Assembly: GCA_963837315.1 (NCBI GenBank)
Contig: CAWINE010000002.1
Span: 458,505 to 522,504, forward strand
Source of the DNA: an uncultured Chloroflexia bacterium
Lineage (GTDB): Bacteria > Chloroflexota > Chloroflexia > QHBQ01 > JADMIH01
Direction of reading: 5' to 3'
Length of the DNA stretch: 64,000 nt
In this document: positions 1-64,000 of the stretch, piece after piece
How the letters are laid out: every line of letters begins with the position of its first letter
Numbering within the stretch: position 1 is the first letter of the stretch
Notes under the pieces: generated by a model
Databases searched by the model: none
Seen by the model: only the letters and a program-made list of their open reading frames with translations
What the model was told of the DNA's origin: nothing
Made by a program: the position numbers and the translations under genes

Positions 1-14
1 GTGGGCATGACGAC

Positions 15-50
15 CATGGCGCTCATGACGCTCATGGCGCTCATGGCGCA
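15..50. repeat. 9-nt tandem repeat, CATGGCGCT/CATGACGCT x4
   Basis: Read directly at the window start. It precedes the first ORF, like the other short-word spacers in this window. Confidence 0.7.
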
Positions 51-73
51 ATTCCTCCGAGCAATCAACTCTG

Positions 74-856
74 GTGCCAGTCACGTGGAGGCAGTTGGTA
101 TTCCCGGCGCTGATATTGCTGCTGGTGATCATACTTCTGATCGGCCCTGTGAGCAGTGCCTTCGCACCACACCCCGCCTCATCCACCGGTCTACAGGCGG
201 TGCCAACGGCCCCGCCGACCGCCACACGGGTTCCAGCCTCAACGCCCGCAGGCGCGAAGCCGCAGAACACAGTTGCCGTCGTCCAAAATCCCACCGTCGC
301 CGTTGCCATCGCCACCAGGCCGCCCGTCCAGGTTGCTCAGCCTGTGCAGCCGACCGCTATCATCAACAATCCGGATGAAGTAAGCCCATCTGCAGCCGCC
401 ACACGCACGGCCGTAGCCGCGCAAGGAGAGAACGGCCAGGTAGAGCGAGCGCCCGTTCAGCTTGAGTTCGAAGGCGCGCTCTTTACGGTGGACGCCGCCA
501 ATAGCGGTATCCTCCCCGATTGGAAGCCTTCGGGTGATGCCACCCACGCCACATGGATCGAGGGCACGTACGCCAACCATATCATTTATATGCCTTACAG
601 CGACAGTAATGCCGCTCTCTTTGGAAAGGTCAAGAGCGGCGATACCATCAAGCTGACGATGAATACCGGCCAGGTGTTCGGGTTCCAGGTCACACGCTCC
701 CAGCGCGCCTCAAACGGCCCACCTACCAGCAACGACCAGTTCACAGTCACCACCGCCATGAGCCAGGACCATGCCGGCGTAACCATCTTCCTCGTCGGTG
801 ACCCCGCTCCCGATCGCGCGGTCGTGCAGGCTGATTTCAACGGCAATATTGAGTGA
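74..856 (+). CDS. Membrane-anchored or secreted hypothetical protein
   Basis: 260 aa ORF with a GTG start. It has an N-terminal hydrophobic helix (LVFPALILLLVIILLIGPV) followed by a Pro/Ala/Thr-rich linker. No family recognised. Confidence 0.55.
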   Translation: MPVTWRQLVFPALILLLVIILLIGPVSSAFAPHPASSTGLQAVPTAPPTATRVPASTPAGAKPQNTVAVVQNPTVAVAIATRPPVQVAQPVQPTAIINNPDEVSPSAAATRTAVAAQGENGQVERAPVQLEFEGALFTVDAANSGILPDWKPSGDATHATWIEGTYANHIIYMPYSDSNAALFGKVKSGDTIKLTMNTGQVFGFQVTRSQRASNGPPTSNDQFTVTTAMSQDHAGVTIFLVGDPAPDRAVVQADFNGNIE

Positions 857-860
857 CCAA

Positions 861-967
861 GTTGTCAGTTGTCAGTTGTCAGTAGACGGACGAACGACGA
901 CGGCTTGAAACGTGAAACGTGAATAAGCAGTAAGCAGTAAGCAGTAATCCTGACCCCTGACCCCTAG
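861..967. repeat. Spacer made of tandem heptamer words (TTGTCAG x3, GAAACGT x2, AAGCAGT x3, CCTGACC x2)
   Basis: Tandem 7-nt periodicity read directly. The same words recur elsewhere in the window in both orientations. Confidence 0.9.
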
Positions 968-972
968 CGAAC

Positions 973-1765
973 GTGACCGACCAACCAGGCAGCGAATCCC
1001 GGCAGAAGCTACAGCCGGGGCAAACTCTCATTTTCCTCGGTGACCATACATCACCTGATGATGCGGGTTATGTGCGCGTTGTGCAGAAGGTGCTGTCTCA
1101 TTTCTACCCACAGCTTCAGGCCAATCTCATCAGCGCAGGCTCTCGCGGCCAGACAGCCGGTGGGTTGCGCCGCAGTGAGCTGATGCAAATCTTGACCTCC
1201 AGTAAACCCGATTGGATTGTGATAGGCGTAGGTCTGGGCGAGGCTATGCACGAGCCATCAGCGCGGCGCTTGCTCGATGAATACCGCAAGCGCCAGGCCG
1301 AAAAGGAGAGCGACGAGGCCGAATTGACGTTCGGCCCCGAATTTCGCGTGAAGCGAGCGGCTCTGGGCCCTGTATCCGACATCGGGCGCGAGCTGGAGGT
1401 TCAGCCTCTCAACCTGGAAGGCTTCAAGACCAATCTCGCAGCCGCCCTGAGCGAGATGCAAGCGGCAGGAGTGCGCGTCGCGCTGCAAACCACCATACTT
1501 GTCGGCAACGACCTTGAGAACCCTGCCAACGAGCATCCTGAAGCGATATAACCGCGCCATCAGAGAGGTCGCGGCCGATCACGGCGCGCTTCTTGTAGAC
1601 GCCGAAAAGGCATTTCGTGACGTTTTGGACCGTGCCGGCAATTATAAGCAGAGAGTAGCCCTCACAGGCCCTGATGGTGAGCTAAACGCCCAGGGACAAG
1701 CGCTTCTTGCGCGCACCTTCATGGCCGCCTTCGGAGTGCTCCCCTACCCCGGCTACCGGCCTTAA
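973..1765 (+). pseudogene. SGNH/GDSL-type hydrolase, frameshifted
   Basis: ORFs 973..1551 and 1499..1765 are the N- and C-terminal halves of one hydrolase. The N-terminal half carries the LIFLGDHTS block. The C-terminal half carries YNRAIREVAADHGALLVDAEKAF and TGPDGELNAQG. The frame changes near 1500-1540. Confidence 0.6.
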
Positions 1766-1805
1766 TCGGACCGGAACAGAGGGGCCGCATAGTAATTCGT
1801 AATTC

Positions 1806-2165
1806 CTAAGGTGTACCGGCTTGCTCTGTGGCCGCGTAACGGGTCCTTGCAGCCTCGATCTCTTCCCGATGCTGCGCTGTCCAGTGGCAAAGCTGGACCA
1901 GCGGTTCGATCAGGCTTTGCCCTAGCGGGGTCAGCGAATATTCTACCTTAGGTGGGATCACCGGGTGGACCTTGCGCTCGACGATCCCATCGCGCTCCAG
2001 CCCCCGTAGCGTCTGCGAGAGCATCTTGTGCGAAACCCCTCCCAATTCTCGCCGCAGCTCGCTGTACCGCCTGGTTCCACTCGCCAGTGCCTGCACGGTG
2101 AGTGCGGTCCACCAATTCGCGATCCGCCCCAAATTCTCATGCATTCCTTTTTGTTCATCGTCCAT
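1806..2165 (-). CDS. HxlR-family winged-helix transcriptional regulator
   Basis: 119 aa with the typical HxlR pattern: RYSELRRELGGVSHKMLSQTLRGLERDGIVERKVHPVIPPKVEYSLTPLG. Confidence 0.85.
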   Translation of the reverse strand: MDDEQKGMHENLGRIANWWTALTVQALASGTRRYSELRRELGGVSHKMLSQTLRGLERDGIVERKVHPVIPPKVEYSLTPLGQSLIEPLVQLCHWTAQHREEIEAARTRYAATEQAGTP

Positions 2166-2166
2166 A

Positions 2167-2224
2167 AACGCACCCCAAGGGTATATACTAACCTAAAGGT
2201 TAGTATATACCCTTGGGGTGCGTT
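2167..2224. promoter_or_regulatory. 58-bp perfect palindrome (28-bp arms, 2-nt centre), candidate operator or divergent promoter
   Basis: AACGCACCCCAAGGGTATATACTAACCT aa AGGTTAGTATATACCCTTGGGGTGCGTT. It starts 1 nt upstream of the HxlR ATG, and each arm contains TATATAC. Confidence 0.6.
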
Positions 2225-2354
2225 CTTGCCAACTATAGCACCCTATGCTATGGTTATGTAATAGGGCCTGGCCTTGTTGAGTAAAGTGCTTGCAGCTTGC
2301 TCCCCACAATCCCACACAATTGTCGCGAGAGTTATTTCCATTATTTAAGTTGGA

Positions 2355-2420
2355 AAGGAGGTGCAGGGGTGCTCCCCTGCCGGGGGTTTGGGGTGTCCCC
2401 AAAATCCCTCCATTTCCCAA
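2355..2420 (+). repeat. GC-rich dispersed element, copy A
   Basis: GGTGCAGGGGTGCTCCCCTGCCGGGGGTTTGGGGTGTCCCCAAAATCCCTCCATT. It is near-identical to the reverse complement of copy F at 58961..59033. Confidence 0.85.
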
Positions 2421-2518
2421 CAGATGCGTTGAAGGTGCATTAGAAGTCCCAGAGCGGGATTATGCGCTGCAAGGAAGTCATAGAGAGAAACCAGACGTAG
2501 GGTATCAAGGAGAGCGTC

Positions 2519-3523
2519 ATGAACGAGACAGATATAGAATGGGCTGAAAGCTACCAAAGAGAGCTCGGCGGGCACGCAGCCCAGCAGAGTGGCAGCACAG
2601 GCAGTGCAGGTACCCTCGAAGAGTGGCCTAACCTGCCGTACGAAGAATGGAGAGAGACCTATGAGACGCTCCACATGTGGACCCAGGTCGTCGGTAAAAT
2701 CCGCCTGACCCTCAGCCCCAGGGTAAACCATTGGTGGCACGCGGCGCTGTACGTTACGTCTCGCGGGCTTACAACTTCACCGATCCCCTACGGCCCCTAT
2801 GGCAGCCGCACCTTCGAGTTAACGTTCGACTTTATCAACCACACCCTGGTTGTGCAGACCAGCGACGGCACAACCAGGTATGTGGCACTCTATCCGCGTT
2901 CGGTGGCCGACTTCTACCGAGAGCTCATGGCCGTACTGCGCTCGATTGATATCGACGTCAGGATAAATACCACTCCTCAGGAGGTGCCCAATCCTATCGC
3001 CTGCGACATAGACAACGTGCACCACTCGTACGACCAGGAGTACGCGGGCAGGTTCTGGCGCATCTTGCTTCAGACAAGCACCGTCTTTCAGGCGTTCAGA
3101 GGCCGCTTTATCGGCAAGTGCAGCCCGGTCCATTTCTGGTGGGGCAGTTTCGATCTCGCGGTGACGCGCTTCTCGGGGCGGCGCGCTCCTGAGCGGCCTG
3201 GGGCAGACCTGATGACGCGCGAAGCTTACTCGCACGAATGCAGTAGTGCCGGCTTTTGGCCGGGCAACAGCATCTTGCCCACGACGATCTTTTACGCATA
3301 CATGGCTCCTGCCCCGCCAGGCTTTGAGAAAGCTGCTGTACAGCCCCCGGAGGCGTATTACGATGACCACTTCGGGGAATTTCTGCTACCCTACGACGCG
3401 GTACGCTGTGCTGCCGAGCCCCGGAAGGTTCTGATGGACTTTCTCCAGAGAACGTATGAAGCCGGGGCGGATCTGGCGAGCTGGGACCGTGAGGCGCTGG
3501 AGGCACAGGAGCAGGCCGACTAA
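2519..3523 (+). CDS. DUF5996-like conserved protein of unknown function
   Basis: 334 aa. The motif HMWTQVVGKIRLTLSPRVNHWWHAALYVTSRGLTT matches this family as I recall it. It is divergent from the HxlR gene. Confidence 0.7.
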   Translation: MNETDIEWAESYQRELGGHAAQQSGSTGSAGTLEEWPNLPYEEWRETYETLHMWTQVVGKIRLTLSPRVNHWWHAALYVTSRGLTTSPIPYGPYGSRTFELTFDFINHTLVVQTSDGTTRYVALYPRSVADFYRELMAVLRSIDIDVRINTTPQEVPNPIACDIDNVHHSYDQEYAGRFWRILLQTSTVFQAFRGRFIGKCSPVHFWWGSFDLAVTRFSGRRAPERPGADLMTREAYSHECSSAGFWPGNSILPTTIFYAYMAPAPPGFEKAAVQPPEAYYDDHFGEFLLPYDAVRCAAEPRKVLMDFLQRTYEAGADLASWDREALEAQEQAD

Positions 3524-3578
3524 CCGAGCAGAGACGGCGCAGTCACCAAGATGTGAGAAATGCAATGGAGGTATCGTC

Positions 3579-3920
3579 ATGAGTAATATGCAAAACCAGG
3601 GTCCGGATGAGCATCTGACCCCGGAGCACGTGCGGAATGTGCAGCCAAGCGCCTTAGGGTGCGAGGACTGCCTTGAGACAGGCGGACATTGGGTTCACCT
3701 TAGAATATGCACCGAGTGCGGGCATGTGGGCTGTTGTGACAACTCACCGAACAGACATGCCACCAGGCACTTCCACTCTACCCAGCACCCCATCATTCGC
3801 TCGTTCGAGCCTGATGAGGACTGGGGTTGGTGCTACGTTGACCAGCAGTATTTGGAGTCGATGGGACCACCCGCTAACACCTACGGCAGGCACTTTGGGT
3901 CAATACTACCCAGCAGCTAA
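3579..3920 (+). CDS. UBP-type zinc-finger domain protein
   Basis: Cys/His pattern CEDC...HLRICTECGHVGCCDNSPNRHATRHFHSTQHP. I chose the ATG at 3579 because GGAG lies 8 nt upstream. The ORF track starts at 3456. Confidence 0.8.
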   Translation: MSNMQNQGPDEHLTPEHVRNVQPSALGCEDCLETGGHWVHLRICTECGHVGCCDNSPNRHATRHFHSTQHPIIRSFEPDEDWGWCYVDQQYLESMGPPANTYGRHFGSILPSS

Positions 3921-4052
3921 GAAATCAGTTGACAGGAGTATATCAACGTCACGAGTAGAATTTGAACACGTTAGCCACTCGCCGCCTGTGGCGTCGTATC
4001 AAAACGTGGGAAGAGCCGTTCTTGGTGGGGATTTTGGGTAAACTCAGGGCAA

Positions 4053-5333
4053 TCAGTGCGCTCCAAAAATATACCTGTCCAGGAAGGCGTTACGGAATAT
4101 GCCCTGTGGATCGTAGGAGCGCACAAGTCGTCTGAAAGTCGGCCAGCTTCGGATAGAGGGATTGCACTCGCTCTGCCGGCATCGTAAATAGCTTGCCCCA
4201 GTGCGGACGCGCATTTAGGGGCGCGAGTGCTTCTTCGAGCAGCAGGGAGCAACTGCCTGACCGCACCCCAATTCTTTTTCCAGGTAAAGTGGATCCCGAC
4301 GCACGCTTGCCCGTAGCACGGGCTCATCCACAGATCGTCCTCGGCGATTGTGCGTATCTCGGAAATCTGTAGCAGCGGTGCCACGCGATCCCGCAAGCGA
4401 TGGATAGCACGCAAGGCCGTGATGGCGTGCTGGCGAGGCACCAGGTATTCGGTTTGCAACTCCTCTCCGCTGCTTGGCGTGAAATCCATGCGGAAGTGCG
4501 GCAGGCGCTCATACCAGGGACCGGGTATGCCCATCTGTTCGGTGCAAGCTTCCGCCGAGAGTTGCCGATGGGGTGCAGGCGTCTTCGCGCCGGCGTCGCT
4601 CCGAACAACTCCTGTTCCAGACTCGAGTCCAGAGCTGTCGACATCTGTGATGCGGCGCTTCAACCAGACCTGGTTCACCCGTTCGCTCCGCCAGTCGGTA
4701 AATAAGCTGACGCTGTAGGCGCTGGATTCGATTTCATCAAAGTGCTCTTCCAGTTGTGGCAGCGACAGGTTCTCATACACGTCCTGGCGCATATTAAACG
4801 TCGGGACAATATCCAGGGTAAGTTTGGTGACCACTCCGAGCCCGCCCAACCCGACGACCGCTCCCTTGAAATTGCTCGCCGTCTCGGTCGCGGGACAAAG
4901 AGACCACCTCTCCACCGGCGGTTACAAGTTCCATTGCCGACACGGCCGTGGCCAGATTGCCATTGCCTTCGCCCGAGCCGTGCGTCGCTGTAGCACATGC
5001 ACCTGCGACAGAAATATGCGGTAACGAGGCCAGGTTGTGCAGCGCATAGCCTTCTCTATGAAGCTCCGAGCAGAGCTGGCCATATCTGACACCGGCATCG
5101 ATTGTCACCGTGTGACGCTCACGGTCTATCGCCAGCAGGCGGTCGAAGTGGTCGAGTGAGATCAGGTCACCCTGCGAGTCGGCGATGTCATTGAACGAGT
5201 GGCGCGAGCCGAGCACCTTGAGCTTGGAGGAGCTGTTTACCAGTTGCTGGACTTGCTCGATCGTTTCGGGAAAGTGCAATTTGCGGGCGCTGTACGTGTA
5301 ATTACCTGCCCAGTTGCTTAGTTTCTCAATCAT
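4053..5333 (-). pseudogene. FAD-linked alditol/sugar-lactone oxidase family oxidoreductase, about 3 frameshifts
   Basis: The N-terminus reads NWAGNYTYSARKLHFPETIEQVQ...VLGSRHSFNDIADSQG...HGSG (ORF 4794..5333). The protein continues as FKGAVVGLGGLGVVTKLTLDIVP (ORF 3971..4915). The remainder, ARPHWGKLFTMP and FRRLVRSYDPQGIFRNAFLDRYIF, is readable only in the two other frames. Shifts lie near 4870, 4248 and 4130. Confidence 0.8.
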
Positions 5334-5538
5334 CCTGGTCTCTTGTCCTTACGATCCCTAAGAAAACCGCATCATCCGCAAATGGGTTCAATTGCAAAGC
5401 GCGGGCAACTAACTATAACTCATGACGCATTGGCTGCTAGACAGAGGTTTTGGAACAGGGTGTAAAGAAGCAAGCTCTATGCTATTCTATTCTAATGCAG
5501 GACCTCTCCGATAGTAAGAATCTGTTGGTATTGAGCTT

Positions 5539-7164
5539 ATGAGCTTAGCTGTTCCATCACAAACCGCGCCAACCGCTTCAACCTGGGCACCGCTCCGCAA
5601 TGGAGTGTTCCGGGCTCTTTGGATCGCGGTCCTTGCGAGCAATATCGGCATTTGGATGCAGACCGTAGGTGCGCAGTGGCTCCTGGTGGACCAGCCGAAT
5701 GCGGCCCTCCTGGTGGCGCTGGTGCAAACAGCTGACACATTGCCTGACTTGTTGTTCTCCCCTGTTGGCGGTGTGCTGGCTGATATATTCGACCGGCGTA
5801 AGCTCATCATCATCGTTCAGGGCTGCCTGACCGTCACCGCACTGGCGCTCACCGGACTCACGCTGGCAGGCCAGATGTCGCCTCCTCTGCTTCTCCTCTT
5901 TACCTTTATCCTGGGTGCTGGGTCTGCGTTTACTTCGCCCGCCTATGGAGCCCTCGTTCCTGACCTGGTTCCTCGCTCCCAACTTCACTCCGCTTCCGCC
6001 CTCAGCTCAATCAGTATCAACCTGGCGCGAGCGGTCGGCCCTGCCGTTGCGGGGTTGGTGATCGCCTGGGTAGGGGTGTGGGCCGTCTTCGCCCTCAACA
6101 CTGTGGGCCTTCTCTTCTTTGGGTTAGTGGTCATCCTGTGGCGCCCTCCTGCTGAGACGGTTGCGCCTCCGGCCTTTCCCGAGCCGTTCGGGGCGGCGCT
6201 ACGTGCTGGCGGCCGGTACGTGCGCTACGCCCCCGTGGTCCGCCGTATCCTCTTACGACTGGGACTCTTCCTCGTGCCTGCCACCGTGCTGTGGGCGCTG
6301 CTGCCCATCGTTGCTGCCGAGCGATTGGGACAGGGGGCTGAGGGCTACGGATTGCTGCTCGGTGCGCTCGGCGTGGGAGCCATAGCGGGCGCTGTCGTCC
6401 TGCCAAGGGTGCGAGCCAGGCTTTCCGACAATGCCCTGCTGGCGGCAGCAAGCATCTTATACGCAGCCTCCCTGGTCGCGCTGGTGCTCGTGAGCAACTT
6501 CGCTGTGATCCTGGCAGTGCTCCTGGCTGCCGGTATAGCATGGGTCGTGGTCCTGTCGAACATGAATGCGACGCTACAGCTCTTCCTACCTGCCTGGGTA
6601 CGCGCGCGAGGTCTCTCCATCTACCAGGTGGTGCTCTTCGGTTCCCAGGCCTTCGGTGCTGTGTTCTGGGGTCTCATCGCGGGGCCGTTGGGGCTGGTGC
6701 CTGCGTTTCTCGTTGCGGCCGGATGTATGCTCGCGGGGGCAGCCACGATTCGATTCTGGCCTCTAAGCGACACACGAGGCATGGACCGCAACCTGGCGGT
6801 CTACTGGGCGGAGCCGAAACTCGCCATTGAACCCGACGAGGAAAGCGGCCCCGTAGTCGTGACGAATAGATACACGATTGCTCCAGAGAAAGAGCATGCC
6901 TTTCTTCAGGCTATGGCACGCGTGCGCCAGTCGCGGCTGCGGACGGGGGCGACGCAGTGGGGACTATTCAGAGATGGGGAAAGAGAGCACCGGTTCGTGG
7001 AATTGTTCGTGGTTCCCTCCTGGGAGGAACACCTGCGACAGCACAGGGAACGACTAACCGGGGTCGACCGGCAGTATGAAGATGAAGCCAACGCCCTGTC
7101 CGAGCCACCACCACAGGTTGAGCATCTGATCGCTGCCAATGTAGAGCCGCCTGACCGCGAATAG
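5539..7164 (+). CDS. MFS transporter with a C-terminal soluble extension
   Basis: 541 aa with about 12 predicted TM helices. The N-terminus reads FRALWIAVLASNIGIWMQTVGAQWLL. The roughly 110 aa tail looks like an ABM/dimeric alpha-beta barrel. Confidence 0.85.
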   Translation: MSLAVPSQTAPTASTWAPLRNGVFRALWIAVLASNIGIWMQTVGAQWLLVDQPNAALLVALVQTADTLPDLLFSPVGGVLADIFDRRKLIIIVQGCLTVTALALTGLTLAGQMSPPLLLLFTFILGAGSAFTSPAYGALVPDLVPRSQLHSASALSSISINLARAVGPAVAGLVIAWVGVWAVFALNTVGLLFFGLVVILWRPPAETVAPPAFPEPFGAALRAGGRYVRYAPVVRRILLRLGLFLVPATVLWALLPIVAAERLGQGAEGYGLLLGALGVGAIAGAVVLPRVRARLSDNALLAAASILYAASLVALVLVSNFAVILAVLLAAGIAWVVVLSNMNATLQLFLPAWVRARGLSIYQVVLFGSQAFGAVFWGLIAGPLGLVPAFLVAAGCMLAGAATIRFWPLSDTRGMDRNLAVYWAEPKLAIEPDEESGPVVVTNRYTIAPEKEHAFLQAMARVRQSRLRTGATQWGLFRDGEREHRFVELFVVPSWEEHLRQHRERLTGVDRQYEDEANALSEPPPQVEHLIAANVEPPDRE

Positions 7165-7463
7165 ATTCTGACCCAAGGACATTGCATATTGACAGGGTGC
7201 CTCCACTGTGGTACAAGTGGGGTCAGTCCCGCATCCCGGCGGTCCGTTCTTCCACCGCGTAACAACCTTCAGCCGAACATTTCGGGGGCACACAAAACAG
7301 TAACGCTCCACGCGGCAAGGTCCATCCGGTCCAGGCAATCCATCTGTTTGTCTCATGCCGGTTGGCACTCGCCCATTATGTGATGGAGCGACTCTGCCGG
7401 TCAGGAGTTCGGGCGCAAGCGCCAAACACGCTAATCGCACCGATAGACTCCCTTCTTGCCTAA

Positions 7464-8330
7464 ATGGAGGGCCACATGAGCGCAATTACCACCCGTGAAC
7501 AGCAAGAGATCGACAAGGCGAACGCCTCGGGATTGCAGCCGGTCGTATTCGTACACGGCCTGTGGCTACTGGCAAGCAGTTGGGACAGCTGGCGGGCTTT
7601 GTTTGAAGAGCAAGGCTACACCACTGTCGCGCCGGGCTGGCCCGATGACCCGGAAACGGTGGAAGGGGCAAAGCAAAATCCGGACGTCTTCGCCCACAAG
7701 AAGATCAAACAGGTGACAGGTCACTACATTGACGCTATCCGCCAGCTCAAGACCAGGCCGGCCATCATCGGCCATTCTTTTGGTGGGCTCATTGCGCAAC
7801 AGCTTGCCGGGGAGGGCGTGGCCGCCGTGACGGTTGCGATCGATCCCGCCCCGTTCCGAGGCGTGCTCCCGCTCCCCCTATCGGCGCTGAAATCGTCGTC
7901 GCCGGTACTCACGAACCCTCTCAACTTCAGCCGTGCCGTCCCACTAACCTACAAGCAGTTCCGGTTCGCCTTCGCTAACGCCGTAGATGAGGACGAAGCA
8001 CATCAGCTCTACGAGACTTACTCGGTGCCAGGTTCCGGGGCACCGCTCTTCCAGGCGGCTACTGCCAATGTTAATCCGTGGACGGAAGCCCGCGTTGATA
8101 CTAAGAACCCGAAGCGTGGACCGCTGCTTATCATCTCGGGCGAGCAGGACAACACCGTGCCGTGGTCAATAGCTAACGCCTCCTACAAGCAACAAAAGAA
8201 GAATCCCGGCCTGACCCAGATCAAGGAAATACCCGGCCGTGGACACTCTCTCGTCATCGACCACGGCTGGCAAGGGGTAGCCGATACCGCACTGGCGTTC
8301 ATCGGGCAACAACTGAAGAAGGACTCTTAA
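7464..8330 (+). CDS. Alpha/beta-fold hydrolase
   Basis: VVFVHGLWLLASSW plus the nucleophile elbow IIGHSFGG. The start may instead be the ATG at 7476. Confidence 0.85.
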   Translation: MEGHMSAITTREQQEIDKANASGLQPVVFVHGLWLLASSWDSWRALFEEQGYTTVAPGWPDDPETVEGAKQNPDVFAHKKIKQVTGHYIDAIRQLKTRPAIIGHSFGGLIAQQLAGEGVAAVTVAIDPAPFRGVLPLPLSALKSSSPVLTNPLNFSRAVPLTYKQFRFAFANAVDEDEAHQLYETYSVPGSGAPLFQAATANVNPWTEARVDTKNPKRGPLLIISGEQDNTVPWSIANASYKQQKKNPGLTQIKEIPGRGHSLVIDHGWQGVADTALAFIGQQLKKDS

Positions 8331-8461
8331 CCGGTCTCGTTCGTCCCTTCCATGCCCACCGTGTGCAAAGTGAGTTGCTTCACCAGATCAGTGCGATCCA
8401 TATAGACTTTATTCATAGGCGGCGTACTTGTCAGCCGTTGGCACGCGCGTATTCATGCGCG

Positions 8462-10843
8462 CTATTTCCGTATGAAGAAGTAGTAAATCAGCAGCAGCAC
8501 CGAGATCAGCGCACCAAGCGGCACCCACGGAAACGAGGCTAGCGCGGCCGACGCTTGTGTGCGCCCAAGGTGGTACGGCACATCTGCCACCACGGTGTTT
8601 CGCCTGAAAAGCAGAGATGCTTTCAGCCTGAGCGCACTCTGGTTGTGCAGCAGGTATTCCCAGGGACGGGCGGGCAGGAACTCTGGCAGCACTATCGTAA
8701 CTGTGTCGTCAGGGCTTTGCCGGTCCAGCGCATCAATATATGAGAGCAGCGGGCCGATCAGCGACCTGTATGGTGATTCGATTATCACAAGTTGAATGTC
8801 GCCCTCCGGGTATAGCTCGTGCCATTGCCGGTTGAAGCGCTCGGCCTCCTCGGTGTCTTCTCCTTCCACGATGTGCACCGCGTATACATTCGTACTGAGC
8901 GAGCGGGCGTAGTTGAGCGCTGTCCGGGTCACAGCGTTGAGGTTGGACACCGGCACAATGAACGTATGCTTGTAAGGCATAGGGTGCATCACATCGAGCG
9001 CGGCCACTTCAGCGGCAACACGCCTGTAGTGCCGGTTGATCGCCAGAAACATCGTGATCAGGATAGGGATCAGCAGAAGCACGATCCATGCGCCCAGCAG
9101 GAACTTGGTGACAGCCGATATGATCAGCACAATAGCCGTCGCCATGGCCCCGAGCGCGTTGATAACCAGACTACGCCGCCAGCCGGGCGTGCGTAGGGTC
9201 CACCACCTCTTCACCATGCCCGCCTGGGACAGCGTGAACGAATTGAACACTCCTACTGTATAGAGCGGTATGAGTGCAGTTGTATCGCCGTTGAAGGCAA
9301 TGAGAATGATGCAGGCCAGTATCGCCAGTGTAACGATACCCCACGAGAATGCCAGCCGGTCGCCGCGGAACGAGTACTGGTGCGGCATGAACCTGTCACG
9401 TGCCAGGAAGTATGACAACCTCGGAAAGTCGGAGAATGCGGTATTGGCAGCCAGCACCAGGATGAGCGCGGTGACAATCTGTATGTATAACCAGAGTGGG
9501 TTGGAGAGTGGGTTGGAGAGCGGATTAGAGTTGCCGAAGGACGGGAAAATGGTCCTGGCAAGCTGTGAAAGCACAGTTTCCTGATCGCTCGGCTTGATGT
9601 TGATTTGAGAAGCCAGCAGTGTAATGCCACCGAACATGGTGATAGCAAGGGCAGCCATCCAGAGAAGCGTAGTTCGGGCGTTCTTCGCCTCGGGGGGCTT
9701 GAAAGCAGGGACACCGTCCGCTATAGCCTCCACACCTGTTAGCGCGGTACAACCCTGTGTGAAGGCTCTCAGCAGCAGGAAAAGAGTTATTCCTTCGGCG
9801 CCCACCTGGTTGACCTGAGCAGGAGGAATATACACGAGTTGCCCGCCGATTCCCAGGTACGTGCGTAGCAAGCCATACGCAACCATCGCCAGGATGCCGA
9901 CTACGAAGAGATATGTCGGAACTGCAAATATATTGCCCGCCTCACGCACACCACGCAGATTGGCAATCGTCACGAGAATGACTATTCCCACACAAATCTC
10001 CACCCTGATGCTCTGCAAGCTCGGGAATAGAGAATAAAGAGCTGCCACGCCTGCCGTGGTACTCACCGCTACGGTCATTGTGTAGTCTATTAGAATGGAT
10101 GCAGCGGCTGTGAGGCCGGGCAGCGTGCCGAGGTTGTCCTTTGCCACGATATATGAGCCACCGCCACGCGGGTAGGCTGCTATAGTCTGCCTGTAAGAAA
10201 TCGCTACGATCGCCAGCAGCAGCATGACCGCGAAGCCGATAGGCAAAGTGAAGCCTAGCCCTCCGGCTACTGTCGCGAGTATCAGCACCCGTAGGATTTC
10301 TTCCGTAGCGTAGGCCACCGAGGAGAGCGCATCCGAGGAGAGCACTGCAAGCGCCTTCACATTGGTCAGGCGCTCATGTAGGGACTGCTCGGTGCTGAGA
10401 GGTCTGCCTATCAGCACGCGCCTGGTGCGGTAGAAAAAGCGGCCCCAGGCACCCCGAGGCATTGCGGTCTCCAGGGATGCTGAAAGCACCCCTCCCTGAC
10501 GCCTGAACGCGCCCGCGTTGCGCCCATAGCGCACATACGTGTCGCCAGGGTGGCTTCCTTTGACTACTTCCTGGGTGCGTAGCAGCGGGTCAGCCTTTTG
10601 TGGCGACTTGGTAACCGAGCGCAAAGACGCTGCAGGAGTCGGCTCACTTGTGGGTGAGGGGCGTGACGTTCTATCGTCCTCTTCGCCCGGCTCAGCTATT
10701 ATCCTCACCTTGTGATGGGTCGGATCTGCGTTGGGAGCCCCATCAGGCGGAGCTTGCACCGGCGTGCTATCTCCCTCATGCGTCGCAGGCGGCGCTTCCT
10801 CTTTCCCATTTCCTGCCTGATTATCTTGTCGAGATTGAGACAT
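8462..10843 (-). CDS. kimA: KimA-type K+ transporter (APC superfamily permease), paralog 2
   Basis: 793 aa, collinear with Bacillus KimA/YdaO as I recall it. Matching blocks are LTNVKALAVLSSDALSSVAYATEEIL, SYRQTIAAYPRGGGSYIVAKDNLG, LLLRAFTQGCTALTGVEAIADGVPAFKPPE and LVLAANTAFSDFPRLSYFLARD. The cytoplasmic tail carries ESPYRSL and HNQSALRLK. Annotation pipelines usually call this an amino acid or APC permease. Confidence 0.85.
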   Translation of the reverse strand: MSQSRQDNQAGNGKEEAPPATHEGDSTPVQAPPDGAPNADPTHHKVRIIAEPGEEDDRTSRPSPTSEPTPAASLRSVTKSPQKADPLLRTQEVVKGSHPGDTYVRYGRNAGAFRRQGGVLSASLETAMPRGAWGRFFYRTRRVLIGRPLSTEQSLHERLTNVKALAVLSSDALSSVAYATEEILRVLILATVAGGLGFTLPIGFAVMLLLAIVAISYRQTIAAYPRGGGSYIVAKDNLGTLPGLTAAASILIDYTMTVAVSTTAGVAALYSLFPSLQSIRVEICVGIVILVTIANLRGVREAGNIFAVPTYLFVVGILAMVAYGLLRTYLGIGGQLVYIPPAQVNQVGAEGITLFLLLRAFTQGCTALTGVEAIADGVPAFKPPEAKNARTTLLWMAALAITMFGGITLLASQINIKPSDQETVLSQLARTIFPSFGNSNPLSNPLSNPLWLYIQIVTALILVLAANTAFSDFPRLSYFLARDRFMPHQYSFRGDRLAFSWGIVTLAILACIILIAFNGDTTALIPLYTVGVFNSFTLSQAGMVKRWWTLRTPGWRRSLVINALGAMATAIVLIISAVTKFLLGAWIVLLLIPILITMFLAINRHYRRVAAEVAALDVMHPMPYKHTFIVPVSNLNAVTRTALNYARSLSTNVYAVHIVEGEDTEEAERFNRQWHELYPEGDIQLVIIESPYRSLIGPLLSYIDALDRQSPDDTVTIVLPEFLPARPWEYLLHNQSALRLKASLLFRRNTVVADVPYHLGRTQASAALASFPWVPLGALISVLLLIYYFFIRK

Positions 10844-10869
10844 ATTTCCTTCTTGCCCGCCAACTCGGA

Positions 10870-13296
10870 CTAAGATGCTAAGAAAAAGTAATAAACGAGC
10901 ATAATAATCGCAATCAAAACTACGATCACAACCAAAGGGGCGACCAGAAAAGACGATCGCTTGAGCCTAGCCGCTTGAGCCACGTTATTTCTTCCAAGCA
11001 AGTATGGTACGTCCGCCACAACCGTGTTGGGCCTGAAGAGGAGCGCCGCCTTCAACCTCAACGCGCTCTGGTTATGCAGCAAATACTCCCATGGCTTGGC
11101 GGGTAAAAACTCCGGCAGCACAATTGTAATGGTATCGTCCGAATATTGCTGGTCAAGTGCATCAACGTAGGATAGCAAAGGCCCAATCAGCGATCTGTAG
11201 GGCGACTCGATTATTACCAGGTTTATGTCAGTGTCCCCCATTAGTTCGTGCCATTCCTTGTTGAACTGCTCGGCCTCTTCTGTTTCCTCTCCCTCAGCGA
11301 TATGCACCGCTGTCACGCTCGATGATAACGAGCGCGCGTAGTCGAGGGCCTCAAGTGACACCGAGTTCAGGCTGGAAACCGGCACAATAAACGTGTGCTT
11401 GAATACTCTGCGCCGCGTCGCGACTATCGCCGCCACCTCCTGCTGGACTCGCTTATAATGCCTGTTTATCGCGAGGAAGAGGACCATTTGCAGAGGGATA
11501 AATACGATAACCAACCATGTGCCCTGGTTCAATTTTGTGAGGGTGGCTACCAGAAATACCATTAACGTAGTGGTCGCACCAACGAGGTTCATGGCAAAGT
11601 TGCGCTGCCAACCCGGCGGCCGCTTGCGCCACCATCGGACCACCATGCCCGACTGGGAAAAGGTGAAGGCTGCCATTACTCCAATTGCATAGAGAGGGAT
11701 CAACGTCGAAGTATCGCCGTTGAACGCGACAACAAGCAGGGAGGCCAGCACAGCCAGCGTAACAATGCCCCACGAGAATGCCAGCTTGTCGCCTCGGAAT
11801 GAGTACTGGTGGGGCATGAACTTGTCCCGCGCCAGGAAGTACGACAACCGGGGAAAGTCAGCGAAAGCAGTATTTGCTGCCAGCACAAGTATCAGTGCGG
11901 TAACGATCTGTATGAAGAACCAGAGGCCGTTCGCGCCGAATATGGTGCGCGCCAACTGCGATACTACCGTCTCCTGATCGCTCGGCAATATGTTCAACTG
12001 AGTGGCGAGGTAAGTTATTCCTCCAAACATTACGATAGAGAGCACACCCATATAAAGGAGCGTCTTGCGTGCGTTGACGAACTCGGGCGGCTTGAAAGCG
12101 GGCACGCCATCTGCAATTGCCTCTACGCCCGTGAGCGCCGCCGACCCTTGCGTGAATGCCCTCAATAAGAGGAGTATACCCACGGTCTGCCCGATCTCAG
12201 GTTGTATGGTGGTGGCGGGCGGAACATATTGCAGCGCTCCGCCGACGCCCAGGAACAACCTGAGCAAGCCAAAACCTATCATCCCAATCACACCTATTAT
12301 GAAGAGATAGGTGGGTACGGCAAAGATATTCCCCGCCTCACGCAATCCTCGCAGGTTGGCAATTGTGATAAAGATTATCATGCCCACACATATTTCTACC
12401 CTTATTGGCCGCAAATCGGGAAAGATTGAGTAAAGTGCAGCCACCCCGGCTGCCACGCTCACAGCAACGGTCAGCAGATAGCCGATAAGAATGGACGAAG
12501 CGGCAGCCAACCCCGGCAGAGTGCCGAGGTTATCTTTTGCCACAATATATGTGCCGCCGCCACGTGGATAAGCCGCGATAGTCTGCCTGTATGAGGCTAC
12601 CACAATTACCATCAATACTATGACGGCAATCCCGAGCGGCATACCGAAACTGAGCGCTCCCACTCCTGCCAGTACCAATATGCGTAATATCTCCTCTGTC
12701 GCATACGCTACAGACGAAAGCGCATCCGATGAGAGCACGGCCAAAGCTTTTACATTTGTTAATCGCTCGTGCATCGAATGCTCGGTGCTGATGGGTAGGC
12801 CGAGCACCACGCGCTTCACTCTGGTGAATACCCGTCCCCACCGTCCACGAGGCGACTCGGTCTGAAGAGATGCGGAGAGCATCCCGGCACCCTTACGCCG
12901 GAACGCACCCACAGTTCGCCCGTAGCGCATGTACTTATCACCCGGATGGCTTCCCTTCACCATCTCCTCGTGGCGCAAGTCGGATTTAACCTTGTGCGGC
13001 TGCGAGAGGGGTTGGACCGTGTCATGCCCATCCGGCTTGTTATTATGCTCAGACCTGGGTGGTGCGTCCCTTTGTGTAACGCCGTAGCTCCCTGGGCGCG
13101 TTTCCGGCTCAGCTTGGTCGGTATTACCAGGCATTATTCGCCGGGGATACCGGGTGCCTTTTTGGTTATCGGCGGGGAGAGCCTTCGCCTGCTCGAGGTC
13201 GGTGGGACTTGCGGCGTTCGCTTCCGTTTGACCGGAACCTGTGGGATGAGAGTTGGTAGAGGGCGAAGCCTCTTCGCCCTCAATAGTGTTATCCAT
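10870..13296 (-). CDS. kimA: KimA-type K+ transporter (APC superfamily permease), paralog 1
   Basis: 808 aa with the same blocks as the downstream paralog. It has a longer, divergent, low-complexity N-terminus of about 190 aa. Confidence 0.85.
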   Translation of the reverse strand: MDNTIEGEEASPSTNSHPTGSGQTEANAASPTDLEQAKALPADNQKGTRYPRRIMPGNTDQAEPETRPGSYGVTQRDAPPRSEHNNKPDGHDTVQPLSQPHKVKSDLRHEEMVKGSHPGDKYMRYGRTVGAFRRKGAGMLSASLQTESPRGRWGRVFTRVKRVVLGLPISTEHSMHERLTNVKALAVLSSDALSSVAYATEEILRILVLAGVGALSFGMPLGIAVIVLMVIVVASYRQTIAAYPRGGGTYIVAKDNLGTLPGLAAASSILIGYLLTVAVSVAAGVAALYSIFPDLRPIRVEICVGMIIFITIANLRGLREAGNIFAVPTYLFIIGVIGMIGFGLLRLFLGVGGALQYVPPATTIQPEIGQTVGILLLLRAFTQGSAALTGVEAIADGVPAFKPPEFVNARKTLLYMGVLSIVMFGGITYLATQLNILPSDQETVVSQLARTIFGANGLWFFIQIVTALILVLAANTAFADFPRLSYFLARDKFMPHQYSFRGDKLAFSWGIVTLAVLASLLVVAFNGDTSTLIPLYAIGVMAAFTFSQSGMVVRWWRKRPPGWQRNFAMNLVGATTTLMVFLVATLTKLNQGTWLVIVFIPLQMVLFLAINRHYKRVQQEVAAIVATRRRVFKHTFIVPVSSLNSVSLEALDYARSLSSSVTAVHIAEGEETEEAEQFNKEWHELMGDTDINLVIIESPYRSLIGPLLSYVDALDQQYSDDTITIVLPEFLPAKPWEYLLHNQSALRLKAALLFRPNTVVADVPYLLGRNNVAQAARLKRSSFLVAPLVVIVVLIAIIMLVYYFFLAS

Positions 13297-13318
13297 AAGT
13301 TGTTTGGCCTCGCTAGAC

Positions 13319-14236
13319 CTAACGTCTTACCAGGTTGCTTAGTACGAACATGACGTTGGCGGGCCGTTCGGCCAGTCTCCTCATGAAATAAGGGTACCAT
13401 TGTTGCCCGTACGGCACGTACACACGCATATTATACCCCTGCTGGGCCAATTCCAATTGCGCCTCACGCCTCACCCCGTACAACATCTGGAACTCGAACC
13501 TGGAGCGGTCGATGCGGTGCCTGGCAGCGAAGCGCTTGGTGTACTCGATCAGGCGGCTGTCGTGGGTGGCTATACCTGGATACGTGCCTTCGCGCAAGAG
13601 GAGCGCGGCCAGTTTCGCATAGTTGGCATCCACGTCTGCCTTTTTTGGAAAGGCAACCTCCGCAGGCTCATTGTAGGCACCTTTGCAAAGACGCACCCGC
13701 GCGCCCAGCGAGTTCATCTCTTTCACATCTCCCTCGGTCCTGTAGAGATATGCCTGCAGTACCATTCCCACGTTTCGATAGCCGGATTCGTGCCACAGCT
13801 TGCGGAACATATCGAGCGTGCGGTCGGTGTAGGCCGAGCTTTCCATATCCAGCCGCACAAAATTATCCAATTCTTTGGCCCGTTGGCAGATGCGCGACAC
13901 GTTACGGAAGCAAAGCTCCTCGTCTACGTCCAGGCCCATCTGGGTCAACTTCAGCGACACATTCGATTTTATGTGCGTTCTTTCGATCTGGTTCAATACT
14001 TCAATATAAGCATCAGCAGAGGCAATAGCTTCGTCGGCGGTGCTGACGTTCTCGCCCAGGTGATCGAACGTCGCCATGATGCCCTTACCGTTCAAAGCCA
14101 TTATTGCCCTGGTTGCCTGGGCGAGCGACTCGCCAGCCACAAACCTCAGCGCAAATCGCCTGGCCATGCCGTTGTGAAGAGCTATGTCCTGCAAGTCCTT
14201 GCTATTGGACATGCCCAAGAATGTATTCCGAAGCAC
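13319..14236 (-). CDS. Proline dehydrogenase (monofunctional)
   Basis: 305 aa with RFVAGESLAQATRAIMALNGKGIMATFDHLGENV and YGQQWYPYFMRRLAERPANV, typical of the short PRODH family. Confidence 0.85.
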   Translation of the reverse strand: MLRNTFLGMSNSKDLQDIALHNGMARRFALRFVAGESLAQATRAIMALNGKGIMATFDHLGENVSTADEAIASADAYIEVLNQIERTHIKSNVSLKLTQMGLDVDEELCFRNVSRICQRAKELDNFVRLDMESSAYTDRTLDMFRKLWHESGYRNVGMVLQAYLYRTEGDVKEMNSLGARVRLCKGAYNEPAEVAFPKKADVDANYAKLAALLLREGTYPGIATHDSRLIEYTKRFAARHRIDRSRFEFQMLYGVRREAQLELAQQGYNMRVYVPYGQQWYPYFMRRLAERPANVMFVLSNLVRR

Positions 14237-14263
14237 CTTTGTTCCTCCTCTTTGAGGACCTTT

Positions 14264-14335
14264 GAATGTGGAATGTGGAATGCAGAATGCGGAATATCGT
14301 TTTTATTCCGCATTCTGCATTCCACATTCTGCATT
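14264..14335. terminator. Long hairpin built from heptamer words (TGGAATG/CAGAATG), downstream of 14342..14941
   Basis: ATGTGGAATGCAGAATGCGGAATA tcgtttt TATTCCGCATTCTGCATTCCACAT gives a perfect stem of about 24 bp. There is no clear U-tract. Confidence 0.5.
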
Positions 14336-14341
14336 TGACAC

Positions 14342-14941
14342 TCACGGGCTGACGGTGGGGGTTTTGACGGGATCTTTGTCGGTGAAAATCGTGTCTGGTG
14401 ATACCTGGTAGTCCTTGAAATCGCCCACACCCGTCGCGACTACCGAAATCGTGGCGCTTTGACCGCCGGCAAGCCCGTTGGGGTCGTAATAGTTGCCTAT
14501 GGCGCTCCCCACGATCTGTCTGCTCGGATCTGACGCATCTTTATCGAAGAAGATCACCTTCACGGTTGCGTTAATGATTTTGGCAGGCACAGGCGCGGGT
14601 GTAGGGGCGCCGGGGGTGGGCGTACCCTGGGGGGCGGGGGACTGCTTCAAATTTTCGTTTGTAATCTTCACCTGAACAGTGACCTGGTTATCGGTGCCAC
14701 GGACCGGCGTGCCCACTTTCTCTACCTTGACAAAGGCGGCATTAGCAGAAGAAGGAGTCACAGAGCCGGCCGGAGGCTGGGTGACACCTCCATTAGTCGG
14801 CCATATGTTGGCGAGTATGATGGCCAGGGATCCGAACACGATTATCAAGACAACAATGAGTAATACCCAGGTAATAGGGTGAATAGGCCGCCTGGCTCGT
14901 ACTCTGCGCTTCCTGACAATGTCACCTGATGCTGTAGACAA
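14342..14941 (-). CDS. Membrane-anchored hypothetical protein
   Basis: 199 aa with one N-terminal TM helix (ITWVLLIVVLIIVFGSLAIILANIW) and a Pro-rich segment. No family recognised. Confidence 0.55.
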   Translation of the reverse strand: MSTASGDIVRKRRVRARRPIHPITWVLLIVVLIIVFGSLAIILANIWPTNGGVTQPPAGSVTPSSANAAFVKVEKVGTPVRGTDNQVTVQVKITNENLKQSPAPQGTPTPGAPTPAPVPAKIINATVKVIFFDKDASDPSRQIVGSAIGNYYDPNGLAGGQSATISVVATGVGDFKDYQVSPDTIFTDKDPVKTPTVSP

Positions 14942-14957
14942 CTACGCTCCCCCCTTC

Positions 14958-15059
14958 GAATTGCGGATTGCGGATTGCGGATTACCAAAAACGTGTCGAA
15001 CTCTTGGCGATCTTGGCGTTGAAAGTTAATCCGCAATCCGCAATCCACAATCCGCAATC
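14958..15059. repeat. Inverted heptamer arrays (ATTGCGG x3 ... CCGCAAT x4) around a CTTGGCG core
   Basis: GAATTGCGGATTGCGGATTGCGGATTA ... TAATCCGCAATCCGCAATCCACAATCCGCAATC. The centre contains CTTGGCGATCTTGGCGTTGAAA. Confidence 0.9.
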
Positions 15060-15142
15060 GGTATGCTGCTCGCAACGTGCACATTATAGCACTGCATAAT
15101 TGGCCCGGCAAGCACCGGGGAGGGACGTTTATGCTATTTTGA

Positions 15143-15967
15143 TTATGAGGCCTGGGAAGAGGACTCGCCGGCAAGCTCGCGCAATCTGTTTATTACCCGC
15201 TGAGCCCTCGCCTCGGTGAGCTGCGACAGGGTGCTTACTGCCAGGCTGGCGCAAAGCTCGGCCACATCCATGCCGGCCTGCCCCGCAAGCTTGCTGATCT
15301 CACGCCACTGCGCCACCGAACAAAGGCCGTTGTTGCCTCCCGCAATCTTGCCGATTTCGGCGCCAACATCTATAACCTGAGGCGCATCTTTAGGTACCGG
15401 AGTGGGCGATGGGCGGGCAGCCTGGCTGGCTTGCTGGGCTTGCGGCTCGTCCTGCTCATAGGGGCGATCGCGACCGTACAGGTCGAGTCCAATACCAAGC
15501 AGCGAAGCACATTTCTTGAGGGCGTCGCTGGCAGCCGCTTTGTAGTCATCCGCGATGGATAGTGGGCGTCCGCTTTTCGCGCCCGAGGCATGACGCTTGA
15601 TCTCGGCTCCTCCGAATTGCGTCTTGACGATGGTCTGGCCTCCCGGTGTTCTAACGGTAAGTCGAGCCTCCACTATCACCTCGTCTTCGAGAATTTGCTT
15701 GTCGATGACCTCGTAATCCCAGTTGAATCCGAAAACCAGGTTCAAGCGCTCGGTAACATAGCCGTGCTCGACGTAGGAGAACTGCATACCACCGCGCCCC
15801 GGTCTGGTTTTGATTTCATGCCGGGGTGTGCGCTGCAAAAGGAAATCTACCTGCGCTTCGCTAAGTGTCTGCATCAGCAGTTTCTGCTGCTCGTTCTTCG
15901 CCACAGGTCCAGGCTCGTATCTGGCCAGTTCGCCGCTAAACAAAGAAGGTTCACTGTCGCGATCCAT
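15143..15967 (-). CDS. Rad52/Rad22-family single-strand annealing protein (DdrA/Sak-like)
   Basis: Three blocks align to the Rad52 N-terminal domain as I recall it: IKTRPGRGGMQFSYVEHGYVTERLNLVFGFNWDYEV, VIVEARLTVRTPGGQ and DDYKAAASDALKKCASLLGIGLDLYG. An extra C-terminal helical region of about 90 aa follows. Confidence 0.75.
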   Translation of the reverse strand: MDRDSEPSLFSGELARYEPGPVAKNEQQKLLMQTLSEAQVDFLLQRTPRHEIKTRPGRGGMQFSYVEHGYVTERLNLVFGFNWDYEVIDKQILEDEVIVEARLTVRTPGGQTIVKTQFGGAEIKRHASGAKSGRPLSIADDYKAAASDALKKCASLLGIGLDLYGRDRPYEQDEPQAQQASQAARPSPTPVPKDAPQVIDVGAEIGKIAGGNNGLCSVAQWREISKLAGQAGMDVAELCASLAVSTLSQLTEARAQRVINRLRELAGESSSQAS

Positions 15968-16039
15968 AGCACTCCTCGCTTCCTAATCGAACAAGATTAT
16001 GCCCATATTAGCACTTTTGTTCTAAGAATGCAATAGCGC

Positions 16040-16225
16040 TTATGTTTTGCGCCTCCCTTTCACCTTTTTCGGCGGCTTGCCTTCGACCGTGGTCTTGCGC
16101 TCTGTCTCAAACGCAACCAGCAACTCACCTGCGCGCAGAGTGTTATACCGCACGCCCTGAAACTTGGCGTCGCGGACCTTGCGCCGGTGTTCATCCCGCC
16201 GCTTGGCTTTATCTATTGGCGGCAT
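16040..16225 (-). CDS. Small basic hypothetical protein (61 aa)
   Basis: An ORF only, Lys/Arg-rich, co-oriented with and 72 nt upstream of the Rad52-like gene. No homology recognised. Confidence 0.3.
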   Translation of the reverse strand: MPPIDKAKRRDEHRRKVRDAKFQGVRYNTLRAGELLVAFETERKTTVEGKPPKKVKGRRKT

Positions 16226-16245
16226 GAATGCCCTCCTTGTAAACT

Positions 16246-17427
16246 ATGGTCATGCCCCGTATCAGCTTCGATATACATTTATTACGCACCTTTATCATCA
16301 ACGGCGTCAACGCCGGCGTTGCGCTCGGCCTTATCCTCAATGGGCGCAGGAACCCGGAGCTCCAGCCCACGCCATGGCCAAGTGACCGGCAGGCTCCATA
16401 TGTGGAAATCATTATCCCAGCAAGGAACGAGGAACGCAATATAGCTCCCCTGCTCGAATCCCTCCTCCTCCAGAGCTACCCACAGGGTCGCCGGCGCATT
16501 ACCGTTGTAGACGACGGCTCGACCGACTTTACCGCAAGTATCGTGGCGGCAATCGCTCGCGACCACGTCGACGTCCGGCTGGTGAGTGCGCCGCGCCTCC
16601 CCACAGGCTGGACCGGCAAGAATCACGCCATGCACACCGGCTTGCTGGCTTCTTCACAGCAAGCCAAATACCTGCTTTTCGTGGACGCCGATACGCGACA
16701 CACACCTCATATGCTGTCGAGCGCAATATTGCGCGCTCAGGAGATGAATGCAGATCTGCTCAGCCTGGTGATAGACGTCGAGATGAAGAGCTTCTGGGAG
16801 CGGGTGCTTGTCCCTCAGATGGGCGAGCTCTATACGCTTCTGGTTGGCACGATGGATCGCGTAAACCGCCCAGGGGGAGCCGCGGCAGCGAACGGCCAGT
16901 TCCTTTTGATGCGGAGAGACCTTTACGCACGAGTTGGGGGGCTCGATAGCGTGCGTGGTGATGTAGCAGAAGATCGCGCCATCGCCGCGGTGGCCAAAGC
17001 GGCAGGCCATAACATTCGCCTCGAATATGGTAGGCTGCTTACTCGCGCCCGCGTCTATTCTTCGCTTCCCGAAATGTGGGCAGGCTACTCCAAAACCCTT
17101 TTCTGGGCAACCGGACACGACACAGGCAAGACCCTTCTCATAGCGCTGGCGCTTGCTCTTTATGCCATCTTGCCGCCGGCCGCCCTCCTTCACGCTCTGC
17201 TTCACCGTAACTTCCCTGGTCGGAAAAGCGCTCTACGAAATGCACCTCTGCAGCTTTTCCCCACGCTCGCCTTGCGAGTTGCTGTCTGCGGTCAATTAGG
17301 CATTCCCCCCATTTACGCGCTCACCTACCCTGTCGGTGTAGCGATGGGCGATGCCATCCTCCTCTACTCGGTCTACCGGGTTCTGTCCGGAAGAGGTGTG
17401 CGATGGAAAGGGCGTGTTTATGTGTAG
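16246..17427 (+). CDS. Family 2 glycosyltransferase, membrane-bound
   Basis: VEIIIPARNEERNIAPLLESLLLQSYP...ITVVDDGSTDFT and FVDADT, with C-terminal TM helices. Confidence 0.85.
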   Translation: MVMPRISFDIHLLRTFIINGVNAGVALGLILNGRRNPELQPTPWPSDRQAPYVEIIIPARNEERNIAPLLESLLLQSYPQGRRRITVVDDGSTDFTASIVAAIARDHVDVRLVSAPRLPTGWTGKNHAMHTGLLASSQQAKYLLFVDADTRHTPHMLSSAILRAQEMNADLLSLVIDVEMKSFWERVLVPQMGELYTLLVGTMDRVNRPGGAAAANGQFLLMRRDLYARVGGLDSVRGDVAEDRAIAAVAKAAGHNIRLEYGRLLTRARVYSSLPEMWAGYSKTLFWATGHDTGKTLLIALALALYAILPPAALLHALLHRNFPGRKSALRNAPLQLFPTLALRVAVCGQLGIPPIYALTYPVGVAMGDAILLYSVYRVLSGRGVRWKGRVYV

Positions 17428-17484
17428 ACAACCGACATTTCATTATTCAACTATTTCAATGACGCAGGAAACAAGCAAAAAGAA

Positions 17485-17524
17485 GCCGCCAATCCATCGG
17501 GACGGCGGCAGTTTTCTCTTTTTT
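17485..17524 (+). terminator. Intrinsic terminator after the glycosyltransferase gene
   Basis: GCCGCC aatccatcgggac GGCGGC followed by AGTTTTCTCTTTTTT. The complement is also followed by a T-rich run, so it may serve the convergent gene too. Confidence 0.65.
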
Positions 17525-17531
17525 AAGGACA

Positions 17532-17563
17532 AACCCCGGCGGTTTGGGCGATCCGCCGGGGTT
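17532..17563. terminator. Second GC hairpin between convergent genes
   Basis: AACCCCGGCGG tttgggcgat CCGCCGGGGTT gives an 11-bp stem. Confidence 0.45.
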
Positions 17564-17619
17564 ATCCCAAAGGAGGAAAGTTCTTCTACATAGAATAACG
17601 TTCCAGCATCCCATTCGCT

Positions 17620-18729
17620 TCACTGAAACCATCCCAGTTTCGTGATCATTTCTTGCAAATTCAGCGGGAAAACCAGCACGATCCAAACGAGGTACCAGAT
17701 GCCTGCCAAAACAAGCGCGGTGGCAGTCAGCCTTTTCCAATAAAGGATCGATCCAAAGAGCAGCGCGGCGGAAATGAGGGCGATAATGGCCTGAGCAAAC
17801 GCAGGTACATATTCAGGAGACATCCTCCAATCGGTAAAAACCATCCCGAACGACACTGGCAGTGTGCTCTGAAAGACCATCGCCCCGGTCACGTTCCCAA
17901 GCGCAAGCGTATCCTTGGATCGCCGCACCCAGAGCACGCTGTTGAACTTTTCAGGCAGCTCGGTGGCCAGGGGTACCACGATCAGCGATAGGATAAGAGG
18001 TGTGATCCCGATAGACCCGGCGACATCGCCCACATACTGGACAAAGAGGTACGCCGATCCCACGATCAGCCCCAATCCGGCGAATACTTGCAAAATGACG
18101 ATTGAGAGAGGAGGGTCGTCGTTCTTACGAGAGAAATGGAGAGGCGAAAGATCTTCCACGTCCTCATCTTCGGTCTGCTCACTGGTATCCGTGGCGTGCC
18201 TGTATACGTAGAAAAGATAGTAGCCAACCAGTCCGATCGCAACAACTACTCTCGCGACTTCGTTCACTATGAAGCTCATCACGACAGAGATGGCGAACGC
18301 AGCCAGGAAAAAGCGGATATCTCGCGAGATAATGCGGCTATTTACCCTCAGTCTCGTGTCCGCTCGCCGGCCACTTCTCGTGTAGCTGAACACAGCTATG
18401 CCCGTCACGAACATTGCCACTGTTGCCAGCATGAACGGTGCACCTATGATTGCTCCCAGGCCCACATCGTTCGCATGTGTAGTGCCGGTAGATGAGGTCG
18501 CACCGAGAATTACCGCCACGATAGGTATAAGGGTCTCAGGCAGGGCCGTGCCGACGGCGGCAAAGATGCTGCCAAGGAGACCCTCGTTGAGATTGAGCTT
18601 TTTGCCAAGCCACTCGATGCTGTTGGTGAAAACGTCGCAACCGATCAAGATAAGGACGAGCCCCAGCAATAGCATCAGCCATGAAAACCACACTATACAA
18701 AGCCCCTGGAAAGCTTGCTCTGAGCACAA
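17620..18729 (-). CDS. Ca2+/Na+ antiporter (CaCA/YrbG family)
   Basis: Alpha-repeat signature GSIFAAVGTALPETLIPIVAV and a second repeat GNVTGAMVFQSTLPVSFG. The true start may be an internal Met. Confidence 0.85.
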   Translation of the reverse strand: MCSEQAFQGLCIVWFSWLMLLLGLVLILIGCDVFTNSIEWLGKKLNLNEGLLGSIFAAVGTALPETLIPIVAVILGATSSTGTTHANDVGLGAIIGAPFMLATVAMFVTGIAVFSYTRSGRRADTRLRVNSRIISRDIRFFLAAFAISVVMSFIVNEVARVVVAIGLVGYYLFYVYRHATDTSEQTEDEDVEDLSPLHFSRKNDDPPLSIVILQVFAGLGLIVGSAYLFVQYVGDVAGSIGITPLILSLIVVPLATELPEKFNSVLWVRRSKDTLALGNVTGAMVFQSTLPVSFGMVFTDWRMSPEYVPAFAQAIIALISAALLFGSILYWKRLTATALVLAGIWYLVWIVLVFPLNLQEMITKLGWFQ

Positions 18730-18844
18730 CTACACACAAGATAGAAGTGTACCAGATGTAACGTTGGGCGGCAACGACGACCGATCTACCGCCTACATTC
18801 GTTTTCGGCTACACTGTAGGCGATAACGATACAGGAGGTCACTT

Positions 18845-20107
18845 ATGGCTGATGCCAATAATCGAGGGTCCGGTTTGCCGCCGGGAGTGGTTGATATGCT
18901 CTGGCGGAAGGCGGGCGAGATGCAGGCGGGTATGGTGGACTTCGCCCGGCGGCTCGTCCAGATTCCCAGCTTGCCGGGCCAGGAAGGGGGAGTTGCGACG
19001 CTGGTCGCGGAAGAGATGAAGCGGCTGGGCTACGACGAGGTACGGATTGACCGCACGGGCAACGTGATAGGTAGGATCCAGGCTACCGGGCCTGCGTCCG
19101 CCGCCGGCTCCGGTAACGTCAGGCGGCGGAGCATCATGTTCAACACGCATATGGACCAGGTCGACGTGGGCGACCACTCGCGCTGGCCTCACCCTCCTTT
19201 TGCCGCCGAAGTGGTGGGCGACGAAATCTGGGGCCGGGGTACGAGCGACCTGAAGGGCGCGCTTGCTTGCCACGTATATTCGGGGGCTTTGCTCAAGGCG
19301 GTGGGCGAACCCATTCCCAACGACGTATACGTGACAGGCGTCGTGCAGGAAGAAATAGGGGGCCATGGCGCGGCCATGCTGGCAAGCGAGCTCCAGACCG
19401 ACGTGGTTGTGGTCGGCGAGCCTTCGCACAACCGCCTCGCCCTGGGACACCGGGGCCGCTTCGAGATCCATGTCATCATCACGGGGAAATCGGTACATGC
19501 CAGCGTACCAGCTACGGGTGTAAATCCGTTGTATTCGATGGCGCGCTTTCTTCTGGGGCTCGAAACACTGACTTTCCAACCCGACCCTCAACACCCTGCG
19601 CTCGGCCCAACGTCGGTCGCGCCAACATTGATCTCGACTGACCAGGTGAGCGCTAACGTTGTGCCAGGCGAGTGCAAGGTGGTGCTTGATATACGCAATC
19701 CGCCTGGCGATGAGCCCAACACAATCCTCGGGAGGATAAATGGGATACTCGCAACTTCTCTGACTGATGGAGCCACCGGGGTAGCCGAAATACCCCCCAT
19801 AACGATGACCAGCTACACGGGCGTCACCGAAACTTACGACATCCCGGCTGTTCCGTTCGGCATCTCTGAGGATAGCCCGCTTGTCATGAGCGCCAATGCC
19901 CTGCTCGATCAGGCTCTCAGGCGCAAGGTAGAGACCCAGCTCTGGCGCTTCGCCACCGATGCCGGCCATTTCGCAGCCCACGGTATGCAAGTCATAGGCT
20001 TCGGACCAGGCTACGAGGAGGTAATCCATACGGTAAACGAAAGAATCTCCATACCTCTTATGACCGAATGCATGGTAGCCAATGCCGCCCTTGCGCTCGG
20101 GCTGTGA
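18845..20107 (+). CDS. M20-family metallopeptidase/deacylase (ArgE/DapE/YgeY-like)
   Basis: FNTHMDQVDVGD...WGRGTSDLKGALA plus GVVQEEIGGHGA. Confidence 0.85.
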   Translation: MADANNRGSGLPPGVVDMLWRKAGEMQAGMVDFARRLVQIPSLPGQEGGVATLVAEEMKRLGYDEVRIDRTGNVIGRIQATGPASAAGSGNVRRRSIMFNTHMDQVDVGDHSRWPHPPFAAEVVGDEIWGRGTSDLKGALACHVYSGALLKAVGEPIPNDVYVTGVVQEEIGGHGAAMLASELQTDVVVVGEPSHNRLALGHRGRFEIHVIITGKSVHASVPATGVNPLYSMARFLLGLETLTFQPDPQHPALGPTSVAPTLISTDQVSANVVPGECKVVLDIRNPPGDEPNTILGRINGILATSLTDGATGVAEIPPITMTSYTGVTETYDIPAVPFGISEDSPLVMSANALLDQALRRKVETQLWRFATDAGHFAAHGMQVIGFGPGYEEVIHTVNERISIPLMTECMVANAALALGL

Positions 20108-20117
20108 GGGACGATAT

Positions 20118-20333
20118 GTGAAGCGTGAAGCGTAAAAGGTAAAACGTAACCGCCAAGACGCCAAGTTCCGCCAAGGGCCGCCAAGGTTTCTGTGAGTTTA
20201 AACCCAAAAGAATCCTCTGTGATCTCTGTGGACTTTGTGATTCAAACCCACAAAAACCTTCATGACCTTGGTGTCTTGGTGGTTCAAACCGTAGAATCCT
20301 TGGCGTCTTGGCGTCTTGGCGTTGAAAAAACGC
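20118..20333. repeat. Composite modular spacer element with imperfect terminal inverted CCAAGACG arrays
   Basis: GTGAAGC x2 and GTAAAAG words come first. CCGCCAAGACGCCAAG... lies at 20150..20186. Three internal units each contain a TTYAAACC...AATCC core. CCTTGGCGTCTTGGCGTCTTGGCG lies at 20298..20321. Confidence 0.85.
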
Positions 20334-20355
20334 TTATCGAAATAAGGAGTAAGCA

Positions 20356-20986
20356 ATGAGACTTGATCTTGATACCGAAATTCGTTTCCCCAATGGCGTG
20401 CGTGCAGGGATATTGCAGAAGGTGATAGTGGCAGACACAGGGCACGTCGACAGCGTGGTCATGTCTACGGACGAATTGGTTTCGCGAAACCTCATCGTGC
20501 CGGTCAGCAGCCTGTCGGAAGGGCCTGGGGACGTGCTTAACATCAACCTGACGCCGGACCAGGTGAGCGACCTGCCCGATTACAACGAAGAGTTGGTTCC
20601 CGCTGCACCCGAAGGCTGGGAGTGGAGCGAGGACCCGCTTCCTGGGGCCGACGTCTTCCCGGGCACCCTTTACGATCCCGGGATGATGCCGGTTACCGAG
20701 GCGGGTAACATCCCCGAAGGGTCGATAACTATCAGCCAGGGCACCGAGGTTTGGTGCGAAGGCGAGCGCTGGGGGGTCGTGGACGAGATCTTGCTTGATG
20801 ACTCGGGGAATGTGGCCGCTTTCGTGGGCCGGCCCGACAATGTGGAGGAGCACGACCGCATCATTCCGATAGACCTGGTCAGCGAATATGGCCCTGATGC
20901 CGTTACCCTTAAGTTGCACTCTCCAGGACCTACCGAACTACACCGAAGAGATAACCGACGAACTGGAAGAACCCGACGCCGAATAG
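20356..20986 (+). pseudogene. Two-domain PRC-barrel-like protein, one frameshift
   Basis: The two halves are similar (GILQKVIVADTGHVDSVVMS and WGVVDEILLDDSGNVAAFV). The end LQDLPNYTEEITDELEEPDAE, parallel to DQVSDLPDYNEELVP in the first half, is readable only after a 1-nt shift near 20920. Confidence 0.55.
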
Positions 20987-21062
20987 TCTCGCAACCACCT
21001 GATCGCCCGCCGTGGGTTTTGGCGTGCCACGCCCACGGCGGGGAAAGAATAACCACGAAGAT

Positions 21063-22130
21063 ATGAACGCCCAGCCAACGCCAACGCAAAATGCCATCAC
21101 AGGCACACAGAGCAGCGCTGCAAGTATCACAATGCCACTAGCCATTCCCCCCGACAACGCCCGGCCTATGATCGAGGTACGCGGAGTGAGTAAGCGGTTC
21201 GGAAACGGCCTCGTTGTGCGCGACCTCAATTTTGACGTGCTGCAGGGAGAAATCTTTGGTTTCATCGGGCCGAGCGGCTCCGGCAAGACCACCACGATCC
21301 GCCTGCTTACCGGCGCGTACGAACCGAGCGAAGGGCAGGTGAGCGTGATGGGCGCCAGTCCCAGCCACCCTTCCAGGCGCGTGCAGGAGGACTTCGGCTA
21401 CATGCCGCAGCTATTCGTCCTCTATCCTAACCTTACCGTTCGCGAGAATCTCAACTTCGTCGCCGCTCTCTATGGCATGGGCCCCAGAGAGCGCCACAGT
21501 CGAATCAATGCTATGCTAGACTTCGTGGAGCTTGGGGATGCGCGCAACCGCATGGCCTCAGACGTATCGGGCGGCATGCAGCGTCGTATCGAGCTCGCTG
21601 CCGCCCTCATCCACAACCCACCTCTTCTATTCGTGGACGAGCCGACCGCAGGAATCGACCCTGTGTTGCGCGGCAAGTTCTGGGACGAGTTCCGCCGCCT
21701 GCGCAACGAGGGCCGAACTATCTTTGTGACCACCCAGTACGTCAGCGAAAGCGAGTACTGCGACCGTGTAGGCGTGATTCGCAATGGCCGCATCATCGCC
21801 CTCGATACCCCTGTGGGGCTGCGACGCTCGGCTATGGGAGGTGATATTATCGATATTATGTCAAATGATTTCACTCCCGGAGCGGTGTACAGCCTTTCAA
21901 AGCTTGCCACTGTAACGGAAGTGCGACCCCGCTCACGCACCGAAGTACGGGTATATGTGCAGGAAGCGGGCAGCGCAATGCCGCAGCTTATAGACGCTAT
22001 GAACGAGAACAACTGCTCCATCAGCAGTATCGCCGAGTATAAGCCCAGCTTCGATGAAGTCTTTATCGAGCTCATGAACCGGGACGCCGAAGTCACAGGC
22101 GAAGGAGCTGCAGATGAAGGGGCTCATTAA
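21063..22130 (+). CDS. ABC transporter ATP-binding protein (ABC-2/DrrA-like)
   Basis: Walker A GPSGSGKTT, signature VSGGMQRR and Walker B LLFVDEPT. I chose the ATG at 21063 over the track start at 21012. Confidence 0.9.
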   Translation: MNAQPTPTQNAITGTQSSAASITMPLAIPPDNARPMIEVRGVSKRFGNGLVVRDLNFDVLQGEIFGFIGPSGSGKTTTIRLLTGAYEPSEGQVSVMGASPSHPSRRVQEDFGYMPQLFVLYPNLTVRENLNFVAALYGMGPRERHSRINAMLDFVELGDARNRMASDVSGGMQRRIELAAALIHNPPLLFVDEPTAGIDPVLRGKFWDEFRRLRNEGRTIFVTTQYVSESEYCDRVGVIRNGRIIALDTPVGLRRSAMGGDIIDIMSNDFTPGAVYSLSKLATVTEVRPRSRTEVRVYVQEAGSAMPQLIDAMNENNCSISSIAEYKPSFDEVFIELMNRDAEVTGEGAADEGAH

Positions 22131-23688
22131 GCGCTTCATCAGGGCGGGTGCGTTCGTCGGCAAAGAGATCAACGAAGTGCGCCGCCAGCCCCGCCTGGTG
22201 CTCTCCCTTATTCTCGGCCCCTTCGCTATCCTGCTCCTCTTCGGCATCGGCTACCAGGGCGAGCCTAACAGCCTGACCGGAATCTTCGTGATACCTGCCA
22301 CAGGCGGCTTCTCTCAGAACATCGCCGACTACCAGAAACTGGTGGGTGACCAGCTACATATCGAGCGCGTCACGACAGACCAGGCCTCCGCTCTCGCTGA
22401 GCTTCGCCAGCAGCAGGTAGATATCGTGGTAGTGGTACCGCCCAACCTCGACCAGCAGATTTCGTCAGGCGCTCAAGCCAAAGTGCCCGTCTACTTCAAC
22501 GAGGTAGACCCCGTGCGGCGCGACTGGCTCACCTACCTTACATATATATACACAAGCGAGATCAACAAGCAGACCCTCGCCGCTGCAGCCAGCCAGGGCC
22601 AGCAAAACGCCGGTGACATCCATTCTGCCCTCGCCCGTATGCGCGCCTCCCTTACCAATGTCGAAAGCCAGCTCAAGAATAATCAGGTTGACCAGGCCAA
22701 AAAGCAGGCCCAGGGCGTGCAAGGCGATGCCACAAACGTGCAGCTTGCCGTCGTCTTAATGGCAGGGCTTTTCGCGTCCAACAGCCCAATGATGCCGACC
22801 TCGCAATCACAGAGCTCCGGACAGGCGACAATAAGCCAGGGAGCCGATGCGTCGAAGCGCCTGGGCAGCGACATTCAGGCGCTAAACGATGCACTCAACA
22901 ATCCCAATGCGGCTGCCTCAGACACAGTCCAGAAAGTCGAGCGCGCTCGCCAGGATATAGACACGCTCGACAAGCTGACGCAGCAGTTCCAGAGCATCAA
23001 CCCACTGGTGCTCGCCGCCCCATTCTTCGCTGAAGCACACAATACAGCCCCGGTCTCCCCTACCTTCACCTCCTTTTACGCACCGGGCGTGCTCGTCCTA
23101 TTACTACAGCATATCGCCATCACACTGGCCGCCCTCTCGATGGTGCGCGAGCGGCTGTTGGGTACGGTCGAGCTTTTCCGCGTGTCCCCGGTGCGCCCCG
23201 GCGAGATAATCGCCGGCAAGTACGTGGGATTTATCGTTTTTCTGTCGGTGATAGCGGGCCTGCTCCTGTTGATGATGAGCAACGAGCTTAGCATTGGTGG
23301 AGTGCGTCTCAGCCTGGGCGTGCCGATCCTGGGCGATTATTTGCTGCTCGCTCTGACCCTCCTGCTAGTGACCTTCGCCTCCATCGGTCTCGGCTTCTTC
23401 ATCTCCACGATTTCCAGGTCGGAGAGCCAGGCGGTGCAGATATCGATGCTGGTACTGCTCACATCGGTCTTTTTCAGCGGCTTCTTCTTACGCCTCGAAA
23501 CAATCTGGCCGCCCATCCAGGTGGTTTCGTATCTCCTGCCCGTCACCTACGGCATCTCTGCCCTCCAGGTGATCATGCTGCGTGGCGGCGAGCCGGCCTG
23601 GTATCTGCTGGCCGGGCTGGCCGGCCTGGGTGTCGCCTTCTTCGGGCTCAGTTTCGCGATTTTCTCGAGGCAGTTCCGTCGGGGTTAA
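22114..23688 (+). CDS. ABC-2 type permease with a large extracytoplasmic coiled-coil insert
   Basis: It overlaps the ATPase gene by 17 nt. It has one N-terminal TM helix, a roughly 270 aa Gln/Ala-rich domain and a C-terminal ABC-2 membrane domain. Confidence 0.8.
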   Translation: MKGLIKRFIRAGAFVGKEINEVRRQPRLVLSLILGPFAILLLFGIGYQGEPNSLTGIFVIPATGGFSQNIADYQKLVGDQLHIERVTTDQASALAELRQQQVDIVVVVPPNLDQQISSGAQAKVPVYFNEVDPVRRDWLTYLTYIYTSEINKQTLAAAASQGQQNAGDIHSALARMRASLTNVESQLKNNQVDQAKKQAQGVQGDATNVQLAVVLMAGLFASNSPMMPTSQSQSSGQATISQGADASKRLGSDIQALNDALNNPNAAASDTVQKVERARQDIDTLDKLTQQFQSINPLVLAAPFFAEAHNTAPVSPTFTSFYAPGVLVLLLQHIAITLAALSMVRERLLGTVELFRVSPVRPGEIIAGKYVGFIVFLSVIAGLLLLMMSNELSIGGVRLSLGVPILGDYLLLALTLLLVTFASIGLGFFISTISRSESQAVQISMLVLLTSVFFSGFFLRLETIWPPIQVVSYLLPVTYGISALQVIMLRGGEPAWYLLAGLAGLGVAFFGLSFAIFSRQFRRG

Positions 23689-23700
23689 CCTTGCCACCTT

Positions 23701-23754
23701 CCGGAAATAAATGAGGTGGGCCTCGCAGTACGGGCCCACCTCATTTATTTCCGG
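23701..23754. terminator. Bidirectional hairpin between convergent genes
   Basis: CCGGAAATAAATGAGGTGGGCC tcgcagtacg GGCCCACCTCATTTATTTCCGG gives a perfect 22-bp stem with A/T-rich flanks. Confidence 0.75.
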
Positions 23755-23771
23755 AACAAGAGAAGGAACTG

Positions 23772-24797
23772 TCAGGGAGCAGTAGTCGGCGACAAAAACT
23801 GGGAGGCGCACCAGCCGGAAGATGTGGGGTTCTTGGTGTCATAGCCCTGCACCTTCCACCAGGTGAGGCCATCGGCGGTCGTCGGGCCATCGACTACCTG
23901 CGCCTTCGTGCCATCCGGTATCACGAGAAGTCTCTTGCCGGCCTTGGCCGGCGTGCCGCGTACCACCAGACCGGAGCCCGTGCCCGCGACCTGCACCCAG
24001 CCGTTTATGCCTATCTGGTTTGGGGGTGGCGGAGCAGAAGTCTGCGGCGTGGTCGCTGCCGATGCAGGCACTGTCACTGTAGGATCACCGAAGCCTGTAG
24101 GTGTGGGCAAGACTTGCGCGACGGCGGTCCTGGTGGGGCTGGCCTGGGGCGCGAGCTTGCCGTTGTTGCGGGTCAAAAGCCAGTTGCCGCCCAGCAGCAA
24201 AAGCACCACAAGCACGACGCCTGCTATAAGCGTGAGTCGGGTCCGGCCGTTGCCCCAAAGGGCAGATAGATTTCCGGTCGGTAACGCCCGCGTCTTCCTG
24301 GATGCCTGCGAGCCTGTCGCTCGGCCCCGAGCCGAACGTCGGACCTGGTCAAGTGGCGCCGTGGTGCCGGCCTCGTCTTCCCCGAACACCTCGTCAAAAT
24401 CGGGCGTCACAAGAGCAAGCGCGGGCTTGGCTGGTATATCGTTGGGACGTGGCTTGGGTTTGGAAGCAACAGCAGCCATCCCGGCGGCAGGTGTGTTGTT
24501 ACCGCCCGTGACGGTAGTGCGCCTTCCCTGCGCATCCATCGTATCGATCGGGATCGAGGGGGCGATGCGGGGCCGAGCACTATGAGCTTGAGGCCCGGCT
24601 GACGGTGCAGGGCCGACCATAGGTTCCCAGTAATCAATAAAGGTCCGGTTACACGCGAGACTATCGGCCTCGACAAGATGATTGGTATTGCGATCGTAGA
24701 GCAACGGATTGCGGCACCAGCCCTTCCGCCACAAAGGTGACGGCTGGTAGTGCTTGCAGGTGCTACATTTGCGCTCTCGGTTCTTGGCGGGGTTCAT
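23772..24797 (-). CDS. Cys-rich N-terminal domain / TM / C-terminal SH3b-like domain protein
   Basis: CSTCKHYQPSPLWRKGWCRNP...ACN at the N-terminus and one TM helix (LTLIAGVVLVVLLLLGGNWLL). The C-terminus is SH3b-like: WVQVAGTGSGLVVRGTPAKAGKRLLVIPDGTKAQVVDG...WWKV. The start is set at the internal ATG, 24797. Confidence 0.6.
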   Translation of the reverse strand: MNPAKNRERKCSTCKHYQPSPLWRKGWCRNPLLYDRNTNHLVEADSLACNRTFIDYWEPMVGPAPSAGPQAHSARPRIAPSIPIDTMDAQGRRTTVTGGNNTPAAGMAAVASKPKPRPNDIPAKPALALVTPDFDEVFGEDEAGTTAPLDQVRRSARGRATGSQASRKTRALPTGNLSALWGNGRTRLTLIAGVVLVVLLLLGGNWLLTRNNGKLAPQASPTRTAVAQVLPTPTGFGDPTVTVPASAATTPQTSAPPPPNQIGINGWVQVAGTGSGLVVRGTPAKAGKRLLVIPDGTKAQVVDGPTTADGLTWWKVQGYDTKNPTSSGWCASQFLSPTTAP

Positions 24798-24930
24798 ACT
24801 CCCCTCCTCATCCGTATTATTCGGGCAAGCCGTTTCGGCCCAACTATACCATGTTCGCAAGCTGAGCCGTCAACTGAATTGCCACTTTGCGCAGTACTAA
24901 AGTCCCTTGCGTCGTTAGCCAACGCGTGGC

Positions 24931-25878
24931 TCAGTCCTTTTGCCAATCCTCGTACAGGTAATAATTGGCCGCCGCGGCAGCCATTCCACCCTCGTGCACT
25001 GCACTGCTTACCTGGTGGTTGTACAGTTTTGTGCAGTCGCCGGCGGCGTAGACGCCTTCGATATTCGTGACCTGCTCGACATCAGCAACTATGTAACCAT
25101 TCTCATCGAGCATCACTCCAAGCTGTTCAGCTAATTGCGTATTTGGCTTAATATACTGGGTAACGAAGAGGCCGTCAAGTCCTATTTCAGTACCATCCTC
25201 CAGCAGAATCGAAGATAACTTCCCTTCGGAAGCGCACTGGTAGGTCGAGCAGGTCGAGTTGTACAGTGTCACTCCGTGCTCTTTGAGCGTAGCCAGCCGT
25301 TGAGATGTGATGTCGAACGGCTTATCCCACGAAACGACGGTAACTTTGTCGGTGAAAGTCAGCAGTTCCAGCGCGAGTGATGCCGCCCTCTCACTATGTC
25401 CCAGCACCACAACCCTCTTGCCTATCGTCTCATAGCCATCGCATATAATACACCAGAACATTGTCGTGCCTATACACTCCATACTCCCCTCGAACTCGGG
25501 AAAGCTGTCACTCACTCCTGTCGCCAGGATCACTGTACGAGAGACCAGAGGCCCCCTGGTGGTCTTGAAATGAAAGCGCCGCTCGCGCCCTTCCCCGTCG
25601 GCCCGCACTTCTTCAGCCGTCGCGCTCAAGAAGGTCACATCGTATTTCTCCACCTGCTGCCTGCCAACCTCGCGAAGCTTGTTTGCGTGTATGCCATCCG
25701 GAAAGCCCAGGTAGTTACGATTAACCTGGTGCCAGGTCGAGCGACCCTCGCGGTCGTCTATGACAACCACGCTCCGGCGCATCCTGCCCATGTACAGCGC
25801 CGCCGACAGCCCCGCAGGCCCTGCCCCCACTACCGCGCAATCATATACTTTCCTATCTTTACCTATGTTTGTATTCAT
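24931..25878 (-). CDS. Thioredoxin-reductase-like NAD(P)/FAD-dependent oxidoreductase
   Basis: DCAVVGAGPAGLSAALY, a redox CIICDG motif and GVYAAGDC. Confidence 0.85.
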   Translation of the reverse strand: MNTNIGKDRKVYDCAVVGAGPAGLSAALYMGRMRRSVVVIDDREGRSTWHQVNRNYLGFPDGIHANKLREVGRQQVEKYDVTFLSATAEEVRADGEGRERRFHFKTTRGPLVSRTVILATGVSDSFPEFEGSMECIGTTMFWCIICDGYETIGKRVVVLGHSERAASLALELLTFTDKVTVVSWDKPFDITSQRLATLKEHGVTLYNSTCSTYQCASEGKLSSILLEDGTEIGLDGLFVTQYIKPNTQLAEQLGVMLDENGYIVADVEQVTNIEGVYAAGDCTKLYNHQVSSAVHEGGMAAAAANYYLYEDWQKD

Positions 25879-25932
25879 CTAGATGCCTCCCATTTTGCAG
25901 ACATTAACCTCAAACTTATAGTTTATTTCCGC

Positions 25933-25977
25933 AAAAAGAGCAACCCGCTCGCTGATGGCGAGCGGGTTGCTCTTTTT
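25933..25977. terminator. Bidirectional intrinsic terminator
   Basis: AAAAAGAGCAACCCGCTCGC tgatg GCGAGCGGGTTGCTCTTTTT, a stem flanked by A5 and T5. Confidence 0.85.
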
Positions 25978-25993
25978 GATTCCGAAAACTTGT

Positions 25994-26386
25994 TTATCTC
26001 GTCGGCTCTTCAACGATGAGAAGGTGATTGCCTTCCGAGTCCTCGATCTGGGCGTATGTGCCCCATGGCTCTACACTGGGCTCCTGCGCAAACGTGACCC
26101 CTTTGGCTTTCAGCTCGGCATGTGTCGTCTCCATATCCGTGACAGTGAATGTGACGGCCTGTGATTTGCCCACCACCTGCCGGTAGTGCTCCCAGTTCTC
26201 GTCGGGCAGGTACAGTATCGCTTCGGTCTGCGCACCTGCCGGAGCCACGGCTATCCACAGGGAATCTGAGCCGGGGTAGAGCGGTGCCTCCTGCCGCAGC
26301 TCAAAGCCGAGCACGTTCACATAGAATTCCTTGGCACGTTGCTGGTCGCTAACAAAGATACACACGGTGCTTATTTTACTTATCAT
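25994..26386 (-). CDS. VOC/glyoxalase-family protein
   Basis: 130 aa with ISTVCIFVSDQQRAKEFYVNVLGFEL and the C-terminal pattern WGTYAQIEDSEGNHLLIVE. Confidence 0.85.
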   Translation of the reverse strand: MISKISTVCIFVSDQQRAKEFYVNVLGFELRQEAPLYPGSDSLWIAVAPAGAQTEAILYLPDENWEHYRQVVGKSQAVTFTVTDMETTHAELKAKGVTFAQEPSVEPWGTYAQIEDSEGNHLLIVEEPTR

Positions 26387-26468
26387 CCTCTGCTCCTTTC
26401 ACCAGCGTTTGTCTGCTTCCATATATTAGCACAAATGACCTAAATTATCTAAGGGGAATTGGCTGCGG

Positions 26469-26515
26469 GGTTAAACTATTCAGGGCGCACCCAGGTGCGC
26501 CCTGATAGTTTAACC
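26469..26515. terminator. Hairpin downstream of pntB
   Basis: GGTTAAACTATTCAGGGCGCAC ccag GTGCGCCCTGATAGTTTAACC, with one bulge and no U-tract. Confidence 0.45.
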
Positions 26516-26527
26516 TGTTCTCTTTGC

Positions 26528-27953
<1,426 letters not shown>

Positions 27954-27957
27954 ATTC

Positions 27958-28323
27958 TTACTGCTTGCCTCCAGGTTGCGGCTTCCTCTTGAACATCTGC
28001 AACATCCTGTCGGTCACTACGAAGCCTCCCATCACGTTACCCGCGCCGAACACCACGCCAATGAAGCCCAGTATCAGCAGGAGCAGGTTATCGCCGGCTT
28101 GCGCCAGCACGATCATCGCGCCCACAAGCACGATGCCGTGTATAGCGTTTGTGCCCGACATGAGGGGCGTGTGCAGCAGTGTAGGAACGTGCGAGATTAC
28201 CTCCACGCCCAGGAACACGGCCAGCACGAACACCACAATTATCATGAAAAGCGTGGGCAGCCCCGATGAGCTGTCCAGGTTCGGTGGCCACGGCGACGTT
28301 TGCGAGCGGCCCATGTGTGTCAA
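27958..28323 (-). CDS. pntA: NAD(P) transhydrogenase alpha subunit, membrane part (PntAB)
   Basis: FVLAVFLGVEVISHVPTLLHTPLMSGTNAIHGIVLVGAM. The start codon is uncertain and the real protein is probably about 100 aa. Confidence 0.8.
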   Translation of the reverse strand: MTHMGRSQTSPWPPNLDSSSGLPTLFMIIVVFVLAVFLGVEVISHVPTLLHTPLMSGTNAIHGIVLVGAMIVLAQAGDNLLLLILGFIGVVFGAGNVMGGFVVTDRMLQMFKRKPQPGGKQ

Positions 28324-29513
28324 TGCACCTGTAGATCATGTCGCTTACTCCTTGCGGCTGCGGCGTCCACCGCCGCCTTGACCGCCGTGTGCTTTATTTC
28401 GCCGTCGTGCGTGATGAGCGTGCCCGCCACGATATCATCCTCCATATTGAGGTTGAATTCGCCTTCCTTGGTCAGCATCAATGCCAGCAGGTTGGATACG
28501 TTCTTCGAGTAGAGCTGGCTGGAGTGTATGGGCATGCTGCTGGGCACGTTGAGCGGGCCCAGTATGCGCACGTTGTGCTTGATGAAGTCGCAGCCGGGCT
28601 CGGTCAGAGTGCAGTTGCCGCCGTTCTCGGCGGCCAGGTCGACGATCACGGAGCCGGGCTTCATGTCCGCCACCATATCCTCGTTCACAAGCTCAGGAGC
28701 AGGCCTACCCGGGATCAGCGCGGTGGTAATCACCACGTCCGAGTCCTTCACATGCTTGTGAAGCATCTCGACCTCGCGCTTGTGGGCCTCTTCCGAAAGC
28801 GCGGCCGCATAGCCGCCCTTGGTCTCGGTTTGCTCCTCGATCGGCATCTCAACGAACTTCGCGCCCAGGCTCTCCACCTGCTCTTTAACGGCGGGACGCA
28901 CATCGAACGCCTCTACTACCGCGCCGAGCCGCCTGGCCGTAGCGATAGCCATCAGGCCCGCCACACCCGCGCCGAGCACGAACACTCGCACCGGCGGCAC
29001 GGTTCCGGCAGCCGTCATCAGCAGCGGGAAGAACTTGCCCATCGAGTTGGCAGCCATCAGCACAGACTTATAGCCCGGCCACAGTGCTCATCGAGGAAAG
29101 AGCGTCCATGCTCTGGGCGCGTGTGGTGCGCGGGATGGCGTCCATGCTGAAGCTGGTGATCCTGGCGTCGGCAAGGGCGCTGCACGATGTCGTGGTTGAC
29201 GAGGGGCGCGAAGAAGGTGATAAGCACGGAGCCGGGCTTCATCATGGCAATTTCGTTCTTGCCCGTCTGCTCGTTGACGAACGGGCGCTGGACCTTGCAG
29301 ATCAAATCGCTCTGGCTGTAGAGAGTGGCGGCATCGGGCGACAATTTTGGCCCCGGCCTTCTCGTAAGCCTCATCCAAAAAAGAGGAGTTCAGGCCTGCA
29401 TTGGTCTCGACCAGCACCTGTACTCCCTTCTTTACCAGTTGCGCCACGCTGTCCGGGATCAGCGCAACTCTATTTTCGCCCGGGACTATCTCTTTCGGGA
29501 CACCTAATATCAT
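28320..29513 (-). pseudogene. pntA: NAD(P) transhydrogenase alpha subunit, soluble dI part (PntAA), 3 frameshifts
   Basis: The protein can be followed through four pieces in different frames: MILGVPKEIVPGENRVALIPDSV..., PDAATLYSQSDLICKVQRP..., LADARITSFSMDAIPRTTRAQSMDALSSMSTVAGYK, and AANSMGKFFPLLMTAAGTVPP...VLGAGVAGL. Shifts lie near 29340, 29177 and 29075. Confidence 0.85.
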
Positions 29514-29753
29514 CAGTGCCTCCTCCGTATTGTTTTTGTGCCATTTATTATTGTACAGTCTGGGGGCAAAATCGTCTAATCGCTTGCACGAAGGCGTTAG
29601 TTGATGAGTGAAGCAACCTTTTGCCTGCTGTCAAGAGGGTAATTGATTAGCACACGACTGATGCAAAGTCGAGAAAATACCCGGGCTATGCCGCCCGTCT
29701 AGGTGACACGCTGAGCACCAACTGTCCGCCAAGCCTGCTGATTAGCCTCCATA

Positions 29754-30215
29754 TCACAACCTCTGGCGACTCGGAGACATGAAATGGGCCTGCAACTCCT
29801 CACAGAAGCTCTTGATCTCTTCCGGCGCAATTACGTCCCGTTCGGCCGGCTTCAGCATCTTGAAAATGCCAGGACCTATTAGCTCCGAAGCCAGGTCCTC
29901 CGCGCGTGCAATCACATGCATATGCACATGCTTAAAATGCTCCGCCTCCGCGAAGAGGGCCACATACTCTTTTTGGGTCCCGAGCACTTCATGAAGGACT
30001 TTGCTGGACTTCTCCATGAGCTGGCCCAACTCCGCGATTTCCGCACCGCTTAGCTCGTGCAAGGCTTCGGCATGCCTCTTCAGCACGATCACAAGCCAGC
30101 CTTTCATCCCACATGGATAAGCGTGATCAACTATCCAGTGCTCGCCTTCGTAGACCACCGGCCCTGGAGAAATCCGACGCTCTCCACTGATAGATTTGCA
30201 GCTATAACATTCCAT
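29754..30215 (-). CDS. HIT-family (histidine triad) protein
   Basis: N-terminal CxxC and the triad HVHMHVI. Confidence 0.85.
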   Translation of the reverse strand: MECYSCKSISGERRISPGPVVYEGEHWIVDHAYPCGMKGWLVIVLKRHAEALHELSGAEIAELGQLMEKSSKVLHEVLGTQKEYVALFAEAEHFKHVHMHVIARAEDLASELIGPGIFKMLKPAERDVIAPEEIKSFCEELQAHFMSPSRQRL

Positions 30216-30334
30216 GAATTACCCTACAGCAAGCGAGGATAGCAAGCGAGGCGGCCAAGCCTGGCCGCCCCTCGAATGCGCCTTTGCACGGAGGTGTTAT
30301 CTCTAAAATCAAATAAAGGTCCCGGCGAGCACTC

Positions 30335-30358
30335 GCACCGCGGTTTCAACCGCGGTGC
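30335..30358. terminator. Hairpin just downstream of mdh
   Basis: GCACCGCGG tttcaa CCGCGGTGC gives a 9-bp stem. The U-tract is weak. Confidence 0.4.
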
Positions 30359-30377
30359 ATCCCCTTTATGCCCTCAC

Positions 30378-31364
30378 TTACAGAAGATCCTTCACGTCCT
30401 CGCGCTCCGCGATCAGCTCGAACTGGGTGGTATCGAGCTTCTTGCGACCGTAGGCGGAGACGTCTACGCCTTCGACCCTCTGGATATCGCCTTTGCCATC
30501 CGAGCGGCAGGGGAACGAGAAGATCAGGCCGTCGGCGATGCCGTAGTTGTTGCCATCCGAGATGATGGCCGCGCTGAACCAATTGTCGTCGGGCGTGGGG
30601 TTGACCATGCTTCGCACGTGGTCGAGTATCGCGCTGGCCGCCGACGCCGCGCTTGATTTGCCGCGCGCCGCTAGTATTGCCGCCCCGCGCTTCTGGATGG
30701 TCTCCACGAACTGGTTTTCGAGCCAATCGCGATCGCCGATCACTTTCGTGGCGGGCTGGCCGCCGATCAGGGCGTTCTCGAAATCGGGGTACTGCGTGGA
30801 GCTATGGTTGCCCCAGATAGTCATCTTCGTGACATCTGTGACCAGCTTGCCCGACTTGATGGCCAGTTGCGCCGCCGCCCGATTCTGGTCGAGACGTGTG
30901 AGGGCCGAGAACCTGTCGCGTGGCACATCGGATGCGTGGTGCATGGCGATCAGGCAGTTCGTATTGCAGGGGTTGCCCACGACTACTACGCGAATGTCAG
31001 AGGCCGCAGTCTTGTTGATGGCCTCGCCCTGCTCGCGGAAGCTGGTCGCGTTCATCGTGAGCAGGTCTTTGCGCTCCATCCCTTGCGTGCGCGGCGTCGC
31101 GCCCACCAGGAGCGCCCAGTTCGCTCCGCTGAATCCCTCAGAGTCGCTATCGGTGATTGTCACGTCGCGCAGCAGCGGGAACGCGCAATCCTCAAGCTCC
31201 ATCTTCACCCCCTCAAGCGTGCTCACGAACTGCGGCACTTCCTTGAGGATCAGGCTCACCGGCTGGTCCATCCCGAATACCTCGCCGTTCACAACCCTGA
31301 AAATCAGGCTATATGCCACCTGCCCGGCCCCGCCGGTAATTGCTACTGTAATAGGTGATTTCAT
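30378..31364 (-). CDS. mdh: Malate dehydrogenase (Thermus/cytoplasmic type)
   Basis: 328 aa with ITGGAGQVAYSLIFR, VVVGNPCNTNCLIA, TRLDQNRA and IWGNHSSTQYPD. Confidence 0.95.
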   Translation of the reverse strand: MKSPITVAITGGAGQVAYSLIFRVVNGEVFGMDQPVSLILKEVPQFVSTLEGVKMELEDCAFPLLRDVTITDSDSEGFSGANWALLVGATPRTQGMERKDLLTMNATSFREQGEAINKTAASDIRVVVVGNPCNTNCLIAMHHASDVPRDRFSALTRLDQNRAAAQLAIKSGKLVTDVTKMTIWGNHSSTQYPDFENALIGGQPATKVIGDRDWLENQFVETIQKRGAAILAARGKSSAASAASAILDHVRSMVNPTPDDNWFSAAIISDGNNYGIADGLIFSFPCRSDGKGDIQRVEGVDVSAYGRKKLDTTQFELIAEREDVKDLL

Positions 31365-31380
31365 CGTTGAACCTCCTGTC

Positions 31381-31480
31381 GTCAGTTGTCAGTTGTCAGT
31401 TGTCAGTTGTCAGTAGACGGTGGGCAGTGGGCAGTCGACCTTCGTCGTCTACTGACAACTGACAACTGACAACTGACAAC
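31381..31480. repeat. Long hairpin of inverted TTGTCAG arrays
   Basis: GTCAGTTGTCAG x4-5 then TAGACG on the left, and CGTCTA then CTGACAA x4 on the right. The loop contains GGGCAGT x2. Confidence 0.9.
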
Positions 31481-31488
31481 TACGTATG

Positions 31489-32011
31489 TCACCTATGTGC
31501 TCTGTGCCTGCGCCGTGTTCTCGAGCTATGACCGCCGTCCTCTTCATCTTTAGCGAGAACGCTGATCGTACCGTCCACTTCGAGGGTTGCCTTGCCGATC
31601 TGCGAGATGCGGTCCAATCTCGTGCTCGCGCGCTGCCATCAGCAGCTCATCCATGTCGACGCCTTCGTGCTTCATATGGTCGTAAGAATATGTGGCCGTC
31701 CTGCACCAGCATGCTCGGCTCACCTTCCAGCCACTTCCTTACAAACGGTACTCTCGCAACCAGGTTCGATAGGAGCCCAGTTCGCTGTAAGCAGCGTGGC
31801 CGCCGACACGATGCCACCCGTTAGTGAGGTATCCGGACCGGTCATGGCGTTCTGCACCGCGTTGCTCAGGGTCAGGATCAGCACCAGGTCGAAGGGGGTC
31901 ATCTGCCCAAGCTCGCGCTTTCCAAAGAAGCGCAGACCCGAACACAACGACCAGGTAGACGATAAAGGTCCTGAGCACGATCTCGAGCAGCATTGTGCTT
32001 ATCTCAATCAT
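31489..32011 (-). pseudogene. DUF421/YetF-family membrane protein, at least 4 frameshifts
   Basis: The pieces are MIEISTMLLEIVLRTFIVYLVVVFG, LRFFGKRELGQMTPFDLVLILTLSNAVQNAM, LVARVPFVRKWLEGEPSMLVQDGHIFL, DHMKHEGVDMDELLMAAREH and RISQIGKATLEVDGTISVL. They lie in successive frames. Confidence 0.6.
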
Positions 32012-32038
32012 TCCGCGTTACAACGTCCTCCTACGCGT

Positions 32039-32143
32039 ACCAGTGACCAGTGACCAGTGACCCGTTTCGTTTCTTCGTCGGTCGTTGCTCGTCGATCGTC
32101 CGTCCTGACAACTGCACAACTGACAACTGATAACCGACAACTG
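32039..32143. repeat. Heptamer-word spacer (GTGACCA x3, TCGT-rich centre, TGACAAC x4)
   Basis: Read directly. Confidence 0.85.
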
Positions 32144-32145
32144 GG

Positions 32146-33251
32146 CTATTGCAGATCGCGCAGGGTAGACGAGATCAAATAGTCGACTACCGCGTTCATA
32201 TCGCCCGTCTTGCGGTACACCTCAAGCTGCCTGTCGGCCCCGGTGCCCTCTCGCAGCAGGGTATGAATGTGGTTGACCGCTTCCCGGCTGCCCAAGCTCG
32301 TCAACTACGTCGTCCACGAACTCAAGCAGCTCGACGGCAAGCTGGCGCATGGGCACCTCGGCGCGCTTGCCAAAGTCTATCAACATGCCGTCGATGCCGT
32401 AGCGCGCCGCACGCCATTTGTTCTCCATGATGAGGGCCCTGTCATATAGTCTGAAGCCCACGTTCTGCTGCCGCAGCTTGTATAGCTTGGCCACAATCGC
32501 CTGGAAGAGCGCCACCAGCATGATCGCATCGTTGACAGTGGTGGGCATATCGCACACCCTGAACTCCAGGGTGCTGAAATAGGGGTGCGGCCTCAAGTCC
32601 CACCAGATTTTCTTGCCGTTGTCTATGCAGTTGGTCTGCACCAGCAGGTTGACGAACCCCTCGAACTCCGCCCACGAGTTGAACGTGGACGGGATGCCGG
32701 TGCGCGGGAACTGCTGCCACACAATCGTCCTGTACGATTTCAACCCGGTCGACTCGGCCCTGCCAGAAGGGCGAATTCGATGAGAGGGCCAGCATATGGG
32801 GCAGGAAATAGCGCGCCTCGTTCATGATGTCGATCAGCAAATCGCGGTCAGGTATGCCGACATGCACATGCAGCCCGAAAATGAGGATGGAGCGCACCAC
32901 ATCCTGCAGATCTTGCTCAAGCACCTTGTAGCGATCGTGTTCGGTGATCAGCTGGCTCTGCCAGTGCGAGAAGGGTGTGCGCCCGCGCCGACAATCGCCA
33001 GCCCCGTTGTGGTCGCCAGTTGCCCCAGGCCCTGAACGGAGCTTGACCACTTCCTGCCGCGCCTGCTCCACATTCTCGCAGATGGGGCTGACAGTCTCCA
33101 CCATCGACTGTATCATCTCGCGCTTGATATTCTCCGTCAGCGCCTCGCCCCCGCTGGCAAGCATTTGCTCGACATGCGGCCTCAGATCGCGCGTCGAGGG
33201 GTCCACGATCTGGAACTCTTCCTCGACCCCGATAGTGAACATTTTCTCCAT
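32146..33251 (-). pseudogene. Carboxylate-amine ligase (GCS2/YbdK family), at least 4 frameshifts
   Basis: MFTIGVEEEFQIVDPSTRDLRP, FGLHVHVGIPDRD, YFLPHMLALSSNSPFWQG, WWDLRPHPYFSTLEFRVCD and ENKWRAARYG. Shifts lie near 33032, 32975, 32750 and 32290. Confidence 0.8.
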
Positions 33252-33267
33252 AGCTAGCTCCTGTACA

Positions 33268-33330
33268 AGAAATGAGAAATGAGATATGAGAACCTAGCGC
33301 ACTTCTCATGTCTCATTTCTCATTTCTCAC
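33268..33330. repeat. Hairpin of inverted GAAATGA arrays
   Basis: AGAAATGAGAAATGAGATATGAGAA ... TTCTCATGTCTCATTTCTCATTTCT. The right arm touches the stop codon of the upstream gene. Confidence 0.9.
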
Positions 33331-34739
33331 TTCTTCTCCACCACCATCGTCGGCACTACCGAGCCTGTGCCCGCGGTTACGTTGAGGAGGGCAGCTGACG
33401 ATAGCCTGGTCAGCACGCCCTGGGTATCCGAGCCGAATACGAATGGATCGAGGTCGGCGGTGAGGTCGCGGAAGCTGACCCCGTGCGTCGGGTCGTAATA
33501 CGGGTACGACTCCTGGTCCAGGTGAACGGCCCACTGGACCACGAAGGGGCTGGCAAGCGCTTCCTTGATGGCCCGCTGCCATTCGTCCTCATTCGACGCC
33601 CAGCCAATGGTGACGCCCTTTCCCGCCGTACTCGTCGTTCGGCTTCAACACCAGCCGCTCACGGTTTTCCGAAATGAAAGGAATAAGGTCGATTTGCCGG
33701 TCGTTGAAGGTGGTATGCCCCTCCGCGACTTTGCGCGTCCAGGGGATATGGCGGTGGATTATGTCAAGCTCATGGGCACTGAAGAGATGGGCGTTGGCGT
33801 CGTCGTGCAGCAGCCCGAAGCTCATCTTCTTGTGCAGCAGCTTGGCGCGGAACGAGTTGATGACGCACACCGCGCCCGCTTCGTAAGCGTCAAGGGTTGC
33901 TTTCGCTGCCTCGGGCTTCTCAAGCAGCTCACTGGTAAGCACTCGCTTGTAGTAGATGTCGATCACGAAATCGCCGTCGCGCAGCCTGCCGTCTTTGAAC
34001 TCGAGCCGCTCAGGCGCGGTTATAAGCACATTCAAGCCTTTCGAGTGGAAGTACTGCTCGAAAAGCTCGAACTCGGTGGAAGTCGCCACATCCTCCCAAT
34101 CCACGATCGCGATATTGGGCTGCTCGTTGAAGTTGCTCGCGCCCCTGTTGGCCCGAAACTCCCGCCAGACGTCCTCGATAGCCTGCATGAAGCGGTCGCG
34201 GGCATACAGCGGCCTGGACCCTGTACCCGCTCTTCGCCTGCCATTCTTTCATGACAGGCAATTCCTGGAATACCTCGGCAAGCACGTCTTCGTAAGCTAT
34301 GGCAGCGGGCGATTCGGCGTTCATCTCCACAAAGCGCCAGTCGCGCTCCGACCAGAACGAGTTGAGGCGCGCGCTCGGGCGAAGGCTCCTCGAAGCCTGG
34401 ATCGACCATAACGAGATGGCGCTCGGTTGGCGTCAGATCAAGCTGCGCGAGCAGGTTCTCGTCGTGCAAGGCGGCCCGCCGAAGCTTTATCATGGCCGAC
34501 GCGAGCGTACCAACCACATCTTTTATGACCGAGTATTGCCCGGCGGTGACGAAGTGCGGTCTCAAATACCGGCTAAACGGCTCGCCACGGAACACCAGCA
34601 GACGCTCTTCGCTCAACCGAGCCAGCATCTCCTGAGAATCGGCAGCCACCCGGGGATTGCCTGCCAGAAACTCGTGATAATCTTCAATAGCGGGGTGCGC
34701 GCTCTCCGCCTCAATACTCGCATCTGGAACAAAGCTCAT
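33327..34739 (-). pseudogene. Glutathionylspermidine-synthase-like (pre-ATP-grasp) amidoligase, 3 frameshifts
   Basis: RLNSFWSERDWRFVEMNAESPAAIAY has the RxDF...LE.NA.sP layout. IAIVDWEDVATSTEFELF, VINSFRAKLLHKKMSF and LVLKPNDEYGGKGV are also present. Shifts lie near 34365, 34212 and 33603. The exact subfamily is uncertain. Confidence 0.6.
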
Positions 34740-34784
34740 TGCACACCTCTTGCTGTTGCTGCTTGGACAAACGTTTTTCTTTCA

Positions 34785-34984
34785 CCGCCAAGACGCCAAG
34801 ATCCGCCAAGATCGCCAAGGTTTTTATTGTTTTTACCACAAAGACACGAAGATCACGAAGGTCACGAAGGTCACGAAGGTCACAGGATATTATTGTTTTG
34901 AATAACAGAGTACACAGAGGATTATTATGGTTATAATACCCATGAGAACCTTGGCGATCTTGGCGGATCTTGGCGTCTTGGCGG
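34785..34984. repeat. 200-bp modular element with perfect 36-bp terminal inverted repeats
   Basis: CCGCCAAGACGCCAAGATCCGCCAAGATCGCCAAGG at 34785..34820 is the exact reverse complement of 34949..34984. The interior holds three units, each an AT-rich core (GGWTTNTTATNGTTNT) plus a CACGAAG/CACAGAG word array. Confidence 0.9.
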
Positions 34985-36061
34985 TTATCGTTTTTCGTTT
35001 TTCGTTTTTCGTTTTACGCCTTCCCGCTCACCTTTTTTCGCCTCCTGGGCGGCGCCTGCCACGTCCTCGTGGGCGAATTCGGTCCAATCCTTGATGGGGG
35101 TGCCCATGGGCGGAGGGGTCGAGTTGAGGAAGCTATCCCAGCGGTAGTTTGCGCCTGGAGTATAACCGTTAAGCGCGCGGTCGATTACGAGGTCTGACAT
35201 ATTCTCCACCACCCATTCGAAATAGCTGGGTGTGATCGAATGGTAGTCCATATCGGGGGCGGGGTTCAGCCAGTCGATCGCGTAGGGGATGTTGTCGCGC
35301 ACGGCAAACTCTACGGTGTCCATGTCGTAGCCGAGGCTGCTGGTAAGGGTGATCGCGTCCCGCACGATCCTGTCGTGCAACTCTTCACCGAAGAAATGGG
35401 CCGGGTCTTCCACGACGTAGCGTAGGTGGAACGGGTTGCCAGGCTCGTACCTGATTACTTTGATATTCTTCTGCCCCAGGCAGATGCAGCGGGCATATTT
35501 ATCGAACTCGATGCCCTCCTGCAAAATCATCCCAAGCTCGCCCGTCTGGTCGAAGCACCAGACCAGCTCGTCAAGATTGTGCGCCTTGTAGACGTTCTTC
35601 CAGCCCCCTCCCCAGAATGGCTTGAGAAAGCATGGAAAGCCCACATATTCGGAGATCGATTTCCAATCGAGAGGGTATTGCAGGTTACGCAACGATTCGG
35701 AAACCACGCCCTCAACGTACGATTTCTGAGGCAGCACGATGGTCCTGGGCACAGCCACACCCTGCTTGGTCGCCACACATGCCTCAAAGAATTTGTCGTC
35801 GGCGGCCCACCAGAAGGGGTTGTTTATGACCACACAGCCGTCCAACACCGCTTTCTTGAGATAGCCCCGGTAGTATGGTATCTCGTGCGAGATTCGGTCC
35901 ACGATCACGGCGTAAGGGATAGTCTCGTCCATGCGGGTGCCGCCCAACCGGCAGAACTCGGCGCGCACGCCCATATTCTTTGATTTCACACGGTCTATGA
36001 AGGCGTGTGGAAATGTGTTCTCCCGACCCACCAGCAAACCAACAATCTTCTCTTCAGCCAT
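34985..36061 (-). CDS. ATP-grasp domain protein
   Basis: The start is set at MAEEKIVGLLVG (ATG 36061). The ATP-grasp layout includes GFPCFLKPFWGGGWKNVYKAHN, MILQEGIEFDKYARC and VEFAVRDNIPYAIDWLNPAPD. The last 8 codons are encoded by a CGTTTTT heptamer array. Confidence 0.7.
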   Translation of the reverse strand: MAEEKIVGLLVGRENTFPHAFIDRVKSKNMGVRAEFCRLGGTRMDETIPYAVIVDRISHEIPYYRGYLKKAVLDGCVVINNPFWWAADDKFFEACVATKQGVAVPRTIVLPQKSYVEGVVSESLRNLQYPLDWKSISEYVGFPCFLKPFWGGGWKNVYKAHNLDELVWCFDQTGELGMILQEGIEFDKYARCICLGQKNIKVIRYEPGNPFHLRYVVEDPAHFFGEELHDRIVRDAITLTSSLGYDMDTVEFAVRDNIPYAIDWLNPAPDMDYHSITPSYFEWVVENMSDLVIDRALNGYTPGANYRWDSFLNSTPPPMGTPIKDWTEFAHEDVAGAAQEAKKGEREGVKRKTKNEKR

Positions 36062-36792
36062 ACAATCCCCCTTTTCACCAGAGATACTCTTAACACCATC
36101 AACTTCCACCAGGGCCAATCGTGCCATGCCCCGCCCCATAAATCGAGGTTGTTGGGAACGGCCTTGTCCCACAGCGCACGGGATAATGCCTCGGTCGAGC
36201 CACGGGAAATATCTTCCGAGCCCACCGGCAGGATGATCTCCTGTTGTCTCATTCTCGACAGGTACCAGTCGTCGTGAAGGTTGGGCACATATTCGAGGGG
36301 AGAATTGAAATAGACCTCCGTGTCGTACCCCCCTCTCGTCAGGAACTCCAGCGAATAGGCCCCGCTCATAGCCAGTATCCGCCGCACCCTATCGGGGTGC
36401 CTGAAAGCCAAATTAATCGCGTGATAAGCCCCGAACGACGCTCCTGCCAGGTTTAGATCGATATCTACCCTCCCGTTCCTCTCTCGGAAAAAAGGGATAA
36501 CCTCATACAGAAGATATTGCTCGTACTGGTTATGGCGCTGTGCCCTATCGTGGGGTGAGATGCCCCGGTTGTACCATGACTTGCCGTCAATGGCGTCCAC
36601 ACAAACCATTTGTAAGGCGCCGCTGTCGAACCTTTCGGAGAGAGTGCCGATTAACCAGAATTCTTCGTTCTGGTAGAAGTGGCCCAAGGAGGTAGGGAAG
36701 GCGATGATGGGACGTCCCCCGGTCCCGAATAATAAAAGCTCCATCTCTCGATTGAGATGGGGGCTATACCATTTATGGTATTCGCGATGCAT
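35995..36792 (-). CDS. Esterase-family alpha/beta hydrolase (putative esterase, PF00756-like)
   Basis: The start is set at MHREYHKWYSPHL, with GGGAG upstream. Also present are LLFGTGGRPIIAFPTS, the elbow LAGASFGAYHA and AWHDWPWW. The 3' end overlaps the next gene by 67 nt and may hide a frameshift. Confidence 0.7.
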   Translation of the reverse strand: MHREYHKWYSPHLNREMELLLFGTGGRPIIAFPTSLGHFYQNEEFWLIGTLSERFDSGALQMVCVDAIDGKSWYNRGISPHDRAQRHNQYEQYLLYEVIPFFRERNGRVDIDLNLAGASFGAYHAINLAFRHPDRVRRILAMSGAYSLEFLTRGGYDTEVYFNSPLEYVPNLHDDWYLSRMRQQEIILPVGSEDISRGSTEALSRALWDKAVPNNLDLWGGAWHDWPWWKLMVLRVSLVKRGIVWLKRRLLVCWWVGRTHFHTPS

Positions 36793-36950
36793 AAAGTGAG
36801 TGCTCCCTTTTGACTGCTGAGTTGGAGCGCACATTCGCGTCCATAGGATCGAGGGGATGCGATGCGGAGCAATTTTAGCACGTTTACCCGCCCCACGCAA
36901 CCTGCTTTTTGTCTGACATCCACTTATAACTGAGCCACCGGGGACCACTG

Positions 36951-36983
36951 ACGGGAGGGACCACAAGTTGTGGTCCCTCCCGT
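36951..36983. promoter_or_regulatory. 33-bp near-perfect palindrome in a divergent intergenic region
   Basis: ACGGGAGGGACCACAA g TTGTGGTCCCTCCCGT lies between the esterase operon (-) and the methyltransferase (+). Confidence 0.4.
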
Positions 36984-37330
36984 TATCACGCCTTATCATA
37001 AGTGACCAGGGCTTTGTCAAAGTGGAGAAAATGGCCAGGGCGTGCCACCCGCCTGGACCTTGTCATTCTAAACGCAGTGAAGGGTCACTATCCCTGGCAG
37101 TGTGCGCTGAAGACAACTTCTTCACTCCGTTCACTGCCCGCTGCCCACCGGAAGGCAACCAATTCGATGGCCCTGTTGTGTTAACATCGGCTGTTTGATG
37201 CTGAGCCCTACGAACCCCGCTCGCTGGACAAAGCGGCCGAATTGTGCAATATGATGGAATGTCGAGCAGCGATCAGCCGGAGGTAATCGGTAATCGATGA
37301 TTGTGGGTAACTGATAACGAGGAGGATGTC

Positions 37331-38143
37331 ATGGCAACCGAGAGCGCCTATGAAATCAGCTCAATACCCGGCGGCGTAGACCGGGAAGTGGAGCGGCTGC
37401 GCGACCAGGCGCTAACAACCTGGCCAAAAGAAGCACGCGACCTCAAGTGGTGGGGTTTGCGCGACGGTATGTCGGTGATAGACGTGGGAGCCGGGCCGGG
37501 TTTCATAACCGGTGAGCTGCTTGATATGCTGCCTTCCAGCAAAGTGACTGCCCTTGAAATCGACCCGGTAATGATAGAGCGCGCCCAGGGATATCTGGCC
37601 GGCAAGAGCGGTGATAGGCTTGCAATCGTCCAGGGATCGGTCATGGGTACTAAGTTGCCGGACGATAGCTTCGATTTCGCGATCGCTCGCTATCTATTCC
37701 AGCATCTACCTGACCCGGTGGGCGCGGCTCGCGAGGTCAGGCGAATATTGAAGCCGGGGGGCAAATTCGTGGTGCTCGATATTGACGATGACGAGCACCT
37801 GTGGGAGCCTCCAGACCCGCCCGAGCTGAAGGCGATGAACGATAGATTAACCGCCGAACACAAAGAGAAGGGCGGCAACCGCTATGTCGGCAGAAAGCTG
37901 CTGCGCATTCTTCAGAAGGCCGGCTTCCGGAATTGCACCATGGAGGCCCTGGTGATCCACAGCGACGAGGTAGGCATGGATTTCATGGCTCCCCAGCTTA
38001 GCCCCGAAACACTCAGGCCCGATCTTGAGGCGGGCAAGATAACGCAGCGAGAGTTCGATCTCGTGGTCGAATCTTACGAAGAGCTTTGCGGCCCCAATGG
38101 GCTGATTATGCTGCTGCTATTCATGGTTTGCGGAGAGAAATAA
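37331..38143 (+). CDS. Class I SAM-dependent methyltransferase
   Basis: Motif I VIDVGAGPGFITGEL and post-I VTALEIDPVMI. GAGGAGG lies 6 nt before the ATG at 37331. Confidence 0.85.
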   Translation: MATESAYEISSIPGGVDREVERLRDQALTTWPKEARDLKWWGLRDGMSVIDVGAGPGFITGELLDMLPSSKVTALEIDPVMIERAQGYLAGKSGDRLAIVQGSVMGTKLPDDSFDFAIARYLFQHLPDPVGAAREVRRILKPGGKFVVLDIDDDEHLWEPPDPPELKAMNDRLTAEHKEKGGNRYVGRKLLRILQKAGFRNCTMEALVIHSDEVGMDFMAPQLSPETLRPDLEAGKITQREFDLVVESYEELCGPNGLIMLLLFMVCGEK

Positions 38144-38152
38144 CCCCAGCTC

Positions 38153-38225
38153 GAATTCTAATCTTAATTTTGAATTCTTAGTTAACGACGGAAATCAAGA
38201 ACTCAAAATTAAGAATTCAGATTCA
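38153..38225. repeat. AT-rich imperfect hairpin containing GAATTC sites
   Basis: GAATTCTAATCTTAATTTTGAATTCTTAG ... AAGAACTCAAAATTAAGAATTCAGATTC. It is the same word family as 39252..39303. Confidence 0.8.
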
Positions 38226-38235
38226 AGATTGCGCC

Positions 38236-39253
38236 ATGCAAGTACCATCTAACACACAGTCCTTCTACGACACCCTCTTCAACGCCGACTTCATGCGGAA
38301 GCTGGAGCGGTTGTCACTGGTCAGCCGCAAGCTGAAAGCAGGGCGGATGAAAGGCGAGCGCCGCAGCCCCAAGCGCGGGCAGTCGGTCGAGTTCGCTGAT
38401 TATCGCAATTACACACACGGTGACGATTTGCGCCGGGTCGACTGGAACGCTTACGCTCGAATGGAGCGCCTTTTCATCAAGCTCTTTCAGGAAGAGGAGG
38501 ATCTTACAGTTCACTTGCTGCTCGATGCGAGCAAGTCGATGGATTGGGGCGACCCGAACGATATCACCCTTACGGCACCGGTAGCTCCGGTCGATTCTGG
38601 AGGTGCGTGCGATCGGGGGGGTGGTGGCTCCTGCACCTGGCACGAACACTCACGACCAGAATAAGCTGGTCTATGCCAGGCGAATGGCAGCGGCGCTCGG
38701 ATATATTACCCTCTCGAACCTTGATAGGCTGAGCCTCACCGCTTTCAGTCAGGCCGGGTTGCAGCGATTTTCGGCGGTGCGAGGGAAGGGACACGCGGTG
38801 TCGCTCTTGCGCTTCATCGCGGGGGTAAAGGCGGAGGGCACGACAAACCTCGATCTCATGCTGCGCCAGTACGCAAGCCAGGCACGCTACCCCGGCCTCC
38901 TCTTCGTGCTCAGCGATTTGCTTGTGGAAGGCGGCGGCATAGAGGGTCTGAAGGCTTTGCAGGCCGCGGGCCATGAGGTGAACGTGCTGCATATACTGGC
39001 CCCGGCCGAGATCCACCCCGAGCTGGCCTTGATTGGCGATCTTCGCCTCAAAGATATAGAGACGGGCGCGACCCAGGAGGTGTCAATAGATGGCGGCATC
39101 CTCGACCTCTATCGCGAGAAGTTCGAGGCATGGCAGTCCGAGATCGAGGAGTTCTGCCGCCGCCGAGGCATCAACTACATGCAGATAACAACCGACCAGC
39201 CCTTCGAGGACCTGGTGCTTCACTACCTGCGCAGGCGGGGAATACTGACCTGA
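38236..39253 (+). pseudogene. DUF58 domain protein, frameshift at a G7 run
   Basis: GERRSPKRGQSVEFADYRNYTHGDDLRRVDWNAYARMERLFIKLFQEEED lies in ORF 38236..38664. KLVYARRMAAALGYITLSNLDRLSL lies in ORF 38603..39253. The frames change around GGGGGGG at 38614..38620. Confidence 0.8.
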
Positions 39254-39303
39254 ATTCTTAATTTTGAATTCTGAGTTAATTTAGAATTCAAAATTAAGAA
39301 TTC
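39252..39303. terminator. Perfect 21-bp AT-rich hairpin overlapping the DUF58 stop codon
   Basis: GAATTCTTAATTTTGAATTCT gagttaattt AGAATTCAAAATTAAGAATTC. Confidence 0.6.
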
Positions 39304-39488
39304 GCTTATGAAGCAAGTCGTTGCCGGCCGCTTTGCTGGTGACCGTGCACTGTGAGGGTTGCCCATTCTTCGTGACTGGCGACGAAAGGCCTGGCGCCAG
39401 GGGATGGTTGGGCTGCGAACTTCAGACCCGGTTGCGCCGGTGGGCTGTGCTATCACGGGAGCCGCTGGCGTGCTGCCGGTTGTCGGTT

Positions 39489-39562
39489 GATGAGCTTGCG
39501 AACTATTGCCGGTAGGCGGACCACCGGTCACAGGGCTACCGGCAATAGTTCGCAAGCTCATC
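39489..39562. repeat. 27-bp perfect inverted repeat with a 20-nt loop, inside the degenerate LarC tail
   Basis: GATGAGCTTGCGAACTATTGCCGGTAG gcggaccaccggtcacaggg CTACCGGCAATAGTTCGCAAGCTCATC. Confidence 0.85.
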
Positions 39563-40516
39563 GACTGATTGCTGGCTACCTGGTGTAAAGTATCACCGAT
39601 AAATAAGCGAACGAGGTTCGGGGCTTCCGTAAGGTCGTACTTGCCTGCTCCGTACCCAACCGCTTCGATTTTCATGGCGGGAACGGCGCCGAAGGCAGAT
39701 GCTATGGTGGTAATGATGGCTGCTCCAATGGGGGTGACCATCTCGCCTGCCATATGGCTGCCGTAGACGGGCACCGAAGCTGTCCGGAGGATCTCAGTAG
39801 CCACGGGCGACAGGGCGGGTCTGATGCCCACAGCGCTGTATGTCACTCCGCTGCCAACTGAATCGGCGAACATTCCACTCTGCCGATACCGAGCAGCGAT
39901 AGCCCCGCCACTACCCCGACCACTGTCACCATGTCGGTAACCCGGCTCGGTTCCACATTCATATTGCCATTTTGGGGCGAAATTGCCGCCTCCGCCTGCT
40001 CGAGCCTGTGGAAGATTGCCAGTGAGGTTTGCTTAATCAGGTCAGGCAGAGAGCTTTTGCCTATAATCTGGGAGGTAGACAAGAGCTGCAAACTATTGTG
40101 CTGATCCGAACTTCCGGCCCTGTTGCCATTGCGCCGGGGCGGGCCGTTATGGGAGGTGGCTTTTTCAATAACGTTCAAATAAGTGCCCGACAGCTCTTTG
40201 CGGACGACGCCTTGCACGTCCAGCTCAAAGCCGCAGGCACATAGGCCGGATAGCACCCGCTGCAGCGCACCAGGTGATAACCCCGCACCAATCAGCGCGG
40301 CGAGTAGCATTTCGCCTGATATACCGGCGAAGCAGTCGAAGTAGGCGATACGCATCGGGTTCTTTCTAGCCTGGAGATTCGGTGGATTTTTGGACGTATG
40401 ATTTTCGATTCTGGGTTGCTTGCTCAACCTGGAATCTGAATTTAAATCCGGGGAAAGTTCGCCTTATTATAACCGAGCAACCGCCCATGTAAACGGCCAC
40501 TTTGTATAAGCGTTAG

Positions 40517-42496
40517 TTATGCTTGTGAGGCTGTGGTATTAGTACCAGTGGGCAGTGAGCAGTGGGCAGTGGGCAGCATGCCCACTGCCCATCCGTGCGT
40601 CACTGGCTCACTGCCCACTGGACTCGTACTCCCGCCTACAACTTCCCGTGTCGCTAGCTCTTCGAGGTCGTCGGTTGGGGGCAATTCTTCCAGGGGAAGA
40701 CCGGCGGCGCTCTTTGTGTAAAGGCGATAATAGAGGCCGGCATGCGCCAGCAGCTCGCGGTGGGTGCCTATCTCCACCAGGCGACCGGCTTCGATGACGG
40801 CGATTTTGTCGGCGCGCTCCACGGTGGTGAGTCGATGGGCAATGATAAGAGTGGTACGCCCCTTCATCAGCCTGTCGAGCGCGTCGCGCACCAGCCGCTC
40901 GCTCTCATTGTCGAGCGACGACGTGGCTTCGTCCAGTATCAGGATGCGAGGGTCACGCAGGATGGCGCGGGCGATGGCCACTCGCTGGCGCTGCCCGCCG
41001 GACAGCTTTACCCCACGCTCGCCGACAATGCTCCGGTAGCCATCCGGGAAGTCGATAATGAAGTTATGAGCGTTGGCTGCGCGCGCAGCGTCCTCGACTT
41101 CGGCCTCGGTGGCGTCCAGGCGGCCGTAGGCGATGTTGTCGTATATTGTGCCGCCGAATAACTGCGGGTCCTGTGGAACGATAGCGATGGCGTCGCGCAA
41201 ACTGTTCATTGTAAGGTCCCGCACGTCCTGGCCGTCAACGAGCACAGCACCATCCGCCACATCGTAGAAGCGCGGCACCAGGCTGGCAAGGGTCGTCTTG
41301 CCAGCGCCGCTTGGCCCAACCAGGGCCATGACGGTTCCCTCCTCAATCTTGAGCGATAACTCCTTGAGTACGTCCGGGCCGTTCACGTAATGGAAAGTGA
41401 TATCGCGTAGCTCAACTTCGCCACGGGCCGGAGCCGGCAGAGGCACCGCGCCCGGCGAATCCTTGATATCGGGCTCGGTGTCGAGGATCTCGAAGAGCCT
41501 GTGAGCCGCGCCGCTTGCCTCCTGAAACTGGGCGTACACCCCGGTGAGAGCGCTGATTGGAGCGGTTGCCATGATTATGTAAAGTGGAAGTATGAATAAC
41601 TGGCCGGGAGAAAGGTTGCCGTTCAGCACTTCGTTCCCGCCGAACCACATGATACCGGCCAGCGCGGCGAAGCTGATCAGGGTGATGAACGAGATGAAGA
41701 CGGAGCGCGTGCGGATGCGCATGAGGCCCACATTGAACGACTCTTCCACGGCGCTGCCATAGCGCCCGATCTCGTAATCTTCCCGCCCGAAGGCCTTGAC
41801 AACACGTGGTGCGGTCAGCGTTTCCTCAAGCACGGTTGTAGCGACGCCGAGGGCCGCCTGCGCTCTCTCCGACATCCCCCGCAGGCGCCTACCAAAGAGT
41901 ATGCCCGTAAGCATTACCGGCGGTACCACCACGAGCACCAGCGCTATCAGCCGCCAATCGATGAGGATGATCATGGTCAAACCGCCCACCAGGGTAAGCA
42001 CCTGGCCGAGCGGGCCGATCAGGTTGTTGGTGAGGCCGGCCTGCACCACAGTGACGTCGTTGCTGAGGCGCGAGGTAAGCTCTCCCACCCGCTGGTTATC
42101 GTAGAAACCGAGCGAGAGGCGCTGAAGGTGAGTGAAGACGCTCTTACGCACGTCGGCCACCAGCCGCTCGCCTGTATAAGAGATGAGATACGTTTGTCCG
42201 AAGTTGAACACAGCCTGTACCAGGAAAACGCCCACAAGCACCAGAGCGCTGGCGGTCATCATTCCCACATCCTTGTAGGTGATGGCGCTATCCACGATAC
42301 GCTGCAAGAGCAAGGGGAAAGAAAGCTGCAGCAAAGTGGATACTGCCAGGCACACGGCCGATACAATCAGCAATTTCCAGTAGGGGCGGGCAAGACGGAT
42401 GAGGCGAGCCAGCGTGGCGCGGTCAGGCGGACGAGCGTGGTCCTCGTCGTTGTCCTTGGCGCGCCCTCGCCTGTAAGAGCTTGGGCGAACTATCAA
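40517..42496 (-). CDS. ABC exporter, fused permease/ATPase (MsbA/ABCB-like)
   Basis: 659 aa with a six-TM domain, Walker A GPSGAGKTT, signature LSGGQRQR and Walker B ILILDEATS. The C-terminal tail of about 60 aa runs into a repeat hairpin. Confidence 0.9.
   Translation of the reverse strand: MIVRPSSYRRGRAKDNDEDHARPPDRATLARLIRLARPYWKLLIVSAVCLAVSTLLQLSFPLLLQRIVDSAITYKDVGMMTASALVLVGVFLVQAVFNFGQTYLISYTGERLVADVRKSVFTHLQRLSLGFYDNQRVGELTSRLSNDVTVVQAGLTNNLIGPLGQVLTLVGGLTMIILIDWRLIALVLVVVPPVMLTGILFGRRLRGMSERAQAALGVATTVLEETLTAPRVVKAFGREDYEIGRYGSAVEESFNVGLMRIRTRSVFISFITLISFAALAGIMWFGGNEVLNGNLSPGQLFILPLYIIMATAPISALTGVYAQFQEASGAAHRLFEILDTEPDIKDSPGAVPLPAPARGEVELRDITFHYVNGPDVLKELSLKIEEGTVMALVGPSGAGKTTLASLVPRFYDVADGAVLVDGQDVRDLTMNSLRDAIAIVPQDPQLFGGTIYDNIAYGRLDATEAEVEDAARAANAHNFIIDFPDGYRSIVGERGVKLSGGQRQRVAIARAILRDPRILILDEATSSLDNESERLVRDALDRLMKGRTTLIIAHRLTTVERADKIAVIEAGRLVEIGTHRELLAHAGLYYRLYTKSAAGLPLEELPPTDDLEELATREVVGGSTSPVGSEPVTHGWAVGMLPTAHCSLPTGTNTTASQA
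40545..40621. repeat. Inverted GGGCAGT heptamer arrays centred on GCATGC, inside the 3' end of the ABC ORF
   Basis: CCAGTGGGCAGTGAGCAGTGGGCAGTGGGCAGC atg CCCACTGCCC...CTCACTGCCCACTGG. Confidence 0.85.
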
Positions 42497-42566
42497 GTCA
42501 TTTGTCCTGAGATGGTTATAAGATATGCCGCAGGGATTCAGGTGGGCAGTTTATTATACGCGAAGC

Positions 42567-42627
<61 letters not shown>

Positions 42628-42649
42628 AGGATCAGACACGGTAAAGCGA

Positions 42650-42745
42650 AAGAGGGGGTGCAGGGGCGCTCCCCTGCCGGGGCCGGGGGTGTCCCCCGAA
42701 ACTTCCTATTCCCTAATATCCCTCACGAAAATCCACTAGGGGCTG
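42650..42745 (+). repeat. GC-rich dispersed element, copy B
   Basis: GGGGGTGCAGGGGCGCTCCCCTGCCGGGGCCGGGGGTGTCCCCCGAAACTTCCTATTCCCTAATATC... Confidence 0.9.
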
Positions 42746-42751
42746 GCGCAG

Positions 42752-42847
42752 GATCGGGGGTGCAGGGGCGCTCCCCTGCCGGGGCCGGGGGTGTCCCCGA
42801 AACTCCCTATTCCCCAATATCTTTCATGAACATGCACCAGGGGCTAG
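42752..42847 (+). repeat. GC-rich dispersed element, copy C (tandem to B)
   Basis: Near-identical to copy B over about 95 nt. Confidence 0.9.
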
Positions 42848-42908
42848 TGACCGGTGACCGGTGACCAGGCGACGATCATCTACTGACAACTGACAACTGA
42901 CAACTTGG
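42848..42908. repeat. Heptamer-word array (GTGACCG x3, CTGACAA x3)
   Basis: Read directly. Confidence 0.85.
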
Positions 42909-42911
42909 TCA

Positions 42912-43589
42912 TCATGGATCAGGGATAATAAGGTATTGGCCCGTGTAAATCGTCGTGCTGCCAAGGCGGTTGCGCCGCATGATGGCGCTCACAGTGGTGT
43001 GGAAGCGGACAGCCAGCCCTGAGAGGGTATCACCTCGCCGAACGTAGTAGGGAACATCGATTATCACAGCGGCCGGCCGGATTGCGGGCGGCGCCGGTAC
43101 GGGTGTGGGCGGTGCAGAGAGCAAAGGCGTTTCAGTCGGTAGAGGAAGAAGCTGTGGGGGTGAGGCCTCCGGCGGAGGGGTGCCTGTGAAGGGTAGTGCG
43201 GCGGCTGTAAGCGTCGGCCGTACGAGCGTTTCGGTCGGTGGCGCAGGCACTGAGGTCGGAGTGGAAAGCTCTGATGTACGAGTAGGTGCGGGGGGTGGAA
43301 CAGGAGTGTCTGTAGGCAGACGAGGTGGAACAGGCGTGGAGGTGGGCAGAACAGGTTGTGCGGTAGATGTGGCTTGTGGCGGAATGACAGTGACGGAGGT
43401 TGGACCTGCCAGAAAGCTTACAACTGTGGGCTGAGGAGTGAGGGCCTCACTCGAAACACCGGCGGAGCGATGCCCCAGCACCCAGGCCAGAAGAGCAGCT
43501 GCCACCAGCAGATTAAGCACGCTGAAAGCCAGGATAAGTGCAGAGCGGGGAGCACCCGGCGCAGGGCTAGGAGAAGGCTGAAAAAACAT
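42912..43589 (-). CDS. LysM-domain membrane-anchored protein
   Basis: N-terminal TM helix, a Pro/Thr-rich spacer and a C-terminal LysM domain (YYVRRGDTLSGLAVRFHTTVSAIMRRNRL...GQYLIIP). Confidence 0.8.
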   Translation of the reverse strand: MFFQPSPSPAPGAPRSALILAFSVLNLLVAAALLAWVLGHRSAGVSSEALTPQPTVVSFLAGPTSVTVIPPQATSTAQPVLPTSTPVPPRLPTDTPVPPPAPTRTSELSTPTSVPAPPTETLVRPTLTAAALPFTGTPPPEASPPQLLPLPTETPLLSAPPTPVPAPPAIRPAAVIIDVPYYVRRGDTLSGLAVRFHTTVSAIMRRNRLGSTTIYTGQYLIIPDP

Positions 43590-43754
43590 GGATTAGCAAA
43601 AGACCTGTACGAGAGTGCATCCTGATGGTCCCTTCCTCCACTCTAATTGTAAGCCAATAAGCGTATTCTGAGCGTGCTCAGAATGGGGTATATAAGGATT
43701 ACCCCAGGATAAGGTTTGCAAGTAATACAGCCGGAGAGCCAGGAACCTAACCCC

Positions 43755-43784
43755 TTGACAGCCTAACCTTCGGGCAGATACTAT
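43755..43784 (+). promoter_or_regulatory. Candidate sigma-70-type promoter upstream of deoC
   Basis: TTGACA, then 17-18 nt, then TACTAT. Sequence resemblance only. Confidence 0.35.
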
Positions 43785-43801
43785 GCTAGAAAGACCAGTG
43801 A

Positions 43802-43857
43802 ACGTAATTCACGAATTACGAATTACGAATTGACGGGGAGCTGTGATTTGTAATTCG
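43802..43857. repeat. GAATTAC heptamer array with an inverted partner
   Basis: CGTAATTCACGAATTACGAATTACGAATTG ... TTGTAATTCG. Confidence 0.8.
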
Positions 43858-43877
43858 CAAAGCGCAGGGGTGGCGAA

Positions 43878-44942
43878 ATGACAGATATTGCGAAAGAGAC
43901 GCACCGAATAGGCGCGGATGGGAAGCATAACGGGCACAGAGGCGGGAACGGCTCATCGCCCGCTCATGCTACCGAGCACACGACGGGCACAGCTATCGAG
44001 CGAAATCCCGGCACGCCACTCGACCTCGACTGGGTGTACAGCACGCGCATCAACCGGAGCGCCGTTGAGCGCAGGGCCGCTACCCTGGTCACGCGCCGCA
44101 CCGTCAAAAAGGAGTGGCAGGCAGCCTGGCTCCTCCGCGCCATTACCTGCCTCGACCTCACCACTCTCTCCGGCGACGACACCCCCGGCAACGTAATCAG
44201 GCTATGCGCAAAAGCCCGCCGTCCGGTGCGCGCCGATATTTTGCAGGCTTTGGGCGCCGAGCGGCTCAGTATCAAAGTTGGTGCGGTGTGCGTATACCAC
44301 AATCTCGTGCCCGTAGCCGTTCAGGCCCTGGAAGGCTCGGGCATACCTGTAGCCGCCGTCTCTACAGGCTTCCCCGCCGCGCAAATCAGCTTCGATGAGA
44401 AAATCGAGGAGATCCACCGCTCCGTAGAAGCAGGCGCGAAAGAGATCGATATCGTCATCTCGCGCGCCCACGTACTGACGGGCAACTGGCAGGCGCTCTA
44501 CGACGAGGTAAAGGCGTTCCGCGAAGCATGCGGGGAAGCCCACATGAAATCCATCCTGGCCACCGGCGAGCTTGCCACCCTCCGCAACGTCTACCAGGCC
44601 AGCATCGTATGCATGATGGCAGGCTCCGATTTCATCAAGACCTCCACCGGCAAAGAGACCGTCAATGCCACCCTGCCCGTAAGCCTGGTGATGGTGCGCG
44701 CCATCCGTGAATACCTTGACAGGACCGGCTACAAGGTCGGTTTCAAGCCCGCAGGCGGTATCCGTACGGCCAAGCAATCCCTCGATTGGCTCATCCTGAT
44801 GAAAGAAGAGCTTGGCACCGAATGGCAAATGCCCAACCTCTTCCGCATCGGCGCCAGCTCCCTCCTGACCGACATCGAGCGCCAACTGGAGTTCTTCGTC
44901 ACAGGGCGGTATTCGGCAGCATACCGGCACCCGATGCCTTAG
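43878..44942 (+). CDS. deoC: Deoxyribose-phosphate aldolase (long form)
   Basis: LTTLSGDDTPGNV, the VCVYH block, EIDIVI, the Schiff-base region FIKTSTGK and GFKPAGGIR. Confidence 0.9.
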   Translation: MTDIAKETHRIGADGKHNGHRGGNGSSPAHATEHTTGTAIERNPGTPLDLDWVYSTRINRSAVERRAATLVTRRTVKKEWQAAWLLRAITCLDLTTLSGDDTPGNVIRLCAKARRPVRADILQALGAERLSIKVGAVCVYHNLVPVAVQALEGSGIPVAAVSTGFPAAQISFDEKIEEIHRSVEAGAKEIDIVISRAHVLTGNWQALYDEVKAFREACGEAHMKSILATGELATLRNVYQASIVCMMAGSDFIKTSTGKETVNATLPVSLVMVRAIREYLDRTGYKVGFKPAGGIRTAKQSLDWLILMKEELGTEWQMPNLFRIGASSLLTDIERQLEFFVTGRYSAAYRHPMP

Positions 44943-45495
44943 GGACAAGCATGAACTTTGAAAGTCGAAATATAAATCCATAACAGAAAGGTCGATAGAA
45001 ATAGAAATGGTACAAAAACTAGGAAACGAACAGAAACAAGAGAACAAAGAACCTACCAGGAGGCGCTCATTACTTGCATGACAACCCGGTTCCAATTCGA
45101 GTGGACAAAGGCGGTGCCGTACGCGTGGGGCCAACACGGGTAGACGCTCGATAAGCTTATAGGCACCTCGACGACGGGGCAAGTGCCAAGAGATCGTGCG
45201 TCGCTTTCCGACCCTGCGATTGGTAGATCATCTGAGCAGCATAGCATGGCGTTAGAAATGTCTTCCACAATGCAACCGGACGACCAACCGTCCCTATCGC
45301 AATATTATTAACACAGGGAAAGATCGGTCTGAGCAAAGCAGGTTAATAGAGACCTACAACTGAGCAAAACTGCACGAGATCAATACGAGGCAGCATCTAC
45401 GACTTCCTAGGCGGGCAACGGAAGTCGATCGAGCTAAATGATAAAACGTTAAATCAACTTTACGCTGATCGTATAGTTGAGTAAAGGAGCAGACA

Positions 45496-45714
45496 TTGAA
45501 AGTGTACGAATTCCCTGCAAAAATTGGCCCCAAGGCAGCCTTGAACTACCGGGAGCCCTGGTCAAGTCATTGGCAAACGAGGAGATGGTTCGCGTGATAA
45601 TCGTGGTAAATGAAGCCAGAGACTGAAGAGGATACAGAATGGTCTCGGTTCGCTCTCGACCAACTCCTGAGCTCAATACGATGACGCCGACGGGATCTAC
45701 GATAACTATAGCCC
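45496..45714 (+). pseudogene. AbrB/MazE-like antitoxin remnant
   Basis: AAGGAG lies 6 nt before a TTG start. KVYEFPAKIGPK, then SLELPGALVKSLANEEMVRVIIVVNEA, then PETEEDTEWSRFALDQLL are readable only by changing frame repeatedly. Confidence 0.4.
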
Positions 45715-46030
45715 ATGCCAAATACCAGCCTGGCGATGTAGTTCTAGATGACCCTCCAATTCAGTAGCCGGAACCGGAGCGAAGCGACGACCCGCGCTAG
45801 TGCTGCTAGAAACGGGGATGCAGATATAATTGTTGTGCCGATAACCAGCCGAACAGGCGATACCTCTTCGATATCACTAACAAGAGTGGCAAAGAGCAGG
45901 ACTACTTTTACCGTCTGTTGTGCGCGTGCATAAGCCGCGACTGCTGAAAAGCGTTTGGTGGAGCGCACCTTGGAACCCTACCAGCGAATGATTGGGCACA
46001 GGTGCACGCAAAGGTGATGGAACTTAGGCA
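45715..46030 (+). pseudogene. PemK/MazF-family toxin remnant
   Basis: KYQPGDVVL, KRRPALVLL, DADIIVVPITSRTGD and PSVVRVHK...RTLGTLPANDWAQVHAKVMEL are found in three different frames within about 300 nt. Confidence 0.5.
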
Positions 46031-46051
46031 AGCATCTAAGGGAGAGCGACT

Positions 46052-47540
46052 ATGGCAACCGTAGCCGACATATTCGAGACAATGGAATACGGCCCCGCGC
46101 CGGAAGCGGGCAAGCCGGGCCTCGACTGGATAGCCGAGCGCCAGCCTTTCGGCCTCTTCATCGGCGGCGAATGGCGCAAGCCTTCCGGCGGGCAGTACTT
46201 CGAGAGCGCCAACCCCGCCAACGGCAAGACCCTCGCCAGGATCGCCAAAGGCACGGCAGAGGACGTGGACATCGCGGTCGCCGCCGCACGCAAAGCCTTC
46301 GACGGCTGGAGCAAGACCCCCGGCCACGTCCGCGCCCGCTACCTCTACGCCATCGCCCGCCAGATCCAGAAGCATTCGCGCCTGCTCGCCGTGCTCGAGA
46401 GCCTGGACAACGGCAAGACAATCCGCGAGACCCGCGACATCGACATTCCCGCTGGTGGCGCGCCATTTCTATTACCACGCGGGCTGGGCGCAGCTGATGG
46501 AGAGCGAGCTGCCCGGCATGGTGCCGGTCGGCGTGGTCGGCCAGATCATCCCCTGGAACTTCCCGCTCCTGATGATGGCCTGGAAGATCGCGCCCGCCCT
46601 CGCGATGGGCAACACTGTCGTGCTCAAGCCCGCCAGCTACACGCCTATCACTGCTCTCGCCTTCGCCGAGATTTGCCGCGAGGTCGGGCTGCCCCCGGGC
46701 GTGGTCAATATCGTCACAGGCGATGCGCGAGACGCAGGCGAGGCTATTCTCAAGCACCCCGACATCAACAAGATCGCCTTCACCGGCTCAACTGACGTTG
46801 GCCGCCATATCAGGCAGGTGACGGCGGGCAGCGGCAAGCGCCTCTCGCTGGAGCTTGGCGGCAAATCGCCCTTTCATCGTCTTTGACGACTCCGGACCTG
46901 GATAGCGTGGTGGAGGGCGTGGTGGACGCCATCTGGTTCAACCAGGGGCAGGTATGCTGCGCGGGATCGCGCCTGCTGGTGCAGGAGGATATTGCCGAGC
47001 GGCTCGAAGGCAAGCTGCGCGAGCGAATGGAGCGCCTGCGCCTGGGCGACCCGCTCGACAAGGCTATGGACATCGGCGCGATCGTCGGGCCTGTGCAGCT
47101 TGAGCAAATTAGGCAATTGGTCAAGACCGGCGAAGAAGAAGGCGCGACCCTCTGGCAGCCGTCGTGGTCTTGCCCCACCGAGGGCAGCTTTCTTCCCGCC
47201 AACCCTCTTCACCAACGTGTCGCCCGCCGTCCACTATCGCCCAGATGGAGATATTCGGCCCGGTGCTGGTCTCGATGACCTTCCGGACGCCCGCCGAGGC
47301 GGTAGCCCTGGCCAACAACACGCGCTATGGCCTGGCCGCCTCCGTCTGGAGCGAGAATATCAACCTGGCCCTCGACGTGGCGCGCAAGCTGAAGGCGGGC
47401 ACGGTCTGGATCAACAGCACCAACCTCTTCGACGCGGCCTCCGGCTTCGGCGGCTACCGCGAGAGCGGCTACGGCCGCGAAGGGGGCAAAGAGGGGCTGT
47501 ACGAGTACGTGCGCCCGGCCTGGGAAGTGAGCGGAAGCGA
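46052..47540 (+). pseudogene. NAD(P)-dependent aldehyde dehydrogenase, 4 frameshifts
   Basis: [75 protein letters not shown] and EIFGPVL. Shifts lie near 46455, 46880, 47185 and 47228. No stop is seen in the final frame before the next gene. Confidence 0.85.
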
Positions 47541-47676
47541 CGACCGACGATCGACGCATAAGACGACCCAAGACGTAACGGCCACGACCGGCCGCATAGC
47601 AACGAGGCACGATGATGAAAACCCTGCAATCCGCACTCCGCAGTCCGCAATCCCGGCCATCGACCGCACCCCGAAG

Positions 47677-48506
47677 ATGTTCATCGGCGGCAAGCAGGCG
47701 CGGCCCGACTCCGGATATAGCATGACGGTGTACGGGGCTTCCGGCGAGGCTATTGGCGAAGTGGGCGAGGGCAACCGCAAGGATATCCGCAACGCGGTGG
47801 AGGCGGCCCACGCGGCGTCCGGTTGGGCTTCCACCACCGGGCACAACAAAGGGCAGATCCTCTATTACATCGGCGAGAATCTGTCGGTGCGCGCCGACGA
47901 GTTCGCCGCAAGCAACTGCGCCTGATGACCGGCTGCTCGGAAGAGGAGGCCGAGCGTGAGGTCGAGGCGCTCCATCGAGCGCCTCTTCACTTACGCCGCC
48001 TGGGCGGACAAGTACGACGGGTTGGTGCATCGCACGCCTCTGCGCAACGTCACTTTCGCGATGCCTGAGCCAATCGGCGTGATGGGCCTGGTCTGCCCCG
48101 AGGAAGCGCCCGCTGCTTGGCTTCGTGTCGCTGCGTCGCGCCCGCCATCGCCATGGGCAACACAGTCGTGGTCGTCCCCTCGCAGAAGCACCCGCTGAGC
48201 GCCACCGATTTCTACCAGGTGCTCGAAACATCAGACGTGCCTGCGGGCGTGGTAAACATCGTCACCGGCCCGGCGACACGCTCGCCAAAGTGCTGGCCGA
48301 GCACGACGACGTGGATTCGGTCTGGTACTTCGGCACAGCCGAAGGGAGCAAAACGGTCGAATATGCCTCGGCAGGCAACATGAAGCGCACCTGGGTCAAC
48401 TATGGCCACCGAGCGCGACTGGCTCGACAAGAAGCAAGGCGAAGGCCAGGAGTTCTTGCGCGAGGCCACCAAGGTCAAGAATATCTGGACGCCTTACGGC
48501 GAGTAA
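47677..48506 (+). pseudogene. Short aldehyde-dehydrogenase-like protein (lacks the catalytic half), about 6 frameshifts
   Basis: MFIGGKQARPDSGYSMTVYG...[57 protein letters not shown] and NMKRTWVNYG...EFLREATKVKNIWTPYGE. Shifts lie near 47905, 47965, 48113, 48140, 48270 and 48408. Confidence 0.7.
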
Positions 48507-48697
48507 GGCTAGACTGTGCACAGAACGGAACTTCTATGCCCACTCGATACGTCATTAACATAAGGAAGGCGTGTCACGCGCACACATCGGACTGCCCTTC
48601 GGGACAGATTATCCCTGGCCGATATTGCATCTGCGAGCCACGCAAATCCTTCGGTGATTGATACACAACCACATTCAATCAGGAGACAATAAGAGAA

Positions 48698-49525
48698 ATG
48701 AAGCGAAATATCCGCAATACAATTTTGGTAGCGTTCGGGTTTTTGCTGGGACTATGCTACGCCATTCGCCTGGGGCACCATTGCCTCGCAGGCTCAGGGC
48801 TTCCGGCAATTGCCAGACCTTCCCCCAAACCGGCTATACGGTCTGCGGCAAGTTCCTCACGTACTGGCAGCAGCACGGCGGCCTCGCCCAGCAAGGCTAT
48901 CCCTATCTCGGAAGAGTTTGTAGAAACAAGCGACCTGAACGGCAAGCCTTACACAGTGCAATATTTCGAGCGCGCCGTGTTCGAGATGCACCCTGAAAAC
49001 CAGCCGCCCAACGACGTGGAGCTATCGCAGCTTGGCACCTTCCTCGGCAAGGAAAACTATACCCAGGGCTTCCCCACGACAGCAGGCCAGATACCCTTCT
49101 ACGAGAATCAGACCGACCCGGTAAAGGCCCTCAAGTCGTACTATAACGCCATCAATCGCAAGGAATACGAGCGGGCTTACGGCTACTTCAATGGCGCGCC
49201 CAACCCCGCACCCAGTACCGCCCCGCCGTACAGCCAGTTCGTGCAGGGCTACGCCGACACTACTTTCGTCACCCTCGCGGTAGGCAAGGTTGTGTCAGAC
49301 GCAGGGGCAGGCCAGATCTATGCTACCTTCCCGGCAGTGGTCACAGCCACCCACACCGATAACAGCACGCACGTCTACTCAGGCTGCTACACAATGCACA
49401 GGGTCAACTCCGGCATCTCACAAGACCCCAACGACGTGCTCTGGCATATCAACACGGCCAAACTGAGCGAAGTACCCGCCAACAGCAACGTCGACCAGTT
49501 GCTCGCGCAGACATGTGCGCCGTGA
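48698..49525 (+). pseudogene. Secreted protein with one FPQTG/YFERAVFE module, 2 frameshifts
   Basis: Signal-like MKRNIRNTILVAFGFLLGLCYA. The segment NCQTFPQTGYTVCGKFLTYWQQHGGLAQQGYP lies in the frame of ORF 48658..48996. The protein then returns to ISEEFVETSDLNGKPYTVQYFERAVFEMHPEN. Confidence 0.6.
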
Positions 49526-49712
49526 TGGGCGACGAAGGACGAAGGACGAACATATTGTTCAACGCCAAGACGCCAAGACGCCAAGGATTCTACGGTTTGA
49601 ACCACAAAGGCACGAAGAGCACAAAGGTCTTTATTGTTCTGAATCACAGAGATCACAAAGGTTATCAATGGTCACTGGTCAACTGACAACTGACAAACAA
49701 CAACTACGACAG
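49526..49712. repeat. Composite modular spacer (GACGAAG x3, CGCCAAGA x3, core units, CTGACAA x2)
   Basis: It has the same architecture and cores (GGATTCTACGGTTTGAAC, GGTCTTTATTGTTCTGAAT) as 20118..20333 and 34785..34984. Confidence 0.85.
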
Positions 49713-49714
49713 AA

Positions 49715-51465
49715 TTGAGTATGAAGAAGCTGACGAGAGGCGGTGCTATCAGGTTAACGCTGCTGTTATGCTTCTTCATACTCGCCCTGAACAAGGATCA
49801 AACCACGGGGGCCGCGCCAACGCTTACGGCGAAGGTGTCGGCCCCTGTTCTGTATTGGCAGGCGGGCCCGGCATCCAGAAGTCGGCGAGCATGGCGGGGC
49901 ACCTGATGGTCTACACGAGCTGTGTTGCGGGCAACTGCGACGTGCTCGCGCTCGACCTGGCCACCGGCAAGGTGACTCCTATAGCCGCACAGCCATGGAA
50001 CGAGCAGCAGCCGGACACCGACGGCCAGCGGGTGGTCTGGCAGGATGGCCGCAGCACACCGGCACCAGCGCAGACAAAAGCACCGACAATCTCACTCAAC
50101 GACTTCGATATCTACGGGGCGAACCTGGACGATCTCAAGCCATACCAGCTTACAGGCGCAAAGACAAGAGCAGAACCACCCTGTCGTGTGGGGCAATATA
50201 GCGGCCTGGGCCGATTTCCGTGATGCCCAGACCCCACAGGACCAACAAGCCGGCAACATTTACCTCTACGATATCCCGGCAGGCAAAGAAACCGCGATTG
50301 CCACTGCCCGCAGCGCTCAGGTGCGCCCTGTCACCAACGGCAGCGTGGTCGTTTGGGTAGACTATCGCAACGAGCCTGACCCAAACGGCACAAACTCCGA
50401 CATTTACGCCTACGACATCGCAAGCGGGCAGGAGTTTGCTATCACCACGGCCCCCGGCACGCAGACCGACCCCGCAATCTCCGGCAACATCGTCGTGTGG
50501 GCCGATTACCGTAAGTCGGCGGACGAATTCCGACATTTACGGCTACGATTTGGCCACCAAAAAGAGAGTTCCTCATCACCGACGCGCCCGGCAGCCAGGT
50601 GAGGCCGGCAATCTGGGGCAACCTCGTCGTCTGGACCGACTTTCGCAACGAGCCGGACAAAGTCAACGGCACCAACTCCGATATCTACGCCTATGACCTG
50701 AACACAAAGCAGGAGTTCCCTGTATTCGTCGGGCCAGGACGCCAGGACAACCCCAAAACCGCGTCGGGCGTGATCGCCTGGGAGGATAGCACAAAGGGCA
50801 ACAGCGACGTGGACATCATGGGCGCGACGGTGAGCGGCATCACGCTGACCGCGCCGCCCTGCCCCCCACCGATATTGCCGGGGAGCGGCAGCCGCTTCTT
50901 CCCTGAGACCGGGCCAAACGGTCACAGGCATCTTCCTCGATTACTGGAACCAGAACGGCGGGCTGGCGCAGCAAGGCTTCCCGATCTCAGGCGTCATGAC
51001 CGAGACGAGCGACCTCAATGGCAAAACCTACCTGGTGCAATACTTCGAGCGCGCGGTCTTCGAATACCACCCCGAAAACCCACCGCAAACGCCAGGTGCT
51101 GCTGTCCCAGTTGGGCACTTTCCGCTTGAGAGAAAAATATCCCAATGGCCCTCCCCTTGTCCTACGCACGCCCCTCGACCCAAACTCGCTTTTCTTCTCC
51201 CGAGACCGGCTACACAGTGTCAGGCAACTTCCTAACATACTGGCAGCAGCACGGCGGTCTCGCCCAGCTGGGCTACCCTATCTCCGGCCTCTTCACAGAA
51301 GTCAGCGACCTGAACGGCAAGCCTTACACCGTCCAGTACTTCGAGCGAGCCGTCTTCGAATACCACGCCGAAAATGCGCCGCCCTACGACGTGCTGCTCT
51401 CCCAGCTTGGCACTTTCCGGTACAAGGCTAAATACGGGGGGCGAGTAGTTGTCAGTTGTCAGTAG
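49715..51465 (+). pseudogene. Secreted PD40/TolB-like beta-propeller repeat protein with two C-terminal FPETG/YFERAVFE modules, at least 7 frameshifts
   Basis: Signal MSMKKLTRGGAIRLTLLLCFFILAL. Repeats of the type NSDIYAYDIASGQEFAITTAPGTQTDPAISGNIVVWADYR are spread over all three frames. It is a paralog of 51719..53450. Confidence 0.65.
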
Positions 51466-51575
51466 ACCGGTGACCGGGGGCTAGGGACTAGGGGCTAGAC
51501 CTACAGTAACCTCGTGCACTCTATGCCGCCGTGCTCTTGTTCAGAACAATGAAACCTTGGCGGCTTGGCGTTGAA
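51446..51575. repeat. Heptamer-word and core spacer (TTGTCAG, GGTGACC, GGGCTAG, TTCAGAACAATGAAACC, CTTGGCG)
   Basis: Read directly. It shares the junction CTTGGCGTTGAAAAA with 20318 and 15016. Confidence 0.8.
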
Positions 51576-51718
51576 AAACCGTCGCCGTACCAGCGTTGCG
51601 ATCACAGAGGTTTTGCACATCTTTTAGCCTCAACCATCTCCGGCTGGTATATTATAGGCATCTGTAGAACAGACTATCCCTGGCCCTGCAGAAAAGGAGC
51701 ATCACGAATTGGTGTGGC

Positions 51719-53450
51719 TTGATAAACAAGGATGTCAGACAGCATATCAGGTGGCTGCTACTGCTAGCGGTAGCGGTAGGTATGTCGCTGCCTGCGCTGA
51801 CAATGGCCCGGCCACTGTTGCAGACTGGGCCTTCCATCTCGCCTCCTTCGGTGCTGGCGGGAGACGGCAAAACCAACAGTGCCAGCCCAAGCGCCTCCGG
51901 CAACGTCATGGTGTACAGCGATTGCTCCAGCGGAGCTTGCAATATCTCGATGGTCAACCTGACAACCAAACAGGCCGCGCCCGTCACCAAAGCCGCCTAT
52001 AATCAGTTCAACCCCGTTACAGACGGCACGACCGTGGTCTGGCAGGATGGGCGCAACTCTACCAACACCGACACCACCGACTATACGAACAATCTCGACC
52101 TTTACGCGGCTAACCTGAACGACAAACAGGAGTTCCGGGTTTCCAGTGGCCCCCAACTGGAGGGGCGGCCAAGCGTCGCGGGCAATATAATTACGTGGGC
52201 CGACTACAGAGACGCCAAAAGTAAGAACGATCCCAACGCGGGCGACATCTACATGTTCGACCTGTCGACGCGCCAGGAAACGCAGATTACCCACCTGCCA
52301 GGCTGCTCAGACGCGACCGGTAACAAATGGCAGCGTGATCGTGTGGGTCGATTTCCGCAACGAGCCCGACCCGAACGGCTTCAACGGCGACATCTACGCT
52401 TACGATATCGCCTCCAAACAGGAGTTTCCCATCACCACCGCGCCCGACCTCCAGACCGATCCGGCCATCTACGGCAATATTGTGGTCTGGCAGGATTATC
52501 GCAACGCGAAGGATGTAAACGACTATAACGCCGATATCTACGGCTACGATCTCTCCACAAAGCAGGAGTTTGCCATCACTACCGCCGCGGGCAGACAGGC
52601 AAAGCCCACTGTAGCGGGCAACCTCGTAGCATGGGTCGACTACCGCAACGAAACTGACCAGTCCGACAATACGGGCAGCGACATCTACGCCTACGACCTT
52701 GCGAGCAAACATGAGTTCCCGGTCTACCTGGGCGCGGGCACGCAAGACGCGCCCACGATAGGCGGCACCACGGTAATTTACGAGACCAACCCGGATGTGA
52801 AGGGCGGGGGCGTCTGGAGCATCAACGGTGTGACGGTGAGCGGCGTGCAGGGCGGAGCCATCCGGCCTATGGACCCTCCGGCGCAGCTTCCAGGCTCGGG
52901 GTCGCAGACCTTTCCACAAACAGGCAAAACAATGTCAGGCGTCTTCATGGACTACTGGAACCAGAATGGCGGGCTGGCGCAGCAAGGCTACCCTATCTCC
53001 GATGTCATGGGGGAAATCTCAGACCTCGATGGCAAGCCTTATACCGTCCAGTACTTCGAGCGCGCCGTCTTCGAGTACCACCCTCAGAACCAGCCTCCCT
53101 ACAACGTGCTTCTATCCCAGCTTGGCACTTTCCGCTACAAGCAGAAATATCCCAACGGCGCTCCGGGCCAGAAGCCCGACCAGACAAATGGGCAATTGTT
53201 CCCGCAGACCGGCCACTGGGTGGGCGGCAAGTTCCTCCAGTACTGGCAGTCGCATGGCGGGTTAGCCCAGCAAGGCTACCCTATCTCGGACGAGTTCACC
53301 GAGGTGTCGGATCTGAACGGGCAGCCCTATCTGGTGCAGTATTTCGAGAGGGCAGTGTTCGAGTACCACCCTGACAACCAGCCTCCAAACGACGTATTGC
53401 TGTCCCAGCTCGGCACTTTCCAGTACAAGGCAAAGTACGGAGGGCAATAA
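51719..53450 (+). pseudogene. Secreted PD40/TolB-like beta-propeller repeat protein with two C-terminal FPQTG/YFERAVFE modules, one frameshift
   Basis: ORFs 51719..52528 and 52335..53450 join near 52300. There are about 7 repeats (DIYAYDIASKQEFPITTAPDLQTDPAIYGNIVVWQDYRN). Two copies follow of FPQTG...W...GGLAQQGYPISD...YxVQYFERAVFEYHP. Confidence 0.7.
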
Positions 53451-53563
53451 CAGCGCTAGTCGCATGATGCCCACGCGTCGCTAGACGCCAATTGTGCGAA
53501 CATGGTAGACTTGCAAGTGAGCCGCAGTACGACGACACGGCTAGAACACGCCAGGAGGTTTTG

Positions 53564-54015
53564 TTGAAAGTTAGAATTGTAAGCGTAGTAATGCTTCTAG
53601 TACTAGCCACAACGCTTGTAGCTTGTGGAGGAGATTCCACTTCATTGGACCACATTCAGATTCAGCACATTCTTATAGGCTTCAAGGACGCCGTGGGCTT
53701 CAACGGATCACCGCCTCCCAAGGCCGCCAATCGCACGCAGGCCCAGGCGCAAACGCTGGCCTATGAACTGCTCAGCCAGGCCAAGGGGGGCGCCAATTTC
53801 GACCAACTGGTGGCGGCCAACACCGACGACCAGGCCCCGGGCATCTATGGGATGTCAAACACAGGCGTGACACCCGCCAAGGGGGAAACTGCACGCGACC
53901 GGGATGGTGCAGGCTTTCGGCGATGTGGGCTTCAGCCTCAAAGTGGGCGAGATAGGCATAGCCAATTACGATCCCACGACCAGCCCTTACGGCTATCACA
54001 TAATTAAAGACTTAA
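53564..54015 (+). pseudogene. Parvulin-type peptidyl-prolyl isomerase lipoprotein, frameshifted
   Basis: AGGAGG precedes a TTG start. The lipobox is LVACGG. IQIQHILIGFKD is followed, after a shift near 53895, by MVQAFGDVGFSLKVGEIGIANYDPTTSPYGYHIIK. The 3' end is uncertain because the frame otherwise reads through the terminator. Confidence 0.65.
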
Positions 54016-54024
54016 ATAAATTCT

Positions 54025-54074
54025 CAGGCAAGCAAAAAGGTCGCCACGAGCGTGGCGACCTTTTTGCTTGCCTG
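54025..54074. terminator. Bidirectional intrinsic terminator
   Basis: CAGGCAAGCAAAAAGGTCGCCAC gagc GTGGCGACCTTTTTGCTTGCCTG. Confidence 0.8.
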
Positions 54075-54088
54075 GATTTATCCGCCGG

Positions 54089-54922
54089 TCAACTTGAGGC
54101 GGCCTGGAACGCCTTGCCGTTGGTCAGGCGGTGCACGGTGAGCGCGAGCAGGCTGGCCGCACCCGCCCAGTACATCGCGAGTATCCACACATTGCCGCTG
54201 TCTGTGCCGCTGAACACGCCGTGCAGCAGGGCTGTCGCAAAGACCGGGTAGCTGAGGTAGTGAATTATGTGCCAGAGGCGGTTGCCCATTTGCTTACGAA
54301 TATAGAAGGTGAAAGTAACCAGGATACTAAGATACAATCCGATCTGCCCCAGCGCTATCCAGAACGGGCGGTACGGAGCGTCCACGAACGGCACAAAGAG
54401 CTGTACGAGGTTGTAGGGCACGTACTGGTTGCCGAGCAGAATAATCACATGGAAGAACGCGAACCCCAGGCCCAGCAGGCTGGTATACTGGTGCAGGTCA
54501 AACGCAGTGAATGCTCCCGGCCAGACGCGGGCCATCTTGTTGGTTATGATCAGTCCGCTCGCCATCGACAGCCAGAGCAGCGCGAACGATACGAAGCCAC
54601 TGGCCCTCGAAAGGTACCAGAACACTTTCGGCTCGGTGCTTGAAATAGAGGCGGCGAGGGTCGGCACCCAGGCAGGGATCGTGAGGAGCGCCACCACCGT
54701 GCCCACCAACGCCGCTGCCGTCAAAGCGCCAAGGGGCAAACTACCAAGAGAGGCGGGGCCGGGATCGGGCGTCGCACCGGCAACCGGTCTGGACCCAACA
54801 GGTTGTACCTGGTCAGGTATACTCTGTGCCTGCTCTACTTGCTCCTGAGCGGGCATTATGAAGGTTGGCCTGGTCTGCCGTTGATGTTCCTGATCTGCGG
54901 GCCAGACCGGTCTAGTTTCCAT
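54089..54922 (-). CDS. Ferric-reductase-like transmembrane domain protein
   Basis: WYLSRASGFVSFALLWLSMASG, HQYTSLLGLGFAFFHVIILL and WHIIHYLSYPVFATALLHG carry the heme-binding His pairs. The start is set at ATG 54922, which overlaps the apbE stop by 11 nt. Confidence 0.75.
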   Translation of the reverse strand: METRPVWPADQEHQRQTRPTFIMPAQEQVEQAQSIPDQVQPVGSRPVAGATPDPGPASLGSLPLGALTAAALVGTVVALLTIPAWVPTLAASISSTEPKVFWYLSRASGFVSFALLWLSMASGLIITNKMARVWPGAFTAFDLHQYTSLLGLGFAFFHVIILLGNQYVPYNLVQLFVPFVDAPYRPFWIALGQIGLYLSILVTFTFYIRKQMGNRLWHIIHYLSYPVFATALLHGVFSGTDSGNVWILAMYWAGAASLLALTVHRLTNGKAFQAASS

Positions 54923-55958
54923 TTTCGTTACTCCAAACATAGCTATTAAACTGCCGGCTCCGCAAAACATTGCCACTATCCAGCACGAGCAGACCTGCCA
55001 GCGATGGCCGGGCTTCCAGCCACGCAAGCCCATCACTACTACCCAGCAGCATGACGACCTTGGCCGCGATTTCTGCTTCGCAGGCGGTAGGTGCGAGCAC
55101 CGTAGCTGTCATGACGTCGGTTTCGGCAGGCTGCTCGGTGCGAGGGTCGATAATATGGTGACGCCACTTGCCTTCCTGCTGCCAGCGACGATAGTCGCGC
55201 CCGGACGTTGCCACGCCTCCGGACCGTACCGCTAATAGATCAAGAAGTCCATCGGGAGAAGCGGGGCCGGCGAAATCCGGGATAGCAGGAGCATCAACGC
55301 CCACCGGCCAATCGACCTGCCGGTCCTGCGTCCCGCGGACGGCTATGTCGCCTCCTGCGTCTACCAGCGCTGGGCCATATTTTGCCAGTTGCTTCGCAGC
55401 CTCGTCCGCCGCCCAGCCTTTTGCGATACCTCCGAAGTCGAGGCGGAGCCCCGAAGGCAGACCGACGGAGCGGCTTTCCGGGAAGGTCTTTATGTCTCGC
55501 CAGGTCACGAAGGCTCTCATATTGGGGCCGGTTCCGACATTACCTGCTTCTGCTCCGGGCGCGTTACTACCGGTCTCTTTTCTCCCCTTCACATCATCGA
55601 AGCTGGCGTCATAGCCCGCCCGTTCGAGGGCATTGAGCATAGTTGGAGTAACCAAACCTCCCGTGTCGTGCGCGGCCTTAAGAGCCAGTTGCAGCACCGT
55701 CCAGAGCGTTTCGCTGACCGGCACAGGCGAGGCAGCGCCACTTGCGCGGTTGAGTGCGCTAAGCTCGCTGTCGACTTTGAAGCGGCTCAAGGCTTGCTCC
55801 CACTCGGCAAACCAGCCCGGCACCTCGTCCAGAAGCCTGGAGATGTTTGGGTCGTCCGATTCCACGGCTGCGAGCATGTGCGAGCCCATGGCTCTGAACT
55901 CGATTTTCTGCACCCTGGCTTCGTCGGGTGCTGTCCTGTTATCCATCAAAGTTATCAT
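54912..55958 (-). CDS. apbE: FAD:protein FMN transferase (ApbE family)
   Basis: EFRAMGSHMLAAV, FKVDSELSALNRA, DFGGIAKGWAADEAA and GGVATSGRDYRRW. Confidence 0.9.
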   Translation of the reverse strand: MITLMDNRTAPDEARVQKIEFRAMGSHMLAAVESDDPNISRLLDEVPGWFAEWEQALSRFKVDSELSALNRASGAASPVPVSETLWTVLQLALKAAHDTGGLVTPTMLNALERAGYDASFDDVKGRKETGSNAPGAEAGNVGTGPNMRAFVTWRDIKTFPESRSVGLPSGLRLDFGGIAKGWAADEAAKQLAKYGPALVDAGGDIAVRGTQDRQVDWPVGVDAPAIPDFAGPASPDGLLDLLAVRSGGVATSGRDYRRWQQEGKWRHHIIDPRTEQPAETDVMTATVLAPTACEAEIAAKVVMLLGSSDGLAWLEARPSLAGLLVLDSGNVLRSRQFNSYVWSNENGN

Positions 55959-56284
55959 CGAGAAGAATGGGTGCGGGTGAAAGGAAAACCGGAAGAGCTT
56001 TGCGGAGCTTGCACTTGCGGCAACTGGGAGTTGGGCGAGGACGGCACGAACTGGTTGTTCGGCGTCAAGCCGTCGTTCGGCACCGTGTTGGCACCGCCAT
56101 CAGGCACGCTCAACGCGGGCGGTTGCTGCTGGCCTGCCTGGCTGCTTGCTCCGGCTGCGGCTTGTGGGTCGTTGGCGGGGAGCAAAGCCCACCCTGCGAT
56201 TGTGGCTGCAACGGACGCTGTGGCGATCAGGGCTTTTACGCCCGCCACGCCCGCCGAGCGTCTATTTGTACTTCGTTGCTTCAT
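55955..56284 (-). CDS. Small membrane-anchored or secreted hypothetical protein
   Basis: 109 aa with signal/anchor VKALIATASVAATIAGWALL and a Gln/Pro/Asn-rich remainder. It has a 4-nt ATGA overlap with apbE. Confidence 0.5.
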   Translation of the reverse strand: MKQRSTNRRSAGVAGVKALIATASVAATIAGWALLPANDPQAAAGASSQAGQQQPPALSVPDGGANTVPNDGLTPNNQFVPSSPNSQLPQVQAPQSSSGFPFTRTHSSR

Positions 56285-56384
56285 TCACTATCTCCATCTC
56301 TATCATGTCTATGGCTAAATATCTATGGCTAAATAAAGGAACATTGGGGACACCCGTGCCCCCGCAGGGATGACGCCTGCGCCC

Positions 56385-56843
56385 CTACCTTCTGCGGAAC
56401 CGCTGTCGCGGCGGGTTGCTCTGCGTGCCGTTGGCCTGGTTGTAGATCACCTGGCCGCTCTGGGCGTCCACGTACACGTATCCGAGATTGAGCTGTACCT
56501 CGTAGGCGACTGTGCCGTTGAAGTTTACTAGCCTTGGCTGCTGAGCAAGCGACGAGCCGGGCACGCTGCTCAAGGCGATATTTGCTGCATCGTCAGAGCT
56601 GATCGCATAGCCGGCCTATCCACCCGGGCTTCCGGCCCCCTGAGTACCGGGCGAGGTGGGTCCGCCTGGTGCGCTTTGCAGAGGCGACGATGAAAACGCC
56701 GTACCGGAGCCGTTCCCCTGCGACGCGAAAGCTGTACTATTTGTCGCTCCACCAAGAAATAGATAGACCCCCACAGCGGTGAGCGTCACCACGACGAAAG
56801 CCGCTACACCTGCGGATATTACAAACATGAGCCTCTGTGTCAT
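56385..56843 (-). pseudogene. PepSY-like domain membrane protein, 2 frameshifts
   Basis: TM anchor MTQRLMFVISAGVAAFVVVTLTAVGVYLF. After the frame changes comes ISSDDAANIALSSVPGSSLAQQPRLVNFNGTVAYEVQLNLGYVYVDAQSGQVIY. Confidence 0.5.
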
Positions 56844-57066
56844 TTGCTTATCCCTGGAACCCAAACAGTCCTCTCAATTCATACAACTACAATAATAACC
56901 GGTGGCACGCCGGTAGAGAGTGGTCTTTTAAATAGTGTAGCTGAGCCGGATTAAAGATGGCCCTCGAAAGTTAAGTTTCGATTAAGAGGGGAGAAGCCTT
57001 CTATGTTTAATGAAAAAGCAGCATCCGAGCGCATTGGCACCAGGACACTGCTTTTTCTCTGCGAGG

Positions 57067-57726
57067 TCACGCCAGCAGATCAGCCCTGAGCATCTCCTGC
57101 TCAAGTTGAGCCTCGGTCTGTTCGCCGGTCTCCTCCGGGCCGGCCGCCTCGGGCCTCTCAGGCACGCGCACTGCTTCCTGTCCTTTTTCGGCAGGCTCCT
57201 TTAGCTGCTGAGCCTCTCCCGCCATCTCAGGCTTCTGTTGGGGCCGTGCGCTCGACACAACGCCTGCGGCCACACCGGCAGCCGCAGCTACCAGTCCGGG
57301 TACGAGCACAATGCGGCGAGGCAGTCGTATGTGCAGGGCATTATCAAGGGAATACTTGCCCGGACCCAACATGCCGAGGGCCAGGGCAATAGCCATGTTG
57401 GTGATAGGGTATTCCGCCCCGCCTTTGGTAACCCAGATCGGTTTGCCCCAGTGCGCTTTGGCGGTAGCCATTCCCATAGCTCCCACGATTCCGAGCGTGC
57501 CGACAGGGCTAAGGAATCCGGTCGCCGTCAATACGCCGCCACCAAACTCCGAAGCGCCAGCCAATGCAGCCCACGGCTCACCCGGCTGCAGCCCCATCCC
57601 TTCCATCATCTTCGAGGTACCTTTAATGCCCCCGCCGCCGAAAGATCCAAATAGCTTCTGCGCACCGTGGCCTGCCATTAAGCCGCCCGAAACAATCCTC
57701 AATAGTAACAAGCCAAAATCCTTCAT
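57067..57726 (-). CDS. DoxX-family membrane protein with a C-terminal extension
   Basis: MKDFGLLLLRIVSGGLMAGHGAQKLFG and four TM helices, with a Glu/Ala/Pro-rich tail. Confidence 0.85.
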   Translation of the reverse strand: MKDFGLLLLRIVSGGLMAGHGAQKLFGSFGGGGIKGTSKMMEGMGLQPGEPWAALAGASEFGGGVLTATGFLSPVGTLGIVGAMGMATAKAHWGKPIWVTKGGAEYPITNMAIALALGMLGPGKYSLDNALHIRLPRRIVLVPGLVAAAAGVAAGVVSSARPQQKPEMAGEAQQLKEPAEKGQEAVRVPERPEAAGPEETGEQTEAQLEQEMLRADLLA

Positions 57727-57925
57727 GCTCTTCTCCTATCCCGGGGACTCCGTATTCGCCCGGCCGTTCGTCAACTCGATTTACCTACTGCAACTCATAT
57801 GCCAGCGGCAACGAGGAAAATGAGGTACCAGCCTAATTACCGTCTTTCGTCTTTCGTCCCGTTCTGCGTTATATTATCTCCATGCAGACCTCTTCTTTTT
57901 TTCTTCCGAAATACGAGATCTCGAT

Positions 57926-58806
57926 ATGAGGATTATTACTCTGAAGGCGCGGTTGGCAGTGTGCCTGGTCATTGTCTCGGTGATCCTGGCGGGGTGCGAT
58001 AGCGCCGGCCAGGGGACGCCTACACCTGCTCCTACTCCCGGGGCAGCCGGCGCTCAAAACGGGCAGGTGAAGGACCTGTCCCTTATCCTAGCGGACGGGC
58101 CCAACTTTCAGGACCTCAAGTCTGATTCCGTCGCTGTGAAGATTGACACCACGATCCCGGTGGTGTGCGCCGCTGCTTACGGGACTACCACAACCTACGG
58201 CCAGCTTTCCACCGACACCACCATGGCGGGCACCGGGCACACCAACCACCTGCCCGTGCTGGACGGACTCAAACCCGATACCGAATATCATCTGCGCTTA
58301 CAGGGCGTAGGGGCGGATGGCACTCTCTACCAGAGCAAAGACTACACGTTCCGGACGCCCCAGGCGCAACCTGCAGCGCCAAGCCGTCCGGAACGAACCT
58401 TGCGTTGCTATCAAATGGTGCGAAGGTGACAGGGGTGAGCAGCAACTACGGGGGTGGGGACAACACCGGCACTTATGGCGCAAACCACGCCTTCGATGGC
58501 GACCCGTCCACCGCTTGGTCGAGCAACGGCGACGGCAACAAGGCCTGGGTGGAGATAGAGCTTCCGCGCCAGGCCCATATCACGACTATCGGCTTCTGGA
58601 CGCGCACGATGGGCACGTCGGCGCAGATAAACTCTTTCCAGGTGGTAGCCGACAACGGCAAGACATTCGGCCCGTTCAAGCTGAACGACGCTACCGGGAT
58701 CCACTACTTCCCGGTCGACTTTACCGCGCAAAAGCTACGCTTCGAGGCCGTTGACACCAGCGGAGGCAATACAGGCGCTGTGGAAATCGAAGTCTGGAGC
58801 CCGTAG
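57926..58806 (+). pseudogene. Lipoprotein with an FN3-like domain and an F5/8 type C (discoidin) domain, one frameshift
   Basis: The lipobox is ILAGCDS, followed by LKPDTEYHLRLQG. After a shift near 58390 comes NHAFDGDPSTAWSSNGDGNKAWVEIELP...LRFEAVDTSGGNTGAVEIEVW. Confidence 0.7.
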
Positions 58807-58828
58807 AGCAGGTTCAGCCCACCTGTCA

Positions 58829-59033
58829 GGGAACAGAGGATTATGGGGGACACCCCCAAACCCCCGGCAGGGGAGCGCTCCTGCACCCCCTCTTTACTGG
58901 GAACAGAGCATTATGGGGACACCCCAAACCCCCGGCAGGGAGACCCTTGCGCCCCCTTCCCAACTTGGAGAATGGAGGGATTTTGGGGACACCCCCAACC
59001 CCCGGCAGGGGAGCGCTCCTGGACTCCCCTTGC
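58829..59033 (-). repeat. GC-rich dispersed element, copies D, E and F in tandem (reverse orientation)
   Basis: Three units of about 65-70 nt, each containing GGGGACACCCC(C)AAACCCCCGGCAGGGGAGCGCTCCTGCACCCCC or a close variant. Confidence 0.9.
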
Positions 59034-59110
59034 CCTAACAAGTGTCCTGATCCTGCACTAGGGAACTACGAATGCACGTCTATCTATTTATTGGCAATTC
59101 GTAATTCCCG

Positions 59111-61198
59111 TCAGTGGACGACAGCCCCTGCGCGTTGCGCTCCTGTGGGTTCATTCTCTCCGTCGTGCAGCACCAGGATAGGGAGGGTGAAGTAGAAAGT
59201 GGTGCCCTTGCCAACTGTGCTCGACACCCAGATACGTCCCCCCTGCGCCTCAACCAGCGCCTTTGCGATGGCGAGGCCAAGTCCCGTTCCGGCGGCTTCG
59301 CCGGTCTCGGCCTGATTTGTCCCTAACTTGCGCCCTTCGACCCGGTAGAACTTGTCGAATAGGTGCGGCAAGTGTTCAGGGGCGATACCCGAGCCGTTGT
59401 CGTCCACGCTGATAACCACTCCCCAGTCGCCATCGTAGGTGGCGCTCACACGGATGACCTCGGCCCCCGAATAGGTAGCGGCGTTCTGAAGCAGATTCAT
59501 CAGCACCTGTTCAACGCGGCGCGGGTCGGCCTCTACCATAGGCAGACGGTCGCTCACTTCACATTCGAACTTGATGCTGGGATAATGCAGGCTTATCCGG
59601 TTCACAACGTCTGTGCAAAATCGCCCCAGCAGCACGGGCTCAGCCGTGATGCGCAGCCGTCCCCCCTCGATGCGGGTCATCTCAAGGAGGTTCTCGACCA
59701 GCTCAGTCAGTTTGTCGCTCTCGTCGGAGATAATATTGAGAAAATCGCGGCGTGTCTCATCGTCCCAATCGGCGTCACGCGCCAGCAAGGTGCGCGAATA
59801 GCCTTTGATAGAGGCAAGTGGCGTGCGCAATTCGTGTGACACCATCGACATGAAATCGTCCTTCAGGCGGTTGGTCTCACGCAAGGCAGTTGTCTCGGCA
59901 GTCTCGGCGATCAAGCGGGTATTCTCGATTGCTACGGCCAGTTGGTCGGCCACTCCCTTCAGGATTTCAGCATCCTCATGGTCGAAGGCGTTCTTGCGCT
60001 CGCTCGTGAGCGTCAGCAGGCCAAGGCGTTTTTCGCCAAGCGTAATGGACACAAGCAACAGTGAGTTATAGTCCTTCGGTTGGCTCCCATGAGCTTGCGA
60101 ACTATCGTCCTCTAGGGCTGTGTGTTTGAGTTCTGTCCCTTCGCCTGGCTCCGGCCTTCCCTCGCCGGGTCGGGAGCCTCCGGGGCTATCGGTTTGAGTT
60201 CCGGCAGGCAGTGTCTGGGTGTTGCCGGATAGAAATATATCTGACTTGCCGAGCAATTGGAGCGACCGTTCGATATCGAGCCTGGCAGCGTTGACGGCGG
60301 CACCCGCCGAGGAAGAATAAACTGTGTCCAGCGCTTCGCCGGTTCGCTCATCGAGCAGCGTTATGCTTGCCCCATTATGCGAAACAATGCGATCTATGCC
60401 GCGCAAGGCTGTCTGGAACACCTCGTCAAGATCGAGCGCCGATTGGTTGACTGAGCGCGCAAGCTCGTTCACAACTTCCAGGCGAGCCGCTTTGCGCTGT
60501 GTGTCAACCAGCAGAACCTCGTTCTCGTTACTTTGCCGGACTATACGCTGCGACGCGGTGCGTACGATAGTAAAGAGGGATATGTAGAGGAACAGGAAGC
60601 CGAAGATAATGCTTCCCCACAAGAACTCGCTGGTGGCATTGATCTGCTGGCGCAGGGTCCAGATGTCGTAATAGCCTTCGAACACGCCCACAATATCAGG
60701 CTTGCCGCCCTGCCTGAGAGGTGTGTACACCTCCAGTAATTCGCCAAATCCCTTTTCATCGACGTTCTCGGCCTTATCGAGGCTCGAAATGTCGGCTGAC
60801 GTCAGGCCGTCGAACGCCTGGTTCAGCTCGTCGCTTGTAGGGAACTTCTGGCCTACAAGCGAGGGATCGTCCGAGTAAATGACTGTGCCGGAGCGATTTC
60901 AGATTTTCACTCGCACCAGCCCGGAACCGCCCAGGTTTGCCAGCGCCCCCTCAATGCTCGTATAGTCGCTGCCGTAGGCGCCATTTGCAAGCACGCTGTT
61001 AGTTATGCGGTCCCCGATCACAGGCGGCACGATGTCGCGCACGGCATCTCGCTGCTGCGCCAGCGCCTGCATCTCGAAGTAATGCGTGAGGCTATATCCC
61101 AGGATCGCGCCGATGGCAACCATCAACACCAATGTGAGGATGGAGAAGCTCGATAGCAGGGTGAACTTGAATTTGAATTTGCGTTTAAGTTTCGGCAT
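59111..61198 (-). pseudogene. Sensor histidine kinase (extracytoplasmic sensor, TM, GAF, HisKA, HATPase), interrupted by one in-frame TGA
   Basis: H-box MVSHELRTPLASIKGY, N-box LMNLLQNAATYS, and the G-boxes DDNGSGI and GTGLGLAIAKALV. The N-terminal part is ORF 60899..61240, with the start at MPKLKRKF. It is in the same frame as 59111..60730, and TGA at 60899..60901 is the only break. Confidence 0.85.
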
Positions 61199-61210
61199 CA
61201 GGTGTTTGCG

Positions 61211-61345
61211 AGAAATGAGAATCGTAGTACCAAGTACCAAGTAGCACCAGGCACTTCGTTTCTCACATCTCGTTTCTCATTTCTCGTCTCTCATTTCTCG
61301 TCTCTCGTCTCACGTCTCTTCCCTTGGTACTTGAAACTTGTACCC
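61211..61345. repeat. Heptamer-word spacer (GAAATGA, GTACCAA x2, TTTCTCA/TCTCGTC series, inverted CTTGGTAC)
   Basis: Read directly. The 3' end of the response-regulator ORF extends into it. Confidence 0.8.
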
Positions 61346-62021
61346 AAATCCCGGCTCCGACATGATGAATTTTGGATTAGAGGGATCAGGCTCCAATTTC
61401 TGACGCAGCGCCCTTATATAGACCCATAGGTAGCCGGTTTCGTCGCGATATTCGGGACCCCATACTTTCGATAGGAGGTCAGTATGGGGCACCACTTTGC
61501 CTGCCTGCTGGGCCAGTTGCTGCAACAGCTTATATTCGGTAGGGGTCAATCGTACCGGCTGGCCGGCGTACTCAACTTTGCGCTTCAAGAAGTCTATAGT
61601 TAGATCGCCCGCCTGTATCACATGGCTGCTCTCGTCTGCGCCCTGCAACTGGCTCCTTCTGAGCACGGCTCTTACTCGCGCCACCATCTCGTCGGGGTCG
61701 AATGGCTTGGTGATATAGTCGTCGGCTCCCAATTCCAGGCCGCGCACCTTCTGGCTCTGATCGCCCATCGCCGTCAAGATTATTATGGGCACATGCGACA
61801 CCTCGCGTATGCGCTGGGTGAGCGTGAAGCCGTCCATACCGGGCATCGTCACGTCCACCACCATCGCATCGGGCACTTCGGTGTCGAATTGCTCAAGAGC
61901 TGCAGTTCCACTCGAAGCCGTCGTGACGGCGAATCCTGACCCTCTCCAGATTGACGCGCACCAGCCTCAACAGACGTGGATCATCGTCCACGACCAATAT
62001 AGCCTGCTTGTTTTTCATCAT
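61310..62021 (-). pseudogene. OmpR/PhoB-family response regulator, one frameshift
   Basis: MMKNKQAILVVDDDPRLLRLVRVNLER, then after a shift near 61940 GFAVTTASSGTAALEQFDTEVPDAMVVDVTMPGMDG. The winged-helix C-terminus reads LTPTEYKLLQQLAQQAGKV...GFGYKF. Confidence 0.85.
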
Positions 62022-62059
62022 ATCTTAATAATACCACCATGGGTAACAGTGGGGGATCG

Positions 62060-62127
62060 AGAAGAAATAGAAATAGATCGTACCGTTGGTCGAAACCTCA
62101 GTTTCTAATTTCTCATTTCTCATTTTC
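62060..62127. repeat. Inverted GAAATAG/TCATTTC word arrays
   Basis: GAAGAAATAGAAATAGA ... TTTCTAATTTCTCATTTCTCATTTTC. Confidence 0.75.
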
Positions 62128-62244
62128 TTTAATGCCATCTTAAGGGCCTATCATGACCCCTTCAGGCGATTCTCAGGGAGGAGACGGTAGGATTATGGCG
62201 AACGACATTGCAGCAACAAAATCGCTAGAAGGGCGGTCATCGCT

Positions 62245-62865
62245 TTGAACACTTACACAACCGAACATCAAAATATGGCCTCGCTCCATATAATAGAGGC
62301 CCCGGTCGATCCGCAATCCGCAATCCGCAATCCGCAATCCGCAATCCGCCAGGCCGCCCTTCAGGCGATCTACGATGCTCATGTGGAGCAGATATACAAA
62401 TTCGTCTTTTTCAAAGTAGGCAACCGCGAAGATGCCGAAGACATCACGTCGCAGGTGTTTATGAAAGCCGCCCACTCGCTCGATATTACACAGCAGGAGC
62501 ATACTCAGCTTGCCTGGCTCTACCAGGTAGCACGCACTACTGTCACCGATCACTGGCGCAATTATTACCGGGGCATCACGTCGAGCCTCGATGCCCTGGA
62601 AGAGGAAAGCCCACAGCACCTGGCAGCCGAGCCCTTTCACGCAGATGCCCCGCAAGACGAGATGGTCGACCCGGCCATCGAGAAGGTGCGCGCCGTGCTA
62701 GCCCTGCTACCTCAAAATTACCGGCGTGTGCTTGAACTCCGCTTCCTTCAGGGCTGCTCACAAAAAGAGACTGCTGCCGCCATGCAAATCACCGAAGCAA
62801 ACGCCAAAGTAATACAGCATCGCGCTATCCAGAAGGCTCTCAAAGTGGGCGCGGGGATCGTTTAG
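62245..62865 (+). CDS. ECF-type sigma-70 family RNA polymerase sigma factor
   Basis: Region 2 reads YDAHVEQIYKFVFFKVGNREDAEDITSQVFMKA...DHWR. Region 4 reads LPQNYRRVLELRFLQGCSQKETAAAMQITEANAKVIQHRA. The start is a TTG at 62245 or the ATG at 62275. Confidence 0.85.
   Translation: MNTYTTEHQNMASLHIIEAPVDPQSAIRNPQSAIRQAALQAIYDAHVEQIYKFVFFKVGNREDAEDITSQVFMKAAHSLDITQQEHTQLAWLYQVARTTVTDHWRNYYRGITSSLDALEEESPQHLAAEPFHADAPQDEMVDPAIEKVRAVLALLPQNYRRVLELRFLQGCSQKETAAAMQITEANAKVIQHRAIQKALKVGAGIV
62311..62345 (+). repeat. CCGCAAT x5 heptamer tract inside the sigma-factor ORF
   Basis: Read directly. It is translated as PQSAIRNPQSAIR. The same word is used in intergenic arrays at 14958..15059. Confidence 0.9.
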
Positions 62866-62946
62866 TGCTTACTGCTTAGGCTGGGGGCTAGGGGTCAGTA
62901 GGACCACGAAGGAGCAGTAAGCAGTAAGCTAGCCCCTGACCCCTAC
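62866..62946. repeat. Heptamer-word spacer (TACTGCT, GGGGCTA, GGGTCAG then AGCAGTA, CCCTGAC)
   Basis: It uses the complementary word pairs seen at 861..967, arranged A' B' ... A B. Confidence 0.8.
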
Positions 62947-62964
62947 CTCGTCCGTCCCTCCTTT

Positions 62965-63005
62965 CATGCAACAAGGCCATCCAGCGGGGACGGCCTTGTT
63001 GCATG
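62965..63005. terminator. Hairpin after the sigma-factor gene
   Basis: CATGCAACAAGGCC atccagcggggac GGCCTTGTTGCATG gives a 14-bp stem. There is no U-tract. Confidence 0.45.
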
Positions 63006-63038
63006 CTCTCAAAACAAAACAAAGTTTCTGTTTTCCCC

Positions 63039-63067
63039 TTGACCTCGGCAAGCTTGCCAATTATAAT
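63039..63067 (+). promoter_or_regulatory. Near-consensus sigma-70 promoter
   Basis: TTGACC, a 17-nt spacer, then TATAAT. It lies about 225 nt upstream of the GTG start at 63294. Confidence 0.6.
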
Positions 63068-63293
63068 CAGGCTAGACTTGGCTGCCGCCCATCGCCATCG
63101 CCTTCGGTTTGCTGTTCTGGGCTTGGTAAGCAGTAAACCGCGTTAAAGGCTCATGACGTCCTCCCGGCTAAATCCTCGCACCCATTTCGGACGTAATAAA
63201 TAGTGTAGCTGGCTGACTATACAAAGGAGCACCCGCTCGTACCTTCATGGCACCAAGTCCTCAATCACCCATGGCACCCCAAGGAGGGAAAGT

Positions 63294-64000
63294 GTGAAAA
63301 AGAAAGTCTTCTGGTTAGCGACATTGATTACGCTCAGCACAATATTGACGGCCTGCGGCGGCGATGCCACCGCCACGCCACCGGCTGCGGCCACCGCAAC
63401 CACCGGCGCAGTGGCTGCACCCAGCGCCACTACCGCCTCAATTTCAGCCACCGACACGCCACCGGCTGCGGCCACAGCCACTACCGGCTCAACTACGGCC
63501 AGCACCCCGGCGCCTCAGGCGGCCAACGGCCTGTGGTGGTCAGCTCCAAGACTTTACTGAAGAGTTCCTGCTGGGCGAGATGTATGCCGATATGCTTGAA
63601 AACGCCGGTGTGCCTGTCACGCGCAAGATGAACCTGGGCGCGTCCGACCTGGCGCAGGCTGCTTTGCTCAAAGGTGGCGCGAGCGATGGTATAGATCTTT
63701 ACCCCGAATACACGAGCACGGGCCTAACCGATATCCTGAAGCAGCAGCCTATCTATGACCCACCGGCGGTGTATGCTGCTGTAAAGCAGGCATACGAGCA
63801 GCAGTTCAAGCTGACATGGCTGGACAAATCGCCCATGAACGACACCCAGGCGTTCGTGACCACGTCGGACGTCTCCACCTCGATGGGCATCAAGACCCTC
63901 GCCGATATGTGCGCCAAGGCAGGCCAGTTGCGCATCTCCACCACCCCTGAGTTCAAGACCCGCCCGACGCCTACCCTCGACTGGTGCAGGTGTACGGAAC
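63294..64000 (+). pseudogene. OpuAC-family (glycine betaine/choline type) ABC substrate-binding lipoprotein, frameshifted and truncated by the window end
   Basis: The lipobox is LTACGG, followed by an Ala/Thr/Pro linker with an internal duplication. After a shift near 63535 comes VVSSKDFTEEFLLGEMYADMLENAG...DLYPEYTSTG. A further shift lies near 63965. Confidence 0.75.

Follow-up and report, generated by a model that had tools for sequence, protein, structure and literature searches.

The intergenic spacers of the window, by which we mean the whole 64,000-nt stretch of DNA analysed here, contain short tandem arrays of 7-nt words, and these arrays are real, enriched and sited in non-coding-like DNA. 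The explanation that we favour, with about even confidence, is that they are STRR-type mosaic elements of intergenic DNA (STRR, short tandemly repeated repetitive sequences, reportedly described from heterocystous cyanobacteria by Mazel et al. in 1990) that behave like REP or BIME elements, being dispersed and prone to slippage. The initial annotation of this DNA had also called the arrays STRR-like, an apt description in that they are tandem, dispersed, intergenic and built of several words.

Counted as exact primitive period-7 runs of at least 16 nt, 29 arrays were present in the window. Mononucleotide shuffles contained 0.2 on average, and 78 control loci drawn from other phyla, 1.35 Mb in all, had 0.8 per 64 kb. 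Periods of 8 to 12 gave 0 to 2 arrays, and periods of 4 to 6 were near chance. Tandem Repeats Finder reported period-7 (or 14/21) arrays at virtually all coordinates named in the initial annotation, and all of its listed words are present (TTGTCAG, AGCAGTA, CTGACCC, ATTGCGG, GAATTAC, GAAATGA, GTGACCA, GGCTAGT, GGGCAGT, TGGAATG, CGTTTTT, CCAAGACG and CACGAAGGT). The vocabulary comprises about 20 heptamer words, of 1170 possible classes, with CAACTGA as the main word. The gene map of the window is approximate, frameshifts relative to orthologues being common among its genes, and the coding-like and non-coding-like fractions were separated by a rough codon-usage map made for this analysis; on that map, about 82% of array bases fall in the approximately 22% of the window scored as non-coding-like, where arrays cover 4.2% of bases, compared with 0.31% of coding-like bases. 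Lag-7 identity was 0.291 in non-coding-like and 0.247 in coding-like sequence, around a baseline of about 0.257. Arrays occur in about 21 to 25 spacers, which bears out the earlier count of more than 20, but some of these spacers are only partly composed of arrays rather than almost entirely so. The genome, which had been called GC-rich, is only moderately so, at about 58% GC.

Many arrays lie directly against gene ends. (GTAATTC)2 (1792..1805) adjoins the stop codon of an HxlR-like gene (1806-2165, -); (GTGAAGC)2.3 and (CGTAAAA)2.7 (20118..20149, +) begin 10 nt past the stop of an M20 peptidase gene (18845-20107, +); (TCGTTTT)4 (34988..35015) overlaps the final codons and stop of an ATP-grasp gene (34985-36172, -); and (GGTAATC)2.1 (37282..37296, +) lies directly 5′ of the start of a methyltransferase-like gene (37301, +). 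At 51447..51498 (+), the ORF upstream of (AGTTGTC)2.4-TAGACC-GGTGACC-(GGGGCTA)3.1 continues across the array as far as its stop codon, the TAG of TAGAC, while its paralogue ends ...YKAKYGGQ and a stop. Other spacers are composite. The spacer at 860..965 (+), between genes 74-856 (+) and 973/1072-1551 (+), reads TGA-CCAAG-(TTGTCAG)3.4-TAGACGG-ACGAACG-ACGACGG, (TGAAACG)2.6, (TAAGCAG)3.4, (CCTGACC)2.4; the GCS2/DUF421 spacer (32039..32143, both genes and array on the minus strand) holds, read on the plus strand, (ACCAGTG)3.4, a TCGTCGA-like run and (CTGACAA)5.4 including one CTGATAA unit; and the 415-nt spacer between the LysM and ABC transporter genes contains (CAGGGGT)2, (AGTGACC)2 and (GTGGCTA)4.4 (42566..42626). 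(CGTCTTT)2.6 (57841..57858) occupies the divergent spacer between DoxX (57067-57726, -) and gene 57926 (+). Two related AT-rich palindromes, with one direct-repeat match at 96% identity, were also found: an imperfect one of 7- and 14-nt units (GAATTCT, AATCTTA and similar) at 38150..38232, 5′ of ATG 38236, and one at 39250..39303, between the convergent DUF58 (38603-39253, +) and LarC-like (39223-39873, -) genes. Two or more arrays of ATCCGCA, a word without stop codons, are probably inside open reading frames: (ATCCGCA)5.9 (62309..62349, +) is probably in the N-terminal coding part of an ECF sigma factor gene (ATG 62275; region 2 from residue 42 of the ORF starting at 62245), and a degenerate (GCAATCC)4 (47626..47653, +) lies within an open frame, just 5′ of an aldehyde-dehydrogenase-like N-terminus (MFIGGK).

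Array copies are dispersed across distant sites. At 42847..42911 (-), (GTGACCG)2.9 is followed, on the gene strand, by TGA-TGA-CCAAG-(TTGTCAG)3-TAGA directly 3′ of the stop of a LysM-domain gene (42912-43589, -), and 33 nt of this sequence (42879-42911) are 100% complementary to 854-886, flanks included; the shared copy, TGACCAAG(TTGTCAG)3TAGA, follows the stop codons of two genes that are unrelated to each other. The bigram (TAAGCAG)n-(CCTGACC)n was found twice (924-965 and 62910-62946). A longer element of about 200 nt, with inverted ends of (CGCCAAGnn)4, was found three times in the window and twice in the relative L001, and viral contigs contain 11 full hairpins of it. Copy A (20149..20325, +) combines (CGCCAAGnn)4 with interior 9-mer units of the CTCTGTGAT and TCTTGGTG types and (CTTGGCGT)3, and downstream of it are a Shine-Dalgarno site and the ATG of gene 20356. 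Copy B (34784..34985, -) has 52-nt inverted ends of (CGCCAAGnn)4 that are 90% complementary, around an interior of (CACGAAGGT)4.3. Copy C is a half copy (49555-49660, +; an inverted match of 106 nt, 84%) within a spacer at 49531..49696 (+), between (GACGAAG)2.9, which starts 5 nt past a stop codon, and (CAACTGA)2.4, which lies 25 nt 5′ of ATG 49721 (a signal-peptide-like start). The identical 33-mer with its flanks, the recurring bigram and the CGCCAAG element all indicate copying to separate sites and not slippage that arose independently at each. The ends of the CGCCAAG element showed no target-site duplication, and the scanned part of the window's ORFs contained no transposase or RAYT-like gene; in so small a window, neither absence is conclusive.

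Comparison with relatives indicates that the vocabulary is conserved while positions are not. The closest malate dehydrogenases, at 73-91% identity, belong to metagenome-assembled genomes labelled Chloroflexia or Chloroflexota, and the gene order around this gene is kept in relatives L081, L083 and L084; judged by these matches, the source genome belongs to an uncultured Chloroflexota clade and is, as the initial annotation held, not cyanobacterial. The orthologous operon junctions of relatives are short and lack the arrays: four compared junctions, of 81-248 nt in the window, measure 10-38 nt in L084, 26-114 nt in L083 and 68-194 nt in L081. At junctions where L081 has arrays as well as the window, the words differ. 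The words themselves are shared, as two of the three in L001 belong to the window's set of about 20 (expected 0.05), CGTAAAA is common to the window and L081, and L001 carries a TAACTGA array of 5.7 units. Array turnover between relatives is, on this comparison, fast; the nearest relative's malate dehydrogenase is 89-91% identical, a distance at which filled and empty site pairs were not obtained.

The words keep to one polarity with respect to transcription, consistent in all eight independent comparisons and for genes on both strands. This polarity bears on the possibility, which we regard as unlikely, that the arrays are a mutational by-product, in which replication slippage, inherently biased towards 7-nt steps, produces arrays wherever selection permits, that is, in spacers, with neither mobility nor function, and template switching perfects quasi-palindromes into hairpins. 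Many bacterial genomes have an excess of heptamer repeats (PMC4692102), for which a polymerase-footprint explanation has been proposed (Mrazek 2007, as cited in PMC4692102). Slippage would also fit the metagenome loci L103 and L142, which are the same locus differing by one TTGTCAG unit, the patchy array density in close relatives (1.4 to 5.8 per 10 kb), and the single or degenerate units of the window's words in L081 spacers, which could be seeds. It does not readily account for the polarity, for 33-mers that are identical at two distant loci down to their non-repeat flanks, or for the recurrence of multi-word modules and of the approximately 200-nt element. Furthermore, the same few words are common to a relative with 73% malate dehydrogenase identity and to unrelated taxa of 35-70% GC, and permutations of the same composition differ thirtyfold in abundance in viral contigs (61, 2 and 23 hits).

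Words that are conserved when positions are not, with a fixed orientation towards starts and stops that matches Beggiatoaceae, could be expected of binding-site arrays. The partner would be a single-stranded RNA- or DNA-binding protein with a 7-nt footprint (of the cold-shock, S1 or KH type) or a nucleoid protein, implying a global post-transcriptional or insulating regulon of the kind speculated for TAACTGA repeats. Arrays do adjoin Shine-Dalgarno sites and start codons, and heptamer repeats 5′ of Nostoc recO and recF are reported to have a regulatory effect, with a postulated binding partner (bioRxiv 10.1101/2022.06.06.494920). We nevertheless consider this quite improbable: some 20 words call for a large set of factors or for a single one that is very permissive, no conserved regulon is visible since close relatives lack arrays at these genes, perfect-duplex arrays would exclude single-strand binders, and no candidate protein was identified.

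Inverted pairing of same-word arrays is systematic. All 11 pairs of same-word arrays within 200 nt of each other in the window are inverted, unit variants are mirrored between hairpin arms, and in 54 metagenome loci the inverted copy was placed on the TAGAC side ten times and never on the opposite side. The five long hairpins proposed in the initial annotation do fold, with z-scores from -6.6 to -11.2. The strongest, at 31381..31481 (-), is perfect, with 36-nt arms that are 100% complementary (31375-31490, -70.8 kcal/mol, z = -11.2); it reads, on the gene strand, (TTGTCAG)4-TAGACG, a 26-nt loop including (ACTGCCC)2, and CGTCTA-(CTGACAA)4, and ends 3 nt 5′ of the AGGAGG Shine-Dalgarno site of the malate dehydrogenase gene (30378-31364, -). 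The hairpin of (GAATGYG)4.6 and (CRCATTC)4.4 at 14264..14335 (-; 32-nt arms, 94% complementary; 14255-14345, -48.8 kcal/mol, z = -10.5) occupies the gap that separates the stop of 14342-14941 (-) from the start of a proline dehydrogenase-like gene (13319-14236, -). That of (ATTGCGG)3.4 and (AATCCGC)4.6 at 14958..15059 (-; 14950-15070, -57.1 kcal/mol, z = -7.1), whose loop contains two CTTGGCG units, lies 3′ of a promoter-like site (15111-15083, -) and 5′ of gene 14342-14941 (-). (AGAAATG)3.6 and (TTCTCAT)4.6 pair at 33268..33334 (-; 33260-33345, -35.2 kcal/mol, z = -6.6), between a 470-aa gene and GCS2, overlapping the stop codon of the upstream gene, and (CAGTGGG)4.4 pairs with (CCCACTG)-type units at 40546..40621 (-; 40540-40630, -63.8 kcal/mol, z = -7.9), at the 3′ end of an MsbA-like ABC transporter gene (40517-42496, -) and ahead of a promoter-like site (40493-40466, -).

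Weaker pairings accompany these. A small hairpin of (AATTACG)3.6 and one inverted unit (GTAATTCG) at 43806..43861 (+; z = -3.2) separates a promoter-like site (43755-43784) from the start of a DeoC-family gene (43878); GAGAAATGAGAA, (AGTACCA)2.6 and (TCATTTC/TCTCGTC)7.4 form a partial hairpin (61210..61319, -; z = -3.9) between a response-regulator gene (61310-61876, -) and 60899-61240 (-); and (AGAAAT)2.5 with (CTCATTT)4 makes a weak inverted pair (62063..62125, z = -1.3) in a divergent spacer. Several of the window's words never occur in hairpins. The spacer 3′ of the ECF sigma gene stop (62866..62946, +) contains (CTTACTG)2, (GGGGCTAG/GGGGTCAG), ..., (AGCAGTA)2.4 and (CTAGCCC/CTGACCC) in the order A′B′...AB, and, consistent with the earlier remark that this is no simple hairpin, has no significant nested fold on either strand (z about -0.2). 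Stem mismatches were too few to assess a sense-strand G-U bias (one for, one against).

Strong hairpins, many of them just past stop codons, could be ordinary Rho-independent terminators that happen to be built of repeats, but this we judge very unlikely. None of the array hairpins has a T-run after it in the tails inspected, and the terminator scan picked up none of them; their stems of 26-36 bp far exceed typical terminators; and several lie 3-30 nt 5′ of a start codon in junctions that are operon-tight in relatives, or in 5′ leaders, 3′ of promoter-like sites. An assembly or sequencing artefact, which the frameshifted genes of a seemingly error-prone assembly might suggest, is barely credible, as the same words and hairpins occur in independent short-read assemblies (L001, contig name k141_...), in 70 metagenome contigs and in more than 100 viral-contig stretches, and perfect inverted arrays are not a product of indel errors.

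Several known repeat systems resemble the arrays. REP and BIME of enterobacteria, REPINs of Pseudomonas, and Correia and other MITE-like elements are small, dispersed, non-coding elements at 3′ gene ends and between cistrons, and the BIMEs of E. coli are the classic combinatorial mosaic, with motifs in alternating orientation. The window's arrays share the few-motif mosaic, the location at gene ends, the patchiness among relatives and, by prediction, the hairpins in transcripts; they differ in that a tandem 7-mer array takes the place of a single imperfect palindrome of 20-40 nt. With STRR they share tandem heptanucleotide units, several words per genome and dispersed intergenic arrays in either orientation, but the host phylum is Chloroflexota, arrays are as a rule paired in inverted orientation, and there are recurrent composite elements of greater length. 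No exact STRR1-3 word forms an array in the window; the closest is TGGTCAC, which has a hexamer in common with STRR2 (TTGGTCA).

The initial annotation had confined such arrays to heterocystous cyanobacteria and thought a combinatorial word system with inverted pairing undescribed; the literature contradicts both statements. TAACTGA heptamers mixed with other heptamers are published from Beggiatoaceae, Thiocystis, Cyanobacteria and Bacteroidetes (MacGregor 2015, PMC4679880), forward just 5′ of start codons and reverse just past stop codons. The window's dominant CAACTGA is a one-base variant with the same polarity, TAACTGA itself occurs as a variant unit (32126-32132), and the distribution across phyla and mixing with other heptamers are alike. 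In ‘Maribeggiatoa’, however, TAACTGA dominates, 170 sets yielded a single inverted repeat, and CAACTGA amounts to no more than three doublets (PMC4679880), whereas the window has about 20 words and common hairpins. The GGGAATC repeats of Xanthomonas likewise include inverted pairs capable of forming stem-loops, and lie between the same genes in related species with highly variable length and sequence (Rehm et al. 2015, PMC4692102); these and the Nostoc GGGGAYT words are G-rich and read as G-quadruplex formers (PMC4692102), whereas the window's words are not G-tracts, and GGGAATC arrays are absent from it. Within the same phylum, Chloroflexus aurantiacus has 22 scattered satellites derived from (GATAGRA)n, which the authors consider probably transposed, and for which neither inverted pairing nor a relation to gene boundaries is described (Subirana and Messeguer 2019, PMC6749651). 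That genome uses a single word, different from those here, and GATAGRA arrays are absent from the window.

Our preferred explanation of STRR-type mosaic elements suggests a model in which short arrays of 7-nt words (some of 8-10 nt) would be copied as modules from one cistron junction to another, where they touch or overlap stop codons and end just 5′ of Shine-Dalgarno sites, and would grow and shrink by slipped-strand mispairing. Copying may proceed by transposition in trans, gene conversion or template switching. Because the array is outermost in the frequent inverted pairs and the inner junction is fixed, as in (TTGTCAG)n-TAGAC ... GTCTA-(CTGACAA)n, the transcript would contain a long, near-perfect stem-loop with no U-tract. 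The promoter-like sites 5′ of arrays, and the operon-tight state of the junctions in relatives, are consistent with transcription through the arrays. The hairpins may have secondary effects on mRNA by blocking 3′ exonucleases, by being processed by double-strand-specific RNases or by insulating cistrons from one another. Most likely, the arrays are selfish or near-neutral DNA that is tolerated at gene boundaries only.

Overall, the window is a striking example of a repeat type already known from cyanobacteria, Beggiatoa, Xanthomonas and Chloroflexus. What is new here is CAACTGA as a one-base variant of TAACTGA with the same polarity, the identical copies with flanks at distant sites, the CGCCAAG element that recurs in the window, a relative and viral contigs, and the array-free short junctions at orthologous operon positions in relatives.

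Bacterial tandem heptamer arrays were first described over three decades ago. The window is a real, unusually dense case of this known and unexplained repeat class, in a lineage for which no such repeats had been reported. Primitive arrays of exact period 7 that are 16 nt or longer number 29 in the window, against 0.2 in mononucleotide shuffles; exact runs of other periods amount to 0 to 2 arrays for periods 8-12 and lie near chance for periods 4-6. The external control, 78 loci of other phyla (1.35 Mb) originally fetched for a different purpose, held 0.8 such arrays per 64 kb. The initial annotation had described spacers assembled from a small vocabulary of 7-nt words, and this description stands: Tandem Repeats Finder recovers arrays of period 7 (or 14 or 21) at every coordinate it named, and every word it listed was found in the window. 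The arrays are also intergenic for the most part. With a rough codon-usage segment model as the coding map (78% of the window called coding), the roughly 22% that is non-coding-like holds 82% of array bases; arrays cover 4.2% of non-coding-like and 0.31% of coding-like bases, the corresponding lag-7 identities are 0.291 and 0.247, and about 21-25 spacers are affected. A sliding-window coding track, which called only 46% coding, was too strict and was dropped in favour of the segment model.

Arrays of the same word lying no more than 200 nt apart are always inverted, in 11 of 11 pairs spread over six spacers and with no direct pair, and the two complete CGCCAAG elements described below supply further inverted pairs beyond these 11. 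The five long hairpins that the initial annotation had claimed were borne out, with predicted folds of -35 to -71 kcal/mol (z = -6.6 to -11.2), as was its account of the spacer at 62866-62946, where complementary words are ordered A'B'...AB and no significant nested fold is predicted (z about -0.2). At 14265-14335 unit variants are mirrored between the two arms. In the hairpin layout the array forms the outside and a constant junction points inward, as in (TTGTCAG)n-TAGAC(G), loop, (C)GTCTA-(CTGACAA)n, and the TAGAC junction also follows the TTGTCAG arrays at 860, 42882 and 51447. A G-U bias in stem mismatches was uninformative, with one case each way.

The arrays sit tightly against genes and in a set orientation. 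They begin 0-10 nt past the stops at 856, 20107, 34985, ~33333, ~32150, 42912, 49525 and 51465, and they end a few nt short of the Shine-Dalgarno or start sites at 31364, 37301 and 49721; the ORF at 51447 runs through (TTGTCAG)2 and terminates at the TAG of TAGAC, its paralogue stopping earlier. On genes of both strands, the polarity of a word relative to transcription is fixed in 8 of 8 independent comparisons (p about 0.004). Sense TTGTCAG adjoins the stop and sense CAACTGA the start (six elements), AATCCGC lies in sense orientation each time (3/3), and GAAATGA comes first and TCATTTC second (2/2). Forward CAACTGA is found ahead of the start of the malate dehydrogenase gene mdh and of the ATG at 49721, and reversed CAACTGA directly behind five stop codons. 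Two promoter-like sites, at 15111-15083 and 43755-43784, precede arrays, and another lies downstream of the hairpin at 40546-40621; taken with the lack of terminator calls, these lead us to expect arrays in 5' leaders, in intercistronic regions and at transcript 3' ends.

Two general rules for the words were tried and given up. CTGACAA, CTGACCC, GTGACCA and GGCTAGT carry stops in all three frames and ATTGCGG, GGGCAGT, TGGAATG and CGTTTTT do not, so a 'translation barrier' fails as a general explanation. A 'CAGT core plus three variable bases' fits TTGTCAG, AGCAGTA, GGGCAGT, GTGACCA, TAACTGA and the short tandemly repeated repetitive (STRR) words STRR1 and STRR3, and covers only about 4 of 20 window words. 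ATCCGCA has no stop in any frame on either strand and appears within open frames (62275-62865, 47600-47680): its predicted translation is a run of PQSAIRN repeats near the N-terminus of an ECF sigma factor (62275-62865) and a similar peptide just ahead of an aldehyde-dehydrogenase-like MFIGGK start (47600-47680). ORF calling is distorted both by such stop-free words and by arrays that run across stop codons.

As well as single words, whole modules recur. A stretch of 33 nt, TGACCAAG(TTGTCAG)3TAGA, recurs unchanged after two stop codons, those of gene 74-856 and of the unrelated LysM gene at 42912-43589, and the bigram (TAAGCAG)n-(CCTGACC)n is present at both ends of the window. The CGCCAAG element, about 200 nt long, occurs at 20149-20325 and 34784-34985 and as a half copy at 49555-49660; its ends are 52-nt inverted repeats, 90% complementary and built of (CGCCAAGnn)4. 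Like a MITE it combines terminal inverted repeats with several dispersed copies of similar length, three in the window, two in a locus of a relative (L001) and 11 as complete hairpins in viral contigs. AAAACG-type arrays flank it on both sides, and no clean direct duplication was seen in these flanks.

Several other features of the window lie outside the heptamer vocabulary. A second dispersed family, GC-rich and about 70 nt long, reads GGGGTGCAGGGG(C/T)GCTCCCCTGCCGGGG..GGGGTGTCCCC(G)AAA with two small internal hairpins, and occurs in both orientations (2352-2420, 42649-42706, 42751-42808, 56321-56355 and 58829-59030) as single copies, as a pair about 100 nt apart and as three tandem copies of period 70. 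Two non-heptamer palindromes were found, one at 2167-2224 (28-nt arms, 100%, 2-nt loop) beside the start of an HxlR-like regulator (1806-2165(-)) and one at 39483-39568 (33-nt arms, 94%, 20-nt loop) within a LarC-like region. Adjacent paralogues at 8462-13296 encode membrane proteins of 793 and 808 aa whose N termini carry long charged extensions and whose C-terminal domain is conserved, their sole match being a weak NCBIfam hit to an amino-acid/ethanolamine permease family. A cluster at 48700-53450 encodes modular-repeat proteins with the peptide motif YFERAVFEYHP..NQPPNDVLLSQLGTF and sequence repeats of about 144 and 290 nt. A Rad52/Rad22-family single-strand annealing protein gene (15143-15967; Pfam E = 4e-11), which may be a prophage remnant, adjoins the ATTGCGG hairpin.

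The product of mdh (30378-31364(-)) has as its nearest relatives, among the matches listed, proteins at 73-91% identity, all from uncultured Chloroflexia/Chloroflexota MAGs or metagenomes, with the next group at about 61%; the window's own species was possibly missed among these. Gene order is common over about 18 kb to the window and three relatives, L081 (GCA_039932335.1, 89% malate dehydrogenase identity), L084 (GCA_035710025.1, 80%) and L083 (ENA ERZ25039533, 78%), so the genome is not cyanobacterial, as had been claimed from gene content. Its GC content is about 58%, and no rRNA, tRNA or Rfam family was found in the window (Rfam at gathering thresholds; ARAGORN). Compared with the orthologues in L081, many genes of the window are broken into two to four reading frames, among them pntB (26531-27953), DUF421 (31555-32011), GCS2 (32152-33251), a 470-aa gene (33333-34739) and a PRC-barrel gene (20356-20983). 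This reflects either numerous indel errors in the assembly or gene decay, and makes annotation of the window from ORFs unreliable; the splitting touches ORF calls and cannot create arrays.

The relatives allow the arrays to be followed across gene junctions. Counted as exact runs of period 7 with a minimum length of 14 nt, array density per 10 kb is 5.8 in the window, 3.3 in L002, 2.4 in L081, 1.9 in L084, 1.7 in L001, 1.4 in L083 and 0.84 in controls, the L001 value being an undercount because its arrays are imperfect; there Tandem Repeats Finder reports AATTACG x3.1, AGTTATC x5.7, ACTGACA x5.6 and the two CGCCAAG elements. Spacer lengths in L084, L083, L081 and the window are 10, 88, 194 and 245 nt between the ATP-grasp and 470-aa genes, 18, 75, 81 and 248 nt between the M20 and PRC genes, and 38, 26, 68 and about 120-135 nt between DUF421 (or GCS2) and mdh; between the 470-aa gene and GCS2 they are 22, 114 and 81 nt in L084, L083 and the window, with an extra gene in L081. 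Where window and L081 both bear arrays at a junction, they use different words: between the 470-aa gene and GCS2, the window carries a GAAATGA hairpin and L081 has CGTAAAA, the inserted gene and TTTTACG. Upstream of mdh, L001 has a CGCCAAG hairpin and the window a TTGTCAG hairpin. Judged from these differing lengths and words, array positions turn over fast while the vocabulary stays conserved; two of the three heptamer words of L001 fall within the window set (about 20 of 1170 possible classes), against an expected 0.05. The gene inserted in L081 (7586-8153), found only there, encodes a 150-aa 23S_rRNA_IVP protein (PF05635, four-helix-bundle); as it is flanked by (CGTAAAA)2.7 on one side and the inverted (TTTTACG)4.1 on the other, it occupies the 'loop' of an array pair.

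Outside the clade, 70 metagenome contigs with a GC content of 35-69% contain the 19-mer TTGTCAGTTGTCAGTAGAC. Of the 54 usable metagenome loci, 10 have an inverted copy no more than 250 nt away on the TAGAC side and none has one on the other side; the metagenome loci L103 and L142 are one locus differing by a single unit. In viral contigs (putative phages) (TTGTCAG)3 occurs in 61 stretches (GC 35-70%), alongside related words that include CAACTGG, CAACCGA and TAACTGA, and CCGCCAAGACGCCAAG in 58, of which 11 are complete hairpins of 60-137 nt with the ends GAACCGCCAAGACGCCAAG...CTTGGCGTCTTGGCGGTTC. Two permuted control heptamers were found in 2 and 23 viral-contig stretches, so heptamer arrays are common as such and their abundance is strongly word-dependent. 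Many low-GC termite-gut hits to the 19-mer were left out of the hairpin evidence. In these loci (L091, L104, L121, L140 and others; GC 0.43-0.55) ATGAA(A/G)... precedes (TTGTCAG)n-TAGAC and a conserved GRRGGNTACG ... GGTTTTGTGCCGTGGAAAGGCATGG follows TAGAC, a context that points to a group-specific structured RNA or short leader ORF; the hits may be a different, possibly coding, phenomenon and another use of the same word. One metagenome contig, L100 (Ga0137417_1413275, 1-4349), was considered as an autonomous element and rejected: it is bounded by inverted TTGTCAG arrays, but the whole contig is palindromic, with nested 100% inverted repeats over its full length, and encodes no transposase. 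The likeliest explanation is a fold-back artefact of assembly that ends in a TTGTCAG array, and palindromic arrays do cause fold-back contigs and assembly breaks.

Known repeat systems each match the arrays in part. Like the STRRs, the arrays have a 7-nt tandem unit in many dispersed, mostly intergenic copies; unlike them, they reside in the Chloroflexia/Chloroflexota rather than in a (heterocystous) cyanobacterium, and no tandem copies of STRR1 CCCCAGT, STRR2 TTGGTCA or STRR3 CAACAGT were found in the window. TAACTGA arrays, which occur together with other heptamers, are known from Beggiatoaceae, Thiocystis, Cyanobacteria and Bacteroidetes; they lie forward shortly before starts, with one case reversed just past a stop, and horizontal spread was suspected by a mechanism that was not evident (PMC4679880). 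The window has no tandem TAACTGA, only two single occurrences; its dominant word, CAACTGA (23 occurrences in six elements), is a one-base variant with the same polarity, and the relative at L001 carries (AGTTATC)5.7, which is the TAACTGA repeat of MacGregor (2015). Heptamer repeats are over-represented across many bacteria, and the GGGAATC arrays of Xanthomonas include inverted pairs and differ between species at the same junctions (PMC4692102). In Chloroflexus aurantiacus, 22 scattered satellites derived from (GATAGRA)n were read as transposed (PMC6749651). Exact arrays of GATAGRA and GGGAATC are absent from the window, and our literature search returned no description joining heptamer repeats with this Chloroflexota clade. 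REP, BIME and REPIN elements are likewise dispersed, alternate in orientation and form hairpins (here predicted) at 3' ends or between cistrons, but each is built on one imperfect palindrome, about 20-40 nt long and conserved in sequence, whereas the arms in the window are 7-mer arrays of variable copy number. No match to a RAYT (IS200/IS605-like Y1 transposase) or other transposase family was found among 20 ORFs scanned with Pfam or 10 with NCBIfam in the 64-kb window.

Our data fit a model of dispersed, slippage-prone mosaic elements that would be transcribed into long hairpins. The elements would occupy the only DNA at tight gene junctions that tolerates insertions, and would be a functional analogue of REP/BIME or MITE-like elements made of STRR-type heptamer arrays; we infer both the copying mechanism and any RNA-level role. 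Pure slippage as the origin of the arrays does not explain the identical flanks, the recurring modules, the vocabulary shared across taxa or the polarity. In Nostoc, deletion of heptamer repeats upstream of recO altered regulation and a binding partner was postulated (bioRxiv 10.1101/2022.06.06.494920); for the window, a dedicated binding-protein regulon is disfavoured, as there are too many words and no conservation at orthologous genes. The absence of U-tracts and the positions of the hairpins rule out canonical terminators: intrinsic (Rho-independent) terminators pair a GC-rich stem-loop with a direct U-tract, and no T-run stands behind any array hairpin (tails read from the sequence), none of which was called in the terminator scan. 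An assembly artefact is excluded by the presence of arrays in independent assemblies.

A bolder reading, which we consider unlikely, is that CAACTGA/TAACTGA-type arrays and CGCCAAG hairpins are the termini of cross-phylum miniature mobile elements (outer array, constant inner junction, variable loop) that are inserted at gene boundaries with a set orientation relative to transcription, carried between phyla by phages and mobilized or generated by machinery yet to be found. Sequence comparisons that could point this way are the spread of (TTGTCAG)2-TAGAC over contigs of 35-69% GC, the restriction of the inverted partner to the TAGAC side (10 versus 0) and the occurrence of both motifs in dozens of viral contigs. 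If this reading is true, the puzzle that STRRs have posed since 1990 would have a mechanistic answer.

Overall, the window is a dense and clean example from a phylum in which one word in one species was previously known. To the repeat class it adds the fixed polarity of each word relative to transcription, which Beggiatoaceae share, the 'array outside, junction inside' hairpin layout recurring in unrelated taxa, copying at the level of modules and occurrence in viral contigs. Should the hairpins shape the ends of mRNAs or uncouple neighbouring cistrons, they would be relevant to operon annotation in Chloroflexota MAGs.

What the first reader, a model, noticed from the sequence alone, without database searches (positions are those of the whole stretch)
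20118..20333. Modular spacer elements of about 200 bp with terminal inverted repeats and internal core-plus-word units (MITE-like family)
Four spacers share one architecture: 20118..20333, 34785..34984, 49526..49712 and 51446..51575. Each has an outer array of CCAAGACG-type words. Then come two or three internal units. Each unit is a conserved AT-rich core of about 20 nt, roughly GGWTTNTTATNGTTYTGAAY. Examples are GGATTCTACGGTTTGAAC, GGTCTTTATTGTTCTGAAT, GGATATTATTGTTTTGAATA and GGTTTTTGTGGGTTTGAA. Each core is followed by a variable array of CACAGAG/CACAAAG/CACGAAG words. The outer array then repeats in inverted form. In 34785..34984 the terminal inverted repeats are a perfect 36 bp. The junction CTTGGCGTTGAAA recurs at 15016, 20318 and 51562, and inverted at 49555. 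The cores occur in both orientations relative to flanking genes. This looks like a non-autonomous mobile or recombinogenic element family, or a structured RNA family. It has no coding capacity and no transposase nearby.
Basis: seen in the sequence. Interest (0 to 1): 0.65.

Follow-up and report, generated by a model that had tools for sequence, protein, structure and literature searches.

The report
Gene-less hairpin repeat cassettes between genes
The four spacers are tiled with a short repeat unit that, in at least nine bacterial phyla, forms the two inverted arms around a small nuclease-like gene of unknown function (GxxExxY); here the gene is missing, so these look like empty, fast-changing miniature relatives of a widespread and apparently undescribed selfish cassette.

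Summary
Four spacers, plus a fifth at 15003-15029, are tiled end to end by units made of a T-rich core ending in TTGAAY/TTCAA followed by 8-10-nt words of the form C-R-C-N-R-A-G. There are 15 CGCCAAG word pairs against 0 in shuffles.

It is not a species-specific MITE. The outer unit, (A/T)TGAAC plus CGCCAAG words, recurs in Planctomycetota, Verrucomicrobiota, Myxococcota, Chloroflexota, Cyanobacteria, Acidobacteriota and Proteobacteria. It usually occurs as an inverted pair with the cores on the outside.

In every GxxExxY (TIGR04256/PF13366) locus I could read, such a pair brackets the gene. The 5' arm supplies the start codon and the leader M-N-R-Q-D-A-K-D-A-K. The 3' arm follows the stop codon. 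The window holds no such gene, so its elements are ORF-less.

Relatives at 91-94% flanking-protein identity keep the unit chain. They differ in word copy number, word spelling and flanking heptamers, and one lacks the arm that makes the "perfect TIR". Relatives at 77-84% have unrelated spacers. A 106-nt three-unit module is shared by spacers 1 and 3.

The closest analogue is the 23S rRNA intervening sequence. How the elements spread and what they do are inferred, not shown.

The parts
15003..15029 (-). Solo unit: core TTAACTTTCAA plus CGCCAAG x2, nested between inverted ATTGCGG heptamer arrays (14960-15059)
20118..20150 (+). Spacer 1: flanking heptamers GTGAAGC/GTAAAAG, running into the left-arm core ...GTAAC
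20151..20185 (+). Spacer 1 left arm: CGCCAAG x4, spacers A/TTC/GGC
20186..20214 (-). Spacer 1 unit 4: core GATTCTTTTGGGTTTAAACT plus one word CACAGAA. This is the centre of the hairpin loop
20215..20257 (-). Spacer 1 unit 3: core GTTTTTGTGGGTTTGAAT (20240-20257) plus words CACAAAG/CACAGAG x3 (20215-20239)
20258..20298 (-). Spacer 1 unit 2: core GATTCTACGGTTTGAAC (20282-20298) plus words CACCAAG x2 and GTCATGAAG (20258-20281)
20299..20333 (-). Spacer 1 unit 1 (right arm): core GCGTTTTTTCAA (20322-20333) plus CGCCAAG x3 (20299-20321)
   Evidence: 20224-20329 is 84% complementary to 49555-49660
34773..34819 (+). Spacer 2 unit 1 (left arm): core GTTTTTCTTTCAC plus CGCCAAG x4. This arm is absent from the orthologous spacer in L249
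34820..34885 (+). Spacer 2 unit 2: core GTTTTTATTGTTTTTAC plus words CACAAAG, CACGAAG x4, CACAG
34886..34949 (+). Spacer 2 units 3-4: core GATATTATTGTTTTGAATA plus ACAGAG/CACAGAG, then the core-like GATTATTATGGTTATAATACCCATGAGAAC
34950..35017 (-). Spacer 2 right arm: CGCCAAG x4 (34950-34983), the exact reverse complement of the left arm, then core GATAAC and TCGTTTT heptamers
49531..49585 (+). Spacer 3: GACGAAG heptamers, then unit 1 core ATATTGTTCAA plus CGCCAAG x3
49586..49626 (+). Spacer 3 unit 2: core GATTCTACGGTTTGAAC, identical to spacer 1 and to L121, plus CACAAAG/CACGAAG/CACAAAG
49627..49698 (+). Spacer 3 unit 3: core GTCTTTATTGTTCTGAAT plus CACAGAG/CACAAAG. It is followed by the core-like GTTATCAATGG, which runs into CAACTGA heptamers. 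There is no inverted arm
51539..51580 (-). Spacer 4: unit 1 core GGTTTTTCAA plus CGCCAAG x2, then unit 2 core GTTTCATTGTTCTGAAC with decayed words. Unrelated heptamers lie at 51447-51499

Best explanation
The spacers hold gene-less, partly decayed and chained copies of the 'arm' of a cross-phylum hairpin cassette.

Anatomy of one arm: a short A/T-rich stretch ending in a start-codon-like TTG/ATG plus AAC (TTGAAC, ATGAAC, TTCAA), followed by 2-6 tandem words C-R-C-N-R-A-G spaced by 1-3 nt.

Anatomy of the complete cassette, shown in other genomes: two such arms face each other around a roughly 125-aa GxxExxY (PD-(D/E)XK-like) gene. The 5' arm contains the start codon and encodes the N-terminal leader M-N-R-Q-D-A-K-D-A-K. 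The 3' arm starts 1-20 nt after the stop codon. Deleting the gene leaves a bare hairpin.

In this Chloroflexota genome only gene-less forms are seen in the window:
- two hairpins whose loops carry further forward-facing units (spacers 1 and 2);
- three one-armed chains (spacers 3 and 4, and 15003).

Shown about their evolution:
- They change in place by word slippage and concerted word mutation.
- New arms arise by inverted duplication.
- A multi-unit module has been copied between loci.

Inferred, not shown:
- By analogy with the 23S rRNA intervening sequence, paired arms give a 24-38-bp stem in the transcript that RNase III would cut. That would make insertions between co-transcribed genes tolerable.
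- Spread uses either the GxxExxY nuclease encoded elsewhere in the genome or template switching and gene conversion between arrays.
For: Cross-phylum unit:
- Sequence that was not part of the search pattern is conserved. Positions -6..-1 read (T/A)TGAAC: AAC in 83 of 162 arrays, TTGAAC 24 times, ATGAAC 12 times. Positions -14..-7 are purine-rich. The modal array length is the in-frame 24 nt (70 of 162).
- Inverted pairs are almost always cores-out/words-in: 27 '+-' against 2 '-+'; 31 pairs are listed.
- Arms of one pair share inter-word spacers in 29 of 61 cases, against 21% for shuffled partners (0 of 2000 shuffles reach the observed value).
- Other words (CGCAGAG, CACAGAG, CACGAAG, CGCAAAG) follow the same grammar in many phyla.

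Link to GxxExxY:
- The ORFs between the arms in L079 and L088 match TIGR04256 at 1.8e-38 and 2.9e-41, and PF13366.
- L245, L246/L247, L248, L251 and L254 all show the same 5' arm/ORF/3' arm layout.
- 101 of 118 close homologues and 21 of 143 diverse representatives carry word-encoded leaders.

The window:
- Units tile the spacers.
- There is no GxxExxY ORF in six-frame translation.
- A 106-nt module is shared by spacers 1 and 3.

Orthologous spacers:
- L121 (91% identity) keeps the cores but has CTTGGCG 3->1, CTTGGTG->CTTTGTG and new flanking heptamers.
- L249 (94%) keeps the unit chain but lacks the left arm and has CTTCGTG 4->6.
- L122, L250 and the P0010 contig (77-84%) have unrelated or very short spacers.

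Analogue: the Coxiella 23S IVS has an inverted-repeat stem cut by RNase III, an AG-rich Shine-Dalgarno-like stretch, tandem heptamers of variable copy number before the ORF, and a decaying ORF (PMC4990558).
Against: - The window's own CGCCAAG units mostly read TTCAA|CGCC, TAAC|CGCC or TCAC|CGCC. They have no in-frame start codon, so they are diverged from the canonical ATGAAC/TTGAAC arm.
- The T-rich inner cores (GGATATTATTGTTTTGAAT type) have been seen only in this lineage (window, L121, L249, L138). I did not find them flanking a GxxExxY gene. Their link to the cassette rests on shared grammar and on CACCAAG words in the 5' arm of L251.
- No GxxExxY gene was shown in this organism. Only 64 kb of a contig of at least 529 kb is visible.
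- No target-site duplication or precise empty site was found.
- Arm pairing energies show no bias for the sense RNA strand in five cassettes. Units lie in both orientations relative to flanking genes. So an RNA-level role is not demonstrated.
- The opposite causal order is possible: GxxExxY genes may home into pre-existing word hairpins.
Confidence: 0.6

Rival explanations
1. Pure in-place microsatellite evolution. The arrays are local products of replication slippage, like the cyanobacterial STRR heptamers. The 'cores' are simply decayed older arrays. Nothing moves, and any resemblance to GxxExxY leaders is incidental.
For: - The whole window is packed with intergenic 7-mer arrays (83 TRF rows).
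- Close relatives differ by word copy number and by concerted word changes at the same locus.
- Flanking heptamers turn over completely between relatives with 91-94% identical flanking proteins.
- Chloroflexus is already known to be rich in heptamer satellites (PMC6749651).
Against: - Slippage does not explain why the same word, with the same (A/T)TGAAC prefix and the same 8+9+7 layout, occurs in at least 9 phyla. Most of those loci are not otherwise repeat-rich: 3.6 arrays per 64 kb against 14 in the window.
- It does not explain the 106-nt module shared ungapped between two distant spacers.
- It does not explain the fixed cores-out orientation of the pairs.
Confidence: 0.15
2. A classical MITE: a deletion derivative of a DDE-transposase insertion sequence, moved in trans by cut-and-paste through its terminal inverted repeats, with target-site duplications.
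For: - Spacers 1 and 2 have inverted outer arms.
- ORF-less copies in Sorangium sit inside a roughly 170-nt element with conserved flanks bounded by CTAG on both sides. That would fit an IS630-type TA target.
- One GxxExxY cassette lies next to an IS66 transposase.
Against: - Three of the five window copies have one arm only.
- The perfect arm pair of spacer 2 is missing in the 94% relative.
- No target-site duplication is seen in the window.
- No transposase recurs near the 120 loci; no neighbouring protein family occurs in more than 8 loci.
- The gene found between the arms is a small PD-(D/E)XK-like protein, not a DDE enzyme.
Confidence: 0.1
3. A structured non-coding RNA or cis-regulatory leader family, such as a riboswitch-like or sRNA element, with a conserved fold.
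For: - Spacers 1 and 2 fold far better than shuffles (z -5.0 and -11.1).
- Arms of a pair co-vary in their inter-word spacers.
Against: - Spacer 3 has the same units but no fold (z -0.17).
- Units occur in both orientations relative to the flanking genes.
- No gene family recurs next to the element in 120 loci.
- No Rfam match at gathering or relaxed thresholds.
- No promoter or terminator consensus.
- No preference for G-U pairs on the sense strand.
Confidence: 0.05
4. Arrays of binding sites for a single-strand nucleic-acid-binding protein, such as a cold-shock protein, S1 or Rho. Tandem 7-10-nt words would load several protein copies, as was proposed for the TAACTGA repeats of Beggiatoaceae.
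For: - The variable 8-10-nt period argues against phased double-strand DNA binding and for single-strand recognition (inference).
- MacGregor 2015 proposes such a role for other cross-phylum heptamers (PMC4679880).
- In the hairpin copies the inner word arrays would be exposed in the loop.
Against: - There is no direct evidence.
- The outer words are base-paired in the hairpin forms.
- Orientation relative to transcription is inconsistent.
- This rival does not explain the bracketing of GxxExxY genes.
Confidence: 0.1

Closest known systems
23S rRNA intervening sequences (IVS) carrying an S23p / four-helix-bundle ORF (Coxiella, Leptospira; PMC4990558)
   Same: - A small selfish insert of about 430-500 nt.
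- Its two ends are inverted repeats that form a long stem.
- An AG-rich stretch and tandem 7-mers of strain-variable copy number lie at the 5' arm next to the ORF start.
- A small ORF of unknown function sits in the loop and decays.
- ORF-less hairpin versions exist.
- Its distribution is sporadic and points to horizontal transfer.
   Different: - Here the host site is an intergenic spacer of protein-coding genes, not helix 25 or 45 of 23S rRNA.
- The cargo, where present, is GxxExxY (PF13366), not S23p (PF05635).
- The words follow the start codon and are translated into the leader.
- The word sequence and the (A/T)TGAAC prefix are conserved across phyla.
- RNase III cleavage has not been shown for these elements.
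Cyanobacterial STRR heptamer repeats and the nested 'small dispersed repeats' (SDR) of Nostoc (Mazel 1990; Elhai 2008; recalled from memory, as the papers are not held), and the TAACTGA repeats of Beggiatoaceae (PMC4679880)
   Same: - Intergenic tandem 7-mers.
- They are often nested and inverted.
- They are shared between distant phyla with no known vector.
- They evolve fast.
- The same genome here is full of STRR-like heptamers.
- Word units occur in Stigonema, Nostoc, Calothrix, Brasilonema and Oscillatoria.
   Different: - The units here have an 8-10-nt period.
- They have a fixed word grammar (C-R-C-N-R-A-G).
- They have a conserved start-codon-like prefix.
- They have a demonstrated physical association with one gene family.
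MITEs (miniature inverted-repeat transposable elements)
   Same: - Short, non-coding and dispersed.
- Some copies have inverted ends.
- A longer gene-carrying relative exists.
- A multi-unit module is shared between loci.
   Different: - No target-site duplication.
- The ends are not conserved as a pair.
- There are one-armed copies.
- The arms are built of slippage-prone tandem words.
- The associated gene is not a known transposase.
REP / REPIN elements with their RAYT (Y1 HUH) transposase (PMC3116915)
   Same: - Abundant extragenic palindromes.
- A conserved tetranucleotide sits at the foot of the stem (GTAG in REP, GAAC here).
- They occur singly or as inverted doublets.
- A single small enzyme gene is flanked by the repeats.
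   Different: - REP sequences are species-specific, whereas these arms are the same across phyla.
- The flanked gene is PD-(D/E)XK-like, not a Y1 transposase.
- The stems are tandem-word arrays.

Membership tests
MITE | Terminal inverted repeats conserved at both ends of every copy | tested here: not met
   Only spacers 1 and 2 have two arms. The left arm of spacer 2 is absent in the 94% orthologue L249.
MITE | Target-site duplication flanking the element | tested here: not met
   No direct repeat flanks any of the five window copies. The flanks are unrelated heptamer arrays.
MITE | Presence/absence polymorphism with precise boundaries at orthologous sites | tested here: inconclusive
   The element is present in the 91-94% relatives, with internal changes. 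It is absent or replaced in the 77-84% relatives. No precise empty site was recovered.
MITE | An autonomous partner encoding a transposase with the same ends | tested here: inconclusive
   A gene-carrying partner with the same arms exists: the GxxExxY cassette. Its protein is not a known transposase, and none was seen in this window.
23S rRNA IVS-type element | Located in helix 25 or 45 of the 23S rRNA gene | tested here: not met
   All copies lie between protein-coding genes. No rRNA was found in the window.
23S rRNA IVS-type element | Inverted-repeat stem enclosing a loop that may carry a small ORF | tested here: met
   Stems of 24-38 bp. A GxxExxY ORF sits in the loop in L079, L088, L245, L246, L248, L251 and L254.
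23S rRNA IVS-type element | Excision of the stem-loop from the transcript by RNase III | not testable with these tools
   This needs RNA end-mapping or in-vitro cleavage.
STRR-type short tandem repeats | Tandem 7-nt units in intergenic DNA, with copy number variable between relatives | tested here: met
   This holds for the flanking heptamers. The words themselves have period 8-10, but they also vary in copy number.
REP/REPIN | A RAYT (Y1 transposase) gene flanked by the repeats | tested here: not met
   The flanked gene is GxxExxY/PF13366. No family recurs among neighbours in 120 loci.
Rfam RNA families | Score at or above the gathering threshold of any covariance model | tested here: not met
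   No hits in the window or in 18 loci carrying canonical hairpins. Relaxed scans returned only chance-level hits.
GxxExxY cassette arm (defined here) | (A/T/G)TG-AAC prefix followed by at least 2 words C-R-C-N-R-A-G spaced by 1-3 nt | tested here: inconclusive
   The word arrays are met in all 12 window arrays. Five of the 12 arrays have a TTGAAY/CTGAAT prefix. The CGCCAAG units read TTCAA, TAAC or TCAC instead.
GxxExxY cassette arm (defined here) | A GxxExxY gene between the arms, or elsewhere in the same genome with the same arms | tested here: inconclusive
   None in the 64-kb window. The rest of the genome was not available: the exact protein is not on record, and the metagenome scan gave only a chance hit.

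The most novel reading that the evidence does not exclude
The C-R-C-N-R-A-G word arms mark a previously unrecognised, cross-phylum mobile cassette. The small GxxExxY PD-(D/E)XK protein (21,570 clusters at 50% identity, function unknown) would be its structure-specific nuclease. It would recognise the hairpin or cruciform made by its own arms and drive copying into other hairpins. The abundant gene-less hairpins and one-armed unit chains, such as those in this window, would be its miniature parasites. The start codon and leader of the gene would be part of the inverted repeat, so that arm pairing also gates its translation.
Probability: 0.3. Interest if true: 0.85.

Novelty: new variant of a known kind. 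Interest (0 to 1): 0.7.

Why it matters
GxxExxY/PDDEXK_3 is a very large family of small bacterial proteins with no known function. It has 21,570 clusters at 50% identity, and a 2012 survey listed its function as 'unknown' with 'multiple transfers' (PMC3424549).

Its genes sit inside a conserved inverted-arm structure whose 5' arm contains the start codon. The same arms also occur gene-less in spacers of many phyla. Together these give the family a concrete, testable biology: a selfish hairpin cassette.

This would also link three observations that have been treated separately:
- rRNA intervening sequences;
- cross-phylum short tandem repeats (STRR, TAACTGA);
- MITE-like intergenic palindromes.

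For genome annotation, it explains odd low-complexity N-termini such as MNRQDAKDAK. It also explains spurious ORF extensions into repeats. Finally, it flags spacers whose content turns over completely between genomes whose flanking proteins are still 84-94% identical.

Tried and rejected
- Rfam scans of the window at gathering threshold, of two spacers at E<=10, and of 18 loci with canonical hairpins found nothing meaningful.
- Sigma-70 promoter and intrinsic-terminator scans of the spacers found nothing above shuffles.
- A metagenome scan for the unit-2 core GGATTCTAYGGTTTGAAYCAC returned one hit, a chance match inside a coding region.
- An exact look-up of the window's M20 peptidase found it not on record, so the source genome could not be retrieved.
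- All-against-all comparison of ORFs near the element in 120 loci found no recurrent neighbour.
- Crude ORF-based orientation analysis was unreliable in high-GC genomes: 49 clusters fell inside spurious ORFs.
- The test for a sense-strand G-U bias in arm pairing showed no consistent bias.
- A DnaA-box, sigma-54, boxA, tRNA T-arm or CsrA-site reading of the core/word junction was considered by eye and dropped, because it fits only some units.
- Literature searches for the DNA words, for the leader peptides and for GxxExxY found no description of the arms. Elhai 2008 could not be read.
- No solved structure matches GxxExxY by sequence.
- The small ORF region 31486-32053, flanked by heptamer arrays, was checked as possible cargo. 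By eye its minus-strand ORFs resemble a frameshifted DUF421-type membrane gene. Pfam found nothing for the plus-strand ORF I tested, and the minus-strand ORFs were not scanned.

Full report
**1. What is in the window**

The window is about 57% GC. It comes from an uncultured Chloroflexota/Chloroflexia-like bacterium: the best-named homologues of its M20 peptidase are Chloroflexia/Chloroflexota MAG proteins, and its own contig is 529,645 bp. Its spacers are full of tandem 7-mers, often as inverted arrays (83 TRF rows).

The four reported spacers are as described. A fifth small copy lies at 15003-15029. All lie between co-directional genes, for example M20 peptidase 18845-20107(+) followed by the PRC-barrel gene at 20356(+).

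The signal is far above chance:
- CGCCAAG-N1-3-CGCCAAG: 15 matches against 0 in shuffles.
- Generic word arrays: 14 against 0.44 in shuffles.
- The core 3' end is also enriched.

**2. Anatomy**

Every word array is preceded by a T-rich core ending in TCAA, TAAC, TCAC, TTAC, GAAC or GAAT. Every array is followed by G(A/T)T, the start of the next core. The spacers are therefore tiled by units of the form [core][words], and the 'outer array' is itself such a unit (coordinates). Thirteen cores align to AAGG-TTTTTATnGGTTTGAAT-CACAnAG.

- Spacer 1 (read on the minus strand) and spacer 3 (plus strand) carry the same order of units. They match over 106 nt without gaps at 84%. The match ends at the TTCAA core.
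- Spacers 1 and 2 end with an inverted CGCCAAG unit and fold as long hairpins (z -5.0 and -11.1).
- Spacer 3 has no inverted arm and no fold (z -0.17).
- The spacer-2 arms are 52 nt long and 90% complementary, with a perfect core.

**3. The unit is not specific to this genome**

Hits came from Planctomycetota, Verrucomicrobiota, Lentisphaerota, Myxococcota (many Sorangium), Chloroflexota, Cyanobacteria, Acidobacteriota, Nitrospinota, Armatimonadota and several proteobacterial orders. A minority are coding period-9 repeats in actinomycetes.

In the rest, sequence outside the search pattern is conserved:
- Positions -6..-1 read (T/A)TGAAC: AAC in 83 of 162 arrays, TTGAAC 24 times, ATGAAC 12 times.
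- Positions -14..-7 are purine-rich.
- The commonest array is 24 nt, laid out as 8+9+7.

Pairs are cores-out/words-in (27 against 2). Loops range from 13 to about 450 nt. The two arms of a pair share their inter-word spacers more often than arms of different elements do: 29 of 61 against 21%, with 0 of 2000 shuffles reaching that value.

Arrays of CGCAGAG, CACAGAG, CACGAAG, CGCAAAG and CGCGAAG follow the same grammar in many phyla, sometimes nested inside CGCCAAG hairpins. Most of these loci are not otherwise rich in tandem repeats. No protein family recurs next to the element. No Rfam family matches. Some copies lie on IMG/VR contigs.

**4. The gene between the arms**

In L079 (Planctomycetota) and L088 (Sorangium) the two arms lie 400-446 nt apart and enclose one ORF. 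Both ORFs are GxxExxY proteins: TIGR04256 at 1.8e-38 and 2.9e-41, and PF13366.

In L088 the ORF starts inside the arm: ATG AAC CGC CAA GAC GCC AAG GAC GCC AAG, which translates as MNRQDAKDAK.

- Among the 120 best homologues, from Sorangium, other Myxococcota, Planctomycetota, Acidobacteriota and many metagenomes, 101 of the 118 with a recognisable core carry such a word-encoded leader. Variants such as MNHQDTKDTTK correspond to CACCAAG words.
- Among 143 diverse representatives, 21 carry such a leader.
- The family has 21,570 clusters at 50% identity with E<=0.001.

Every further GxxExxY locus whose DNA I could read has the same layout: a 5' arm containing the start codon, the ORF, then inverted words plus GTTC/GTTAA 1-20 nt after the stop. 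These loci are L245, L246/L247, L248, L251 and L254. L008 has two such genes among many word hairpins.

The cassettes are wedged tightly between host genes. In Sorangium the gene-less hairpins keep both kinds of end...GAGAAATGAAC and ...TCGAAC. They sit in a roughly 170-nt conserved element bounded by CTAG.

The window itself encodes no GxxExxY protein.

**5. How the window's copies evolve**

*Spacer 1.*
- L121 (M20 peptidase 91% identical) has the same element with conserved cores. The right arm has one CTTGGCG instead of three. CTTGGTG words have become CTTTGTG in concert. The flanking heptamers are different.
- L122 (77%) has an 81-bp unrelated spacer. The P0010 contig (79%) has 21 bp.
- L122 has almost no tandem repeats in 21 kb.

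*Spacer 2.*
- L249 (flanking ATP-grasp-like protein 94% identical) keeps the chain of reverse units, with CTTCGTG x6 instead of x4 and mixed CTTKGYG words.
- L249 has no left CGCCAAG arm and different heptamers on both sides. The window's perfect inverted repeat is therefore a recent inverted duplication.
- L250 (84%) has an unrelated heptamer hairpin.

*Elsewhere.* An ordinary GC-rich terminator hairpin in L122 is replaced at the same position by a heptamer-built hairpin in the window.

Overall, close relatives show in-place slippage, concerted change and arm creation. More distant relatives show complete replacement. Within the genome a multi-unit module has been copied.

**6. Interpretation**

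*Shown:*
- The unit grammar.
- Its cross-phylum conservation.
- Its physical association with GxxExxY genes.
- The gene-less state and the fast in-place evolution of the window's copies.

*Inferred:*
- That the window's units descend from, or are propagated with, such cassettes. The CGCCAAG units here have lost the start codon. The T-rich inner cores have so far been seen only in this lineage.
- That paired arms act like the stem of the 23S rRNA intervening sequence. That element has the same anatomy, including tandem heptamers of variable number beside the ORF start, and it is excised by RNase III (PMC4990558).

I found no strand bias in arm pairing, no promoter or terminator signal and no target-site duplication.

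**7. Novelty**

Heptamer satellites in Chloroflexus (PMC6749651), STRR-type repeats and cross-phylum TAACTGA repeats (PMC4679880) are known. PDDEXK_3 is listed as of unknown function (PMC3424549).

Full-text searches for the words, for the leader peptides and for GxxExxY found no description of these arms. The library is incomplete, and Elhai 2008 could not be read.

I rate this a new variant of a known kind: an IVS-like or MITE-like hairpin cassette located outside rRNA genes.

Noticed in passing
window 14265-14335, 31384-31481, 33262-33340, 40546-40621, 62884-62950 and many others: Most spacers carry inverted arrays of tandem 7-mers, for example 36-bp perfect arms of AGTTGTC at 31384-31481. 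Array-plus-junction modules are shared between distant loci: 854-886 is the exact reverse complement of 42879-42911, and 860-889 equals 31391-31420.
   Followed up: partly
window 2352-2420, 42649-42706, 42751-42808, 58831-59031: A GC-rich dispersed repeat of about 60 nt (GGGGGTGCAGGGGCGCTCCCCTGCCGGGG..GGGGTGTCCCC). It is internally palindromic and occurs in both orientations, with three tandem copies at 58831-59031. It has no Rfam match at gathering threshold.
   Followed up: no
window 14237-14341 vs L122 1009-1085: At the same position between orthologous genes, the relative has a canonical GC-rich hairpin followed by a T-run. The window has a hairpin built of GAATGYG heptamers with no T-run. 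Repeat-built hairpins therefore seem to replace ordinary intergenic hairpins.
   Followed up: partly
window 49722-53450 and 48698-49525: A cluster of repeat proteins is broken into overlapping ORFs, suggesting frameshifts or assembly errors. A module of about 95 aa (..GYPIS..SDLNGKPYTVQYFERAVFEYH..) recurs five times. The two of these proteins I scanned (48698-49525 and 52335-53450) have no Pfam match.
   Followed up: no
window 34985-35017: The ATP-grasp-like ORF 34985-36172(-) reads about 10 codons into the TCGTTTT heptamers before its stop. Homologues cover only 86-90% of it, so the repeat has probably altered or extended the annotated C-terminus.
   Followed up: partly
L055 1389-1900 (Dehalococcoidia MAG): Five tandem repeats of about 115 bp. 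Each holds GGTTGAAC plus CGCCAAG words and a parS-like palindrome TGTTTCACGTGAAAC.
   Followed up: no
L120 2150-2400 (Brasilonema bromeliae): A single unit (TTTAACGAAC plus CGCCAAG x3) lies inside what looks like a split antitoxin gene just upstream of a PIN-domain gene. This may be an insertion into coding sequence.
   Followed up: no
L014, L031, L044, L072, L075, L088 (Sorangium): Gene-less hairpins sit in a conserved element of about 170 nt bounded by CTAG at both ends. One end carries GAGAAATGAAC and the other TCGAAC. The CTAG ends would fit an IS630-type TA target.
   Followed up: partly
L251-L253: A GxxExxY cassette with CACCAAG words in its 5' arm and CTTGGCG words in its 3' arm lies directly downstream of an IS66-family transposase gene, on contigs from three different samples.
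   Followed up: no
window 39250-39297: An AT-rich near-palindrome (TGAATTCTTAATTTTGAATTC...GAATTCAAAATTAAGAA) lies at the junction of two convergent ORFs.
   Followed up: no
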